64,000 bases of DNA from Azolla caroliniana (taxonomy: Eukaryota; Plantae; Polypodiophyta): positions 11,160,001 to 11,224,000 of the forward strand of contig JBHGNT010000018.1 in the NCBI GenBank assembly GCA_043228905.1, given 5' to 3'. Positions 1 through 64,000 of this stretch are shown one piece after another. The translations under genes and the position numbers were made by a program. A model generated the notes under the pieces. It made no database searches. It was not told where the DNA came from and saw nothing but the letters and a program-made list of their open reading frames with translations. The stretch's first letter is position 1; every line of letters begins with the position of its first letter.

Positions 1-88
1 CGATTTCCGCCGAATCAGTTTTCGGCTGGGTTGGCCCCGGTTGATCGACTCCCATGTGGATCTTCCTTCGTTTGGGCCAGAATCCTGG

Positions 89-1693
89 CTAGATCGTCTT
101 CTGGTTCGACCGGTTCTCGACTCTTCCTTCCCTCCCGCATGCCGCCTCTCCATCAAACTCAACCACGGCTTCATCCTTGGCCTCCTCATCGGCCACATCC
201 TTCCCTCCGTGTATGCTCGCCTCGAGCCATATTGTCTCCTCTCCGCCACCTCCTTTATCTTCGGCCTTATGTCGACACATGGTCTCGACTACTGAAGTCT
301 CCGGAACTAGTGTGAAGGAATCCCTTCGTTCATGCACATTTACTTTTTCTTCCTCATCGCCCTTCCGGTCCTCCGCTTTTCCATTGACACATTCCGTCTC
401 TCCGGTCTCACGTTGGCGCACGTGCACAACTGTTGAATTCTCTAGAATAGGTGTGGGGATATCCTTTCGTCCTCAATCTTCTTCCTCCTTGTGTTGGGCC
501 TTCATCTTCCCGTCGCCACCTACTGTCTCTCCGATCTCACGTTGGCACACGGGCGCAACCGCCGAAGTCTTTGGAACAAGTGTGGAGAAAGTCTCAGCAT
601 GGCTATCCACCGTCGACTCGTCCATAGCCACCTCTGACTCGATGTCGTTTGTCATGGCTACCTCCTCAATCACTTCGAACTCAAACACTTTATCTCCCTC
701 TATCATGCAAGCTTTTCTCATGCTTGCACCTTCATCACCTGATGTTTCGTACACAATGCGTGTTCCGAAACATTTATCCTCCCTCGAAGTGGCATTCACT
801 ATCCTCGAGTCATCGGCCTCCTCCTTGGTCATTGTTTCTTCGTAAGACAAGAAGGTGACTTGTTTCACACCTTCTCTCTCGGTACCGTCATACCGAACCT
901 GAGCCTTTGTATCAGCCACTTCATTAACCCGCATTTGTTGGGAGGTCTCTTCTTCCTTGATCACCATTCGCCTCGGTTTTGTCTCCCTTTTAAGCTTCAT
1001 TTTTTTTGTTGGTGGCGCATTGCTGCATCTCGTCCCTCTTTGATTGTCCCTCATGGGCCGTCTTGTTGTCGTCGATATTCTCGCTCGCCCCTTATCGTGT
1101 AGTCAGCATACACTTTCCACTTTGCTCCAATCCTCGATGAGGCCATTTGCACCGTCATCTTCTTCGAGTTTGAGGCTGATGGCCATCCTTTCCATTCGAT
1201 CGATTGACTTCACGAACATAAGGACCTTATCGACCCCCACCAAACTTTGTTCCCGCTCCGAGAGTTGAGAAAAACGACGCTCGAGGTCTATGAATGCTTG
1301 TGTCGCACCTTGGTGGGTCTTCGCCGATGTCACCCATTGGTCGAAGTTGCGTCGATCTCGTCCCTTCAGTCTCTCATAGCCATATTCCTCCAATAGAGCC
1401 TTCTCGAAAGTCGCCCACGAATCATGAGCTTCTAGAAGCTCGTTTACATCTTTGAAGATCGGTTGAGACACCACCCGACAAAAGTACTCCAGCCTCATAG
1501 CTTCGTCCACACCTCTTGAATCCATCTCCGCATTGTAGACTTTTAGAAAACTTTGGACTTCGGCGCCGTTGAAATAGCTCACTCGCTCGACTACCCTGTT
1601 GATGGCTTGTTGGGCTTCATTTCGTCTTTTCCCTTCTCTCAGAAACTCCATCATCCTTTTTGACATTGCCTCCATGAGATATTCACCATCCAT
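89..1693 (-). pseudogene. gag: Gag-like frame of copy Z with in-frame stops and an acidic low-complexity C-terminal half
   Basis: ORFs 1103-1693, 473-1054 and 89-427 share one frame, separated by single stop codons. LMFVKSID...LEEDDGANGLIEDW matches LLFVKSVD...LETEDGLTADW of the other copies. Confidence 0.7.
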
Positions 1694-1714
1694 ATTCGTC
1701 CTCCCCTGCTGCTC

Positions 1715-1732
1715 TTCACGTCAGGTTCACCA
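1715..1732 (-). promoter_or_regulatory. Primer binding site, tRNA-Trp type
   Basis: TGGTGAACCTGACGTGAA on the minus strand, a few nt after the LTR end. It is complementary (1 mismatch) to the plant tRNA-Trp 3' end ...TTCACGTCGGGTTCACCA. Confidence 0.85.
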
Positions 1733-1737
1733 AATGA

Positions 1738-2352
1738 TGTCGCGAAGATTCGCGTGTGCGTGTGCTACTCGAGCGACCACCGGGGTCTTGGACTAGGGAG
1801 GATGTTCATAGAATTATCGAAGAGATGACGATCAATGTGAGATTAGATGAAATTTGTTGACTTGAGAAGAAGAAAGATTGTACACTTGAGAAGTAGAAAA
1901 ATATGACGAAGATAAAGACAAATATAAGTATATTGATGATAGTGGTGTTGGTGATATCACATATTGAGCCCCCCTTTACGCAAGCTCCACTAGGGTTTTT
2001 ATAGTGCTCTTGATGCACAAAACCATGGGTTTAGAACCCATGGTTTTGGGGACACGGTTTTGCTTATGACATGCACAATCCATGGGTTTAGAACCATGGT
2101 TTTGTGCACATGGATTTCTATGGTTCTTTCATCTATAATTCGTATATTAAAAGGAAATACATAAAATCTAAACTATGTGATAGTTGTCCTAGTGGTAAGG
2201 CAAACATCTTGTATCTTAGAGGTGCAAGGTTCAAACTTTGCTTATTTGCCACTAGGCCTTAGTCTTATTTGCTAAGTGTATGTGCAATGTTGCACATCCT
2301 TGTATTATTCGTCTCACTCGGTTTCACACCATAGCCGAAAATCATCATGACA
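1738..2352 (-). repeat. 5' LTR of gypsy copy Z (AT-rich LTR variant)
   Basis: Minus strand starts TGTCATGATGATTTTCGGCTATGGTGTGAAA (cf. LTR at 27339) and ends CTTCGCGACA next to the PBS. Confidence 0.85.
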
Positions 2353-3807
2353 ACGCCTAGTGCGAAAATATCGTCAAAGTCGACACCCTTTTTCTGTTGA
2401 AACCCTGTCACCACAATGTAGGCTTTATATTTGGGTGTGTTGTTGACTTCTCCAGTCTTTACCTTGTAGAACTATTTATTTCTGAGTGCTCTCTTACCTT
2501 TTCGTAGCTCCACCAAGTCATAAGTATAGTTTTCGTGCAAGGAGTCCATCTTGTCTTGCATCACACTCTACCATTTCTCCTTATGCTCGTCGGCAATGAC
2601 TTCATCATAGCACTCACGCTCACCTTCATTAGTCAAGAGAATGTATTGACTGGCATATGTTGTAGGTGCTCTCCTTTCTTTGAGTGGGTATCTCCTTCCA
2701 CTCGTTGTCGGTTCCAATTTAGACATCTTTGCTGACTCTTCTCTTGGCTCAGCTTCATATGTGTCAATCGGTCGTTGAGGGTTAGTTGATTCCAACTCGT
2801 ATTCCTCGATTGACTTCAATAGGTCCGCCAACTTCGACTCATCTGTGTTAGTCGGTTGCTCCAAGTCGATCGACTTGGATTCAGCTGTGCCGACTGTGTC
2901 GGTTCACTTGGCCTTATGTCGGTGGTAGTGGGAGTTGACTGGGAAGTCGATTCTGACTTCTGTTGCTTCCAATCCTCAATCCTCTCATCTTCCAAGAAGA
3001 CTACATCTCAACTCCTCACTACTTTCTTATCGACTAAGTCCCACAACCTATAGCCGAACTCGTACTTTGAGTATCCCATGAATATGCGTGGTTTCAACTT
3101 ATTGTCGAGCTTCGACCTCTCATCCTTAGCCACATGCATATACACTAAGCATCCGAACACCCTCAAGTGTTGGTAGGAGACTTCTTTTCTTGTCCACACC
3201 CTCTGTGGGACATTACCTTTCAATGGTACTGAGGGAGACTTGTTTTATTAGATAAATAGTTGTATACATCGCCTTCGCCTAGTATGTTTCTGGCAGCTTA
3301 GCATGCACTCTTTCCATTATCGTCCGATTCATCCTCCCTGCAAGCTTGTTTAGATCAGGGGTCTTTGGTACACTATATTTGATTAGAATACCTTGGGCCT
3401 TGCAATATTCTTTGAACTGCCCTTTATATTCGCCACAATTGTCAGTTTGGACAACCTTCAACTTCCGGCTCGACTCTCATTCAGTTCTTGCCTGGAACTC
3501 CTTGAACATTGACAATACTTGATCCTTCGACTTCAATGCGAAGGCCCATTGCTTCCGACTATAGTAATCAATAAACGTTACCAAGTATTGTCCACCTCGA
3601 TGCGATGGAGCATCTACGTAGCACACATTCGTGTGTACTAGTTCCAGTGTGACTTATCTTCTTCTTGGTGGTCTTCTGTGGAATGCGGTTATGTTCTGCT
3701 TTCCAACGAAGCAGTCGACACACTTCTCCAAGTGTACTCCTTTCACTTCTGGGAGAAGTTCATGGTTGGCTAGGATATGCATTCCCTTTTCACTCATGTG
3801 GCCTAGC
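2353..3807 (-). pseudogene. pol: Ty1/copia element G: degenerate GAG-pre-integrase, integrase and start of RT
   Basis: [41 protein letters not shown] and FDDIFA motifs, with stops and frameshifts. Confidence 0.85.
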
Positions 3808-4110
3808 GCTTGAATAACCAAAGACAGGTTTTCTGGGGAGAGTGGAGACGATATAACTAATGATACCAAGTCCTGACGGAATAAAAGTATGAACCTCTAG
3901 ATAAACGGGGAACCGAGAAGGATGATAGTATAAGATAGGGTCCCCTCCTCCAACAGGGTCAGAAGAGATAATATTAGAGTTTCAATCGGTTGACGACATG
4001 GTAATTGCACCCGCATGTATGAGAGGAGGTGGTAAAGGTAGGAATGTTGTCACTGAAACAAACTGAACGGATAGGGATAATCTATGCATGGTATTTCCGG
4101 GTCCGCGCGT
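3808..4110 (-). pseudogene. cox1: NUMT: mitochondrial cox1 fragment, 3' part, in unedited (genomic) form
   Basis: Minus-strand translation [99 protein letters not shown]. It is gap-free colinear with plant COX1 [100 protein letters not shown]. Confidence 0.95.
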
Positions 4111-4728
4111 TGTTGCGAAGTTTCGCGTTCGTGTGTAGGAAGAGGCGGGACCACGGGGGACTTGGACCAAGGAGAGAGTGAGAGAGAGAGACAGATTTGC
4201 AGATACATAGAAGGAAAACAAGAGCAAGAAACAGGAATCCGATTACTATAATCAGTAGCTTACAAATCGAACGGTTACAACCGGCAAACCGGTAATGGAC
4301 CTAACACAGGGTCCTACTCACGCACACAGACGACAGCCACTCGACTCAAAGAAACAAAGGGGGGGGGGGAGCCTCTGCTGGAATCACACGGGCTGTCCAC
4401 AAAGCAGAGGCAGCGAACTCCCGGCACCCACAGAGAACAACGGTCAGAGGAGAGAGAGCTCAACACTCGGTTCTGCAGCAGCACTTCCTCCTCGCCAACG
4501 CGCGATCCCTTTTTCTCCCTTCTCTCCCTCCTTAAATAGTCTATTCCCTGCCCCCTCTCCATAGAGATACGCACAAAATCCCTAATAGATGTGTACTACC
4601 TAGTATTTACATCAGCCGACCTAGTTATGAATCATGTACAAAATATCAATTCTCGCGTCCTCCCATGTAAGAGCCGGTTCATGTGCCTTTTTCTCCGATT
4701 CTGCCTATGGCCGGTTTTCTTCACGACA
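4111..4728 (-). repeat. 3' LTR of gypsy A
   Basis: Near-identical to 39824-40439; TG...CA termini; adjacent to the PPT. Confidence 0.92.
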
Positions 4729-4796
4729 TCCACCCCCACCAAACCGCGCATCCACCAGCATGCGCCAGAGACGGGTAGATACCGAAGAAATCGGCT

Positions 4797-7578
4797 TCAC
4801 TCGTCGGTCTCCGATTCTTCACCAGGCCCGAACCGATCGTCGTCGTCGCTCTCGCTCGCCGGCTCCAGCTTGTCTTCAAACCGCTTCTTGAACACTTTGA
4901 TCCGCTTCCCGGCCACTGGTACCGCTAACCGTGTCCCGTCGAGTTCCGCGAGGTGGTACGTGCCGTTGTCGTTTGCGCTCGTCACCGTGTAGGGCCCGAA
5001 TCATCTCCTCGCGAACTTTCGCACCGCCTTGTGCTGATTGTCAAGGCTGCTGTTCTACACCAAGACCCAATCACCTTCCTCGATCTTCTTTGGTCGCAAG
5101 CGGTCCGGTTGAATCGGGTCTTATTCCGCTCCCTTGCCGCCCGCAACTTTTCCTTCGCCCTTTTCATCTCCTCCAGCCTCCGCTCGAGTTGCCGAATCCG
5201 CACCGCCAGCAACTCCTCCCGGCTCATCTCGTCCTTCCAATCTACTGCCGCCCACGAAGATACCGTCCGTTCCACCGGCATGATCGGCTTCTGTCCATAC
5301 ATAAGCTCTGCCGGCATAAACCCTGTCACCGAACTGTGCGTAGTTTGGTCCGCCCATAGTGCGTAAGGAAGGAGCCGTGGCCAATTCCCGACCTGCCCTC
5401 CGCATGCACGCACTAACGCCTTTACGATTGGCCCGTGCCCACGTTCTACCTTCCCGTTCACCTCCGGGTTGTATGCCGTAGTGAGGGAGAGTTTGACCCC
5501 TAGCCGGTCGAATAGCTCCTCAGCTTCCCGCGCATCTAGCTCTCCCTAGTCCGCCACGATCCTCCCGACGCACCCGTACCGACACACTACCTCTTCGATT
5601 AGGAACCGGCATACTGCTGCGGTTGTCTTGTTCTGCAGTGCACGACCTTCCACCTAGTTCGTTAAGTCTTGCCGCGCAAGCACCAGGTATCGCATCTGTC
5701 CTACTCCCATCGACATTGTCACCAAGTCTACCATCCACTTGAAATGGACCGTACGCGGGTAGGTCGTGTGTAGCTCTTCCCGATGTCGGACTACGGAGTG
5801 CATCTAACAGCTTTCGCAAGTCGTTACGAACCGATGCACGTCCCGGTACAGCCCCGACCACCAGTACTTCTCCTTCAGCTTCTCGAATGTGGCCCATGTT
5901 CCGCGGTGCTCGTCCCAGGGACTCTCGTGAAATGCCGCCAGTAATTCCTCATGTTCTTCTTTCTTTACCACTACTCGGAGTGGGATGTCGTTTCTTTTCT
6001 TTGGGTGCCTCCATATGCACCCGTCCCGTAGGAAGAATCGGTACGCCTTCTTCCGTACCCGGCTCACCTCTTCTCTCGTCCACGCTACGTCCCGCGTCAT
6101 CGCCCGTAGGAACCTCCCGATTTGGAGCCACTCCCCGTCGTACCTGCTTTCGTCGAATTCGTTAAGCGTTGGAGTGTCCCCTTTCCTCATCGTCACGTTA
6201 GCCGACCCGAAGAAGTCCTCGCCGACTTCTTCGTCATCCGAAACCATGCCGTCTTCGTCGTTGAACCTTGCTCTCGAAAGCATGTCGGGCATGGCGTTAT
6301 CTTTTTCGGAGATGTGTCGTATCTCCGGGTTCAGGGACTTAATGTACGCTGTCCACCGGAGCATTGCTAGGTCCGACGTCACGCATCTGGAAACCATGCC
6401 GAGTATCGGCAGGCAGTCCGTCTCGATGATCACTTCCGTCCCGATTAGATAGTCCTTGTCGGCCTTGACTACCGAAACGATACCCCAAAGCTTGTGCTTA
6501 ACTTGGGCGTATCCTTGCTGCCGCTCGCTCAATACCTTTGCCCCAAACCGGATCGGGAATCGTACGCCGTCCTTGTCCTCCTGACTAATTACCCACTCGA
6601 TCCCGGTCGGGCTCGTGTCCACCGTCATGCAAATGGGGACATCCTTGCCGTAAACCGCTTTTCGGAGGGCCAGTGCTACCGTAAGCGCCTCCTTTAGTCT
6701 CTGAACCGACTCCGTGTGCTCCGTCCTCCACTCAAACCTACGCCCTTTCTTCAATAGCCCGTAGAGCGGCTCCACAACATGCGCATAGTGCAGAATCCAG
6801 ATGTGGTAGACCATGCATGCCCCCAAGAATCTGCGGACCTCCGTACCGACCCGCAGTCGTCCCTCATTGTGGAGATGGCTTCTACCTTTGCCAGAGACGG
6901 TTTCCTACCGTAAGACCCGCACAGGTGTCCGACCACCAAGATCTCCGACTGCCCGAACGCCGATTTTTCTCCGGAGAAGGTGAGTTGTGCACTCCCGAGC
7001 CTCTGCAACACCTTCTCGCAGTCGCTGATGTGGTTCACGACGAACCTCCGGCATCCGTCTGGCCCAATAGTCTCGTCCGCATCTTCCACCGGACACCCCT
7101 TTATCGGGATGTCTTCCAAGAATGGCATGGTGATGTCCGGGATGCAGTCCCTTAGCACCTTGTTCATTGTGTTCACCATATGCGCCACCGAATTCGTCCC
7201 GCCTTGTGGTCGGGTACACATCCGTACTAGGCCGAGAGGAGTTCGCATTGTCGTGATATCCCTGCTCTCCACGGCTAGCTGGAACTGGTCGTACCCCGAG
7301 TATAAGTCACCGACTGAATAGATCGACCTTCCAGCGAAGGCCTCCGCGAACTCGTCTATGGTCGGTCCGATTCCTGCATTACGGATGGTCACCCTGTTGA
7401 CCGGTTGCAGGTCCTGAATGAAGCGCAGCATGCCGTTCTTCTTCGGCACCGTAAACCACCAATTCGAATACGGGGCACTGGACGGTTCGAGGATGCCCAT
7501 CTCCACCCTTTGCTTCAGGAGCTCCATCAACTTCGGGATGTGAGCTCTCGGCACTGGAATTGGTTTGAGATTCCACGG
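4797..7578 (-). pseudogene. pol: pol of gypsy A: RT, RNase H, integrase (frameshifts and stops)
   Basis: PWNLKPIPVP...DLYSGYDQF...MPFLEDIPIKG (RT), VDTSPTGI...IETDCLP (RNase H), HRG...CESC and NGKVERGH (integrase). Confidence 0.92.
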
Positions 7579-8267
7579 TGACAGGAACTTCACGTTCCCG
7601 ATGAACAACGCTCGGCCACAACCGAGTCTAAAATCAAACACAGAAAACGAGTAATGAAACGCGCGACACAAAGGAGAGAAGAGTACACGGGATGTTTAAC
7701 GTGGAAAACCCTGAGAGGGAAAAACCATGGGAGTCCACAAACTCCAAACTATCACTATGTCACAATGATTACAACAGTGAGCTCACGGAGGCAACGACCT
7801 CGTGCTCACAATCTTCGCCATAGGCGGCGGTTACAACAGAGGCAACGACCTCTTTCTCTCTCTGTACACTGTTACGCGCTCTCTATTCTTGCACCAACAA
7901 GAATGACAACAACTGTTTCATCTATTTGCCCTAAGTCATATTTATACTAATATGACTTTTCGGCTATTTACAAATATAGCCTCGATGGACTCTCAGAAAC
8001 ATATTTACGAATATGTCTCTTCATCCGGTGAGCACTTCTCACCGGGCCTTCACCATCCGGCTCTTGCCGGGTACTCCTCATCCGGTTCCCACCGGGTCTT
8101 CCGTAGCCGGGTACTCTTCATCTGGTTTCACATCGGGTCTTCACCATCCGGCTCTTGCCGGGTACTCTTCATCCGGTTCCCACTGGGTCTTCTATAGCCG
8201 GGTCTACCACATCCGGTTTTGGTACTGTTCTTCTCACTTCCCATCCGGAGGGACCTGTTTCCTAACA
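7579..8267 (-). repeat. 3' LTR of copia H with ~50-bp tandem subrepeats (8041-8215)
   Basis: TGTTAGG...GTCA termini on the minus strand; homologous to LTRs 55031-55636 and 59739-60379. Confidence 0.85.
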
Positions 8268-8276
8268 AACTCCCCC

Positions 8277-11200
8277 TTCACTCCGGCATGGGATGTCTTA
8301 CTAGTCCGATCCGCTTCCGGCATGCATCCAGCTTGTCGAGTATCAGTACTTTGGTCAGCATATCTGACCCGTTCTCGGTCGTGCGGATCTTCGTCAACGC
8401 GAACTCCTGATCATCTACTCTTTCCCGGATCTAGTGATACCTTCGTTGGATATGCTTCGTTTGGGAATGGTAGGCCGCATTCTTAGCAAGGTGGATGGCA
8501 GTTTGACTGTCGCAATAGAGCCGGTATTCATCTTGCTGGATACCGAGCTCTCTGATGAAGTCCTTCATCCATAATATTTCCTTGCCAGCTTCCAAAACCG
8601 CCATGTACTCCGCCTCTGTGGTTGACAACGCAACCGTCTTCTGCAGCCTCGACTGCCACGAAACAGCTCCCCCTGCATATGTCATTACATACCCGGATGT
8701 AGACCGGCTAGTATCCACATCAGTCGACATGTCCGAATCGGTAAAACTGTCAAGTTGAGGTTTACCGGAGCCGAATCAGAGACACATGTTCGAAGTGCCG
8801 TTCAAGTACCGGAGTATCCATTTGACCGCGTTCCAGTGCTCCTTGTCGGGATTGCTCATGAACCGGCTCACCACTCCGACTGCGTATCCTATATCCGGTC
8901 GGGTACACACCATTGCGTACATTAGGCTCCCGACGGTAGAGGCATATGGAACCTTCATCATATCAGCCTTCTCTGCTTTCGTCTTCGGGCTTTGCTTACC
9001 GGATAACCTGCAGTTTGCCGAAAGTGTCGATCCGACTGGTTTCGCATTTGACATGTTGAACCGTTGAAGCACCTTTGTCACGTATTTCTCCTGTGACAGC
9101 CACAACTGCTTCGTTGGCCAGTTCCGGATGATATGCATCCCCAACATCTATCTCGCCGGACCCAAGTCTTTCATCGCGAAGGTTCGGGTGAGAGCCTTCT
9201 TCAGCATCCGTATTTTGGCTTGGTCCCGTCCGACGATCAACATGTCGTCCACGTACAGAAGGAGCATTAGGAAGTCGCCTCCTTCGAACTTCTTCACAAA
9301 CACGCAGTGATCGGCTTGCATCTTGTGGTACCCTTGATCGGTCATGAAGGAGTCGAACTTCCGGTACCATTGCCGGGGGGCCTGCTTCAACCCGTAGAGG
9401 CTCTTCTTCAACCGGCAAACCAGGTGCTCCTTCCCTTTCTCCACGAATCCTTCCGGTAGCTGCATGTAGATCTCCTCTTCGAGGTCACCGTGAAGGAATG
9501 TCGTCTTCACGTCCAACTGCTCTACGTCGAGGTTCATGCTTGCCACTATACTCAGCACCGTCCGGATGGAGGTCATCTTTACTACCGGGGCAAATATCTC
9601 GTCGAAGTCCACGCCCTTCTTTTGCTGGAACCCCTTCACCACAATCCTGGCTTTGTATCTTGGGGGGTTGCCGGCATATCCCGGTTTCAACTTGTACACC
9701 AATTTGTTACGGAGTGCCCGCTTTCCTTTCGGCAACTCCACCAATTCGTATGTATGGTTCTCATGCAGGGAATCCATCTCATCGTGCATGGCACTTAACC
9801 ATTTGCGGTTGTGGGTGTCATCCTTCACTTCTTCGAAGCTTTCTGGCTCCCCCTCATCGGTTAGCAGCACATGCTCTGCATCCGGAAATCTCCGGGGGGG
9901 CCTTCTCTCTCTGAGAGGATATCTCCATCTTTGGGCTTCGGTAACCGGCTCCTCCATTTGCTCTTCATCCGAATCCGATTTCATCTTCCTCTACTTCTTC
10001 TTCTGCCAGTTCGGCATCCTCACTGTAACCGGCTGGTTCCTCGAGTGCTGACCGGTCTCTTGTCGGTTGGGTCTGTTGATCGTAGAATCGATCCTTACCA
10101 GTCGACTCGTAGTTCATTATCTTCTTCTCCGACTCCCAGTCGGTGAGCGTCTTGTCCTCCATGAAGATAATATCTCGACTCCGGAATACCTTCTTGTCAA
10201 CCGGGTCCCACACTCGGTAGCCGAACTCATCGTCGCCGTAACCGAGGAATATGCATGGCCGGGTCTTTGGATCTAACTTTCCTCTCCGGTCCTTAGCTAC
10301 ATGCACGTACGTGAGACACCCGAACACCTTCAGATGCCGGTAGGACACTTCCTTACCGGTCCAGACTCTCTGTGGCGTGTCTCCGTCCAAGGGTACTGAG
10401 GGTGATCTGTTTATCAAATATGTCGCCGTCGAAAGTGCCTCAGCCCAAAACTTCTTGGGTAATTTTGCATGCGCCAGCATACTCTGGACCCTCTCCATTA
10501 TGGTCCGGTTCATCCTCTCGGCCAACCCGTTTAGTTCCGATGTCTTCGGCACGGTAAATTTGAGCCGGATTCCCTTCGAGCGGTAGTACTCCTCGAACTG
10601 CCCCCGGTATTCTCCTCCGTTATCTGCTCGAACCACCTTCAACTTCCGGCCGGTTTCTCTTTCCACTCTCGCGTGGAGCTCTTTGAAGACAGATAACACC
10701 TGATCCTTCGTCTTCAACGGTGTGGCCCACAACTTCTGGCTGTGGTCATCTATGAACGTCATGAAGTACTGCGATCCTGCATGTGACTTCGTGTCCACTT
10801 GAAACAAATCAGTATGCACCAACTCCAGTGGTGCATTACGTCTCATCGGTGGCCTCGATCGGAAGGAGGTTCGGTTTTGCTTACCGGCCAGACAATCAGT
10901 GCACTTCTCCAAGTGCACGTTCTTCAATGGAATGAGGTTGTTGTCTGCAAGCCTCTTCATCCCCTTCTCGCTCATGTGACACAACCTCTTGTGCCACAGC
11001 TCACCGGTAGTGTCGGATGCCATGTTCACTTCCTCTGGACATAACCGGGCATTCATTATGTACAATGTGTTGACCTTTCGAGCCCGAGCCATAATCAGGC
11101 TCCCTTTGCTGAACTTCATAACCTCGTTCCGGATGCTACCCATGTAGCCTTCATCATCTAGCCGACCGGCTGATATCAGGTTCAGACGAACCTCCGGAAC

Positions 11201-12258
11201 GTGTCGGACATCCTTCAACAGCAGCTTGCATCCGGTTGGTGTTGTCAACCACACGTCTCCTATGCCGACAATTCGGCATGTACCTTCATTCCCCATCCGG
11301 ACACAGCCGTGATCACCGACTGAGTAGGATGAGAAGCATTTCCGGTTCGAGGTAAGGTGGAATGACTCTCCAGAGTCGACCACCCAGGTCATCTCATCGC
11401 CGGCAAGGTTTAGCTCACTCTCCTCGGTGATGAGCATCAACTCTTCTTCACTTGCCGTGATTGCCGCCGTTCCCTTCCGGTCCGACCCCCTCCGGTCTTT
11501 ACCATTCCGGTCTGGTGTCCGCTTCGAATCGGTACCGTCGGTTTCCTTGTCTTTTCGGAAATGCCGACAGTTCTTCTGGAAGTGTCCTGGCTTGCCACAA
11601 TAGAAGCAAGTAGGCCTCCCCCTTGACTTTGACCGTGTCCCTGACTTTTCCCGGTTCTGGGGACTACGGTTCCTATGTCTTCCGCGTTCCGATTCGGTAA
11701 GGAGCGCTTTGGAGTCGGAGCTCGTATCCTTATCTTTCCGACGCGCCTCCTCATCTAGCAAGCTCGACTTCACTCTTGCTAGGGATAACTGTTTCCCTTT
11801 CGGCCTGGCGTTGCCCAAAGTGACAACCAACGTCTCCCAGCTATCCGGGAGGGAACCGAGCAAGAGTAGCGCTAGTACCTCATCAGCGAGAGGCACTTCC
11901 AATGAAGTTGCTTGGTGTATCAGCCCCTGGAAGGCATTCATGTGCTCCGCCATGCTGGAGCCATCTTGGTACCGGAGTCTTACTAGCTTCCGGAACACCG
12001 AAACCTGATTAACAACATTTTTGTTTTGAAACATAATGTCAATCTTCTCCCAGAGCTCATGAGCCTTGCTCTCTTCATTGAAGTTGTTGTATAGGCTCAT
12101 GTCGATGAAGCACCGTATGTACGCTGTTGTCTTCATGTGCATCACCTCCCATATCGTGGCGTTGATCTTGTCCGGCCTCTTGTCCCCGAACTAAACCGGC
12201 AACCAAAGATCTTTAACCACGAGCATGTCCCTCATCTTTGACTTCCATACTGAATAGT
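8277..12258 (-). pseudogene. gag-pol: Gag-Pol polyprotein of copia H, disrupted
   Basis: CFYCGKPGHFQKNC knuckle, WVVDSGES protease, RADNGGEY integrase, QLDVKTTFLHG and YVDD RT, YCDSQTAI RNase H. Frameshift near 9970; stops at 9148 and 8431. Confidence 0.92.
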
Positions 12259-12260
12259 TC

Positions 12261-12845
12261 CCATCGAACTAACCGGAACGGTCCGGTCTTCTCTAAGGTC
12301 TTCACCGATCACCTTTTGCAACTCGCCCAAGGTGTCGTCAAAAGAGACCGCCTCCACGACACCGCTGATTTTTTCGTCGGGGGAGAGGACTCTGCATCCC
12401 CTGAGCCGCTCCTCCGCTCGCTTCCTCTACCGGCCCATGACGCCGGCTATAGTACAACCTCCATTTCCGGCGAACCAAAACTTCCTACCTACTGTACATG
12501 TGTGGGGTTCTTCCGGTACGTCCGGACTACCGCGGCCCCATGCCTTGATAGCCCTCTCTAAAAATCCCCTCGGTTGTTGTCGCCGAGGGTCTCGCGATTC
12601 CTCTCATGGTTCGGACATACAATCATGAGCTGGACGGAATGCCAACCGTCTTGGCTCTTAATGTGCGTGTACACCGAACCGTTGTCCATCACCTTCGTCT
12701 CCATGCATGCTGTCGTAATGTACGGTTCGCCGAGAATCACCGGGTGCGAGGATGTTTCCTGCACGAAGAAATGTTGATCTATCTCGACGTCACCGATCTT
12801 TACGCGTACATTCGAGCACGCACCATGAACTCCTCCGTAGCACGC
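12261..12845 (-). pseudogene. Gypsy A protease C-terminus, frameshift site and start of pol frame
   Basis: FFVQETSSHPVILGEPY...RETLGDNNRGDF* (12558-12764), followed in the -1 frame by LERAIKAWGRGSPD. Confidence 0.85.
12502..12567 (-). promoter_or_regulatory. Putative -1 ribosomal frameshift element, copy A
   Basis: G GAT TTT TAG followed by the stem GGGCTATC/GGTAGTCC, with loop TGGGG able to pair with downstream CCCCA. Confidence 0.75.
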
Positions 12846-14461
12846 TGTCGTGAAGAAAACCGTCCCTTAGCGTAATCGGTGCATAGCGTGCGTGAACCGG
12901 CTCTTCACGCGTGCGCGCCCTTTAATGTATATAATAGAGAATTAGGTACAAAGGTATATCCTAGGTAGTTAGATTCGGTAGGTAGGAAGTTAATGAGGGA
13001 AACGGCTCCCTTCTTGAAGCTATAAAAGAGAGGGAGATGCGGGGAGAAGAGGGCATTATTATTTATTGAGGAGGACGAGGTGCTGTCGGACCGAAACCGA
13101 ACGCTTCTCCTCTGTTCGTTCTCCATCGCTCTTCTCTGCAGGTTTTCGGGAGGCTCGCGCTGCTTCGAGGAACGCCCGTGTGCTTCTGGCAGCACCTCCA
13201 TCCTATCCCCTTTCGTGCGCAGACGAGCAGGCATCGGCATCTGTTCGCCGGCCTGTTTGGTTGTAACCGCTCGCGTGCTCTATTGTTTATTTGTCATTCA
13301 TTAATATACAAACATTCGTGTCTCTCTGTCTCTGTGTCCATTCGTGTCTTCTGCGTTGACAGGGCCGTGTCCCTGTGTTTCTTTGCTCATACGTAACCGA
13401 GAGTCTCTCTCTTTCTCTTTCCCCTTCTATCACCTGCTCTTTCTTCTATCACCTGCTCTTCTCTGCAGGTTTTCGGGAGGCTCGCGCTGCTTCGAGGAAC
13501 GCCCGTTGTCGTGAAGAAAACTGTCCACAAGCGGAATCGGTGCACCGGAGCGTAGGAACCGGCTCTTCATGCATGTACGCCTTATGTTGTACATAGAAGA
13601 TCCTAGGTAGGTAGATTCGGTAGGTAGGAAGTTAATAGGAAACGGCTCCTTCGTTGCCTATAAAAGGAGGGAGACGAGGAGGGGGGGAAGAGAGCGCGGA
13701 TTCAGAGAGGACGAAGTGCTGTCGGGTTATCGGTCGAAGGCTTCTCTCTCTTCCATACTCCGTAGCTTCTTTCTGTGCAGGTTTTCGGGAGGCTCGCGCT
13801 GCTCTGAGGAATGCCCGAGTGCTTCCGGCAGCACCTCCAACCTACTCCTTTCTTTCTGAGCGTTTACGAACAGGCATCGACATCTGTTCGCCGGCCTGTT
13901 CGGTTGTAACCGACTTCGTGCTTCTTGTTGTTTGTCTCTGTTAATATATACATACATACCTTCGTGTCTCTCTGTGTCGGTTTCCCGCTCGCGTCTTTGT
14001 GTCGAAGGGTCGTGTCCCTATGGATCTACGCTCGCACGTAGTGGGTCCCTTCCCCTCTCCTTTCTCTCTTGCTCTTCGGTACAAGGCCCCCGAAGTCCCG
14101 CCTCATTCCATGCATCCGCGAGGAATACGTCGACACCGTGTGCTTCCGGCAGCACCTCCATCCTATCCCCTTTCGTGCGCAGACGAGCAGGCATCGACAT
14201 CTGTTCGCCTGCCTGTTCAGTTGTAACCGCTCACGTGCTCTGTTGTTTATTTGTCATTCATTAATATACAAACATTTGTGTCTCTCTGTCTCTGTGTCCA
14301 TTCATGTCTTCTGCGTTGACAGGGCCGTGTCCCTGTGTTTCTTTGCTCATACGTAACCGAGAGTCTCTCTCTTTCTCTTTCCCCTTCTATCACCTGCTCT
14401 TTGGTTCAAGACCCCGGTGGTCCCGCCTCGTTTCTCCACGCACGCGGGTAGTAACACGACA
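12846..14461 (+). repeat. 5' LTR of gypsy B with an internal ~330-bp tandem duplication and a nested solo LTR
   Basis: 12846-13440 matches 25793-26390. Segment 13130-13440 recurs as 13456-13506 plus 14140-14400. Confidence 0.85.
13507..14135 (+). repeat. Solo LTR of the copy-C subfamily
   Basis: TGTCGTGAAG...GTCGACA, homologous to the reverse complement of 15406-16040; perfect TSD CCGT/CCGT. Confidence 0.9.
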
Positions 14462-14465
14462 TCTT

Positions 14466-14483
14466 TGGTGAACCCGACGTGAA
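14466..14483 (+). promoter_or_regulatory. Primer binding site, tRNA-Trp
   Basis: TGGTGAACCCGACGTGAA, 18-nt complement of the tRNA-Trp 3' end. Confidence 0.9.
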
Positions 14484-14505
14484 CAAGGCAGCAGAGGAGC
14501 AGAAG

Positions 14506-15405
14506 ATGAGGAGTTCGAAGTACGGCTCCTGGAGAAATACGGGCTGGATGACGCGCTTCGGCTTTCGAAGTGGGGCTTCATGGAGTGGGTAGAGTTCCCC
14601 AACAAAGGAAGAAATGCGTCGGTACTCCTCCGGGAGTTTGAGGAACACTTTGCGTGCCTTTCGGCGCTCGATCGGACCGTTCTGGACACAAGTCGTGTCC
14701 TACTATTTGTCAAATCGGTTGACGCACGGGATCGGGAGCAAGTGGGCTCCTTACTGGAAACCGAAGACGGGCTAACGGCCGACTGGACCGCGGTAAACAG
14801 AGTCTGCGGCCGTTTTGACAAGCGGTGGGAGTGGGCTGATACAGGGGCGGGTCCTATCGCAGCAAGGAAGCTCGAACCGATACCACAGGCGCGAAGGGAA
14901 GAGACCCAGGAGTGGCTCGAAACTGATTCGGCTTCGACCGGCGTGGTCAGAGGCTCGTTCGGGGGAACAGCTTTGGAGGAGTTGACACGGGTGGTAAAGG
15001 ATCTCCAGATCGCCCAGGCTCAGAGGGAAGGCGGCGAACAGGCTCGTGACCGACGGCCTCCGGCAGGAAATAGGTGCATGTGGTGCGACGAGGTCGGCCA
15101 CATCCGGAAAGACTGCGGGGATTTTGCAGAGGCCTTGAGAAGCCGGGTAGTGTACCTGTGGGAAGGTCGGGTGCACGCCAACGATACCCGGAGGGCCCTG
15201 AACCGAAACGACGGGCGAGGAGGAATGAAAAGGCTGATGGAAGAGGCGGCGGCCCGGCACGCGGAGACCGTCCACTACTCGGCGTCAGCCGGTATTCGGG
15301 TCGGAGGCAGCGAGGCCCGGAAGGAGAGCAAAGCCAGGTTCTGGCCGACGATGCTGGAAGGCCTCGCCGGTGCCCGACTAAGGAAAGATGAGGTGGACCG
15401 CGCGG
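14506..15405 (+). pseudogene. gag: gag of gypsy B, 5' part (internal deletion; interrupted by C)
   Basis: ORF 14580-15668 with the CMWCDEVGHIRKDC zinc knuckle; the frame resumes at 21294 (DRA|EKRV). Confidence 0.85.
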
Positions 15406-16040
15406 TGTCGAGGTACTCCTCGCGGATGCGTGGAATGAGGCGGGACCTCGGGGGTCTTGTACCGAAGAGCAAGAGAGAGAGGAGAAGGGAACCCACTACG
15501 TGCGAGCGTAGATTCACAGGGACACGGCCCTTCGACACAAAGACGCGAGTGGGACAGCGACACAGAGAGACACGAATGTATGTATGTATTAACAAAGACA
15601 AACAACAAGAACACGAAGTCGGTTACAACCGAACAGGCCGGCGAACAGATGCCGATGCCTGTTCGTAAACGCACAGAAAGAAAGGAGTAAGTTGGAGGTG
15701 CTGCCAGAAGCACTCGGGCATTCCTCAGAGCAGCGTGAGCCTCCCGAAACCTGCACAGAAGAAGCTATGGAGTTTGGAAGAGAGAGAAGCCTTCGGCCCA
15801 CAATCCGACAGCACTTCGTCCTCTCTTACTTCGCGATCCCTTCCTCCTCCTCGTCTCCCTCCTTTTATAGGCAAGAAGGGAGCCGTTTCCTATTAACTTC
15901 CTACCTACCGAATCTGCCTACCTAGGATCTTCCATGTCCCTAATTCTCTCCTATGTACAACACAAGGCGTTCGTGCATGAAGAGCCGGTTCCTATGCTCC
16001 GGCGCACCGATTCCGCTCGTGGACGGTTTTCTTCACGACA
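15406..16040 (-). repeat. 3' LTR of gypsy C
   Basis: Near-identical to 20659-21293. Confidence 0.95.
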
Positions 16041-16113
16041 TCCGCCCCCAACTAACCGCGCATCCACTGGCATGCGCCAAATTGAGTTGGGACAGAGAAA
16101 ACCGGTCCAGCCT

Positions 16114-18498
16114 TTATTCCCCGCCCGTCGGTTCTTCTTCGGTTTCGGATCGCTCGTCGTCCCGGTCCAGGTTATCCGAATCCGGCTCGTCGTCGTGACG
16201 CTTCTTGAACGCTTTGATCCGCTTCCCAGCTACAGGTATCGCCATTCTCGTGCCGTCGAGTTCCGCCAGATGGTACGTCCCGTTGTTGTTGGTGCTTTGT
16301 ACCACGTAAGGCCCGAACCACCTTCTTGCGAACTTCCGTGTCGCTCGGTGCTGGTTGTCGAGGCTGCTGTCGTAGACTAGCACCCAGTCGCCTTCCTTGA
16401 CCTTCTTCGGTTGGAGCCGGTGCGTTCGGTCGAACCGGGATTTGTTCCTCATCCTTGCTTCCCGAAGCTTTCCCGCAGCCTGCTCCACGTCTTCCGGCCT
16501 TCGCTCGAGCTGACGTATGCGCGCCGCCAATAGTTCCTCCCGGCTCATCTCGTCTCTCCAGTCCATGGTTGCCCATGAGAAGATTGTACTTTCCATCGGC
16601 ATGATCGGCTTCTGCCCAAACATGAGCTCTGCCAACATGAATCCGGTTACCGAACTGTGCGTAGTTCGGTCAGCCCACAACGCGTAAGGCAGCAGCCGCG
16701 GCCAGTTCCCGACTTGACCTCCGCATGCCCGAACTAACGCCTTGACGATCGGTCCGTGTCCGCGCTCCACCTTTCCATTCGCCTCCGGATTGTATGCAGT
16801 GGTAAGCGAAACCATGCCGCCTTCGTCATCAAACCTCGCCCTCGAAAGCATGTCGGCCATGGCATTGTCCTTTCCGGAAATGTGCCGTATTTCCGGGTCC
16901 AAGGACTTGATGTACGCTATCCACCTGAGCATCGCCAGGTCCGGTGTCGCGCATCTGGAAATCATGCCGAGAATTGGCAGGCAATCCGTCTCGATAATCA
17001 CTTCTGTCCCGATCAAGTAGTCTTTGTCGGCCTTTACTGCCGAAACGATACCCCAGCTACAATCGGTTTTCATCGCGGAGATGGCTTCTACCTTTGCCGG
17101 AGATGGCTTCCGGCCATATGGTCCACATAGGTGTCCAACCACCAGGATTTCTGATTGCCCGAAGGCCGATTTCTCCCCGGAGAAGGTGAGCCTCACACCC
17201 TCTAGCCTTTGTAGCACCCTCTCGCAGTCGATGTGTGTTGCCACGAATCGCCGGCATCCGTCCGGCCCGAGTGTCTCGTCCTTCTCTTCCACCGGGCACC
17301 CCTTTATCGGGATATCGTCTAGAAACGGCATGGTGATGTCCGGGATGCAATCCCTCAGTACTTTGTTCATTGCATTCACCATGTGGGCCACCGAGTTGGT
17401 CCCTCCTTGTGGCAGGGTACACATTCGCACTAGGCCGAGGGGAGTTCGCATCGTCGTAATGTCTTTGCTCTCCACGGCTAGCTGGAACTGGTCGTACCCC
17501 GAGTACAGATCTCCAACCGAGTAAATCGACCTTCCGGCGAAGGCCTCCGCGAACTCGTCTATGGTCGGTCCGATTCCTGCGTTCCGAATGGTCACTCTGT
17601 TGACCGGCTGCAGGTCTTGAATGAAGCGCAATGTTCCGTTTTTCTTTGGTACGGTAAACCATCGGTTCGAGTATGGGGCACTTGACGGTTCGAGAATGCT
17701 CATATCGACTTTTTGCCTCAATAGCTCCATCAACTTCGGGATGTGAGCTCTCGGTACTAGAATCGGCTTGAGATTCCACGACACATGCGGTACCGTGAAT
17801 ATCACCATCAGCTCCACGATCGTCGGGTCTACGCACCCGATCTCTTCCGGTGAGAATGCGAAGGCTTTCCCGTGCCTTCCGAGCATCCTCCGAAACCGGT
17901 CTTCCTCCGCCGGCAGTAGGAACCCGCCCCCACCGATTTTGAGCTCCCGGAGCGTTCCGTCGGTGAAGGTGTGTTCTATGCAGACCGGATCTCGCAAACT
18001 GGGGTCCGACGCAACCCCTCTGATCCAGGACTCGCTGCCCTCCGGTAAGGGTGCCGCGACTGGCCTTACCTTCCGGTCCACAGTCTTGTACTTTGTGCTA
18101 ACTCGGGCCATCCGATCCGACCCGAGCCCTCGACTGAAGTTCGCGATGACTTCGTACATCTCTTTGGAACATACTGGTATCGTCCGGTCTTCGTTAAGGT
18201 CTTCTCCGGTTACCTCCCTCAGCATTCCCAAGGTGTCGTCGAAGGAGACCGCCTCCACGGCTCCGCTGATTTCCTCGTCTGGGCCGAGAACTCCGCACGC
18301 TCGAAGTCGCACTTCCGCCCTTGTCTTTTCTCAGCCAATGATGCCGACTATTATTTACCCTCCGTTGTTGGAGAAGCAAAACTTCCTACCTATCGTACAG
18401 GGTTCCTTCGGTTTCGGTTCTATCGTACAGTCGTGGGGTCTTTCCCGAGTGTCCGGGCTGTCTCGGCCCCATGCCTTGGCAGCCCTCTCTAAAAATCC
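16114..18498 (-). CDS. pol: pol frame of gypsy C (RT, partial RNase H, partial integrase), reached by -1 frameshift; two in-frame internal deletions
   Basis: 732-aa ORF 16114-18312 that is open upstream to the slippery site; PFLDDIPIKG RT motif; deletion junctions KTDCS|WGIVSAV and GGMVS|LTTAYNPE. Confidence 0.85.
18433..18498 (-). promoter_or_regulatory. Putative -1 ribosomal frameshift element, copy C
   Basis: G GAT TTT TAG, stem GGGCTG/CAGCCC, loop TGGGG with downstream CCCCA; the pol frame is -1 relative to gag-PR. Confidence 0.78.
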
Positions 18499-20615
18499 TC
18501 CCGGTTCTCACCACCGAGGGATTCGCGGTTTCGCTCGTGGTTCGGCCGCACCGTCAGAAATTGGACCGAATGGCGCCCGTCCTGGCTTTTGACCCTCGCG
18601 TAGGCCGAACCGTTGTCCAGCACCTTGGTCTCCATTCGCGCCGCCGTGATGTATGGTTCCCCTAATATGACCGGGTGCGAGGATGTCTCCTGTACGAAGA
18701 AGTGTTGGTCAATCTCGACGTTGCCGGTCTTGACTCGCACATTCGGGCAGGCCCCATGCAGTTCCTCGGTGGCGCGAGTCGCCGCTCGTATCTTCCACCC
18801 GTGCTTGGTGTTGATCGGCCACTTTCCCTTCTTATAGAAGTCCATGGACATTAGGTTTATTTCCGAACCGTGGTCCACCAGTGCTACCACCGGTTCCTGA
18901 ACATCTCCGATCTTTACCGGGGTCTCCGTGGTCGCTCGGGCCCAGTGCGGCCTTGAATAGTGGCTCTCCGCCCACTCATCTTCCAGCGCCATGTTGTCGA
19001 TGTGCGTCGTCCGCACCTCCACCGGTCTTTCCGGTTCCGTCTCCGTCGACAGCCTCCTCCGTTTCACCAGGTCCACAATGGAGTCGTGGAACTCCTTCTT
19101 GGCGATCCCTAGCACCTCCCGTAATGACAGCTCCACTTTGCTGTCGAGGATCCGTTCTTCTAGGACCTTTCGTAGGTCCATGGTCCTTTCTATTTCCGTC
19201 CCCTGTCGGTATCCGTCCTTCTTGGGGTTATCTTGCGCGCCGGACCCACCGGCGTCATTCCGTCGTTGCCCGAATCGGGTCTCGTACTGTTGTGAGGGCC
19301 CGGCTGCTTTGGCTTTCCCCACTCGTTTGTCTTCTACCAGAGCCTCGTAGTTCCGGCAGGCGGCTTCTACAAAGCACGTCTTCTCCTCGACCGGGTCGCT
19401 CCACCCGGTTATTTCGCGGACCCGTCTCTCAGCGCGGTCCGCTTCATCTTTCCTCAGCCGTGCGCCGGCGAGGCCTTCCAGCATTGCCGTCCAGAATCCG
19501 TCTTTGCTCTCCTTTCGGGCCTCGCTGCCCCCGACCCGAATGCCGGCCGACGCCGAGTAGTGGATGGCCTCCACGTGTCGGGTCGTTGCCTCTTCCATCA
19601 GTCTCTTCATACCTCCTCACCCGTCGTTCCGGTTCAGGGCCCTTCTGGTATCGCCGACGTGCACCCGACCTTCCCACAGGTACACCACCCGGTTCCTCAA
19701 CGCCTCTGCGAAATCGCCGCAGTCCTTCCGAATGTGGCCGACCTCGTCGCACCACATGCACCTGTTCCCTGCTACCGGCTGTCGGTCACGAGCCGTTTCG
19801 CCGCCTTCCCTTCGAGTCTGGGTGATCTGGAGATCCTTTATCGCCCGCGTCAACTCCTCCAGCGCTGCTCCTTCGGACGAGTCATTGACCATGCCGATCG
19901 GAGCCGACCCGGTTTCGAGCCACTCCCGGGCTTCTGCCCTTCGCCCTTGCGGTGCCGGTTCAAGCCTCCTTGCTGTGACAGAGCCCGCACCGGTCACCCC
20001 GTTGTCAGCCCATTCTCGCCGTTTGTCGAAACGGCCACAGACTCTCTTAACCGCAGCTCAGTCGGTCGTCAGCCCGTCTTCGGTTTCTAGCAAGGAGCCG
20101 ACTTGATCCCGGTCTCGCTCGTCCACCGACTTGACGAACAGTAGGACCCGGCTCGTATCCAGAACGGTTCGGTCAAGCGCCGAAAGGCGCACAAAGCGTT
20201 CTTCGAACTCCCGGAGAAGTGCCGACGCGTTTCTTCCCTTGCCGGGGGACTCCACCCACTCCATGAAGTCCCGTTTCGAAAGCCGGAGCGTGTCGTCCAG
20301 CCCGTATTTTTCTAAGAGTCGACCTTCGAACTCCTCCCAGGTACGGTTCTCCGCCCGCACCTTGAGCACCTCCGCATGGATGCTCGGCATTGCCACTCGT
20401 GGGAACCCGGCAAGACGCCTCTCTTCCGGAATGTCCCGCATCAGCATTTCTGCCCCATAGGACGCCAAATACTTCGTGGCATCCTTTCCGCTGAACCGGC
20501 CGATCGTACCGACGACCGCCTCAATGGCTCTGTCGAGGGTGCCGGAGCCCTCGCGTGCGCTCAATATCCGATCCACTGCTGAAGGCATGGCGTCCGCAAG
20601 ATCCGACCCCTTCAT
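18489..20615 (-). pseudogene. gag: gag-protease ORF of gypsy C, two premature TGA stops
   Basis: ORFs ending at 20058, 19617 and 18489 are in one frame; CCHC knuckle; aspartic protease ALVDHGSEINLM...VILGEPY. Confidence 0.88.
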
Positions 20616-20658
20616 CTTCTGCTCTTCTGCCGCCTCCTTCACGTCGGGTTCACCAAGA

Positions 20659-21293
20659 TGTCGAGGTACTCCTCGCGGATGCGTGGAATGAGGCGGGACC
20701 TCGGGGGTCTTGTACCGAAGAGCAAGAGAGAGAGGAGAAGGGAACCCACTACGTGCGAGCGTAGATTCACCGGGACACGGCCCTTCGACACAAAGACGCG
20801 AGTGGGACAGCGACACAGAGAGACACGAATGTATGTATGTATTAACAAAGACAAACAACAAGAACACGAAGTCGGTTACAACCGAACAGGCCGGCGAACA
20901 GATGCCGATGCCTGTTCGTAAACGCACAGAAAGAAAGGAGTAAGTTGGAGGTGCTGCCAGAAGCACTCGGGCATTCCTCAGAGCAGCGTGAGCCTCCCGA
21001 AACCTGCACAGAAGAAGCTATGGAGTTTGGAAGAGAGAGAAGCCTTCGGCCCACAATCCGACAGCACTTCGTCCTCTCTTACTTCGCGATCCCTTCCTCC
21101 TCCTCGTCTCCCTCCTTTTATAGGCAAGAAGGGAGCCGTTTCCTATTAACTTCCTACCTACCGAATCTGCCTACCTAGGATCTTCCATGTCCCTAATTCT
21201 CTCCTATGTACAACACAAGGCGTTCGTGCATGAAGAGCCGGTTCCTATGCTCCGGTGCACCGATTCCGCTCGTGGACGGTTTTCTTCATGACA
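20659..21293 (-). repeat. 5' LTR of gypsy C
   Basis: Followed on the minus strand by the tRNA-Trp PBS (20638-20655). Confidence 0.95.
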
Positions 21294-22240
21294 ACGGAGA
21301 AGCGGGTCCAGGAGGTAACCGGGTGGAGTAACCCGGTCGAAGAAAAGACGGGTTTCGTCGAAGCAACTTGCTAGAACTACGAGGCTCTGGTTGAAGACAA
21401 ACAAGTAGGTAAAACCGGAGGGGCCGGACCCTCACAGAGATACGAAACCCGATTCGGGCCGAAACGGAACGAGGCCGGTGAGATCAGTGCCCAGGATAAC
21501 CACAAGAAGGGCGGATACCGGTTGGGCATGGAGATCGAAAGGACCATGGACCTACGAAAGTTCCTAGAAGAACGAATCCTCGACAGCAAGGTGGAACTGT
21601 CGTTGCGGGAGGTGCTCAGAATTGCCAAGAAGGAGTTCCACGACTCCATCGTAGACTTGGTGAAGAGGAAGAGGCTGTCGACGGAGACAGAACCGGAAAG
21701 GCCGGTGGAGGTGCGGACGACGCACATAGAGGACATGGTGCTGGAAGACGAGTGGGCGGAGAGCCACTATTTGAGGCCACACTTGGCCCGAGCGACCACG
21801 GAAACCCCGGTGAAGATCGGAGATGTTTTCAGGAACCGGTGGTGGCGCTGGTGGACCACGGTTCGGAAATAAACCTGATGTCCATGGACTTCTACAAGAA
21901 GGGGAAATGGCCGGTCAACACCAAGCACGGGTGGAAGATACAGGCGGCGACGCACGCCACTGAGGAACTACACGGGGCCTACCCAAACGTGCGAGTCAAG
22001 ATCGGCGACGTCGAGATAAACCAACACTTCTTTGTGCAGGAGACGTCCTCACACTCGGTCATACTAGGAGAACCGTACATTACGGCAACACGGATGGAGA
22101 CCAAGGTGCTGGACAACGGGTCGGCTTACGCGAGGGTCAAGAGTCAGGACGGGTGTCATTCGGTCCAGTTCCTGACGGTGCGACCGAACCATGAGCGAAA
22201 CCGCGAGTCCCTCGGTGGCGAGAACCGAGAGGATTTTTAG
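21294..22240 (+). pseudogene. gag: gag 3' part and protease of gypsy B
   Basis: ERILDSKVELSLREVL, ALVDHGSEINLM, ends GENREDF*; one stop and a frameshift near 21828. Confidence 0.88.
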
Positions 22241-22296
22241 AGAAGGCTGTCAAGGCGTGGGGCCGCGATAGTCCGGACACTCCGGGAAAACCCCAC
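22231..22296 (+). promoter_or_regulatory. Putative -1 ribosomal frameshift element, copy B
   Basis: GGATTTT 22231-22237 then TAG; 7-nt spacer; stem 22245-22251/22267-22273; loop GTGGGG 22257-22262 complementary to CCCCAC 22291-22296. The -1 frame is open into ORF 22471-23154. Confidence 0.8.
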
Positions 22297-25200
22297 AAAT
22301 GTACGATAGAGGCGAAACCGAAGAAACCTTGTACCATAAGTAGGAAGTTTTGTTTCTCCGACAACGGAGGGTGTACGATAGTTGGCGTCGTTGGCCAAGA
22401 AAAGACAAGGGCGGAAGAGCGACTTCGGGCGTGCGGAGTTCTCGGGCCCAGCGAAGAAATCAACGGAGCCGTGGAGGCAGTCTCCTTCAACGATACCTTG
22501 GGAATACTGCGAGAGGTGGTCGGAGAGGGCCTTAAAGAGGACCGGACGATACCGGTTTGTTCAGAAGAGATGTACGAAGTCATCGCGGACTTCAGTCGAG
22601 GGCTCGAGTCGGATCAGATGGCCCGGGTTAACATGAAGTACAAGACTGTGGACCGGAAGGTAAGGCCAGTCGCGGCACCCTTATTGGAGGGCAGCGAGTT
22701 GCGAATCAAGGGGGTCGCGTCGGACCCCAGTTTACGAGATCTGGCCTGCATAGGACACACCTTCACCGACAGAACGCTATGGGAGCTCAAAATCGGTGGG
22801 GGCGGGTTCCTACTGCCGGCGGAAGAAGACCGGTTTCGGAGAATGCTCGGAAGGCACGGGAAAGCCTTCGCATTCTCACCGGAAGAGATCAGGTGCGTAG
22901 ACCCGACAGTCGTGAAGCCGATGGTGATATTCACGGTACCGCATGTGCCGTGGAATCTCAAACCAATTCCGGTACCGAGAGCTCACATCCCGGAGCTGAT
23001 GGAGGTGTTGAGGCAGAAAGTCGATATGGGCATCCTCGAACCGTCGAGTGCCCCATACTCGAACCGGTGGTTTACCGTACCGAAGAAGAACGGGACGTTG
23101 CGCTTCATTCAAGACCTGCAACCGGTCAACAGAGTGACCATTCGGAATGCATGAATCGGACCAACGATAGACGAGTTCGCAGAGGCCTTCGCCGGAAGGT
23201 CGATCTACTCGGTCGGTGATCTGTACTCGGGGTACGATTAGTTCCAACTAGCCGTGGAGAGCAGAGACATTACGATGATGTGGACTCCTCTCGGCCTAGT
23301 GCGGATGTGTACCCTGCCACAAGGAGGGACAAACTCGGTGGCCCACATGGTGAATGCGATGAACAAGGTGCTGAGGGATTGTATCCCGGACATCACCATG
23401 CCATTTTTGGACGACATCCCGATCAAGGGATGTTCGGTGGAGGAAAAGGACGAAACGATCGGACCGGACGGATGCCGGAAATTCGTGGCGACACACATTG
23501 ACGACTGCGAGAGGGTGTTGCAGAGGCTAGAGGGTGCGAGGCTCACCTTCTCCGGGGAGAAATCGGCCTTCGGGCAATCAGAGATCATGGTCGTCGGACA
23601 TCTATGCGGACCGTATGGCTGGAAACCGTCTCCGGCTAAGGTGGAAGCCATCTCCGCAATGAAGCCCGACTGTAACTCGGTCACGAAGGAGCATGCGCGT
23701 TCTACCACATATGGATCCCGCATTACGCCCACGTTGTCGAGCCGCTATACGGGTTGCTGAAAAAGGGGCGAAGATTCGAGTGGCGAGACGAGCATACGGA
23801 GTCGGTCCGAAAGATGAAGGAGGCTCTTGCTGCAGCTCCGGCACTCTGGAAGGCTGTCTACGAGAAAGGCACTCCCATCTACATAACGGTAGATACAAGT
23901 CCGACCGGGATCGGATGGGTCGTCAACCAAGAAGACGAGGATGGCATTTGGTTCCCAATCCGGTTTGGCGTGAAGGTCCTCAGTGAGCGACAGCGAGGAT
24001 ACGCCCAGGTTAAACGCGAACTCTGGGGTATCGTTTCGGCGGTGAAGGCCGATAAAGACTATATGATCGGGACAGAGGTGATTATCGAGATGGACTGCCT
24101 GCCGATTCTCGGCATGGTTTCCGGATGCGCAACCCCAGACCTGGCAATGCTCAGGTGGATAGCGTACATCAAGTCCCTGGATCGAGAAATATGACACATT
24201 TCCGGGAAAGACAATGCCATGGCCGACATGCTTTCGAGGGCACGATTCGACGACGAGGGCGGCATGGTTTCAGAGGATGAGGAAGTCGGCGTGGACTTCT
24301 TCGAGGCGGCTTACGTGACAGCCGAGGGGGGGAGCACTCCGGCGCTTAACGATTTCAACGAGAGCAAGTACGACGGGGAGTGGCTACAGATTGGGGGATT
24401 CTAGAACGATGACGCCGGACGCGTCATGGACAAAGAATGAGGCCAACTGGATCCGGAAGAAAGCATACCGATTCTTTCTCCGGGAAGGATACTTGTGGAA
24501 GCACCCGAAGAAGAGAAACGGCATCCCGCTCCGAGTAGTGGCGATGGAGGAGGAACAGGAGGAGTTGCTGAAGGCCTACCACGACAACCCCTGGGCTGGA
24601 CACCGTGGGACGTGGGCCACATTCGAGAAACTAAAGGGGAAGTACTGGTGGCCGGGACTATACCGGGACGTGCATCGGTTCGTGAGAACTTGTGAGAGGT
24701 GTCAGATACACTCCATAGTCCGACATCGGGATGAGCTTCACCCTACATACCCTCCGACCATCCACTTCAAATGGATGGTAGATTTGGTGACGATGCCGAT
24801 GGGCGTAGGGCAGATGCGATATCTGGTGCTGGCCCGGGAGGACCTGACGAACCAGGTGGAAGGCCGAGCCTTGCAGAACAAAACGACTACAGTCGTGTGT
24901 CGGTTCCTGATCGAGGACGTGATATGCTGGTACGGGTGCGTCGGGAAGATCGTGGCTGACCGCGGGGAGTTGGACGCCGAAGAAGCCGAGGAGCTGTTCG
25001 ACTGGTTAGAGGTCAAGCTCTCGCTCACCACAACGTACAATCCGGAGGCGAACGGGAAGGTGGAGCGCGGACACAGACTGATCGTCAAAGCGCTAGTCCG
25101 GGCGTGCGGAGGCCAGGTCGGGAACTGGCCACGACTGTTACCTTATGCCTTGTGGGTGGACTGGACAACCCACAGTTCGGTAACCGGGTTCATGCCGTCA

Positions 25201-25790
25201 GAGCTCATGTTCGGACAGAAGGTGATCATGCCGATGGAACAGACGATCTCCTCTTGGGCGACAGTGGACTGGAGAGACGAGATGAGCCGGGAAGAACTGC
25301 TAGCGGCGCGTATACGGCAACTCGAGCGGAGGCCAGAGGACGTGGAACGAGCGGCGGAGAGACTTCGGACGGCGAGGATGAGGAACAAAGCCCGGTTCGA
25401 TCGAACGCACTGGCTCCGACCAAAGAAAATCAAGGAAGGCGACTGGGTGCTAGTCTACGACAGCAACCTCGACAACCAGCACCGGGCAACACGGAAGTTT
25501 GCAAAGTGGTGGTTCGGGCCCTACGTGGTAATGAGCGCCAACGACAATGGGACGTATCACCTGGCGGAACTTGACGGTACGAGGATGGCGATACCGGTAG
25601 CAGGGAAGCGGATCAAAGCGTTCAAGAAGCACCACGACGGCGAACTGGATCTAAGAGGCCTGGACAGCGACAGCGAACAGTTCGAAACGGAGGATGAACC
25701 GATGGACGAAGAACTGGAACCTGGACCGGTTTTCTCCAACCAGAACCCAAATTTGGCGCATACCGGTGGATGTGCGGTTAGGTGGGGGTG
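22231..25790 (+). pseudogene. pol: pol of gypsy B: RT, RNase H, integrase with stops and frameshifts
   Basis: ORFs 22471-23154, 23254-23760, 23754-24194, 24219-24404 and 24391-25800 tile RT-RH-INT (GHRG, CERCQ, WMVD, VADRGE, NGKVER, WFGPY). Confidence 0.92.
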
Positions 25791-25792
25791 GA

Positions 25793-26448
25793 TGTCGTGA
25801 AGAAAACCGTCCCTTAGCGTAATCAGTGCATAGCGCGCGTGAACCGGCTCTTCACGCGTGCGCGCCCTTTAATGTATATAATAGAGAATTAGGTACAAAG
25901 GTATATCCTAGGTAGCTAGATTCGGTAGGTAGGAAGTTAATGAGGGAAACGACTCCCTTCTTGAAGCTATAAAAGAGAGGGAGATGCGGGGAGAAGAGGG
26001 CATTATTATTTATTGAGGAGGACGAGGTGTTGTCGGACCGAAACCGAATGCTTCTCCTCTGTTCGTTCTCCATCGCTCTTCTCTACAGGTTTTCGGGAGG
26101 CTCGCGCTGTTTCGAGGAACGCCTGTGTGCTTCTGGCAGCACCTCCATCCTATCCCCTTTCGTGCGCAGACGAGCAGGCATCGGCATCTGTTCGCCGGCC
26201 TGTTCGGTTGTAACCGCTCGCGTGCTCTATTATTTATTTGTCATTCATTAATATACAAACATTCGTGTCTCTCTGTCTCTGTGTCCATTCGTGTCTTCTG
26301 CGTTGACAGGGCCGTGTCCCTGTGTTTCTTTGCTCATACGTAACCGAGAGTCTCTCTCTTTCTCTTTCCCCTTCTATCACATGCTCTTTGGTTCAAGACC
26401 CCGGTGGTCCCGCCTCGTTTCTCCATGCACGCGCGTAGTAACGCGACA
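25793..26448 (+). repeat. 3' LTR of gypsy B
   Basis: TGTCGTGAAG...ACGCGACA; matches 12846 onward. Confidence 0.93.
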
Positions 26449-26460
26449 ACGCGTCGCCGA

Positions 26461-28543
26461 TGTCGTGAAGATTTTTGGCAATGGTGTGAAAATCACATAA
26501 AACGTACAAAATCGAGTATGAATCACATAAAATAATAATAGTGAAGTATCTAAGTACAAAATGATGGAGGTCTTCAAGAGCTTTCGAATGCACTTTATTA
26601 CATGAGAAACGAACAAGTAGATGTCAAGATATGAGGGTATAAAGTTTGTGAAAGGAAAAGAGAAAACTGTGAGATATCCCACATAGGCACGACAAATACG
26701 GCTCTCATCATGACTATTACCCTATGCCTTGTGGGCCGATAGAATGACACACAACTCAGTGACAGGGTATATGCCGACGGAGCTTATGTATGGACAAAAG
26801 CCTCATGGGTAGTGATACCGTGGGAGAACGAGATGAGCCGAGAAGAGTTATTAGCGGCACAGATAAGGCAACTTGAAAGAAGACCTGAAGATCTAGAAAA
26901 AGCGTGAAAGATGATGGAGGCAGCCCGAGTAAAGAACAAAGTTCGGTTCGACAACACGCATCGACTTCGTCCAAAGAAGATTGAAGAAGGAGATTGGGTG
27001 TTGGTTTACGACAACAGCCTTGACAATCAACACAGTACAACAAGGAAGTTCGCTAGAAGATGGTTCGGGCCATATGTGGTGACAAGTGCCAACGCTAATG
27101 CCACATACCACCTTGCAGAGCTAGACGGATCAAGGTTGGCCGTACCCATTGCGGGAAAAAGAGTAAAGATTTTCAAGAAAAGACAAGACGAGGATCCTGA
27201 CCTCGATCACCTCGACGATGAACATAATAGGACGGATGTAAATGAAGACATGGAGGAATCTAATTGATCACCGTAGCCGAAATCTCACTTTCTCTCTTCT
27301 TGGCACGTACCGGAGGACGTGCGGTTGGTGGGGGTGGATGTCGTGAAAATTTTCGGCAATGGTGTGAAAATCACATAAAACGTACAAAATCTAGTATGAA
27401 TCACATAAAAAAATAATAGTGACGTATCCAAGTACAAAATGATGGAGGTCTTCAAGAGCTTTCGAATGCACTTTATTACACGAGAAACGGACAACTAGAT
27501 GTCAAGATATGAGGGTATAAAGTTTGTGAAAGGAAAAGAGAAAACTGTGAGATATCCCACATAGGCACGACAAATACGGCTCTCATCATATATAAGGTAG
27601 AGCAAAAGCTATTATCTTTGTGTCTATGTGTGGAGCATAGAGAGTTCAAGGTAACTTGAACTAAGAGTGGAGGTGGCCTAGCTACTCGTAAAGGGTTTTG
27701 GCCAACCAAAACCGGACCGGCGGCAGCCGGCAAAGCGACGGTGGCATCCGGCGAGGGCGAGGTGATGGCATCCGGCGGCCACCGGTAACCAGCGACATCC
27801 GGCAGCGCGGCGGCAACCTGCATCCGACGGAAGCCACTAGTAACCGGCAGTGCACCGGCATCCGACGGCAACCGACGAGGCGGTGGCATCGGGCGCCGAC
27901 ATCCGATGGCATCCGGCGAACCGGCGTCCGACGACTAGATAAATAAATATATAAATATATAAATATATATACACACACATATATATATATACATATACAT
28001 ATACAAGGAGGGCAAGTAAAGATTCAAACCTTGCACCTCCAAGTTAGGAGTCAATTGGCCTACCACGAAGCCATGACATTTAGTTGAATTTATATTTCTA
28101 TCATTGTACTTTTACATGTAAATTCTCATACATGAGAGCTAAAATGAGTGACATGGTTATCATGCACCATAGTAATACATGAGCGCCAAATGGCAAACAT
28201 GCATTTTATGCATGTCTTGTACCCTCACATGCATCATATGCATGAGAGCATCTATAAAAGAAGGGATGAAAAAGAAGAAGGGTTAGGTTTTTTTTTGGTT
28301 ATGAAATTAAGAAGAAGAAAATTTGTTGTCGAATTGATCGTGTAACTTGTTTCTTAAATCTAAAGATAAAATTTCAATCAATCTCTCTCAATCGAAAGTC
28401 AAGCATTTAATCTCAACTTCTCTCTTTCCCAATCTATCTTAAATATTTCCTCACTAAAGCTTGTACCGACTTCGAATCCTTCCAGTCCAGAACCCCGGCG
28501 GTTCCGCCTCGCAATCCGTGCTTAGTGACGGATCTTCACGACA
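26461..28543 (+). mobile_element. Ty3/gypsy copy D (tRNA-Trp family, AT-rich LTR variant), large internal deletion
   Basis: Truncated 5' LTR 26461-26711 fused to the integrase C-terminus (26712-27267), PPT, full 3' LTR 27339-28543, TSD CCGA/CCGC, 12-bp terminal inverted repeat TGTCGTGAAGAT/ATCTTCACGACA. Confidence 0.88.
27339..28543 (+). repeat. 3' LTR of gypsy D (1.2 kb) containing a GC-rich GGCATCCGGCG-type repeat block (27713-27935) and a TA/CA microsatellite (27945-28005)
   Basis: First 250 bp duplicate 26461-26711; TATAAAAG at 28253; ends CACGACA. Confidence 0.85.
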
Positions 28544-28964
28544 CCGCGCGTATCGTCCACCCATGCTTGGTGTTGATCTGCCATTTACCCTTCTTGTAGA
28601 AATCCATCGACATCAGGTTGATTTCGGATCCATGGTCTACCAAGGCCACCACCGGTTCCGAAACGTCGCCGATCCACACAGGGGTTTCCGTAGTTGCCCT
28701 GGTCCAATGCGGCTTGGCGTAGTGGCTTTCCGCCAACTCGTATTCTAGGGCCGTGTCTTCTAAGTGCGTAGTCCGCACCTCCACCGGCTTCTCCGGTTCC
28801 GGCTCTGTTGAGAGCCTCTTCTGCTTCACCAAGTCTACGATGGAGTCGTGGAACTCCCTCTTGGCGATTCCTAGCACCTCCCGCAACGACAACTCCACTT
28901 TACTGTCGAGGATCCGCTCTTCAAGGACCTTCCGTAGGTCCGTTGCTCTCTCAATTTCGGTGGT
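28544..28964 (-). pseudogene. gag: Gypsy A gag-protease fragment between D and E
   Basis: TEIERATDLRKVLEERIL...ALVDHGSEINLM...GWTIRA; joins 38368 and 26460. Confidence 0.88.
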
Positions 28965-29422
28965 TGTTACCCGAACCCGGACAGTCAGTTTTACCGAACA
29001 AGTGGGAAAGCGTCGAAAACGGAGTCGGTTCGGATCGACTGTTCGGATCAATGACTCAGCAGTAAACGAAGAGAACTAAGTTAGTTAGATAATTTTGTAA
29101 TTCTTGATAGTAAGTAGGAATAGTTCTTGATGAGAAAAGACCTTCGGTATACCTATAAAAGGGAACCGAAGGCATTGTAAGAAAGGTCGTTTTATTTAGT
29201 AATATAAGTTTAAGTTAGGAATATCCTGTACGAATTCTGTGTTCTTTCTATTGTCTATGTTCTTAAGTGCAAGTTTTCCTAATTTATAACTAAGTAACGA
29301 TCACGGTAATTACCGATTAATATAGTATAATTCCGTTCGTAAAACACAATTCCTTGTTAGAACGTTGAGTAGCAACGTTCACTCTTCTGTATCGGTAGTA
29401 GTTAGTAATTAGCCGATTAACA
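28965..29422 (+). repeat. 5' LTR of element E
   Basis: TGTTA...TAACA termini; TATAAAA at 29154. Confidence 0.95.
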
Positions 29423-29433
29423 CAGAAGAATTT

Positions 29434-29446
29434 TGGCACGCCCGGT
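29434..29446 (+). promoter_or_regulatory. Primer binding site, probably tRNA-Arg
   Basis: TGGCACGCCCGGT, 11 nt after the LTR; resembles the TGGCACGCCC tRNA-Arg PBS of Tat-like elements. Confidence 0.7.
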
Positions 29447-29481
29447 TACATCTGCAATTAAGCAGAGAACAAATCGAATGG

Positions 29482-32400
29482 ATGTCGTATGAAGAGGAGT
29501 CACCGGTCAGTTGTAAGCGCCCTCATACAAGGTCAGTTACGAAGGTAGTGCAGCAAGCGTTCATTGCGCAAGAACAGCCGGAATCAAGCACAAAGTGGTC
29601 GAAACTTCCTGACTTATCCGATCAAGTACCTTCAGACGAAAAACAGATGGAAGAGGTATCATTTTACGACATTTGGGACGATATGCCTTATACTTATTCT
29701 AAGTTCCGGGAAGGAACAGATGCGGAAGCACATGTTAGGGATTTCTTAACGACATGGGAGATTAACCATGGAGCTCAACGATTGTCGGCAGATGCCGAAG
29801 ATAAGTCAAAAATCGCTGAGTTCGTCTTATCATTAGACGGATATTCCGCCAATTGGTTTGCGCAGAACGGTCTTCAAGGATTTCCATCCTTTGAAGTGTT
29901 AACTAGTAAATTTTTACAATTATTTCATCAACAAATTCTGCAGAAGGATTTGATTGCGCAATTTTATGCGTTATATCAAGAAAAAAATGAAACAGTATCT
30001 CAGTTTGTGATACGATTTCAGAACTTACAGCTTCAGATTTCAAGGCCGATTCCGGATAAGGAATTAAAAGAAGTCTTTCTAGAAGCTGTAAAAGAACCAT
30101 TAAGGACGACATTGAAAGTGTTCGATTTTCGAAATCAGACTATCGAACAAGTAATTGATAAAGCAATAGAAATGGGGGGACCACCGGTCAATGTTCAGAG
30201 TATGGACATTTCGGCATTACACCGTACATTACCAACAATAGAGGAGTTACAATTTCGACAAGCAGTTCAATGCACCACTTGTTTAAATACGGGGCATTCG
30301 ACAATTGAATGTACGTTAAGAACACATTGTACAATATGTCATTCAAAATTACATTCAGTAGAACAATGTGAATATAATCTGCTTAATAAGACTACGGCGT
30401 CAGTACGACAAATTTTTACTGACAATGGTTACCAAAATAACACTAATCTGTTCAATGGTTATCTAAATAATAATTTTTCACAAAATCAGCAAAATGTACA
30501 ACAGAATCCGGTTCTACAGCCAAATCAGATCTTTTCACAACAAAATATGCAACCCACTCAAGTGACTCAAGCATTTCAACCAGGTTTTGCTCAATCCAAC
30601 CCACCATTCGTACAGAATCCGAATCAATATTTTCAACAAAATAATCAAAGTTTCCAACAAGGTAACCCACCATTTCAAGGGTTTCAACAGAACTGTCCGA
30701 ATGTGCAACCGAATTCTACATTTCAACCAAATCCGGCATTTCAACCGGGTAATATGACCTTTCAACATAATACTCAAACCGTTCCACAAAATAATCAAAT
30801 GTTTCAACAGAGTAATTTTCCGCCAAATCAGGAGTTCGGGATACCACACAATGTAGCACAACCAAATGATAATACTGAACAATTTAGGCAGAATCGGTAT
30901 AAAAACAAGAGATTTTACAAACCAAAAGCTACACGTCAATACCAACAAAACCCGAGTGGTAATGAAGAGCAGCAATTTAATAACGGCCAATTTGCACATG
31001 GAGAGACCAGTGCAACATTTGTACCCACTTGTTATATTTGTCGACAACTAGGCCATTATGCTAATCAATGTCCGGTTAAAGGAAAGGGTCCAGCAGTTAA
31101 TATGGTAATACCGGAAGTTCAGCAAGTAACGACACGCAGCAAAAGCAAACAATCAGAGTGGGAAATTCAGGAAGAAGTTCGGAAGGCGGCAAAAGAATGG
31201 GTGGACGAAGCAAATCAAAGTAATGTGAATCGAATGTTACAAGACAATAACATTGACCAGGACATCGCTGTACAACAGTCATTGGGGAATAAGGAACAGG
31301 AAGAAACTTGGAAACTGTTGGCTGATTGCCAAGTGTCATTGCCACTTACGGGCTTACTTAAGTTAGTACCAAGGTTTACAGAAAAAGTGGCAGCATTAAT
31401 TGCATATAAAGGTTCCGAACAAATAGCAGTACACTACAATCAGCCAAGTAATAACCCTTCGATCATGGATGAACAGAATCCGTCGATTAAGGTAATACTT
31501 TACGGGCAAGAAATCGGAAATGTGATTATAGATGGAGGCTCGGGTGTTAATGTGATTAACAAAACTACATGTGAAAAACTGGGAATCACGGAATGGGAAG
31601 CATGTCCGTTTTGGTTACGAATGGCAGATACAAGTACGGTACGACCGATTGGTTTGCATCGACAACTGGATGTAATAATCGGGGGACACAATTTTCAGAT
31701 TTCGGCAGTAATTTTGCAGTTAGAAACACATGGAGCATACCCCTTGTTATTGGGGAGACCATGGTTAAAGACAGCTAATATTAAACAAAATTGGAAACAA
31801 AATGTGCTAACATTTAGGAAAGGAAAAACTAAGGTCAGGATTCCGACGCACAACAAAGTGACAACAAGCAAACAGAGTTTACCTGTACATGCAGAAGCAG
31901 TTAATATGATGGAAGGATTGGACGAGGAAGAAGAAAGTCAGTATTTCAATGATAATCAGAAAATCATCCCTCTATTTGAGGTAGATATTTTGCAAGCATT
32001 AACACCATATGTAGACTCACACGAAGAAGTGCCAATAGATGAGCAAACAATGAAAGAAATACGAATGCAACAAGAAGCTACAGATAAGGAAATGAAGGTA
32101 TCTCAGAGAGTGCAAGCCTCAGCATTGGAGGAGATCGATTTGGCAGGAGTACAGGATGCTGAAAGAAAAACAGTCTTGATTGCTAGAGATTTGGCGGAAA
32201 ATGACAAACGGACATTAACAACATTACTATTACAATATAAAGATGTTTTTGCATGGTCGTTTGACGATATGAAAGGTCTGGATCCCGCTTTTTGTCAACA
32301 TCAAATCAATTTGCATAAAGATGCAAAGCCAGTACAACAACGCAGGTACAGGTTGAATCCGAATTATGCTATCAAAGTAAAAGAAGAAATCGATAAACTC

Positions 32401-34974
32401 TTAAAAGTAGGATTTATTCGACCCGTCAAAAAATCAACATGGCTAAGTCCGATAGTAGTAGTCCCGAAAAAGAATGGGAAAATTTGCGTATGTGTGGATT
32501 ACAGAAAATTGAATGCAGCGACAATTACAGATGCGTTTCCGTTGCCATTCACAGATGGGGTATTAGATGCAGTAGCGGGACATGAAATTTATAGTTTCTT
32601 GGATGGGTTAAGTGGGTACAACCAAGTACGGATGAATCCGGAAGATCAGGAAAAAACAGCTTTCGTCACAGAATGGGGTGTCTTTGTGGCAGTAGTAATG
32701 ATGTTCGGTTTAAAAACAGCTCCAGCTACGTTTCAGCGGGTAATACAGGAAATATTCGGGGAATATATTCCAGCTTTCATGCAGGTGTTTTTAGATGACG
32801 TTGCGGTATATAGTCGGAAAGCTGATCATTTTGAGCATTTACGGCTATGTTTAGAAAAATGTCGAAAAGGGCGTCTTAGCTTAAATCTAGCCAAATGCGC
32901 ATTCGGAGTAATGAGTGGTACGTTACTTGGGCATATTGTCAGTCAAGAAGGGATTGCAGTGGACCCAGACAAAGTTAAAGCAATTATTGAGGCAACACCA
33001 CCAACAAATGCTAAAGCTCTAAGTAGATTTTTGGGTCAAATTCGGTGGCACAGTAGAATGATGAGATATCTAGCAGACATTGCTATTCCGTTACACACAG
33101 CAGTACACAAAGTTCCTTTTATATGGACAAGTATAGAACAAGATGCATACGAATGTCTCAAGAAGATGCTGACAAAGGTTCCGGTAGTTCAACCACCGGA
33201 CTGGAACAAACCATTTCATGTTTTCGTCGATGCGTTGGACATTGCCATAGGCAGTGCTTTAATGCAATTATCCGAACCAAACTGGTATAGGCCGGTATAC
33301 TATGCCAGTAGGAAACTTTCGTCGGCCGAAAGAAACTATTCAACAACCGAAAGAGAAGCTTTGGGAATGATATATAGTGTGAACAAATTTCGACATTACC
33401 TTTTGGGTAAGAAATTTACATTTCATGTGGATCATTCGGCTCTACTGTATCTAGTTTCCAAACAAGAATTGACAGGCAAGTTAGCCAGATGGACATTATT
33501 GCTTCAAGAGTTTGAATTCGACATTATACATCGACCAGGAGCACAGCACGCGATTGCTGACTATCTCAGTCGGCTTGAGTCTGGAGAAGAAGCGGTTGGG
33601 GTTAAAGATGATTTTCTAGATACTCAATTATTTCGGGTTCAGGCAGTAAAAGCACAAGAAGTGAATGAGGAAAAAGAGGATGAATGGATTTCCGAAATGA
33701 CGATATTTCTATCAACAAGAATTCCTGCCGAACACATGTCGACAGATGAAAGAAAAAGAATTGCAGTACAAAGTCGAAATTTTTGTTTGTTTAATGACAT
33801 GTTGTATCATAAAGGAGCGGATGGAATATGGCGAAGGGCAGTACGGAAATTTGAAAAATCAGCCATATTAACAGAGTCACATTGTGGAATTGCTGGCGGT
33901 CATTACGCAGGAGAAGCAACAGCCAGAAAAATATGGAATAGCGGGTTATGGTGGCCAACGGTGATGAAAGATGCTAACGAATACTGTAAGAAATGCGATT
34001 TGTGTCAAAGAATGGGGCAACCGACCGAAAAGGATCGAATGCCTTTTCAACCGGTTTTACCTCTTGAGCCATTTCAGAAATGGGGCTTAGATTTTGTTGG
34101 CCCATTCAAACCAACAGCTGCAAGAACCGGTAATCGATATATCATAATTGCGACTGACTATTGCACAAAATGGGTTGAAGCAAAAGCTCTCAGGGACAAT
34201 ACAGCAGCATCCACAGCAAAATTCCTGTATGAAAATATATGGTGTCGATTCGGTTGCCCAATAGAATTGGTAAGCGATCAAGGCACTCATTTTATTAACA
34301 AGTTAATTAACGAATTAACCAATTACTATGCCGTAGTTCATAAGAAAAGTACGCCTTACTATCCCCAAGCTAATGGATTGGCAGAATCGACAAATAAAAC
34401 AATTCAAACAATTTTAAAGAAGATAGTGAATGAAAATCGTACTGATTGGGATCAAAAGTTAAATAGTGCATTATGGGCATATCGTACTTCGTACAAAACA
34501 TCCATTAAATCAACACCTTTCCGAATGGCATTCGGACTTGAAGCCGTTATGCCGATCGAATTTCAAATTCCGACACTTCGTATCCAAGCGACGAATAAGT
34601 TAAATGAAATAGAATCGGAGCAGATACGCAAAGAAGCTTTATTAGTATTAGAAGAAGCACGGATTCAATCAATGTCAGCACTAGAACACAAGCAGAGACA
34701 AATCAAGGCATTCGTAAATCGACATCGAAGGAAATCGGAAGAGCAATTCGGAATTGGGAAACCGGTATTGGTATTCCAGACGAGAATGGGACTTATGCCT
34801 GGGAAACTCCGGTATAGATGGACAGGTCTAGTATGGATAATTAATAGTAAAAATGGTACGTATCAGCTGGGATCATTAACCGGAGAGGTTTTACCGAAAT
34901 GGGTAAATGGATTCCGGCTTAAACCGTATTTGGGAGATATGCCGGTAAATCCGTTTATTCAAACGGAAGAGTAA
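29482..34974 (+). CDS. gag-pol: Gag-Pol polyprotein (1830 aa): Gag with three Cys/His knuckles and a Q/N-rich region, protease, RT, RNase H, integrase
   Basis: Uninterrupted ORF; CTTCLNTGHSTIEC, CTICHSKLHSVEQC, CYICRQLGHYANQC; IIDGGSGVN; CVDYRKLN, FLDD; RNYSTTEREAL; GGHYAG, CDLCQR, WGLDFVGP, SDQGTHF, PQANGLAE. Confidence 0.96.
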   Translation: MSYEEESPVSCKRPHTRSVTKVVQQAFIAQEQPESSTKWSKLPDLSDQVPSDEKQMEEVSFYDIWDDMPYTYSKFREGTDAEAHVRDFLTTWEINHGAQRLSADAEDKSKIAEFVLSLDGYSANWFAQNGLQGFPSFEVLTSKFLQLFHQQILQKDLIAQFYALYQEKNETVSQFVIRFQNLQLQISRPIPDKELKEVFLEAVKEPLRTTLKVFDFRNQTIEQVIDKAIEMGGPPVNVQSMDISALHRTLPTIEELQFRQAVQCTTCLNTGHSTIECTLRTHCTICHSKLHSVEQCEYNLLNKTTASVRQIFTDNGYQNNTNLFNGYLNNNFSQNQQNVQQNPVLQPNQIFSQQNMQPTQVTQAFQPGFAQSNPPFVQNPNQYFQQNNQSFQQGNPPFQGFQQNCPNVQPNSTFQPNPAFQPGNMTFQHNTQTVPQNNQMFQQSNFPPNQEFGIPHNVAQPNDNTEQFRQNRYKNKRFYKPKATRQYQQNPSGNEEQQFNNGQFAHGETSATFVPTCYICRQLGHYANQCPVKGKGPAVNMVIPEVQQVTTRSKSKQSEWEIQEEVRKAAKEWVDEANQSNVNRMLQDNNIDQDIAVQQSLGNKEQEETWKLLADCQVSLPLTGLLKLVPRFTEKVAALIAYKGSEQIAVHYNQPSNNPSIMDEQNPSIKVILYGQEIGNVIIDGGSGVNVINKTTCEKLGITEWEACPFWLRMADTSTVRPIGLHRQLDVIIGGHNFQISAVILQLETHGAYPLLLGRPWLKTANIKQNWKQNVLTFRKGKTKVRIPTHNKVTTSKQSLPVHAEAVNMMEGLDEEEESQYFNDNQKIIPLFEVDILQALTPYVDSHEEVPIDEQTMKEIRMQQEATDKEMKVSQRVQASALEEIDLAGVQDAERKTVLIARDLAENDKRTLTTLLLQYKDVFAWSFDDMKGLDPAFCQHQINLHKDAKPVQQRRYRLNPNYAIKVKEEIDKLLKVGFIRPVKKSTWLSPIVVVPKKNGKICVCVDYRKLNAATITDAFPLPFTDGVLDAVAGHEIYSFLDGLSGYNQVRMNPEDQEKTAFVTEWGVFVAVVMMFGLKTAPATFQRVIQEIFGEYIPAFMQVFLDDVAVYSRKADHFEHLRLCLEKCRKGRLSLNLAKCAFGVMSGTLLGHIVSQEGIAVDPDKVKAIIEATPPTNAKALSRFLGQIRWHSRMMRYLADIAIPLHTAVHKVPFIWTSIEQDAYECLKKMLTKVPVVQPPDWNKPFHVFVDALDIAIGSALMQLSEPNWYRPVYYASRKLSSAERNYSTTEREALGMIYSVNKFRHYLLGKKFTFHVDHSALLYLVSKQELTGKLARWTLLLQEFEFDIIHRPGAQHAIADYLSRLESGEEAVGVKDDFLDTQLFRVQAVKAQEVNEEKEDEWISEMTIFLSTRIPAEHMSTDERKRIAVQSRNFCLFNDMLYHKGADGIWRRAVRKFEKSAILTESHCGIAGGHYAGEATARKIWNSGLWWPTVMKDANEYCKKCDLCQRMGQPTEKDRMPFQPVLPLEPFQKWGLDFVGPFKPTAARTGNRYIIIATDYCTKWVEAKALRDNTAASTAKFLYENIWCRFGCPIELVSDQGTHFINKLINELTNYYAVVHKKSTPYYPQANGLAESTNKTIQTILKKIVNENRTDWDQKLNSALWAYRTSYKTSIKSTPFRMAFGLEAVMPIEFQIPTLRIQATNKLNEIESEQIRKEALLVLEEARIQSMSALEHKQRQIKAFVNRHRRKSEEQFGIGKPVLVFQTRMGLMPGKLRYRWTGLVWIINSKNGTYQLGSLTGEVLPKWVNGFRLKPYLGDMPVNPFIQTEE

Positions 34975-35103
34975 AAAAAAGAAAAAAAAAGAAAAAAGAA
35001 AAAAGAAGCTAACTAACTAACTCACTCAATAGTTCTTGTCAAATGCAGAAATACAATCTTGCCATAACAGTCTGAATCGACTATAAATAGAAAGAGGAAT
35101 TGC

Positions 35104-37866
35104 ATGATTATTAGTAAAGTAGTACAACCACTACACGTAGAGTTAATACTAATTAATTCCTACATTAATAGCAATTACTATTCTTTAGTCATAATGCATA
35201 AATTAATATCTTTAAAGCATATTTCTGTATCGTCTATGTCGCCAAAACAACAGAAACGAGTGCAGATATCGAAACAGTCTGAGCCTTCGTGCCCTAGTTC
35301 GCCCAAACTCTGTTTTTCTGATTTTCATCGCTACAGAAGCTGTGCAGATCTCCAACCGTCATCGACAAGTGATTCAGAACAAGCAAACACAAAAGTCATG
35401 CCGATCCCTGTGTCTGAAGAACTGCGATTATGGCTTCATGAGAGAAACTTACAAGGTTTCATCAAAATAGCAGAAGCGGAACCTCATCCGCAGGCGGAAG
35501 AATTGGTACAACAGTTAGACATCACCAAGGTCACCACAAAGAAAATACGAAATGCATTACAGATGCCAAGAGGAGGCTTTGAGGCAGTTAAAAAACCTTC
35601 AGCAGAAGCACTCCAATCGTATTTCGGGGAATACTCACCCTCGGCAAAAGCATATCAGACTTATGGAGGTCGAGATGAGTTTTTCCATGAAGTGGCTAGA
35701 TTTTTACTAGAGGTGGGATTTGTCAGTCCCCGTTTTTATTGTATGCCGAAAAAAAGGGCTGGGTTTATCATAGCCGCATACGAAAAAGAGGATTTCAACT
35801 GGCCACTATTGTCGGGGGAAGCTCTGAGAGAGCAGCTACAAGGGGTAAAAACAGGAAAACCAATGAAGCAAATTTTTGGTCGTTGGCTATCGGTATTGTT
35901 TCCGATTCAAGAATCGGAAACTCCTGTTCAGTCAAGAAGACCATCGATAGTACAAGCACCGCGAAGACACCGACAGGTAGTACATGAAGAATGGATAGAG
36001 GAAGAATCGGCACATGCCGATAATATACAAACGAATATGCCTCAGTCGGAACTACCAAGACCAGAGAATTCCGAAAACAGGCAACCAGCAGCCGAACAAG
36101 AAACAGTTGACAATTTGATAAACAAGCAACAGCCGACAGAAAATCGACAACAAGTAGAGAAGATGCGACAGAAGACAAGGATTAAACAAAAGGCTAATCG
36201 GCAATTCCAACCAGAAAACAGTGAGGGGTCAGCACCGAAAAGGCAACACACAAAGGAAAATTCGAATACGACTGTAGTAGCAGAAGTAATAAAACCAGGG
36301 AATGAGAGCGTTTCGACACAACCTCAACAAGGACAATCTTCAAAAGTAGCAATTCGGGAAGCACATGGGTACTTGGATATTCCACCAGTAGCACATGAAT
36401 TAGCTGCCATTTTACAGTTCGGAACTTCATACGAACTGGTTGAATGGTTGGCTAAAAGACTGACAGAAGTATCAGAACGGCTGGCTCAAGAACATAATGA
36501 CCGAATAATGATACAGAAAGCCTTACGAGGAGTGTTGGAACCTCAAGAAAAAGCAGAGATAGAGAAAATTGGCCGGAAAAGAAGTGCACAGAATAGAGGG
36601 GAGGCTATTGAAATGCCACCATTACATGAAGCACTAGTCGAAATTCATAAAGAATATGAAACGACACGCAAAGCAGCCAGTGATATGGCTGAAAGATACA
36701 AAAGTGTATCAGCATCGGCGGAGGTGCTGAAACATCAGTTTTGTAACATACAGGCAGAAAATAAAGAACTAAAAGAAAGTCTAAACAAATGGGAAACACA
36801 GGCACGGCTTATGGTGTCTGAGTCAGAATGGCAGCAGAAATTGGAGGACGCTGAGAAAGCACGTCAAGCAGAAACAACAAGGGCCAACAACGCTGTATTT
36901 CGAACTACAGAATTAGAAAAATAAATAGAAACCATTCAGAATGGTCAATACAAAGTTCTCGAAGAAAAAAATCAATTAATAAACGAATTACAGAAAAATC
37001 TAGAAGAAGCTAAGACGGCCAATCATACATATACCGAACAAATTGAAGAATTCAAAAGGTATATAGTGTCACAGGAAAGTCAATTGACAGAAAAAGAGCG
37101 GAGTCTTGAAGAAGTCAACAGAAGAATTACGGAACAGCAGGAGGAATGGAGCAAAGAGAAATCGGCATTCGAACAACAACTGGACGAAATTCGAAAGATA
37201 TCGGAACAAAGACGGCTGGACATATATGTAGTAGAATCCAAACTAATGCGAGCTGAAAGTGAAAACTGAGCCACTATTACGGATTTACAGAAAGAGTTGC
37301 AAACCGCCCAATACGTCGCAAGCATCACTAGGGACAAAGTGCAGCACATCATAGGGAAACATCGAAACCTAGCAAAGAAAATGATCGATGAATCCCTTGC
37401 GCAAGGATGGAAGTTATGGACGGCACAAGCGGCGGAATTACAGTTATTGCGTGCCGACAAAAATAACCGTCAGGTCCAAGGTGCAGGTTTTTTTAAAATG
37501 GCACAAAAGGATATTGACAATATCCAAGAGGATATCATGAAAGATATGGACGAAATTGCGGCATTTTACAGAGAAGAAATTCAACGTATTATGCAAGAAT
37601 TCGACAAAAATGATATAGGCACTTCCGTCCAGTTGGATAAAATCAAAGCCGAAAGAACCAGCAAGACTCCTGGTCTTCAAGCTCCCGGAAGAAGTGAACC
37701 AGAGCAGCCAACCGAATCACAACATTCAAAACCTGCTCCGAATGACAACTGTGACACAGATGAAGATGAAGAGGAAGAGGAAGATATAGGTGGAATACAT
37801 CCAAGGCCAGAAGAGCCTTCGATTTTTGATATTCTGAACGATTCGGATGAAGAGCTACAGGAATAG
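35104..37866 (+). pseudogene. Extra ORF of element E (about 820-920 codons depending on start), two premature stops; globular N-terminal domain, disordered linker, long coiled coil, acidic tail
   Basis: ORFs 35104-36924, 37066-37269 and 37297-37866 share a frame, broken only by TAA (36922) and TGA (37267), each one C-to-T change from CAA/CGA. Confidence 0.85.
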
Positions 37867-37910
37867 GCGTGGGTTCGCTGGACAAGGTCCTGGCCCACGG
37901 ACGTGCCAAG

Positions 37911-38367
37911 TGTTACCCGGACCCGGACAGTCAGTTTTACCGAACAAGTGGGAAAGCGTCGAAAACAGAGTCGGTTCGGATCGACTGTTCGGATCAATGA
38001 CTTAGCAGTAAACGAAGAGAACTAAGTTAGTTAGATAATTTTGTAATTCTTGATAGTAAGTAGGAATAGTTCTTGATGAGAAAAGACCTTCGGTATACCT
38101 ATAAAAGGGAACCGAAGGCATTGTAAGAAAGGTCGTTTTATTTAGTAATATAAGTTTAAGTTAGGAATATCCTGTACGAATTCTGTGTTCTTTCTATTGT
38201 CTATGTTCTTAAGTGCAAGTTTCCTAATTTATAACTAAGTAACGATCACGGTAATTACCGATTAATATAGTATAATTCCGTTCGTAAAACACAATTCCTT
38301 GTTAGAACGTTGAGTAGCGACGTTCACTCTTCTGTATCGGTAGTAGTTAGTAATTAGCCGATTAACA
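37911..38367 (+). repeat. 3' LTR of element E
   Basis: Near-identical to 28965-29422. Confidence 0.95.
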
Positions 38368-39779
38368 GTGGACAACCAAAACTCCGCCTGCTTCTTCCCA
38401 TCCGACGTGCTTGGGTTGCCGGCACCGGTCGGTTTCAGTCCGAACCGGGTCTCGTACCTCTGCGGGGGACCGATCCCTCTGGCCTTTCCTGCCCGTTTAT
38501 CTTCCACTAGAACCTCGTAGTTCTGGCAAGCGCTTCTACGAAGCCCGTTTTCTCTTCGACCTAATCGTCCCATCTGGTGACCACCTGGACCCGCTATTCC
38601 GCGCGGTCCGCCTCTTCCTTCTTCAGCCGAACTCTGGAGAGGCCTTCTAGCACCAGCGGCCAGAATCCGGAGTCCTTCGCCTTCCGGGTCTCATCACCCC
38701 TGACCCGAATTCCTCCCGAAACTGAGTAGTTAACGGCTTCTACATGTCGTGCCGCGGCTTCTTCCATCAACTTCTTCATTCCGCCGTGCCTTGTATTCAG
38801 TTCCAGGGCTCTCCAGGTCTCGCTTGCGTGCACCCGCCCGTTCCAGAGGTACACCACGTTGGTGCTGAGTGCGTCGGCGAAATCCGCGCAATCCTTCCGA
38901 ATTTGACCGATCGCGTCACACCACATGCACCGCTGCCCAGTCGGCGGCCTCCGGTCGCGAGGTTGTTCGCCGCTGTCTCTCCGTGCTTGTGCGATCTGCA
39001 GGTCGTGCACCATCTGTGTCGGCTCCTCCAGATGGGCCTTTGACCACATCGTTCAATGCCGACCCCGACTCCAGCCAAATTCGGGTCTCTTCCTTCCTAC
39101 CAGCTGGCACCAATACCGGCTCCTCGAGCCTCCTCGTCGGGACTGGTCCTGATTCCAATGAGCTTTCGTCTCTCCACTCGCGCCATTTGTCGAAACGGCT
39201 ACAGACCCGTTTTACCACGGCCCAGTCTGCTGTGAGCCCTTCGTCCGTCTCCAATAGGGGACCCACCTTTTCCCTGTCGAGCGTGTCCACCGACTTGACA
39301 AACAGTAGTACTCGACTCGTTTCGAGCACGGTCCGGTCCAGCGTCGACAGTCGCGCGAATCATTTTTTGAACTCCTGGAGAAGCGCCGACGTGTTCCTCC
39401 CTTTTCCGGGGCTTTCCACCCACACCATGAAGTCCCGCCTGGACAGCCGAAGTGAGTCATCAAACCCGTACTTCTCGAGGAGCTGCAGCTCAAACTCCTC
39501 CCAAGTCTGGCATCCGGCCAACACCTCGAGCACCTCCGCGTGGATGCTCGGCGTCACCACCCGAGGGAATCTGGACAACCGCTTGTCCACCAGGATATCC
39601 CGCATGATCATTTCGGCCCGGTAAGCCTCCAAATAACTTGTGGGATTCTTCCCACCGAATCGGCCTATGCTGTCGACGATCGATTCAATGGCTCTGTCGA
39701 GGGTACCCGTCCCCTCGCGAGCCCTCACCAGCCGGTCGACGGCTACCGCCATTGCCTCTGCTAGCTTCGATCCCCTCAT
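38368..39779 (-). pseudogene. gag: gag of gypsy A, 5' part
   Basis: MRGSKLAEAM...FGGKNPTSYLEAYRAEM; CMWCDAIGQIRKDC; several stops and frameshifts. Confidence 0.88.
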
Positions 39780-39801
39780 CTTCTGACTCCTTTGCCGCCT
39801 G

Positions 39802-39819
39802 TTCACGTCGGGTTCACCA
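39802..39819 (-). promoter_or_regulatory. Primer binding site, tRNA-Trp (copy A)
   Basis: TGGTGAACCCGACGTGAA on the minus strand. Confidence 0.9.
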
Positions 39820-39823
39820 ATGA

Positions 39824-40439
39824 TGTCGCGAAGTTTCGCGTTCGTGTGTAGGAAGAGGCGAGACCGGGTCTTGGACCAAGGAGAGAGTTAGAGAGAGAGA
39901 GAGAGAGTTGCAGATACACAGAAGGAAAACAAGAGCAAGAAACAGGAATCCGATTACTATAATCAATAGCTTACAAATCGAACGGTTACAACCGGCAAAC
40001 CGATAATGGACTTGACACAGGGTCCTACTCACGCACACAGACGACAGCCACTCGACTCAAAGAAACAAAGGGGGGGGGGAGAGCCTCTGCTGGAAGCACA
40101 TGGGCTGTCCACGAAGTAGAGGCAGCAAACTCCCAGCACCCACAGAGAATGATGGTCGGAGGAGAGAGAGCTTGACACTCGGTTTTGCAGCAGCACTTCC
40201 TCCTCGCCAATGTGCGATCCCTTTTTCTCCCTTCTCTCCCTCCTTAAATAGTCTATTCCCTGCCCCCTCTCCATAGAGATACGCACAAAATCCCTAATAG
40301 ATGTGTACTACCTAGTATTTACATCAACCGATCTAGTTATGAATCATGTACAAAATATCAATTCTCGCGTCCTCCCATGTAAGAGCCGGTTCATGCGCCT
40401 TTTCTCCGATTCCGCCTATGGCCGGGTTTCTTCACGACA
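39824..40439 (-). repeat. 5' LTR of gypsy A
   Basis: Matches 4111-4728. Confidence 0.92.
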
Positions 40440-40477
40440 GCATGTTAAGGATAATGGTTATAAAATTAATGAAACCT
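40440..40477 (-). pseudogene. cox1: NUMT: cox1 fragment, 5' part
   Basis: Minus strand reads GFINFITIILNM (COX1 GSINFITTIFNM) and continues in frame at 4110 across the TSD. Confidence 0.9.
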
Positions 40478-41966
40478 CCTCTTATGTGTTGGGAAACAAG
40501 TCCCTCCGGATGGGAAGAGAAGAACCGATTTGGTGAGTAACTCAGCTGAGGCCGAAACCGAAATCGAGGACACAAGGGTAATTTGGCCGAGGCCGAAATC
40601 AAAATCAAAATCGAAAACCGAAATAGTTTCGGAACTATAATTGTAAATAGTCTAAAATGCCTCTTTGGGGGCTATACTTGTAAATAGCCAGAAAGTTGCT
40701 TTTATTTATAAGCACTTAGGGCAAACTTTAGGTAATGAGCAGTTGATCATTATTGTAAAAAAGTTAGAATGACGGAGTTGCCTCTGAAACTGTGAGTGAG
40801 AGAGTGAGAGTGTAACTTTGTAACCGTCTGTCAGACGAAGGAGAACTTGAGGTCGTTGCCTCCGAGTTCCGTATTTGTACTTTCTCTCTACCATAATGAT
40901 CTATTTTTCTCTACCATAGTTCTTGATTTCTGCACACGAATACGAACATGTAACCGGTTGTGGCCTGTCGATTCCTAACAAAGTGGTATCAGAGCAATGG
41001 ACGTCTCCTTTGGCGGCATGTTTAAGCTAACTGACATGCTCGTGTGCAAAGACCTCTGGTTGTCGGAGCAGTTTGAACATAAAAGACCAGACAAGATCGA
41101 TGCAGGGACTTGAGAAGTGTTGCATTTGAAGGCAGCCACATATATAAGGTGTTTTATAGACATGAGTCTATACAACAACTTCGGCGAAGAAACAGAAGAG
41201 GAAGTCCTATGGAAGAAGATCAACGTCATGTTCGAAAACAAGAACGCCTTGAATTGAGTCTCAGTATTTCGAAAAATCGTGAAACTCCGGTATCAGGATG
41301 GCTCCAGTATGACGGAGCACATCAATGCCTTCCAAGGATTGATGAACCAAACCACCTCCTTAGAAGTACCTCTAGCTGACAAGGTATTAGCACTGTTGTT
41401 GCTGGGATCCCTTTCGAATAGTTGGGAAATATTGGTTGTCACGTTGGGCAATGTGGGACAGGAAGGTAAACACCTATCCCTAGAGTAGGTGAAGTCAAGC
41501 TTGCTAAACGAAGAAGCTCGTCGAAAGAACCGAGAGTCCAATACTGACTAGAAGGCCTTACTCACAGAAGGTGACACGGTTCAAGGAAGAAGCCGAAATC
41601 GAAGTTCCTAGAACCGAGATAAGTCGGGAACCAGGTCGAAGTCGAGGGGGAGACCCACGTGCTTCTATTGTGGGAAGCCGAGGCACTTCAAGAAAAACTG
41701 CCGACACTTACGAAAGGAGAAAGGGGGAGCTGATGGTGGAGAGCCGAAGAAAATCCTGGATAGGAAGAACACCTCAACAATCTCCGTGAGTGAGGAGGAG
41801 TTGTTGCTCATCAGTGAGCAAAACGAAGTGAATCTCGTTGGCGAAGAATCAACATGGGTGGTTGATTCAGGTGTGTCGTTTCACCTAACCCTTGACCAAA
41901 AGTGCTTCTCATCCTACAGAGCCAGAGACCTCAGATCTGTAAAGTTGGGAAATGAAGGAGCATGTT

Positions 41967-42285
41967 GACTCATGTTGAGAGATGTATGACACGTTTCGAA
42001 GGTTCGATTGAACCTAATATCAATCAGTCGGCTAGATGATGAAGGCTACACAGGTAGCATCCGGAATGGTGTCATGAAGTTTTGCCGAGGAAGCTTGATC
42101 GTGGCTCGAGCTCAGGCTTCCTTGACAGAACTTCATGACACCGTTCCGGATGCTACCCGTGTAGCCTTCATCATGTAGCCGACCGACTGATATTAGGTTC
42201 AATCGAACCTTCAGAACGTGTCATACATATCTCAACAAGAGTCTGCACCCGATTGAGGTTTCCAAACACACATCTCCAATGCCGA
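41967..42285. repeat. Fold-back inverted duplication inside copia F
   Basis: 41967-42098 is the reverse complement of 42112-42243, with a 13-nt spacer. Confidence 0.9.
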
Positions 42286-43210
42286 GGGGAAGCAAACGTG
42301 GCAGCCGACATAGTTGGTGAATTATGGCATAGGAGGTTGTGCCATATGAGCTGGAAGGGGATGCGAAAGCTTGCCAACGACAACCTCATTCCAGAGGTGA
42401 AGAATGTGCAACTTGAGGAGTGCACTGATTGCTTGTCCGGCAAGTAGAATCGAACATCCTTCCGAGCAAGGCCCCCGATGAGGAAGAAAATGCCACTGGA
42501 ACTCGTGCATCTATACATATGCTATGTGGACATGAAGTCGCATGGTGGTTCACAGTATTTCGTGACCTTCATTGATGACTGTAGCCGGAAGTTGTGGGCT
42601 TCCGTGCTGAAGATGAAGGATCAAGTGTCATCCATCTTCAAAGAGTTCCAAGCGATGACCGAGAGAGAAATCGGCCGAAATCTGAAGGCAGTCCGAGCGG
42701 ACAATGGCGGAGAGTACCATGGACCGTTCAAGGAATATTGCCAAAATCAAGGAATGCGGCTCGAGTATACCGTGCCGAAGACACCAGAGCTTAATGGGTT
42801 GGCCGAGAGAATGAACCAGAGTCCGAAGTATGCTTGCACATGCTAAGTTACTGAAGACATTCTGGGCTAAGGAGCTGATGACGGCAACGTACGTGATAAA
42901 CTGATCACCCTCAGTACCCTTGGACAATGATATCCCACAAAGGGTGTGGAGAAGTAAAGACATTTCGTACCGACATCTGAGGGTGTTCGGTTGTCTTGCC
43001 TATGTGCATGTGGCAAAAGACCAAAGGGGAAAATTAGACCCAAAATCTCGGCCAGGGATATTTCTCGGCTATAGTAAGGATGAATTTGGATATCAACTCT
43101 AGGACTTAGCTGAGAAGAAAGTGATTAGCCGAGGGGAAATGGCCGAACAAGGAACCAAATTAGACTCCCGCCAAAGAAGTCGAAGAAGAACCAATCGTGT
43201 TGAATGTCGA

Positions 43211-43310
43211 NNNNNNNNNNNNNNNNNNNNNNNNNNNNNNNNNNNNNNNNNNNNNNNNNNNNNNNNNNNNNNNNNNNNNNNNNNNNNNNNNNNNNNNNNN
43301 NNNNNNNNNN
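43211..43310. other. Assembly gap (100 N)
   Basis: Run of N; most of the RT N-terminal half of copia F is missing here. Confidence 1.
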
Positions 43311-44479
43311 ATATGTGAACGACATGCTAATTGTTGGATGAGACCATACGAAGATCCAAGTGTTGAAGAGGCCTTGAGCAGATCGTTCTCGATGAAGGAT
43401 ATGGGTCCGGTAAAGCAAATCCTGGGGATGCACGTTGTTCAGAATCGAACAAAGAAATTGTTGTGGTTGTCACACGAAAAATACGTGACAATGGTGCTCC
43501 AGAGATTCGACATGGAAAGCGTGAAACCGGTCGGCTCAACACTACTGACGAACTGCAAACTAAGCAAAGAACAATATCCGAAATTGAGAACCGAGAAGGC
43601 CAAGATGTCAAAAGTCCCTTATGCCTCGGTAGTCGGAAGCATGATGTACGCAATGGTATGTACCAGGCCGGACATAGGATACGCAATCAATGTGGTTAGC
43701 CGATATATGAGCAACCCCGGAAGAGAGCATTGGGTTGTCGTGAAGTGGATACTTCGGTACCTAAAAGGCACCTCGAACGTGTGTCTTCGTTTCGGTTTGG
43801 GTAACCCCACACTGGAAGGTTATATTGACTTGGACATGTCGGCTGATGTGGATACCAACCGATCCACGTCCGAGTACGTAATGACTTATGCAGGGGGAGC
43901 TGTTTTGTGGCAGTCGAGGCTGCAAAAGGCCATGGTGCTGTTGACCACGAAAGCCGAATATATGGCTGCAGCGGAATCCGGCAAGGAAATCATATGGATG
44001 AAAGAGTTTATCAATGAATTGGGAATTCGGCAAGAGGAATTCCAACTCCATTGCGATAACCAGAGTGCCATCCATGTTACAAAAAATGCTGCCTACCACT
44101 CGAGGACCAAACACATCCAGAGAAGATATCATTGGCTCCGAGAGCGAGTAGAAGAAAAGGAGTTTGCTCTAGTGAAGATCCACATGGCCAAAACTGGATC
44201 GGATATGCTGACGAAGGTGATGTCAGCCAAAAAGCTAAACGTGTGCCAACAAAGAGTCGGTTTGTGAAGTACCCCATCTCAGAGTGAAGGGGGAGTTTGT
44301 TGGGAAATAGGTCCCTCTGGATGGGAAGAGAAGAACTGATTTGGTGAGTAACTCAACCAAGGCCGATAGGCTAAGGCCGAAACCGAAATCGAGGACACAA
44401 GGGTAATCCGAACATTAGTTCTTGATTTCTACACACGAATACGAATGTGTAACTGGTTGTGGCCGGTCGATTCCTAACA

Positions 44480-46745
44480 TTATGCCATAACTCTCCACTC
44501 GAGTCAACTGCTACATTCACTTTCGACTTGCATAGTCGGGCATGCATCATATATAATGTGCCTTCTTTTTGTGCTCGGGCCACTATGAGGTTTCCTTGAC
44601 AGAATGTCCACTTGTTGTTTTGAAAGCTACCACTATAGCCTTCATCATCCAACCTTCTAGTCGAAAGCAGATTCAATCTGATATCGGGGACATGTTGAAC
44701 TTCCCTCAGAGTCAGTCGAAAACCTATCGACGTCATCATGCTTACACTTCCAATGCCGGCTATCTTGCACTCACCATTATCTCCCATCTTTACATAGCCA
44801 TGGTCCCCGGCTATGTAAGTCAAGAAGCACTCTCTCGATGGAGTTATATGGAAAGATGCACCTGAATCGATTATCTAGGTGCACTCTTCACTTGCAAGAT
44901 TTGTGCTTGCTTGCTCACAAATGAACAAGATCTCCTCTACACTTGTAGCCACAATCGATGTGCCCTTTTCATCAGGAATCTTCCTGGGTTCGACATTATT
45001 ACCGACACTCTTGTCCTTCTTGAGGTGTCGATAGTCCTTCTGGAAGTGTCCAAGCTTTCCACAATAAAAGCATGCCAGCTTACCTCTGGACTTGGACCTA
45101 GCTTGGGATTTGTCCCTTCTTTGCTGGTTCCTTCCTCTGTCGGTATGTTGTGTCAAGTTTGACTCAACATACCGACAGAAGAAGGAACCATTACCTCTGG
45201 ACTTGGACCTAGCTTGGGATTTGTCCCTTCTTTGTGGACTTCTTTTCCGGTTCCTTCCTCTATTGGTATGTTGTGTCAAGTTTGACTCAACATACCGACA
45301 GAGGAAGGAACTGTTACCTCTGGACTTGGACCTAGCTTGGGATTTGTCCCTTCTTTGTGGACTTCTTTGCCGGTTCCTTCCTCTATCGGTATGTTGAGTC
45401 AAGTTTGACTCCGACTGGGACTGGACACCCTTGTCCTTCTTTGTTGTCTCCTCCTTCAAGATACTTGTCTTTACCGCTTGTAGAGACAATTTTTCTTCTT
45501 GACACGAGGTGCTGAGAGTCACCACTAGATTCTCCTAGCCGTCTGGCAGGGTACACAGTAACAGGATGGCCTGCATTGCATCTTCAAGAGGAAACATGGT
45601 TGCAACAAGTTGGTTCACATACCCATGAATGTGCTTACATGCTCCACTATGCTTTCTCCATCCCTGTACTTCAACCTCGCAATCTTTCTCATCAGAGATG
45701 TTTTGTTGAGGGCGTTCTTGCTGTCATATAAACTTGATAGCTTTTGCCACATCTCGTAGGCATTTGTGTCGTTCGCCACATGCTGAAGGACACTTACATC
45801 CACGCACTGTCTAATGGTGGCCACCGCCTTTCTGTTAAGAAGTTTCCATTCAGACTCTAATACCCCCGTGGTTATTTCTGCTATGTCGATTGGCTCGTAC
45901 ATGTCTTTCACTATGAGAAGGTCTTCCATCTTTATCTTCCAGTCTACATAGTTCTGAGAGTTTAGAACAAACATACCTGGGAAGCCACTCAAACCTCCTT
46001 CCATGCTTGCACCTCAAGCTTTGATACCAGATTGTTGGGGTTCGTTCCCTATGATTTGTGAGAAAGACCGATTAGGAAAAACACAATGTCGCAGAAAGAC
46101 AGAAAACAACAAATGCACGGTACACAATGATTTACATGGAAAACTGTAAATAAGAAAAAAAAAACCCACGGGAACAGAGATATTCCATTGTACAACGGAA
46201 ATACAAGAGGAGACAAAAGAACAACACTCTCCAAGTAGAGTGTATCAGCCACGTAGGGCTCTTGGTGTCTAATCTCACTCAACTATGGCGCCACTCACTC
46301 TCTCTTCTTTGTCACACTCACCAACAGAGACTCACCGGCACTTCGTTCTCCACTGTCTATTCTACACACTAGGTTTTGCCCTAAGTGTATTTATACTTAT
46401 ACATTGAATGGGTTATTTAAAAGTGTGGCCTCTACTACTTACGTTCCTATTATTAAACTAATAGCAATAACAAATAATGCGTCCACTGGTCGACTAGTCG
46501 ATTCGATTAGCCGACTCTTATGTTGATTGTCCAATTGGCCTAACTAGTCGGCCTTGTCTTTGACCTGGATCATCTATTGTCGGCTCTTCATGTCGACTCC
46601 CTTTAAGTAGACTCACCCAATCGACTCTCGATGACATCAACTGTCGGCTCTCGGCCTGACCAGTTGGTTACTCATTGTCCTCGACTATCGACTCTTACTT
46701 AGTCGAATAGTCGGCTCCTCCCATAGGAGGGACATACTATGAACA
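44480..46745 (-). mobile_element. Ty1/copia element G, 5' part (LTR 46033-46745, iMet PBS, gag, protease)
   Basis: TGGTATCAAAGC PBS; MEGGLSGFPGMFVLNSQNYVDWKIKMEDLL gag; CFYCGKLGHFQKD. GELWH continues as HKR at 40478-40486 and LGHMSEKG at 3806. Confidence 0.88.
45085..45415. repeat. Tandem triplication (~114-123 bp units) with embedded palindromes in copia G gag
   Basis: ESNLTQHTDRGRN...SQARSKSRG occurs three times; ~63-bp palindromes at 45126-45189 and 45249-45311. Confidence 0.85.
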
Positions 46746-47234
46746 ACTATAAGGTTTCCATCCAATGAAAATATGGAACTTGGCATGCTTGAATGAATGA
46801 CAAGTGACGATCATGCATAATCGTGAGGTTGCAAGCATGCATGTGTACAAACCGTGCTATATAAGCATGTGGTATAATATTGATGAACAATTCTGATTCA
46901 ATATACTAGTTGTATTATTGTTCCTCATGTTAATGTTACTATGTTCCCCTCATTTTTCTTTCTTCTTTCCTTATTCTCTTCTATCATCTATATTGTTCTT
47001 GCCAATGGTTGTGATGCACATAAACCATCGAGCCAATAGCTAGAGAGGGAGAGATAACACAAAACACAAGGGTTATGTTTATAATTAATTGAATGCAAGG
47101 ATAACTTGAGAATATCATGAACTTAATAAGTTTCGCTTCTATATTATGTATATATATGATATCTTTTTTTAGTGTTTTTATAAATGTAGAGAGTAGGAAT
47201 AAGTTATTTATTAGAAAAATCTAGTGAAACAATA

Positions 47235-50200
47235 TGTTGTAGGAGTGTTGAGCGGTCAAGCTCAACCGGATTCGGATCGGTATACGGAACCAAGAGCCGG
47301 ATCATAATCTGGATCGGATTGTAATCGGTAGGCCGTTAGAGGCCTACAACCCTAGCCTAGTACGTAGGCATATATTTTGGGAGTTTGTGCTTGATGCTCA
47401 ATACGAGCATTAAGTACTTGTCAGTACTTTAGTTAGTCCTTTAAGGACTTGTATAAATAGTGTTGTATAGCACAATTCTATGTATAGAGTCTTTGAGTAA
47501 TTTTGAAATTGCATTGTTCTGCTCTAACTCTGTCTCTCCTGTGTACCGTGTTAAGATTCCATTAAACCTTGATCTCTGTATTCAGTTGTTATCCGGTTGA
47601 GCCGGTTTTGTCTACGTTTCCACAATTTCACTTTTACATGGTATCAGAGCACGAGGGTTGAGAACCTTTGCTGCCGACAAGCAATTTCCATAGACAAACC
47701 CTAACACCCGGTAAAGAACAAGAAGGGAAGAATGGACAGAGGAATGGATAGCTCATCCTGACGGAGAAGCTCGACAAATCCAACTCAGCATCTTGGTCGT
47801 ACAAGATGCACTAGTACCTACTCGGGCATGGCAATTGGAGTTATGTCGACGGAGCTAATGATACAACACTTGATGCAACACACAGGGACTTTCCAACTTG
47901 GGAACAAGCGGCAAGCAGGGTGATGTACTGCTTTGTTTCCAATGTCAATGATCAGCGGCTTAGCCATATCTGGGATGCCAAGACGCCAAAGGAAGCTTGG
48001 GGAAACCTAAAAAAGGTCTTCGCCACAAGCACCACAGCCTGTAAGTTGCAACTTCGACAAGAGTTGAGCAATGTCTAGCAGAAGGACATGTCGGTGGCCG
48101 ACTACATGGCCCAAATTAAGGAGATTTGCGACTCCCTTGCTTCCATCAATGTGATCGTCGAGGAGGATGGGATAGTGCATGTATGTCTCGGGGGCCTAGC
48201 GTCAAAGTTCGGAGCATTCCAGACAATGGTATGTACAAGGGAGAATACACCTTCGTTTTTCGACTTACAGTTGATGCTCCTTGTAGAGGAGAACCACGCG
48301 GGTGCATCGATGAGTACACACACTGACAACAAGATGTTGTACATGGAGACAGATAAGCCCTATGGATGTGGATGTCGAGGCGGATCGGCATGCAATGCAT
48401 GTGGCCAACAAGAGCAGAATCAGAGGCACAAAGATAGTGCTGATAGTAGTATTGGACCCTCCAGAAGCAGGGGAAGTGAAGGCAGCACCGGGAGGTGGCA
48501 AGGAAAGACCGCGATAGACTGCTGGTACTATGGCCAAAAGGGCCATTGAGAAAGCGAGTGCTAGAAAAGGGCCGATTCGGACAAAGCTGGATCGAGCCGG
48601 AGTGACATAGACAGGCGTCACCGATTGCACTTCGTCGGAGGCTTAGAGAGAGCCGGGTTGGGACCGGCCTTCATAATGAAGAATGAGGCCAATCGGATGG
48701 GAGCTTTTGACTCGAAGTTGGAAGAAGTTTGATATGTGGACTTTGTAGCGTCAAATCATATGACGAACCACAAAGAGTGGTCCTTTCTCGAGAAGCCGGA
48801 GAAGTCGAGGGTGGTTGAAACCGGAGATGACACCCCACATCCCATTGAGCATATCGGGGATGTCCCTCTGAGCCATGTCAGCCGAAAGGGAATCATGAGG
48901 AACGTTCTGCATGTACCGACGATAACCAAGAACTTGGTGTTGGTTGGTCAGATTGTAGATCAAGGTATGCAAGTCCGGTCACTCACCATGGATGCTTCAT
49001 AGAGGAGGAAGGCCAAATCATTGCGCAAGGGCGCCGGGATAGAAGAATGTTCATCCTCAAAACCAATGATGTTGGCACTGCTATGTTCATGAAAGGGTAG
49101 AAGGTCGAGTTAGATATCGACCTATGGCATAAGTGGATCGACCACATAAACTTCGGAAAGCTTCAAGAGATGCAGTCAAAACATGTTGTTTCGGACTACC
49201 AAAGTTTAGTGGTAGGAAAGGCCAGATATGTGAAGCATGTCAGCTTGGGAAGCAACATAGGCTTCCATTCACCAATGAGAAGAATTGGAGCTGGAATCGG
49301 CTCGATCTCATCCATTCGGATGTGTGGGGACCGGCACAAAATGTGAGTATTGGTGGGAGTCGATATTTCGTCTCCTTCATTGACAATTTCAGTCGACACA
49401 CCTGGATTTACTTCATCGAGAAGAAGAGAGAAGTCTTCTCGTGCTTCCGGTACCTAAAGAGTTAGGTTGAACGAGAAACTGGAAGAAAGATCAAGTGTCT
49501 AAGATCGGATGACGGAAAAGAGTACTTTTCCAACCAATTCACTAGTTATTTACAAACCAAGGGAATCCGACGAGAATTCTCTTGTAAATACACGCCGGAG
49601 CAGAGTGGCGTGGCTGAACAACAGAACTGGACGTTGGTAGACGCGACGAGGGCAATGCTAGATGAGAAGGGCATGCCCCATATTTATTGGGCCGAAGCAA
49701 TTTGGACAATAGTCTACATACAGAATTCGAACAACCGTCTACATACAAAATTCTACGAGCGGAAGCCGAATTGGGAACACCTTCGGGTATTCGGCACCAT
49801 TGCATATGTGCATGTGCCGGAGGAGAAGTGGAAGAAGCTAGATGTCAAAGCCAAGAAGAGTATCTTCATTGGCTAATTGGATGAGCAGAAGGGGTACAAG
49901 TGCTACAACCCCCGACCAAAGCAAGTCTGAGTTAACCGCAATGTCTTCTTCGAAGAATCAACATCTTGGTACTTCTCATCACCCGAACCCGAGCCAATTG
50001 CCGAAGATGATGCAGCAGATTCCAGAATAGAGGGAAGCATAGCAGAATCCAGGCAACCCTATAGTTTGACTTCCCTCTGGATCAATGGACCAAATCCGGA
50101 CTAGTTGAGCCGGAGTGGTCAACCGGATGACGTGCCGGCGAGTAGCGGCCATCCTCTTCCCATGCAAGAAACCGAGTAGACGGTGGGAAGAAGAAGATAT

Positions 50201-50384
50201 TGGAATATGACACTAGTAGGGACGAGTCGGATCGAAGGAAATCCAACTCCGGAATGCAAGAAGACGGACCTCCAGAGAAGAGGTCGGAGTAGGTCAAGAG
50301 GGCCAAGAAATTGACAAACCAGGGATTGCGCCGATCTACCTGATAGAAACACCCCGTAGTTCGATACGGATATAACGAGTATAT
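47235..50384 (+). mobile_element. Ty1/copia element L of a different lineage, degenerate and 3'-truncated
   Basis: LTR about 47235-47638 ending TTACA, directly followed by PBS TGGTATCAGAGC; gag KLDKSNSASWSYKMH; protease D..ASNHMT; CEACQLGKQHRLPF, IHSDVWGP integrase. The LTR start is uncertain by a few nt. Confidence 0.82.
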
Positions 50385-50680
50385 TGTTGAGAAACAGGTC
50401 CCTCCAGATGGGATCTGGATGAGAACCGGATCAGACGGGACGAAGGACAGAACTAGATCGGATGGATCCGGAAGGCATCCGTACGCCGAATTGGATGGAT
50501 CCAGTATGAACCAACAAATAAGAACATATTAGTAAATGTGTTCAGACGTGACCATTGAGGTGATATTTGTAAATAGCCCTAAAGTTATATAAGTATAAAT
50601 ATAACTAGGGCAACAATGTTCATGAGTAGGGTTGTTATCATTGTATAGATAGAGATACAGTGAGTGAGAGAGTGAGAGCA
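50385..50680 (+). repeat. Truncated Tork-type copia LTR
   Basis: Starts TGTTGAGAAACAGGTCCCTCCAGATGGG, like the LTR at 40487. Confidence 0.7.
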
Positions 50681-51205
50681 TGATGATAAGAATCGTGACC
50701 AACCACAACCCGTTTACTCGTTCATATGATCAGATGATCAAATGTGGAAATAACAATCAAAAGCAGAGACAAGGGAAAAACGTCAAAACTAGAAACAGAG
50801 AGCACATAGATTTAAACGTGGAAACCCGAACTGGGAAAAACCACGTGGAGTCCACAAACTCCAAAATAGAATCACTATGATGATGAGAGGAGTACAACAA
50901 GAAGCTCGGAAGCAACGACCTTGAGTTCTTCCTCGTCAACAGACGACTACAGAGACACACTCACACAGTCTCTCCCTTTCTCTTAGTTACACAGGCAATA
51001 ACCTGCGCTAACTCTATTTCACAATAATGATGCATTACACATACTAAGGTTTGCCCTAGTTATATATATACTTATACAACTTTATGGCTATTTACATACA
51101 TAGCCCTCCCGAGTTGGTTGTATCCACGATTTTGGTTTCGGCCTCGGCCGAGTTACTCATCAACTCAGCTCTTCTCCTCCCATCCGGAGGGACAAATTCC
51201 CAACA
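50681..51205 (-). repeat. Tork-type copia LTR (solo or orphaned), followed by a further LTR fragment at 51206-51370
   Basis: Minus strand begins TGTTGGGAATTTGTCCCTCCGGATGG; internal motifs shared with 7579-8267; no TSD seen. Confidence 0.7.
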
Positions 51206-51370
51206 GAAATAAGACAATAAAATATGTTAATGTGGAAAACCCTAATCGGGAAAAACCACAAGAGCCCACAAACTCCAACTATCACTATGAGAGGGAAGAT
51301 ACAACAAGAGACTCGGAGGCAATGACCTCTTGCTCTATATCTTCGCTGATCGGTGGTTACAACAGAAACC

Positions 51371-53273
51371 TTAGCTGGGAGAACCTGGTGGTTACTCTCA
51401 GCACCTCCTGTCAAGAAGAGAACTTGTCTTTATAGATGGTGAAGACAAGCATCCTAAATGAGGAGGCAAGGAGGAAAGAAAAAGAGTTCTGTCCCAAGGA
51501 GTCGAATCTGACTCAACATATGGACAAAGGAAGAGACCAACGAAGAAGAAGTCCGCAACGAGCGGAAAAATCCCATGCCAGATTGAAGTCCAGAGGTAAG
51601 CCCGTGTGCTTTTATTGTGGAAAGCCTGGACACTTCCAGAAGGACTGTCGACACTTAAAGAAAGATAAGCATGTCGGAAATAATGTCGAATCCAGGAAGA
51701 TTCTTGATGAGAAGAACACTTCGGCCATTGCTACGAGCAATGAAGAACTCCTGTTCATTTGTGAACAGACGAGTGCAAATCTTGCAAGTGAAGATTGCAT
51801 GTGGGTAATTGATTCCGGGGCATCGTTCCACATAACTCCGTCGAGAGAGTATTTCTCGACTTACATAGTCGGGGATCACGGCTATGTGAAGATGGGTGAC
51901 AGTGGAGAGTGCAGGCTAACCGGAGTCGGAAGTGTTTGCTTAACGATGTCGACAGGGTGTTGACTGACACTGAAGGATGTTCGACACGTCCCCGATATCA
52001 GATTGAATCTGATATCAACTAGAAGGTTAGATGACGAAGGCTATAGTGGTAGCTTTCGAAATGACAAGTGGAAGTTCTGTCGAGAAAATCTTATAGTGGC
52101 CCGAGCACAGAAAGAAGGCACATTGTACATTATGCATGCCCGACTATGCAAATCGGAAGTAAATGTGGTAGCTGACTTGACAGGTGAGATATGGCACAAG
52201 AGGCTAGGCCACATGAGTGAGAAGGGAATGCACCTGTTAGCCGACCAGAAACTTGTACCAGAAGTCAAGGGCGTGCATCTAGCCGAACCGAAAACGGTGG
52301 CGAGTACAAAGGGCAGTTCGAGGAATACTGCAAGAGCCAAGGTATTCAGATCGAATACACAATGCCAAAGACCCAAGAGATGAATGAGCTTGCAGAGAGG
52401 ATGAATCGAACGATCATGGAGAGAGTAAGGAGCATGCTCTCTCATGAAAAACTTCCAAAATCCTATTGGGCTGAGGCGATGTACTCAACTGTTTATCTGA
52501 TCAACATGTCTCCCTCAGTACCATTGAAGGGTGATGTCCCACACAGGGTGTGGAGAGGGAAGGATGTTTCCTACCAGCATTTGAGGGTGTTCAGATGTCT
52601 GGCGTACATGCATGTACCGAAAGATCAAAGGTCAAAGCTCGACAGCAAGTCGAAAGCATGCATATTCATGGGATACTCGAAAGATGAATTTGGCTACAGG
52701 CTATGGGACCTAGTCGACAAGAAGGTAGTGAGAAGTCGGGATGTAGTCTTTCTAGAAGACAAGATGATCGAAGACTAGAAGCAATAGAAGTTGGAATCGA
52801 CTCCTTAGTCAACCCCGAGTACCATCGACTTAAGGCCAAGTGAGTCGTCATCAACAGCTGTAAGGAGACAGTTGGCCGACAGAGCCAAATCTGAGTCGGT
52901 CGACTCGGAGAGACTAACTGATTATGAGTTAGAGTTTGAAGAGTTACAAAGGTCAATTGATGAATATGAGTTGGCATTACCCAACCAGGAGAGGCCGATT
53001 GACGAGCAGAATCCCGAGCAGAGAGAAGAATTGGCAGAGACATCCGAAAGAAGATACCCACTCAAGGAGAGGAAAGCACCGACTACATATGCTAGCCAAT
53101 ACATCCTCTTGACTGATGAAGGTGAACCGGAGTGCTATGAAGAAGCCATTGCCGACGAGCACAGAGCGAAATGGCTGAGCGTGATGCAAGATGAGTTGGA
53201 ATCCTTGCACGAGAATGGATCCGACAAACGACAGGATTGACTGACTTCCTCCCACAAGAGTGAAGGGCGAGTT
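51371..53273 (+). pseudogene. gag-pol: Ty1/copia element K (G subfamily): gag 3' part, protease, integrase; RT and RNase H deleted; ends in a PPT
   Basis: TLSTSCQEENLSL, CFYCGKPGHFQKDC, WVIDSGASFH, LAERMNRTIMERVRSML; jumps from LHEN to the RNase H tail; PPT AGAGTGAAGGGCGAG. Confidence 0.82.
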
Positions 53274-53951
53274 TGTTGGGAATATGTCCCTCCAGTGGGA
53301 GGAGGAGCCGACTGTCCAGAAGTTGCTGACAGTCGATGACTACGAGGAGCCGACTGATCGGACCAAGGAGTGTCAACAGTCGAAGACAGGGAAAATCCAA
53401 CTGTTCGGAAAGCCGACAGTCGAAGCATCTAAAACAATGAGTCGATTGTTTGATAGTTTGATTATTATTATTATTATAACAATAATAATAATGATACGTA
53501 GCAGAGGTTACATTTGTAAATAGCCCATAGAGTGTATAAGTATAAATACACTTAGGGCAAAACGTGAGATATGTGATTTTGAAGAACAGAAGTAGCACGA
53601 GAGCACGAGAGACAAAGAGATTGAGTGTGAGTGGCGCCATAGTTGTGTGCGTAATAGCAGACGTCAAGAGCCCTACGTGGCTGATACACTCGAAGGAGTG
53701 TTGTAACATTCTGTGTTGTATATCCACTATACATATTGAAGTTCTGTTCCCGTGGTTTTCTCCTGTTTTAGGTTTCCACGTTAAATCTCTGTGCACCATT
53801 GTTTGTCCTTTCCTTTCTGGCATATCTGTGATTTGTATTTCAGCACGGTTTGTTCATTGGGTTTTGATCGAACGATTTCTCAACAATTTCTATTTATTTT
53901 TCTTCCATTTAGTGATTAAGTCTTGGTTGTGGTCGAGCACTATTCTGCACA
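53274..53951 (+). repeat. Copia LTR shared by K (as 3' LTR) and J (as 5' LTR)
   Basis: Preceded by a PPT and followed by PBS TGGTATCAGAGC (53955-53966). Confidence 0.85.
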
Positions 53952-55030
53952 ATCTGGTATCAGAGCATGGAAGATCTATTCGGCGGCATGTTCAAGCTCA
54001 CCGACTCCAACTACCTAGTGTGGAAGTCGAAGATGAGGGACATGTTGGTGGTCAAAGATCTCTGGTTGCTGGTACAATTCGGAGACAAAAGACCAAATAA
54101 AATCGATGTCACGAACTGGGAGGTGATGCACATGAAGACGATGACATACATTCAATGTTTCATCGACATGAGCCTGTACAACAACTTCAACGAAGAAAGT
54201 AAGGCTCGTGTGCTGTGGGAGAAAATCGGTACCATGCTGGAAAGTAAAAACGCAGTGAATCAGGTCTTAGTATTTCGAAAGTTAGTGAGACTTCGATATC
54301 AAGACGGGTCCAGTATGGCGGAGCACATGAATGCCTTTCAGGGGCTAATAAATCAAACAACCTCATTGGAAGTACCTCTAGCCGACAAGGTAACTCGCGT
54401 TGCTACTGCTCGGTTCCCTCTCCGATAGTTGGGAGACGCTAGTTGTCACTTTGGGCAACGCCGGGCTGGAAGGAAAACACCTATCCCTAGCAAGGGTAAA
54501 CGACAACAATCGCGACAAGTGAAGAAGAATTGTTGCTTATCACCAAGGAGAGCGAGCTACACCTTGTCAGCGACAAAACGATGTGGGTGGTCGACTCTGG
54601 AGCGTCATTCCATCTGATCCCTGACCGAAAATGCTTCTCATCATATAGAGCCGGAGATCATGGTTGTGTTCAGATGGGAAATGACGGTGCATGCTGAATT
54701 GTCGGCATAGGAGATGTGTGTTTGACAACGTTAACCGGGTGCAAGGTGTTGTTGAAAGATGCTCGACACGTTTCGGAGGTTCGGTTGAACCTGATATTAG
54801 GTGGTCGGTAGACGATGAAGGCTACACTACACAGTTATACCCGATGCATGCCCGGATATGCCGGGAAGAAGTGAACGTGGCATTTGATAATGCCGGTGAG
54901 CTGTGGCACAAGAGGTTGTGCCACATGAGCCAAAAAGGGATGCGTAAACTTCCCGAGGATAACCTCATTTCGGAGGTGAAAGACGTGCAACTTGAGAGAT
55001 GCACCGACTGCTTCATTGACAAGTAAAACC

Positions 55031-58000
55031 TGATGGGAACTCGACGTTCCTTATGTCCGACGCTCGGCCACAACCGAGATTGTGGAAAACCCCAAAATAG
55101 GGGAAAAACCACGGCAGCCCACGAGCTGCAAACTGTCACTATGCAGAAATATACAACAGTGAGATCACTGAGGCAACGACCTCGTGTTCTCAGATCTTCG
55201 CCACAGGCGGCGGTTACAACAGAGGCAACGACCTCGTCTCTCTCTCTCTCTGTACAGTTACGTGCTTTGATTTCTTCTTGCACCAACAAGAAAGAATAAC
55301 AACAAGAATGACAACAGTAACTAAAAGTTTGCCCTAAGTCATATTTATACTAATATGACTTTTCGGCTATTTACAAATGTAGCCTCGATGGGCTCCATCC
55401 GACTCTCCGCAGTCGGGTACTCCTCATCCGGTTCATACCGGGCCTACACCATCCGACTCTCCGCAGTCGGGTACTCCTCATCCGGTTCATACCGGGCCTA
55501 CACCATCCGACTCTCCGAAGTCGGGTTCTCCCTATTCGGTTCATACCGTTTCCGCCTCGGCCTGTCGGCCTCGGCCGAGTTTGTTCGTCGGCACTGTTCT
55601 TCTCCCTTCCCATCCGGAGGGACCTGTCTTCCAACAAACTCCCCCTTCACTCCGGCATGGGGTGTCTTTCCAGCCCGATCCTCTTCCGGCATGCGTCCAG
55701 CTTGTCGGGTGTCAGCACTTTGGTCAGCATATCTGACCCGTTCTCGGCCGTGTGGATCTTCGCCAATGCGAACTCCTGGTCATCTACCCTTTCCCGGATC
55801 CAGTGATACCTCCGCTGGATATGCTTCGTCCGGGAATGGTAGGCCGCATTCTTAGCAAGGTGGATGGCACTTTGACTGTCGCAGTAGAGTCGGTATTCTT
55901 CTTGCCGGATACCGAGCTCTCCGATGAAGTCCTTCATCCATAATATTTCCTTGCCGGCTTCTACAGCCGCCATGTACTCCGCCTCTGTGGTTGACAATGC
56001 AACCGTCTTCTGCAGCCTCGACTGCCACGAAACAACTCCCCCTGCATATGTCATCACATACCCGGATGTAGACCGGCTGGTATCCACATCAGCCGACATG
56101 TCCGAATCGGTGAAACCATCCAGTTGAGGTTTTCCGGAGCCGAATCGGAGACACATATTTGAAGTGCCCTTCAAATACCGGAGTATCCACTTGACCGCGT
56201 TCCAATGCTCCTTGCTGGGATTGCTCATAAACCGGCTCACCACTCCGACTGCGTATCCAATGTCCGGTCGGGTACAAACCATTGCGTACATCAAGCTCCC
56301 GACGGCAGAGGCATATGGAATCTTCATCATATCTGCCTTCTCTCCTTTTGTCTTCGGGCTTTGCTTGCCGGACAACTTGCAGTTTGCCGGAAGTGTCGAT
56401 CCAACCGGTTTTGCATTTGACATGTTGAACCGGTGAAGCACCTTTGTCACATACTTCTCCTGTGACAGCCATAATTGCTTCACTGACCGGTCCTGAATGA
56501 TGTGCATCCCCAACATCTGTCTTGCCGGACCCAAGTCCTTCATTGAGAAGGTTCGGTTGAGAGCCTTCTTCAGCATCCGTATTTTTCCTTGGTCTCGTCC
56601 AACGATCAACATGTCATCCACGTATAGGAGGAGTATCAGGAAGTCCCCTCCTTCGAACTTCTTCACAAACACGCAGTGATCGGCCTGCGTCTTGTGGTAC
56701 CCTTGATCGGTCATGAAGGAGTCGAACTTCCGATACCATTGCCGGGGAGCCTGCTTCAGTCTGTATAGGCTCTTTTTCAACCGGCATACCAGGTGCTCCT
56801 TCCCTTTCTCCACAAATCCTTCAGGTTGCTGCATGTAGATCTCCTCTTCGAGGTCACCGTGAAGGAATGCCGTCTTCACGTCCAGCTGCTCTACCTCGAG
56901 ATCCAAGCTTGCTGCTATACTCAGCACCGTCCGGATGGAGGTCATCTTTACTACCGGGGCGAATATTTCGTCGAAGTCCATGCCCTTCTTCTGCTGGAAC
57001 CCCTTCACCACGATCCTGGCTTTGTATCTCGGGGGGTTGCCAGCATCTCCCAGTTTCAACTTGAACACCCACTTGTTTCGGAGTGCCCGCTTTTCTTTCG
57101 GCAGCTCCACCAATTCGTACGTATGGTTCTCATGCAGGGAATCCATCTCATCCTGCATGGCACTTAACCATTTTCGGCTGTGGGTGTCTCTCTTCGCTTC
57201 TTCGAAGCTTTCCGGCTCCCCCTCATCGGTTAGCAGGACATGCTCTGCATCCGGAAATCTCAGGGGCGCCCTTCTCTCTCTGAGAGGATATCTACGTCTT
57301 CGGGCTTCGGTAATCGGTTCCTCCATTTGCCCTTCATCCGAATCCGATTCGGGATCTTGACCGGTTCCGGTCTCAACTTCCTCTACTTCTTCTTCTGCCG
57401 GTTCGGTATCCTCACCGTGACCGGCTGGTTCTTCGAGTGCTAACCGGTCTCTTGCCGGTTGGGTCTGCTCATTGTAGAGTCTATCCTTACCGGTCGACTC
57501 GGAGTTCATTATCTTCTTCTCCGACTCCCAGTCGGCGAGCGTCTTGTCCTCCATGAAGATAATATCTCGACTCCGGAATACCTTCTTGTCGACCGGGTCC
57601 CACACTCGGTAGCCGAACTCATCGTCACCGTAACCGAGGAATATGCATGGCCGGGTCTTTGGATCTAGCTTTCCTCTCCGGTCCTTTGCTACATGCACGT
57701 ACGCGAGACACCCGAACACCCTTAGATGCCGGTAGGACACTTCCTTACCGGTCCATACTCTCTGTGGCGTGTCTCCGTCCAAGGGTACTGAGGGTGATCT
57801 GTTTATCACATATGTCGCCGTCGACAGTGCCTCAGCCCAAAACTTCTTGGGTAGTTTTGCATGCGCTAGCATACTCCGGACCCTCTCCATTATGGTCCGG
57901 TTCATCCTCTCGGCCAGTCCGTTTAGTTCCGGCGTCTTCGGCACGGTAAATTCGAGCCGGATTCCCTTCGAGCGGCAGTACTCCTCGAACTGCCCCCGGT

Positions 58001-60379
58001 ACTCACCTCCGTTATCTGCTCGAACCGCCTTCAGCTTCCGGCCGGTTTCTCTTTCCACTCTCGCGTGGAGCTCTTTGAAGACGGATAACACCTGATCCTT
58101 CGTCTTCAGCGGTGTGGCCCACAGCTTCCGGCTGTGGTCATCTATGAACGTCACGAAGTACTGCGCTCCGGCATGTGACTTCGTGTCTACTTGACAAACA
58201 TCCGTATGCACCAACTCCAGTGGTGCATTACGTCTCATCGGTGGCCTTGGTCGGAAGGAGGTCCGGTTCTGCTTGCCGGCCAGACAATCAGTGCACTAGT
58301 CTAAGTGCACGTTCTTCACTGGAATGAGGTTGTCGTCTCCAAGCCTCTTCATCCCCTTCTCACTCATGTGACATAGCCTCTTGTGCCACAGCTCACCAGC
58401 AGTGTCGGAAGCCACGTTCACTTCTTCCGGACATAACCGGGCATTCATCAAGTACAGTGTGTTTAACTTCCGGGCCCGAGCCACAATCAGGCTCCCTTTG
58501 CTGAACTTCATGACACCGTTCCGGATACTACCCGTGTAGCCTTCATCATCTAGCCGACCGGCTGATATCAGGTTCAGACGAACTTCCGGAACGTGTCGGA
58601 CATCTTTCAACAGCAACTTGCATCCGGTTGGTGTTGTCAGCCACACATCTCCTATGCCGACAATTCGGCATGTTCCTTCATTCCCCATCCGGACACAGCC
58701 GTGATCACCGACTGAGTAGGATGAGAAGCATTTCCGGTCCGGGGTAAGGTGGAACGAAGCTCCGGAATCTACCACCCAGGTAATCTCATCGCCGGCATGG
58801 TTTATCTCACTCTCCTCGGTGATGAGCATCAACTCCTCTTCACTTGCTGCAATTGCCGTCGTTCCCTTCCGGTCCGGCCCCCTCCGGTCTTTACCGTTCC
58901 GGTCTGTACCGTTCCGGTTCGGGGTTTGCTTCGAATCGGTACCGTCGGTTTCCTTGTCTTTACGGAAATGCCGACAGTTCTTTTGGAAGTGTCCCGGCTT
59001 GCCGCAATAGAAGCAAGTAGGCCTCCCCCTTGACTTTGATCGTGTCCCCGACTTCTCCCGGTTCTGGGTACTACTGTTTCTATGTCTTCCGCGTTCCGAT
59101 TCGGTAAGGAGCGCTTTGGAGTCGGAGCTCGTATCTTTGTCTTTCCGACGAGCCTCCTCATCTAGCAAGCTCGACTTTACTCTTGCTAGGGATAGCCGTT
59201 TTCCTTCCGGCCCGGCGTTGCCCAAAGTAACAACCAACGTCTCCCAGCTATCCGGGAGGGAACCGAGCAGGAGTAGCGCTAGGACCTCATCGGCAAGAGG
59301 TACTTCCAATGACGTTGCCTGGTGAATCAGCCCCTGGAAGGCATTCATATGCTCCGCCATGTTGTGGCCATCTTGGTACCGGAGTCTTACAAGCTTCCGG
59401 AATACCGACGCCTGATTGACAGCATTTTTGTTCTGGAACATTGTGCCGATCTTCTCCCAGAGCTCATGAGCCTTACTCTCTTCATTGAAGTTGTTGTATA
59501 GGCTCATGTCGATGAAGCACCGTATGTACGCCGTTGTCTTCATGTGCATCACCTCCCATATCGCGGCGTCGATTTTGTCCGGTCTCTTGTCCCCGAACTG
59601 AACCAGCAGCCAGAGGTCTTTAACCACGAGCATGTCCCTCATCTTCGACTTCCACACTGAATAGTTGGAGCCGGTGAGCTTGAACATGCCGCCAAACGAT
59701 TCGTCCATTTTCTGTGTCGATTTTGCTCTGATACCACTTGATGATAACTTGACGTTCCTTATGTCCGACGCTCGGCCACAACCGAGATTCTTTTCTTACA
59801 CAGAAAAACAGGTAATGAAACGCGACACAAAAGAGAAGAAATGGTACACAGGAGGTATACGTGGAAAACCTCAAAATAGGGGAAAAACCACGGCAGCCCA
59901 CAAGCTACAAACTGTCACTATGCAGAAATATACAACAGTGAGATCACTGAGGCAACGACCTCGTGCTCTCAGATCTTCGCCACAGGCGGCGGTTACAACA
60001 GAGGCAACGACCTCGTCTCTCTCTCTCTTTTTCCCTCTCTCTCTCTCTGTACAGTTACGCGCTCTGAATTCTTCTTGCACCAACAAGAAAGAATAACAAC
60101 AAGAATGACAACAGTAACTAAAAGTTTGCCCTAAGTCATATTTATACTAATATGACTTTTCGGCTATTTACAAATGTAGCCTCGATGGGCTCCATCCGAC
60201 TCTCCGCAGTCGGGTACTCCTCATCCGGTTCATACCGGGCCTACACCATCCGACTCTCCAATGTCGGGTTCTCCCTATTCGGTTCATACCGTTTCCGCCT
60301 CGGCCTGTCGGCCTCGGCCGAGTTTGTTCGTCGGCACTGTTCTTCTCCCTTCCCATCCGGAGGGACCTGTCTTCCACCA
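55031..60379 (-). mobile_element. Full-length Ty1/copia element I (Tnt1/Tork-like), nearly intact
   Basis: LTRs 55031-55636 and 59739-60379, perfect TSD AAACC, PBS 59725-59736, PPT 55637-55653. Confidence 0.95.
55647..59708 (-). pseudogene. gag-pol: Gag-Pol polyprotein of copia I (1353 codons) with one premature TAG at 58296
   Basis: ORFs 58296-59708 and 55647-58238 share a frame (HLD*CTDC, where copy H has K); all domains present in copia order PR-INT-RT-RH. Confidence 0.95.
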
Positions 60380-61313
60380 AAACCGAACCTCCTTTCGGAC
60401 AAGACCACTGATGAGATGGAATGCACCACTGGAACTTGTGCATACCGATGTATGCCAAGTGGACATAAAGTCACATGTTGGGTCGCAGTACTTCGTGACG
60501 TTCATAGACGACCACAACCGGAAGCTGTGGGTCTCACTGCTGAAGACGAAGGACCAGGTATGTTATCTGTCTTGAAGGAATTCCACACGAGAGTGGAAAG
60601 GGAAACCGGCCGGAAGCTGAAGCGGTTCGAGCGGACATTAGAAGCAAATACTGGGGACAATTCGAGGAGTACTACCGGTTCATGGGAATCCGGCTCGAAT
60701 TCATCGTGCCTAAGACACTGGAGCTAAATGGATTGGCCGAAAGAATTAATTGGACCATAATGGAGAGAGTCCGGAGTATGCTTGCACATGCCAAGTTGTC
60801 CAATATGTTTTGGGTTGAGGCATTGATGACGACAACTTACGTGATAAATCGATCACCCTCAACACCCTTGGACGGATACAACACCATAGAGAGTATGAAC
60901 CGGTAAATACGTGTCTTACCGGCATCTGAAGGTGTTCGGTCGTCTTGCTCACGTGCATGCTGCAAAGGACAAGAGAGCAAAGTTGGATCCAAAGTCTCGA
61001 CCATGCATATTCCTTGGATACGACGATGATGAGTTCGGCTACCGAGTGTGGGACTTGGTCGACAAGAAGGTTTTCTGAAGTCGAGACATAGTCTCATGGA
61101 AGACAAGAACATTGCCGACTGGGAGTCAGAGAAGAAGATAGTGGATTCTGGGTCGACCGAGAGAGATCGTTAGAAGATATAAGGACCCATCAGGATGGAA
61201 GCCGGATGACACTCGAAGAACCGGCTGTGTTCGGACATGAAACCAAACCGAATGACGAAGAAGATTTGGACACCGGAACCAGACAAGATCCCGAATCAGA
61301 TTCGGATGAAGAA

Positions 61314-64000
61314 TGTTAGCCGGCCGGCAAGGGAAGTCCCGAATGGGGAAAGGGGGGATAATTAATAACCGGGAGCTGATTATATATTTATAGAATTATT
61401 ATGATTTGAGAAGCGAACGGATGGACACGGAATCGGTATGCCGATCCAGATTCGGACTGGTTCGTAGCCGATTGCCGGTTGGCACCGGTTTGTACCTAAA
61501 ACCGGAGACCTATAAAAAGGGCCAGTTAGATTGTAATCATTAGCGGATAATTAATGGAGTGTTGTTGTTCTATATCTTAATCACTGTTAATTACCGTTCT
61601 GTGCTAAGTGTAAATTATCTTACGCGTGTATTGTGACTAATGATATTGCCGCTAGTAACCCATTAGGGTTCCATTAATAGTCGGTCTAACTCTATCTCAC
61701 CGCAACACCCCTTGTGTTAGGCCATTTTCCGGCCCTAGTGATAACATAGTTTTTGGCAACCATGATTCCTGCACAAACGCAGCGAACAACGGAGGTCATG
61801 GATGACTAGACCAACAAACGACCCGGTTACAGAGCTGTGTCGGGGTAGTTGTGGTTCGTGCGGCGAAGTCATGGGGCTAAGGTTAAGGGGAGTTGAAGGA
61901 ACTCAAATTTTAATAAGGCTTGTATGGTGATTTTAGAAAGGTTAAGAATATCAAGAAGAAGAGTTACGAGTAATGTGTGTGAGAGAGAGAGACAAGAATA
62001 GATAGAAGATAGAGACAATATATGATTCAAGAAGCAACATAGAGACAAAGTATGATTTAAGAAGGAAAATTGAGACAAAGTATGATTCAAGAAGCAAGAG
62101 TATATGATATATATTTAAAAGACAATATTTTACCAACTTTAAAATCCTTGATTGCAAACTGAAGACATTCTCTACCGACCCTTGATTTGAACCCACGACC
62201 TCAACTTTGAAACGCGAGGCTCTTCACCGAATAAGATATCTTCAATACTTGCTTAAATTTTTTTCTCCCCACTTTCTCTTGATCCCCTCTTGTTTCCTTG
62301 CCCCTCTTTATATAAGTGTTGCCATGCATATGGTAATGTATGGGAGCATGGCATGCATGCAATGCATGAGTTACATGTAATGCATGATCGCCATTTGGCG
62401 CACATGCATTGCATGTGATGCATGATGGCTATGTATGAAAATAGATATGGGATAAGTATAATGATAAAAATACATTCTAAAATAACTAACCTAGCTTAGT
62501 GGTGTATGCTTTGTGTTTGGTATATACAAGGTTGAGAGTTCAAGACTCTCTATTTTACTCAATACAATATATAGCTTCATTCTTATATCATGAAGCACAT
62601 TTTTTTACAAACTTTTACAAATAAATAGCCTAGCCTAGTGGTATGTACATTGTACTTCATATATAAGGATGTGGGTTCAAGTCTCTCAAATATTATTAAA
62701 TACAGTATTTAAGCTCATTTTTATATTGTGAAGCACATTCTTCACGACAGCGTGCAAGAAGACTTGCCGAGGGATTGCGAAAGTGAGAGGCTTTCCAACA
62801 GGAGGCAGAAGAGATCCGTGCGGATCGCTCATTTTCCAAAGGAATCCAATGAGTGTCCATAGAGTCACTCCGCGGACAGCAAAATTCCCAACTGAACGAA
62901 GGAAGCAGCGTGAATAGTCTCCGGGATGCGGAATCCATTCTGCAGGCACTAGCGACAGGGGGAGGCGATTCGGAACCATTCTCAGCCTTTGAATCAGATT
63001 CAGATGACGAATGCAACGCCCATTCGAATTACCGTAGCAACCACGACACCCCAGACGGACCAGAGGACGAGTAGTCGGATACCTTGCCGACACCAGAACC
63101 GGAGTTAATGGAACTGGAAGCCCCAGATCGGCAAGTGGCGGATCAACTTCCGACACCGCCACGTGAGACACCGGAAGAAGAGGATGCAAGACCTCCAACA
63201 CCGAAAGAAGAGGAGGAAAGACCTCCGACACCGAAAGAAGAGGAGGGGAGACCTCCGACACCGGACGACGACATGACGTTCCAATATCCCAAGTATCGGA
63301 ATGATCTGGACGCAGAAGCTCATGTCTATGCATTTCTGCAAACATGGGAAGCAAACCATGTGTCGCAACGCTTGACCGCCACCGAAGCAGAACGCTCGAA
63401 GATTGCAGAGTTCGGCATGACCTTGGAAGGATCAACCACGCGATGGCGCTTGACGCACACTCCCGACACCATCACGATGTTTGAGGACTTAAAAACCAGA
63501 TTTTTACAGTTCTTCAACAAGGAGGTGGATCAACGGGAGATGGTCGGTCTATTCTACACCATATGGCAGGAACCAACGGAAACCATTCAGCAATTCATAA
63601 TCCGGTTCCAGCGAATGCACAATTAGCTCAATCGGGCACCACCGGAGGCAGAGGCGAAAGCAATATTCCTAGCCGCACTCAGGGAACCCCTACGTACGGT
63701 GTGCACAGTGATCGATTTCCGCAACATCACAATCGACCAAGTCATAGAACGGGTCAGGGAGATGGAGAAAACAAGCTCATGGCTAACAATGGGGGCACTC
63801 CAGCGTACATCACCGACAGAAGAAAACCTACGTTTTCGGCAAGCTATACAATGTACGACGTGTCTCAATGTTGGGCACTCGACAATAGAATGTACCATGC
63901 GGACACAGTGCATGTTATGTCATTCCAGGACGCACACAATGGGCCGATGCGAATATAACTTGATGAATCGGCAAGCGGCACCGGTAAGGCAAATCGGACC
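61314..64000 (+). mobile_element. Ty3/gypsy element M, relative of E; 5' LTR (61314-61746), PBS-like TGGCAACCATG and gag; runs off the right edge
   Basis: TGTTA...TAACA LTR; gag motifs DAEAHVYAFLQTWEANH, KIAEF and FRQAIQCTTCLNVGHSTIEC match the E Gag; 30-bp PPTPKEEE repeats at 63150-63265. Confidence 0.88.
61838..62749 (-). repeat. Solo LTR of the tRNA-Trp gypsy family (AT-rich variant) inserted in M gag
   Basis: Minus strand TGTCGTGAAGAA...CCCCGACA; the flanks rejoin as VTE|RARRLAE; right flank GCGT, left TSD copy imperfect. Confidence 0.8.

Follow-up and report, generated by a model that had tools for sequence, protein, structure and literature searches.

A 337-nt fragment of mitochondrial cox1 lies in its unedited state inside a Ty1/copia retrotransposon in the window, by which we mean the whole 64,000-nt stretch of DNA analysed here. 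We consider it very probable that this piece of unedited mtDNA entered the nuclear genome of a Salviniaceae water fern by being joined into a break in a copia element that had already integrated there, that a gypsy element split it afterwards, and that it is non-functional. A piece of cox1 mtDNA, and not of mature mRNA, would have been ligated into a double-strand break of the integrated copia in a join that resembles end-joining, lacking a target site duplication (TSD) and leaving one unassigned base where the 3' end meets the copia. The fragment would have carried the genomic, pre-editing sequence of its donor, so that it reads as COX1 with ~40 "wrong" pyrimidines and with in-frame stops at sites that are edited in Azolla and Salvinia. 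A Ty3/gypsy element would later have integrated into it with the 4-bp duplication ACGC, further LTR elements would have invaded the gypsy and pushed the halves 36.3 kb apart, and the nuclear copy would since have drifted from mtDNA by ordinary nuclear mutation.

The fragment is found on the minus strand in two halves (window 40477-40440 and 4110-3808), which together span cox1 nt 486-822 in Vigna numbering. The two pieces were searched separately, and each was mapped alone onto the public metagenome contig L002, never as a joined sequence. The left (5') part (40440-40477, codons 163-174) was identical at 37 of 38 positions to L002 967-1004, and the right (3') part (3808-4110, codons 174-274) at 287 of 303 positions to L002 1001-1303 (E 1.5e-135), the pieces overlapping by 4 nt when placed on L002. 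Owing to these DNA matches, the end coordinates and the 337-bp length given in a preliminary description of this DNA proved to be exact. On the minus strand, 40476-40441 translates as GFINFITIILNM and 4110-3808 as TRGPG...TD*NSN...KPVFGYSS. The single in-frame TGA of the right part (3984-3982) is site cox1eC559 of the published list used below, and a TAT at 3927-3925 stands where mtDNA has TAG, at the listed site cox1eC616.

The translated pieces on either side of the TGA were searched apart. The two longer ones matched the plant COX1 chain 7jro_a (PDB) at residues 175-215 (E 3.6e-4) and 219-272 (E 9e-11). In Pfam, the 58-aa piece scored 22.7 bits for COX1 (PF00115), below the gathering cutoff of 34.8, and the 42-aa piece had no match; a sub-threshold score is expected, as the fragments are short and unedited. 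The identity as cox1, already proposed in the preliminary description, is established by the matches in PDB (7jro_a) and at the DNA level (L002), and not by the Pfam score. A word search with the 58-aa piece returned no candidates. In a representative-protein search, which supplied the plant COX1 references P0008 and P0035, the same piece retrieved generic COX1 only (≤62% identity), and the lineage is not resolvable from these matches.

The same cox1 stretch is unbroken in L002, with ~95% DNA identity over the 337 nt. In the L002-type gene, exon 1 (residues 6-131) and exon 2 (residues 132-522) are each unbroken and are separated by a gap of 1082 nt, that is, by one intron of ~1.08 kb at nt 395, which is cox1i395g1; a search of L002 with Rfam found no family at gathering score, cox1i395g1 included. 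These contigs behave like mitochondrial DNA. Exon 2, which contains seven in-frame stops, is 100% identical across 11 contigs from ENA, JGI and Logan assemblies, and the coverage of L002-type contigs is 23-51x. In assembly ERZ1034373, whose reads are not the window's own, the coverage of the cox1 contig is 50.7 compared to 1.8 for a related nuclear copia contig. When the published edits taken from the site list were applied to exon 2, all seven stops disappeared and the ungapped identity to plant COX1 rose from 229/391 to 328/391. Besides the cox1 fragment, no similarity was detected between the window and ~15 kb of mtDNA from the cox1 region. For the gypsy polyprotein encoded in the window, 98% twins exist in ERZ27227288, ERZ27227308 and ERZ27227313, and the ENA assembly series of these twins also holds cox1 contigs.

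The location of the fragment is nuclear, with copia coding sequence on both flanks and nested LTR elements with TSDs around it; the LTRs of the surrounding nested retrotransposons are 94-99.5% identical. The host, copia G, is a Ty1/copia LTR retrotransposon known here from its internal coding regions. Its order of gag, GAG-pre-integrase, integrase and RT is collinear in tblastn searches with in-window copia proteins, which carry Pfam Retrotran_gag_2, gag_pre-integrs, rve and RVT_2. All of its parts lie on the minus strand. The gag and protease-side region (44478-45983), which ends in ...VAVDSSGELWH (GELWH ending at 44482), is degenerate: it contains stop codons and, internally, a tandem duplication. 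The codons CAT AAG AGG (HKR, 40478-40486) directly precede the 5' end of the fragment. The continuation, LGHMSEKG... (2346-3806), comprises GAG-pre-integrase, integrase and the start of RT and is degenerate as well; its CTA GGC CAC ATG (LGHM) begins at 3806. A separate plus-strand copia (40487-44477 by its LTR ends; tblastn 40997-44276) sits in copia G at a distance of 9 nt upstream of the cox1 fragment, a nuclear mitochondrial DNA segment (NUMT), flanked by a perfect 5-bp TSD, TTATG, of which one copy is 40482-40486. As the preliminary description had it, the insert thus lies between the HKR (40486-40478) and LGHM (from 3806) codons of copia G, with no TSD around it.

Comparison of L002 with the window reveals a single base, G, at 3807 (minus strand), which separates the last position of cox1 homology from the CTA codon of the copia. 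The frame of L002 runs on with ...TCA GGC, followed by Thr-Val, and the window has instead this G, followed by CTAGGCCACATG; the base is either filler or a mutated base. We also considered a CTAGG microhomology (cox1 just upstream of the fragment and copia just after the break), the geometry of which does not fit, and it was rejected as a coincidence. End-joining is the mechanism that we infer for the insertion.

If copia G had instead captured cox1 before its last retrotransposition, the chimera would be multicopy, and a copia lineage would be spreading unedited cox1, i.e., mtDNA transduction by an LTR element. We regard this as improbable, even though the only relatives compared are at most 78% identical. 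An insert of 338 nt with stops destroys the polyprotein frame, and the cox1 insert is absent at this site in every copia relative examined (≤78% identical). For example, L092, a 78%-related copia found in DNA of the same host type, reads through the site uninterrupted, and two in-window copias have undisrupted sequence there. Moreover, there is no second copy of the insert in the 64-kb window, where several copia elements are present. A search with the gag ORF of copia G found relatives of ≤81% identity only.

The element that splits the joined-in fragment, gypsy A, occupies 4111-40439 on the minus strand together with its nested insertions. It is a Ty3/gypsy LTR retrotransposon, as indicated by its LTR pair (4111-4728 and 39824-40439) with TG...CA ends, its TSD and its pol order of RT (6751-7671), followed by RNaseH and the integrase zinc domain (5804-6826), all on the minus strand. 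The 4-bp TSD reads ACGC in the right copy (4110-4107) and ATGC in the left copy (40443-40440) on the minus strand, the two differing by one CpG transition. A related element at 15406-21293 has a 4-bp TSD as well. Over 613 aligned bases, the two LTRs of gypsy A differ by 30 substitutions (25 transitions), which corresponds to ~2.4% per LTR. Two earlier proposals hold here, namely that a nest of ~36 kb divides the NUMT and that the NUMT is older than gypsy A, since gypsy A splits it.

To describe the editing state of the fragment, we used 163 cox1 sites read from Table S5 in the supplement of PMC12548569, of which 60 are common to five Salviniales species and 103 to three Azolla species and Salvinia molesta. 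L002/L082 carries the pre-edit base at all 163 of these. Inside the fragment lie 44 of them (30 C-to-U and 14 U-to-C), and the NUMT is still pre-edit at 42, so that the fragment is unedited. The U-to-C share of these in-fragment sites, 32%, is comparable to that of ferns (PMC6786969). Compared with plant COX1 P0008, 26 positions of the NUMT need C>U, 15 U>C and 4 A>G, with 5 transversions in addition, in agreement with the first counts of ~25 C-to-U, ~13 T-for-C and ~4 G-to-A; the four positions that need A>G are G>A decay. Among the 15 T-for-C positions, 14 match eC sites in the published list and are T in the mitochondrial contig too, and the one exception, at window 3953, is due to a C>T change in the nuclear copy. 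Thus, the reverse U-to-C editing suspected from the outset, including the TGA for Arg (cox1eC559), is documented for 14 of these 15 positions, and so is the unedited template. Given that 42 of the 44 listed sites are pre-edit, the fragment came from an unedited template, in all likelihood mtDNA, of a donor in which reverse editing is real. A mature mRNA is excluded as template, because the sites are unedited although the editing efficiencies reported for them in PMC12548569 are mostly >0.9.

An unspliced, unedited precursor RNA could still have acted as template, since no intron lies within the fragment. The fragment could then have been reverse-transcribed from a nascent cox1 transcript, e.g., by a copia reverse transcriptase, a reading to which its location inside a retrotransposon lends itself and for which the splicing status is uninformative, there being no intron position in nt 486-822. 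We find this hardly probable, as 42 of the 44 listed sites are unedited against steady-state editing that is mostly >0.9, the insert interrupts the gag-pre-integrase coding region midway and bears no template-switch signature, and the site is empty in related copia. Furthermore, the usual route of plant NUMTs is DNA-mediated transfer. A DNA donor, rather than unprocessed RNA, is what these observations point to.

The NUMT, ~4.7% diverged from the mitochondrial sequence, differs from L002 by 16 changes (5 C>T, 4 G>A, 1 A>G and 6 transversions), which look like nuclear decay. Its C>T and G>A changes (5 and 4) are strand-symmetric, like the differences between the two gypsy LTRs at this locus (14 C/T and 11 A/G). 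Transversions have a higher share in the NUMT (6/16) than in the LTR pair (5/30), and the NUMT contains two adjacent double changes, TG>AT and CG>AT. It is exceedingly unlikely that nuclear C>T deamination damage, and not reverse editing, accounts for the T-for-C positions. Even if the locus shows methylation-type decay (25 of 30 LTR differences are transitions, many of them at CpG), the mitochondrial contig too has T at 14 of the 15, which are listed as eC sites. Only window 3953 is truly C>T, and the true C>T changes (5) are balanced by G>A changes (4). The notion that the NUMT is a fossil of an ancestral editing pattern was not upheld either, because its pattern equals the extant one at the listed sites and its deviations are put down to nuclear mutation. 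There is a slight chance that window 3912 (site eU631) has preserved, with its T, the true ancestral mtDNA state, in which case this listed editing site would be younger than the transfer.

The donor is, as judged from sequence, a Salviniaceae water fern, L002 being assigned by the published site list. The preliminary description had tentatively favoured an Isoetes-like lycophyte, as heavy C-to-U with some U-to-C editing and the lack of an intron in this stretch would allow (PMC2731911). The absence of introns in nt 486-822, however, does not separate Isoetes from leptosporangiate ferns, whose cox1 has cox1i395g1 as its only intron (PMC10027690, Table 1), and the L002-type gene agrees with this pattern. 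The cox1 of Isoetes has introns i227, i266, i323, i395, i995 and the trans-split i1305 (PMC2731911); i227, i266, i323, i995 and i1305 are all missing from the matching mtDNA, in which both exons are unbroken. Moreover, all 163 readable Salviniaceae sites of the published list fit the matching gene, the U-to-C share at the in-fragment sites (32%) is fern-like (PMC6786969), and of the 11 reverse sites shared with the fern Haplopteris, only 1 bears a flag for Isoetes as a known site (PMC10027690 Suppl. Data 2). Intron content and listed editing sites thus refute an Isoetes-type origin of L002, and a lycophyte as donor or host has next to no probability left. A hornwort-type cox1 was rejected as well, as the hornwort-specific intron cox1i653g2 (distribution in PMC10012718) lies inside the stretch, which is unbroken in both L002 and the NUMT.

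The shared sites of the list fit both Azolla and Salvinia and do not tell the genera apart. Candidate Azolla-specific labels (cox1eU427, eU950, eU1049, eU1121, eU1174 and eU323) did not occur among the sites read from Table S5. Of the two genera, Azolla would be the likelier donor. Host-type DNA was recovered in metagenome assemblies, which presumably suggests Azolla, given how it is usually sequenced. A window filled with nested Gypsy and Copia elements also speaks for Azolla rather than Salvinia cucullata (PMC6786969).

Where ferns edit this heavily, a few hundred bases compared with a published site list can carry enough of an editing fingerprint to place a donor at family level, and here this set right a lineage guess that was plausible but mistaken. 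The fragment is also a clean, datable marker in a stack of nested transposons (~4.7% from mtDNA vs. ~2.4% per LTR), and, its origin being known, it directly samples, on a small scale, the spectrum of nuclear mutations.

Plant NUMTs generally stem from unedited organellar DNA. The fragment is an ordinary, short NUMT whose pattern is, at the listed sites, the living editing pattern, and it is functionless; with stops at 2 of 112 codons at the time of transfer, the copy was dead on arrival. Like end-joined plant NUMTs, it is a short organellar piece without TSD in repeat-rich nuclear DNA, unedited, non-functional and decaying with a nuclear transition bias. It differs from the usual ones only in the hyper-editing of its donor, owing to which it had ~59% COX1 identity and in-frame stops from the transfer on.

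Isoetes engelmannii cox1 (PMC2731911) shares the heavy editing, some of it U-to-C, and the lack of an intron in the stretch, but it has five more introns, three of them in the region where the matching mtDNA has an unbroken exon 1, and its reverse sites are mostly not common to the NUMT. The cox1 of the fern Haplopteris ensiformis (PMC10027690) has cox1i395g1 as its sole intron, like the donor-type gene, and 15 C-to-U and 11 U-to-C sites shared with the NUMT, including *R and *Q stops. About 15 NUMT sites, all of them listed for Azolla/Salvinia, are missing in Haplopteris, for example eU628 RW, eC466 SP, eC575 IT and eC658 FL in Salviniales numbering. When the NUMT is set against the cox1 of the Salviniaceae themselves (Azolla filiculoides, A. 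rubra, A. pinnata and Salvinia molesta; PMC12548569), all 44 listed in-fragment sites are recognisable in a ratio of 30:14, and the stops at cox1eC559 and cox1eC616 are present, the second being TAT now. From this gene, the nuclear copy, which would be neither expressed as cox1 nor edited, differs in being a fragment of 337 nt with 16 substitutions.

The cox1 insert lies within copia G, a degenerate Ty1/copia element on the minus strand whose gag ends (...GELWH) at 44482. A plus-strand copia (40487-44477; perfect target-site duplication, TSD, TTATG) is inserted where this gag stops, and the copia G codons H-K-R follow at 40486-40478 on the minus strand, then the insert, after which copia G resumes as L-G-H-M-S-E-K-G... 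from 3806, minus strand. In two other copias of the window ELWHKRLCHMSEKG is uninterrupted, as is the equivalent stretch of L092, a public contig carrying a 78%-related copia; therefore the insertion point is precisely the boundary of the R and L codons. The insert has no TSD, and a single junction base, 3807, is unassigned. Elsewhere in copia G, the gag carries an internal tandem duplication (45080-45288 versus 45191-45411, 90% identity) of a segment rich in Arg and Ser that lies upstream of its zinc knuckle, and the pol match ends at ~2346, short of the RT end; the minus-strand ORFs 1103-1693 and 473-1054 beyond it (window 1-2345) have no Pfam match. The LTRs of the plus-strand copia are very unequal: the alignable portions of their ends span just ~110 bp (83%) and 64 bp (92%), indicating a large indel in one LTR.

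The 5' piece of the fragment (40476-40441, minus strand) translates to GFINFITIILNM, and the 3' piece (4110-3808, minus strand) contains an in-frame TGA. Using the segments on the two sides of this TGA as separate queries, we found plant COX1 7jro_a to be the best solved-structure match of both (residues 175-215, E 3.6e-4; residues 219-272, E 9e-11), while the Pfam COX1 match was sub-threshold, as expected for a fragment. The related-locus search with the 58-aa cox1 piece gave one outstanding match (93% protein identity), L002, an ENA metagenome contig of 3444 bp. The two pieces were mapped onto it separately: 40477-40440 matches L002 967-1004 at 37/38 nucleotides and 4110-3808 matches 1001-1303 at 287/303. 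The 4-nt overlap on L002 (ACGC) is the TSD of gypsy A, the element separating the pieces, and the stretch derived from cox1 measures exactly 337 nt. The insert is a real, ordinary NUMT, and one that had been precisely described.

L002 derives from the mitochondrial genome of a Salviniaceae fern. A 66-aa ORF of this contig recurs on many ENA, JGI and Logan assembly contigs, cox1 exon 2 is 100% identical across 11/11 fetched contigs, and the cox1 contigs have coverages of 23-51x, versus 1.8x for a nuclear copia contig in the same assembly, ERZ1034373. Neither exon 1 (residues 6-131) nor exon 2 (residues 132-522) is interrupted; the 1082-nt intron cox1i395g1 lies between them at nt 395, and exon 2 contains seven in-frame stops. 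Leptosporangiate ferns have this single-intron layout (PMC10027690 Table 1). Both ends of L002 (1-110, 3246-3444) are inverted tetranucleotide microsatellite runs with ORFs reading MLACLLACLLAC..., which fits the published breaks of Salviniales mitochondrial assemblies at microsatellite-like repeats (PMC12548569).

The numbering of the Salviniales editome (PMC12548569 Table S5), which matches completely, is Vigna nt - 87. L002/L082 carry the pre-edit base at 60/60 cox1 sites common to five Salviniales species and at 103/103 common to Azolla filiculoides, A. rubra, A. pinnata and Salvinia molesta (163/163 combined). When the published edits were applied by script to the L002-type cox1, the seven internal stops disappeared, the terminal stop was created and ungapped identity with plant COX1 rose from 229/391 to 328/391.

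Other lineages are ruled out as the source of L002 by its intron positions (unbroken exons, i395 alone), since introns would be expected at i227, i266, i323, i995 and i1305 in Isoetes (PMC2731911), i653 in hornworts and i511 in Selaginella, mosses and liverworts (PMC10012718), and i624 in Psilotum (PMC10027690). The Isoetes-like lycophyte proposed in the preliminary description is wrong: the intron layout of the matching mtDNA and the Salviniales editing sites identify the donor as a water fern from the family that includes Azolla and Salvinia. Moreover, 98% twins of the intact gypsy polyprotein of the window occur in ERZ27227288, ERZ27227308 and ERZ27227313, whose ENA series also contains the cox1 contigs; the window host is therefore the same kind of plant as the donor. 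Given how Azolla is usually sequenced, recovery across many metagenome assemblies suggests this genus. The all-nested Gypsy/Copia content of the window favours Azolla over Salvinia cucullata (PMC6786969), and the two observations combined amount to a lead towards Azolla within a family-level assignment.

The 36.3 kb separating the cox1 pieces is a Ty3/gypsy element, gypsy A, with TG...CA-ended LTRs (4111-4728 and 39824-40439, minus strand) and RT, RNaseH and integrase in that order on the minus strand. Its left TSD copy is now ATGC through a CpG transition. A 4-bp TSD also flanks a related gypsy element (15406-21293); both TSDs are thus 4-bp, not 5-bp (GCGT/GCAT at 4111/40439, GCGG/ACGG at 15406/21293), one CpG transition separating the copies of each pair. 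The elements nested in gypsy A are younger (LTR pairs 98%, 99.5% and 98.9% identical). The young Ty3/gypsy element at 28965-38367 (LTRs 98.9% identical) has an intact 1830-aa gag-pol ORF (29482-34974) and a second ORF of 606 aa (35104-36924) without Pfam match; several ENA contigs carry its 98% twins, likewise followed further downstream by a long ORF (643 aa in contig L001), and it probably belongs to an active family whose extra ORF is unexplained. One copia family has two copies, inside (7701-12259) and outside (55082-59666) the gypsy nest, 88.6% identical over 4.6 kb, with long open gag-integrase and RT frames in both.

Relative to L002, the NUMT has 16 substitutions in 337 positions (4.7%), made up of transitions (5 C>T, 4 G>A, 1 A>G) and 6 transversions, two adjacent pairs (TG>AT and CG>AT) among the latter. 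These double changes, at 4094-4093 and 4016-4015, both yield AT, unlike the otherwise transition-dominated decay. The transitions are strand-symmetric, several at CpG, like those of the gypsy A LTR pair (25 transitions, 14 C/T and 11 A/G, among 30 substitutions over 613 aligned bases), whose divergence of 4.9% amounts to ~2.4% per copy. If rates were equal and mtDNA change negligible, the age of the mitochondrial transfer would be roughly double that of the gypsy A insertion, in agreement with the physical order, gypsy A lying inside the NUMT. This position upholds the earlier view that the NUMT predates gypsy A.

Compared codon by codon with the reference plant COX1 (P0008), the NUMT needs C>U at 26 positions, U>C at 15 and A>G at 4, with transversions at 5, so that the earlier tallies of ~25, 13 and 4 were essentially right. 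The fragment spans 44 Salviniales editing sites (30 C-to-U, eU; 14 U-to-C, eC) and is in the pre-edit state at 42; of the other two, eU527 shows C>A and eU631 shows C>T. Its in-frame TGA is the stop-removal site cox1eC559, and TAT (3927-3925), which the mtDNA has as TAG, corresponds to cox1eC616. Documented eC sites account for 14/15 positions with T where C is needed, the remaining one (3953) being a nuclear C>T change, and eU sites for 25/26 with C where T is needed; the 26th is CTT, codon 172, which L002 shares. The unedited template and the reverse editing in the donor, both anticipated in the preliminary description, stand, and its strand-asymmetry reasoning was sound, as the published editomes confirm. 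A mature mRNA template is ruled out because the listed editing efficiencies are mostly above 0.9. An unprocessed cox1 transcript is formally conceivable as template, no intron position falling within the fragment; the pre-edit state itself indicates an unedited template. Nothing within the fragment indicates editing sites lost or gained since the transfer, T at eU631, the single candidate, being most simply a nuclear C>T; the suggested value of the NUMT as a fossil of an ancestral editing pattern is not confirmed.

The homologue of the codon-172 position in Haplopteris ensiformis, eU559LF, is listed as 'missing' (PMC10027690). With the editome of this fern (PMC10027690 Suppl. Data 2; numbering Vigna nt + 45), 15 C>U and 11 U>C positions of the NUMT were matched, the TGA included.

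Follow-up and report, generated by a model that had tools for sequence, protein, structure and literature searches.

Nested elements and a repeated cassette in the window

The stretch of Azolla caroliniana DNA that we analyzed, 64 kb in length and referred to here as the window, contains three nested copies of one Ty3/gypsy retrotransposon family, designated elements A, B, and C (Table 1). Later insertions have disrupted element B as well as its host: its gag is interrupted by element C and its 5' LTR by a solo LTR at 13507-14135 (TSD CCGT). Another gypsy element, at 28965-38367 on the forward strand, has LTRs that are 98.9% identical and a single Gag-Pol frame of 1,853 codons, followed by an extra ORF of 618 codons (35068-36924) that has no Pfam match. 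The region at 43180-43280 contains a run of 100 N within a copia RT frame.

The sequence GGATTTTTAG is found exactly three times within the window, at 22231 (+), 18498 (−), and 12567 (−), and these exact matches place the cassette in copies B, C, and A as originally predicted. In all three copies, Gag and protease (PR) form one ORF that closes with DF-stop at G_GAU_UUU_UAG. RT, RNase H (RH), and integrase (INT) are encoded downstream in the −1 frame or its broken continuation, and the peptide GFLE(K/R)A.KAWGR is read through in that frame in each copy. The −1 frame had been described as open in B and C, which is true of B, whereas in C it closes after 45 codons; in copy A, it is open for 44 codons. 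Likewise, the spacer given as 6-7 nt is 6 nt, and copy B has lost the first pair of stem 1. The stem arms and the pairing of TGGGG with CCCCA are present in the window copies as previously described.

Table 1. Positions of the three elements, their cassettes, and associated features in the window
Feature	Position	Strand	Remarks
Element A	4111..40439	−	oldest host in the nest; interrupted by multiple later insertions
Element A LTRs	4111-4728 and 39824-40439	−	93.9% identical
Cassette, copy A	12502..12567	−	same cassette as in copy B
Element B	12846..26448	+	TG...CA ends, TSD ACGC
Primer-binding site, element B	14466..14482	+	complementary to the tRNA-Trp 3' end
Element C	15406..21293	−	pol with internal deletions
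Element C LTRs	15406-16040 and 20659-21293	−	99.5% identical
Cassette, copy C	18433..18498	−	same cassette as in copy B
Protease domain closing Gag-PR, copy B	21776..22237	+	predicted retropepsin fold, D-H-G motif; modelled on the copy C equivalent
Slippery heptamer G_GAU_UUU, copy B	22231..22237	+	kept across families
Linker-RT-RNase H-integrase, copy B	22237..25800	+	−1 frame; 305 codons open, then indel-broken
0-frame stop UAG plus 3 nt, copy B	22238..22243	+	6-nt spacer
Stem 1, 5' arm, copy B	22244..22255	+	8-bp core and variable upper 4 bp
Loop 1, copy B	22256	+	loop 2 = 0 nt
Stem 2, 5' arm GUGGGG, copy B	22257..22262	+	
Stem 1, 3' arm, copy B	22263..22274	+	
Loop 3, copy B	22275..22290	+	16 nt
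Stem 2, 3' arm CCCCAC, copy B	22291..22296	+	
3' LTR, element B	25793-26448	+	

A retropepsin-like domain upstream of the stop

The original prediction placed the cassette after the protease. The 154 residues before the stop have a weak Pfam match (E 0.009), and a sequence search of the PDB with the protease found nothing. However, a structure model based on the copy C equivalent (18492-18953, −), built from a 20-row alignment (pLDDT 79), matches Ddi1 and retroviral proteases in a fold search with E about 6e-6. According to the model, the region preceding the stop adopts a retropepsin fold, in agreement with the predicted placement. Its catalytic motif is D-H-G in 17 of the 20 alignment rows and D-S-G in the other 3, the usual motif being D-T/S-G.

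Frame, heptamer, and spacer in relatives

The cassette is highly repeated in the 523-Mb A. caroliniana genome. A 34-nt pattern covering its 5' part has 1,198 exact matches genome-wide compared to 0 for a reversed control, and this repetition is not due to chance. Among 90 top-match copies from three DNA searches, three of them the window's own, the 10-mer is kept in 84 and the stop in all 90; because the copies were picked by similarity, retention of the 10-mer shows consistency rather than selection. Outside the window, Gag and protease share one frame of about 750 codons. When the pol frame of 30 copies was scored by BLAST, 25 were −1, three were 0, one was +1, and one had no pol match; the four with another frame still close at DF-stop, with breakage further on. 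Another family in this genome (L237-L245), the third, has its own −1 cassette with G_GAU_UUU and different stems.

More distant relatives were recovered in a metagenome scan, in which 148 loci were confirmed and 80 kept. Protease and RT domains are both present in 65 of these, with the RT in the −1 frame in 61 and in the +1 frame in 4. Two loci (L116 and L160) are +1 only via damage and were left out of the −2 count described below. Of 147 loci, the 100 whose RT stretch is unbroken were clustered into 29 families: 24 are −1 with a 6-nt spacer, two are +1/−2 with a 5-nt spacer, and three were unplaced by our rule. The heptamer in the 24 placed −1 families is G_GAU_UUU (21 families), G_GAU_UUC (2), or G_GGU_UUU (1), and the spacer is 6 nt in every one of them, while the three bases upstream of the heptamer and the letters of the spacer vary. 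The Gag-PR stop in relatives may be UAG, UAA, or UGA, or may lie further downstream, even inside stem 1, indicating that the stop is not part of the signal. Families that share the frame, heptamer, spacer, and covarying pseudoknot described below have proteases 45-98% identical to that of the window's family.

In database protein searches, the named relatives are from a liverwort and a fern, which suggests that the host is a seed-free plant; no relatives were found in viral contigs. Among the 120 Pol homologues listed, the metagenome-style gene calls are without a protease, and the fused forms are eukaryotic gene models.

One explanation for the separation of Gag-PR from pol is decay: a frameshift mutation could have spread among non-autonomous copies that relied on an in-frame master for their mobilisation, with the structure serving some other role in the RNA, such as packaging. 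The window copies are indeed broken, and one distant database protein, P0129, is an exception in which a single frame spans the Gag part, protease, and RT. (P0129 is a single database member, and its integrase end looks broken.) However, families whose synonymous distance is saturated, and whose pol dN/dS is 0.10-0.13, have the same split, and the distance separating the structure from the in-frame heptamer is fixed. Furthermore, protease and RT in one frame, the arrangement that the original prediction had named as evidence against itself, were found neither in the 65 metagenome loci nor among 300 protease matches from the A. caroliniana genome, where the longest open frame is 894 aa. Decay is already largely excluded, and we consider it very improbable.

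A covarying pseudoknot is predicted downstream of the heptamer

The cassette is predicted to fold into an H-type pseudoknot with a stem 1 of ~12 bp, a 1-nt loop 1, a stem 2 of 6 bp, and no loop 2. Loop 3 is mostly 11-16 nt in relatives, reaching up to 24 nt, and its sequence is unconserved. Support for this structure comes from a MAFFT alignment of 31 rows, made up of 27 of the 29 families and 4 added sequences, that was not fitted to the structure. Two-sided changes occur at 15 of the 18 pairs, extending the stem covariation previously noted in the window copies to the wider clade, and 82% of cells are paired compared to about 40% with slid partners. The 8-bp core of stem 1 is nearly always paired, and the upper four pairs hold in just 17-22 of the 31 rows. 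The loop pairs with its own downstream arm at a mean score of 16.1, versus 9.5 for shuffles and 12.7 for the arms of other families, and own-arm pairing reaches a p value of 0.05 or less in 21 of the 31 rows. On a 29-row tree, stem 1 has 13 compensatory events compared to 1.4 for re-paired columns; the corresponding values for stem 2 are 9 and 1.9, a result favoured by picking the register in each row to maximise pairing.

Two further statements about the structure were revised by comparison across families. The invariance of TGGGG and CCCCA holds within the window's family, whereas across the clade the two covary. We rejected the suggested small third hairpin as a general feature of the cassette, as it competes with stem 1 and as loop 3 is free to vary between families.

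Compared with shuffles, the nested fold shows no gain in stability in the three window copies (z of −0.31, −1.30, and +0.11), and the structural support therefore rests on covariation rather than on folding energy. Rfam has no match to the cassette at E up to 10. Two loci were left out of the structure alignment, L141 because of damage and L167 because of its heptamer A_AAU_UUU and longer loop. The latter (L167:520-610) is the most divergent cassette, with a 6-nt spacer and a stem 2 of GUGAGU/ACUCAC. In the placed −1 families, the predicted stimulatory structure begins 6 nt downstream of the heptamer, within the norm of 5-9 nt for −1 signals.

Probable programmed −1 frameshifting in the main clade

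Programmed −1 frameshifting, the original interpretation of the cassette, is very probably correct, as suggested by the combination of frame, heptamer, fixed spacer, and a pseudoknot that covaries across families. The downstream ORF is in the −1 frame and overlaps the site in 61 of the 65 loci and in the window copies. The heptamer is in frame and permits tandem re-pairing in all 24 placed −1 families, GGA being a known variant of XXX. We propose that most ribosomes terminate at the Gag-PR stop, so that Gag-PR would be the main product and protease would be made one-to-one with Gag. A minority, stalled by the pseudoknot while GAU occupies the P site and UUU the A site, would slip by −1, with the tRNAs pairing anew on GGA and UUU, and give a minor Gag-PR-RT-RH-INT product. 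Reinitiation would be another way to express pol. However, a pol-frame AUG upstream of the site is absent in 24 of 24 −1 families, and the first one downstream is scattered from codon 1 to codon 109, which argues against reinitiation in this clade.

Alternatively, a short intron across the junction could be spliced from some transcripts, joining protease and RT as in Ogre elements, which set a precedent (PMC6317226). Gene models in the liverwort join both regions, and the sequence CAG|GU occurs within the −2 site described below. However, the liverwort models are predictions with joints at differing places, and GU is absent from the site in the −1 families. In two raw-read RNA runs, poly(A) reads from a relative span the −1 junction with no joint listed, which is weak evidence, the reads being of low depth and from both strands. 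Splicing would also leave the heptamer, the fixed spacer, and the covarying stems unexplained, and we regard it as improbable. Programmed −1 frameshifting would, on the other hand, explain why gene models invent introns at the protease/RT junction.

A sub-lineage with a +1/−2 layout

In two metagenome loci, long Gag-PR and pol frames stand in a +1/−2 relation to each other and meet at CAG_GUU_UUU. Using one of these loci as the query, we identified a young family with this layout in the A. caroliniana genome itself. Of 30 copies examined in this family, 28 have the +1/−2 layout, and the −1 frame closes immediately in all 30; the +1/−2 layout also occurs in 9 of 20 further stretches of the genome. 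Exact matches to the site number 83, and in 76 of them the −1 frame runs into UGA at once. With a looser pattern, GUU_UUU is kept in 84 of 88 matches, the remaining four being A_GAU_UUU (two) and A_GGU_UUU (two). Among 16 copies picked from the best matches, the pol frame is at least 1,152 codons in 12 and the LTRs are at least 99.3% identical in 14. Between the two −2 lineages, pol dN/dS is 0.10 at a dS of 1.0, indicating purifying selection. The group is monophyletic (100/100) and nested among −1 families by midpoint rooting only, with the third A. caroliniana family mentioned above as its sister (moderate support). It retains the pseudoknot, with a 5-nt spacer and the heptamer G_GUU_UUU. 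Thus, this sub-lineage is derived from −1 families and, as its young copies indicate, is still spreading. At least three copies in the genome (L231, L232, and L246) are deletion derivatives of the −2 family in which the cassette and pol are gone and Gag-PR runs straight into the integrase end and 3' LTR; they are possibly a non-autonomous Gag-PR family.

Pseudoknot-driven −2 frameshifting is, on balance, likely in this sub-lineage. The loss of one spacer base would both move pol into the −2 frame and shorten the spacer. The change from GAU to GUU would lengthen the U run, and we propose that this allows tRNA-Phe to re-pair two bases back. Slippage by −1 would mostly run into UGA at once. Shorter spacers favour −2 according to PMC3458567, yet because the shorter spacer and the frame change are here one mutation, the spacer is not independent evidence for −2. 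Several observations count against a −2 shift: a non-U first base abolished the −2 product at a U6A site in the same report (PMC3458567), P-site re-pairing at G_GUU_UUU is poor (GUU to AGG), the arterivirus site relies on proteins rather than on a pseudoknot, both −2 lineages have the upstream AUG discussed below, and four of the 88 looser matches deviate from GUU_UUU. RNA reads placed on the −2 family leave its junction uncovered.

Two other ways of producing Pol can be considered for the sub-lineage. In both −2 lineages, a pol-frame AUG lies 4-7 codons upstream of the site (at 4 or 7 codons), and Pol could be made by termination-reinitiation or by internal initiation at this AUG, leaving the pseudoknot as a relic or with another role. 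The position of the AUG differs between the two lineages, however, and such an AUG also arises from Asp codons, in the same frame, in 8 of the 24 −1 families. The 31-nt stem core shows 5 differences between the −2 lineages, of which 4 preserve the pair, while loop 3 has diverged, a pattern at odds with a relic. Pol made without Gag would also need another route into particles. We therefore view initiation at the upstream AUG as unlikely. Slippage by +1 on UUU_U would result in the same frame as −2, and pseudoknot-stimulated sites can yield +1 or −2 depending on the host, as seen for antizyme. The 7 of 83 matches that read UUU_UAC would permit +1 re-pairing of tRNA-Phe; in contrast, the other 76 read UUU_GAC, where +1 re-pairing would fall on UUG. 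Moreover, the U run grew on its 5' side, which helps −2 only. A +1 shift thus seems quite unlikely. Splicing in the sub-lineage is rated about as improbable.

If −2 frameshifting is used, a −1 signal may well have given rise to it through the deletion of one spacer base and one A-to-U change, with convergence on the arterivirus site without its proteins. The C-rich protein-binding stimulator of arteriviruses is not in the −2 cassette, where a predicted pseudoknot stem occupies that position, and any resemblance to arteriviruses would be one of mode of action only. In the accounts available to us, natural −2 frameshifting is known from few systems, namely phage Mu, arteriviruses, and Trichomonas vaginalis virus 1 (TVV1), and spacer control of −1 versus −2 has been demonstrated mainly with engineered constructs. 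For a eukaryotic retrotransposon to shift ribosomes by −2 in nature by means of a pseudoknot would be a rare kind of decoding. The presence of −1 and −2 sister families with a near-identical pseudoknot in one genome would offer a ready test of the mRNA-tension model for the direction of frameshifting. A natural switch with continued transposition would show that the direction of slippage can evolve by a single base.

Lineage assignment and comparison with known systems

By target-site duplication, primer site, and domain content, the elements of the window match a Phygy-like lineage of non-chromovirus Ty3/gypsy elements. Nineteen of 20 full-length stretches could be scored: all 19 have an NCGN 5' flank, and 13 have an exact 4-bp duplication. 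The primer site matches tRNA-Trp genes in four of four isolated loci scanned. (The tRNA-Trp 3' end has 63 genome matches in all, possibly including tandem tRNA-Trp genes, with clusters at C8:17.80-17.82 Mb (~1.2 kb spacing), C16:4.99-5.11 Mb, and C5:10.105-10.112 Mb; this tRNA is the primer of the abundant lineage described here.) A Pfam scan of two full Pol proteins found neither a chromodomain nor an extra archaeal-type RNase H, which excludes TatI despite its having the same TSD size and primer. Placement with Ylt1/Tcn1 was also considered, and the atlas's nearest cluster is mostly basidiomycete, but TSD and primer favour Phygy. Phygy as described in PMC6317226 has the same 4-bp NCGN TSD and tRNA-Trp primer site, and no chromodomain or extra RNase H. 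Its length of 7.7-10 kb covers the 7.9-8.0 kb of the −2 family and slightly exceeds the 7.0 kb of the window's family. Phygy is called species-specific in that paper, whereas the relatives identified here include liverwort and fern proteins.

The ORF layout of Phygy is listed as "not determined" in the REXdb paper (Neumann et al. 2019, PMC6317226), and a conserved −1 signal after the protease would fill this gap in the 2019 classification. The mechanism is known in kind; what the REXdb table (PMC6317226) does not list is its use downstream of the protease by a plant Ty3/gypsy lineage. A 2016 review, in its summary of a 2003 survey (Gao et al. 2003), gives only +1-frame layouts as known in plant LTR elements. 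The available text of PMC2864245 and PMC7466625 is without frameshift information. In full-text searches of the literature, we found neither a frameshift described for Phygy nor a retrotransposon described as shifting by −2, though subscription journals, Repbase/GyDB, and some REXdb supplements may mention one. The clade offers many natural variants of a compact predicted pseudoknot.

The separation of Gag-PR from RT-RH-INT is shared with the Tat elements Ogre and Retand. Unlike the window's lineage, these carry an extra RNase H and 5-bp TSDs, and their two parts are separated by an intron-like spacer or by one in-frame stop. A shift after the protease also has retroviral counterparts. Rous sarcoma virus encodes its protease in gag, and the alpharetrovirus gag-pol shift likewise follows the protease, as does the pro-pol shift of HTLV-1 in the descriptions available to us; in both cases the heptamer and the lineage differ from those of the plant Ty3/gypsy elements described here. 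The signal itself resembles the IBV type of H pseudoknot, with which it shares an X_XXY_YYZ-type heptamer (GGA here), a 6-nt spacer, and a long stem 1, which is 11 bp in the IBV −1 signal as given in PMC3458567. The heptamer G_GAU_UUU has been tested as a −1 site in an umbravirus and occurs near a stop in umbra- and dianthoviruses (PMC5009743). However, those viruses use a bulged stem-loop with a partner 4 kb away, in contrast to the compact local pseudoknot predicted here in a retrotransposon.

The closest parallels to the sub-lineage are the arterivirus nsp2TF site, which is also G_GUU_UUU and has an immediate −1 UGA, and the TVV1 site, C_CUU_UUU with an immediate −1 UGA (PMC4937337, PMC6675879, PMC3622925). 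As described there, both sites combine full A-site re-pairing with poor P-site re-pairing, as would the sub-lineage, and TVV1 likewise has −1-using sisters. In arteriviruses, the shift depends on nsp1beta and poly(C)-binding proteins and there is no structure, whereas the sub-lineage, if it indeed shifts by −2, would do so with a predicted pseudoknot 5 nt downstream.
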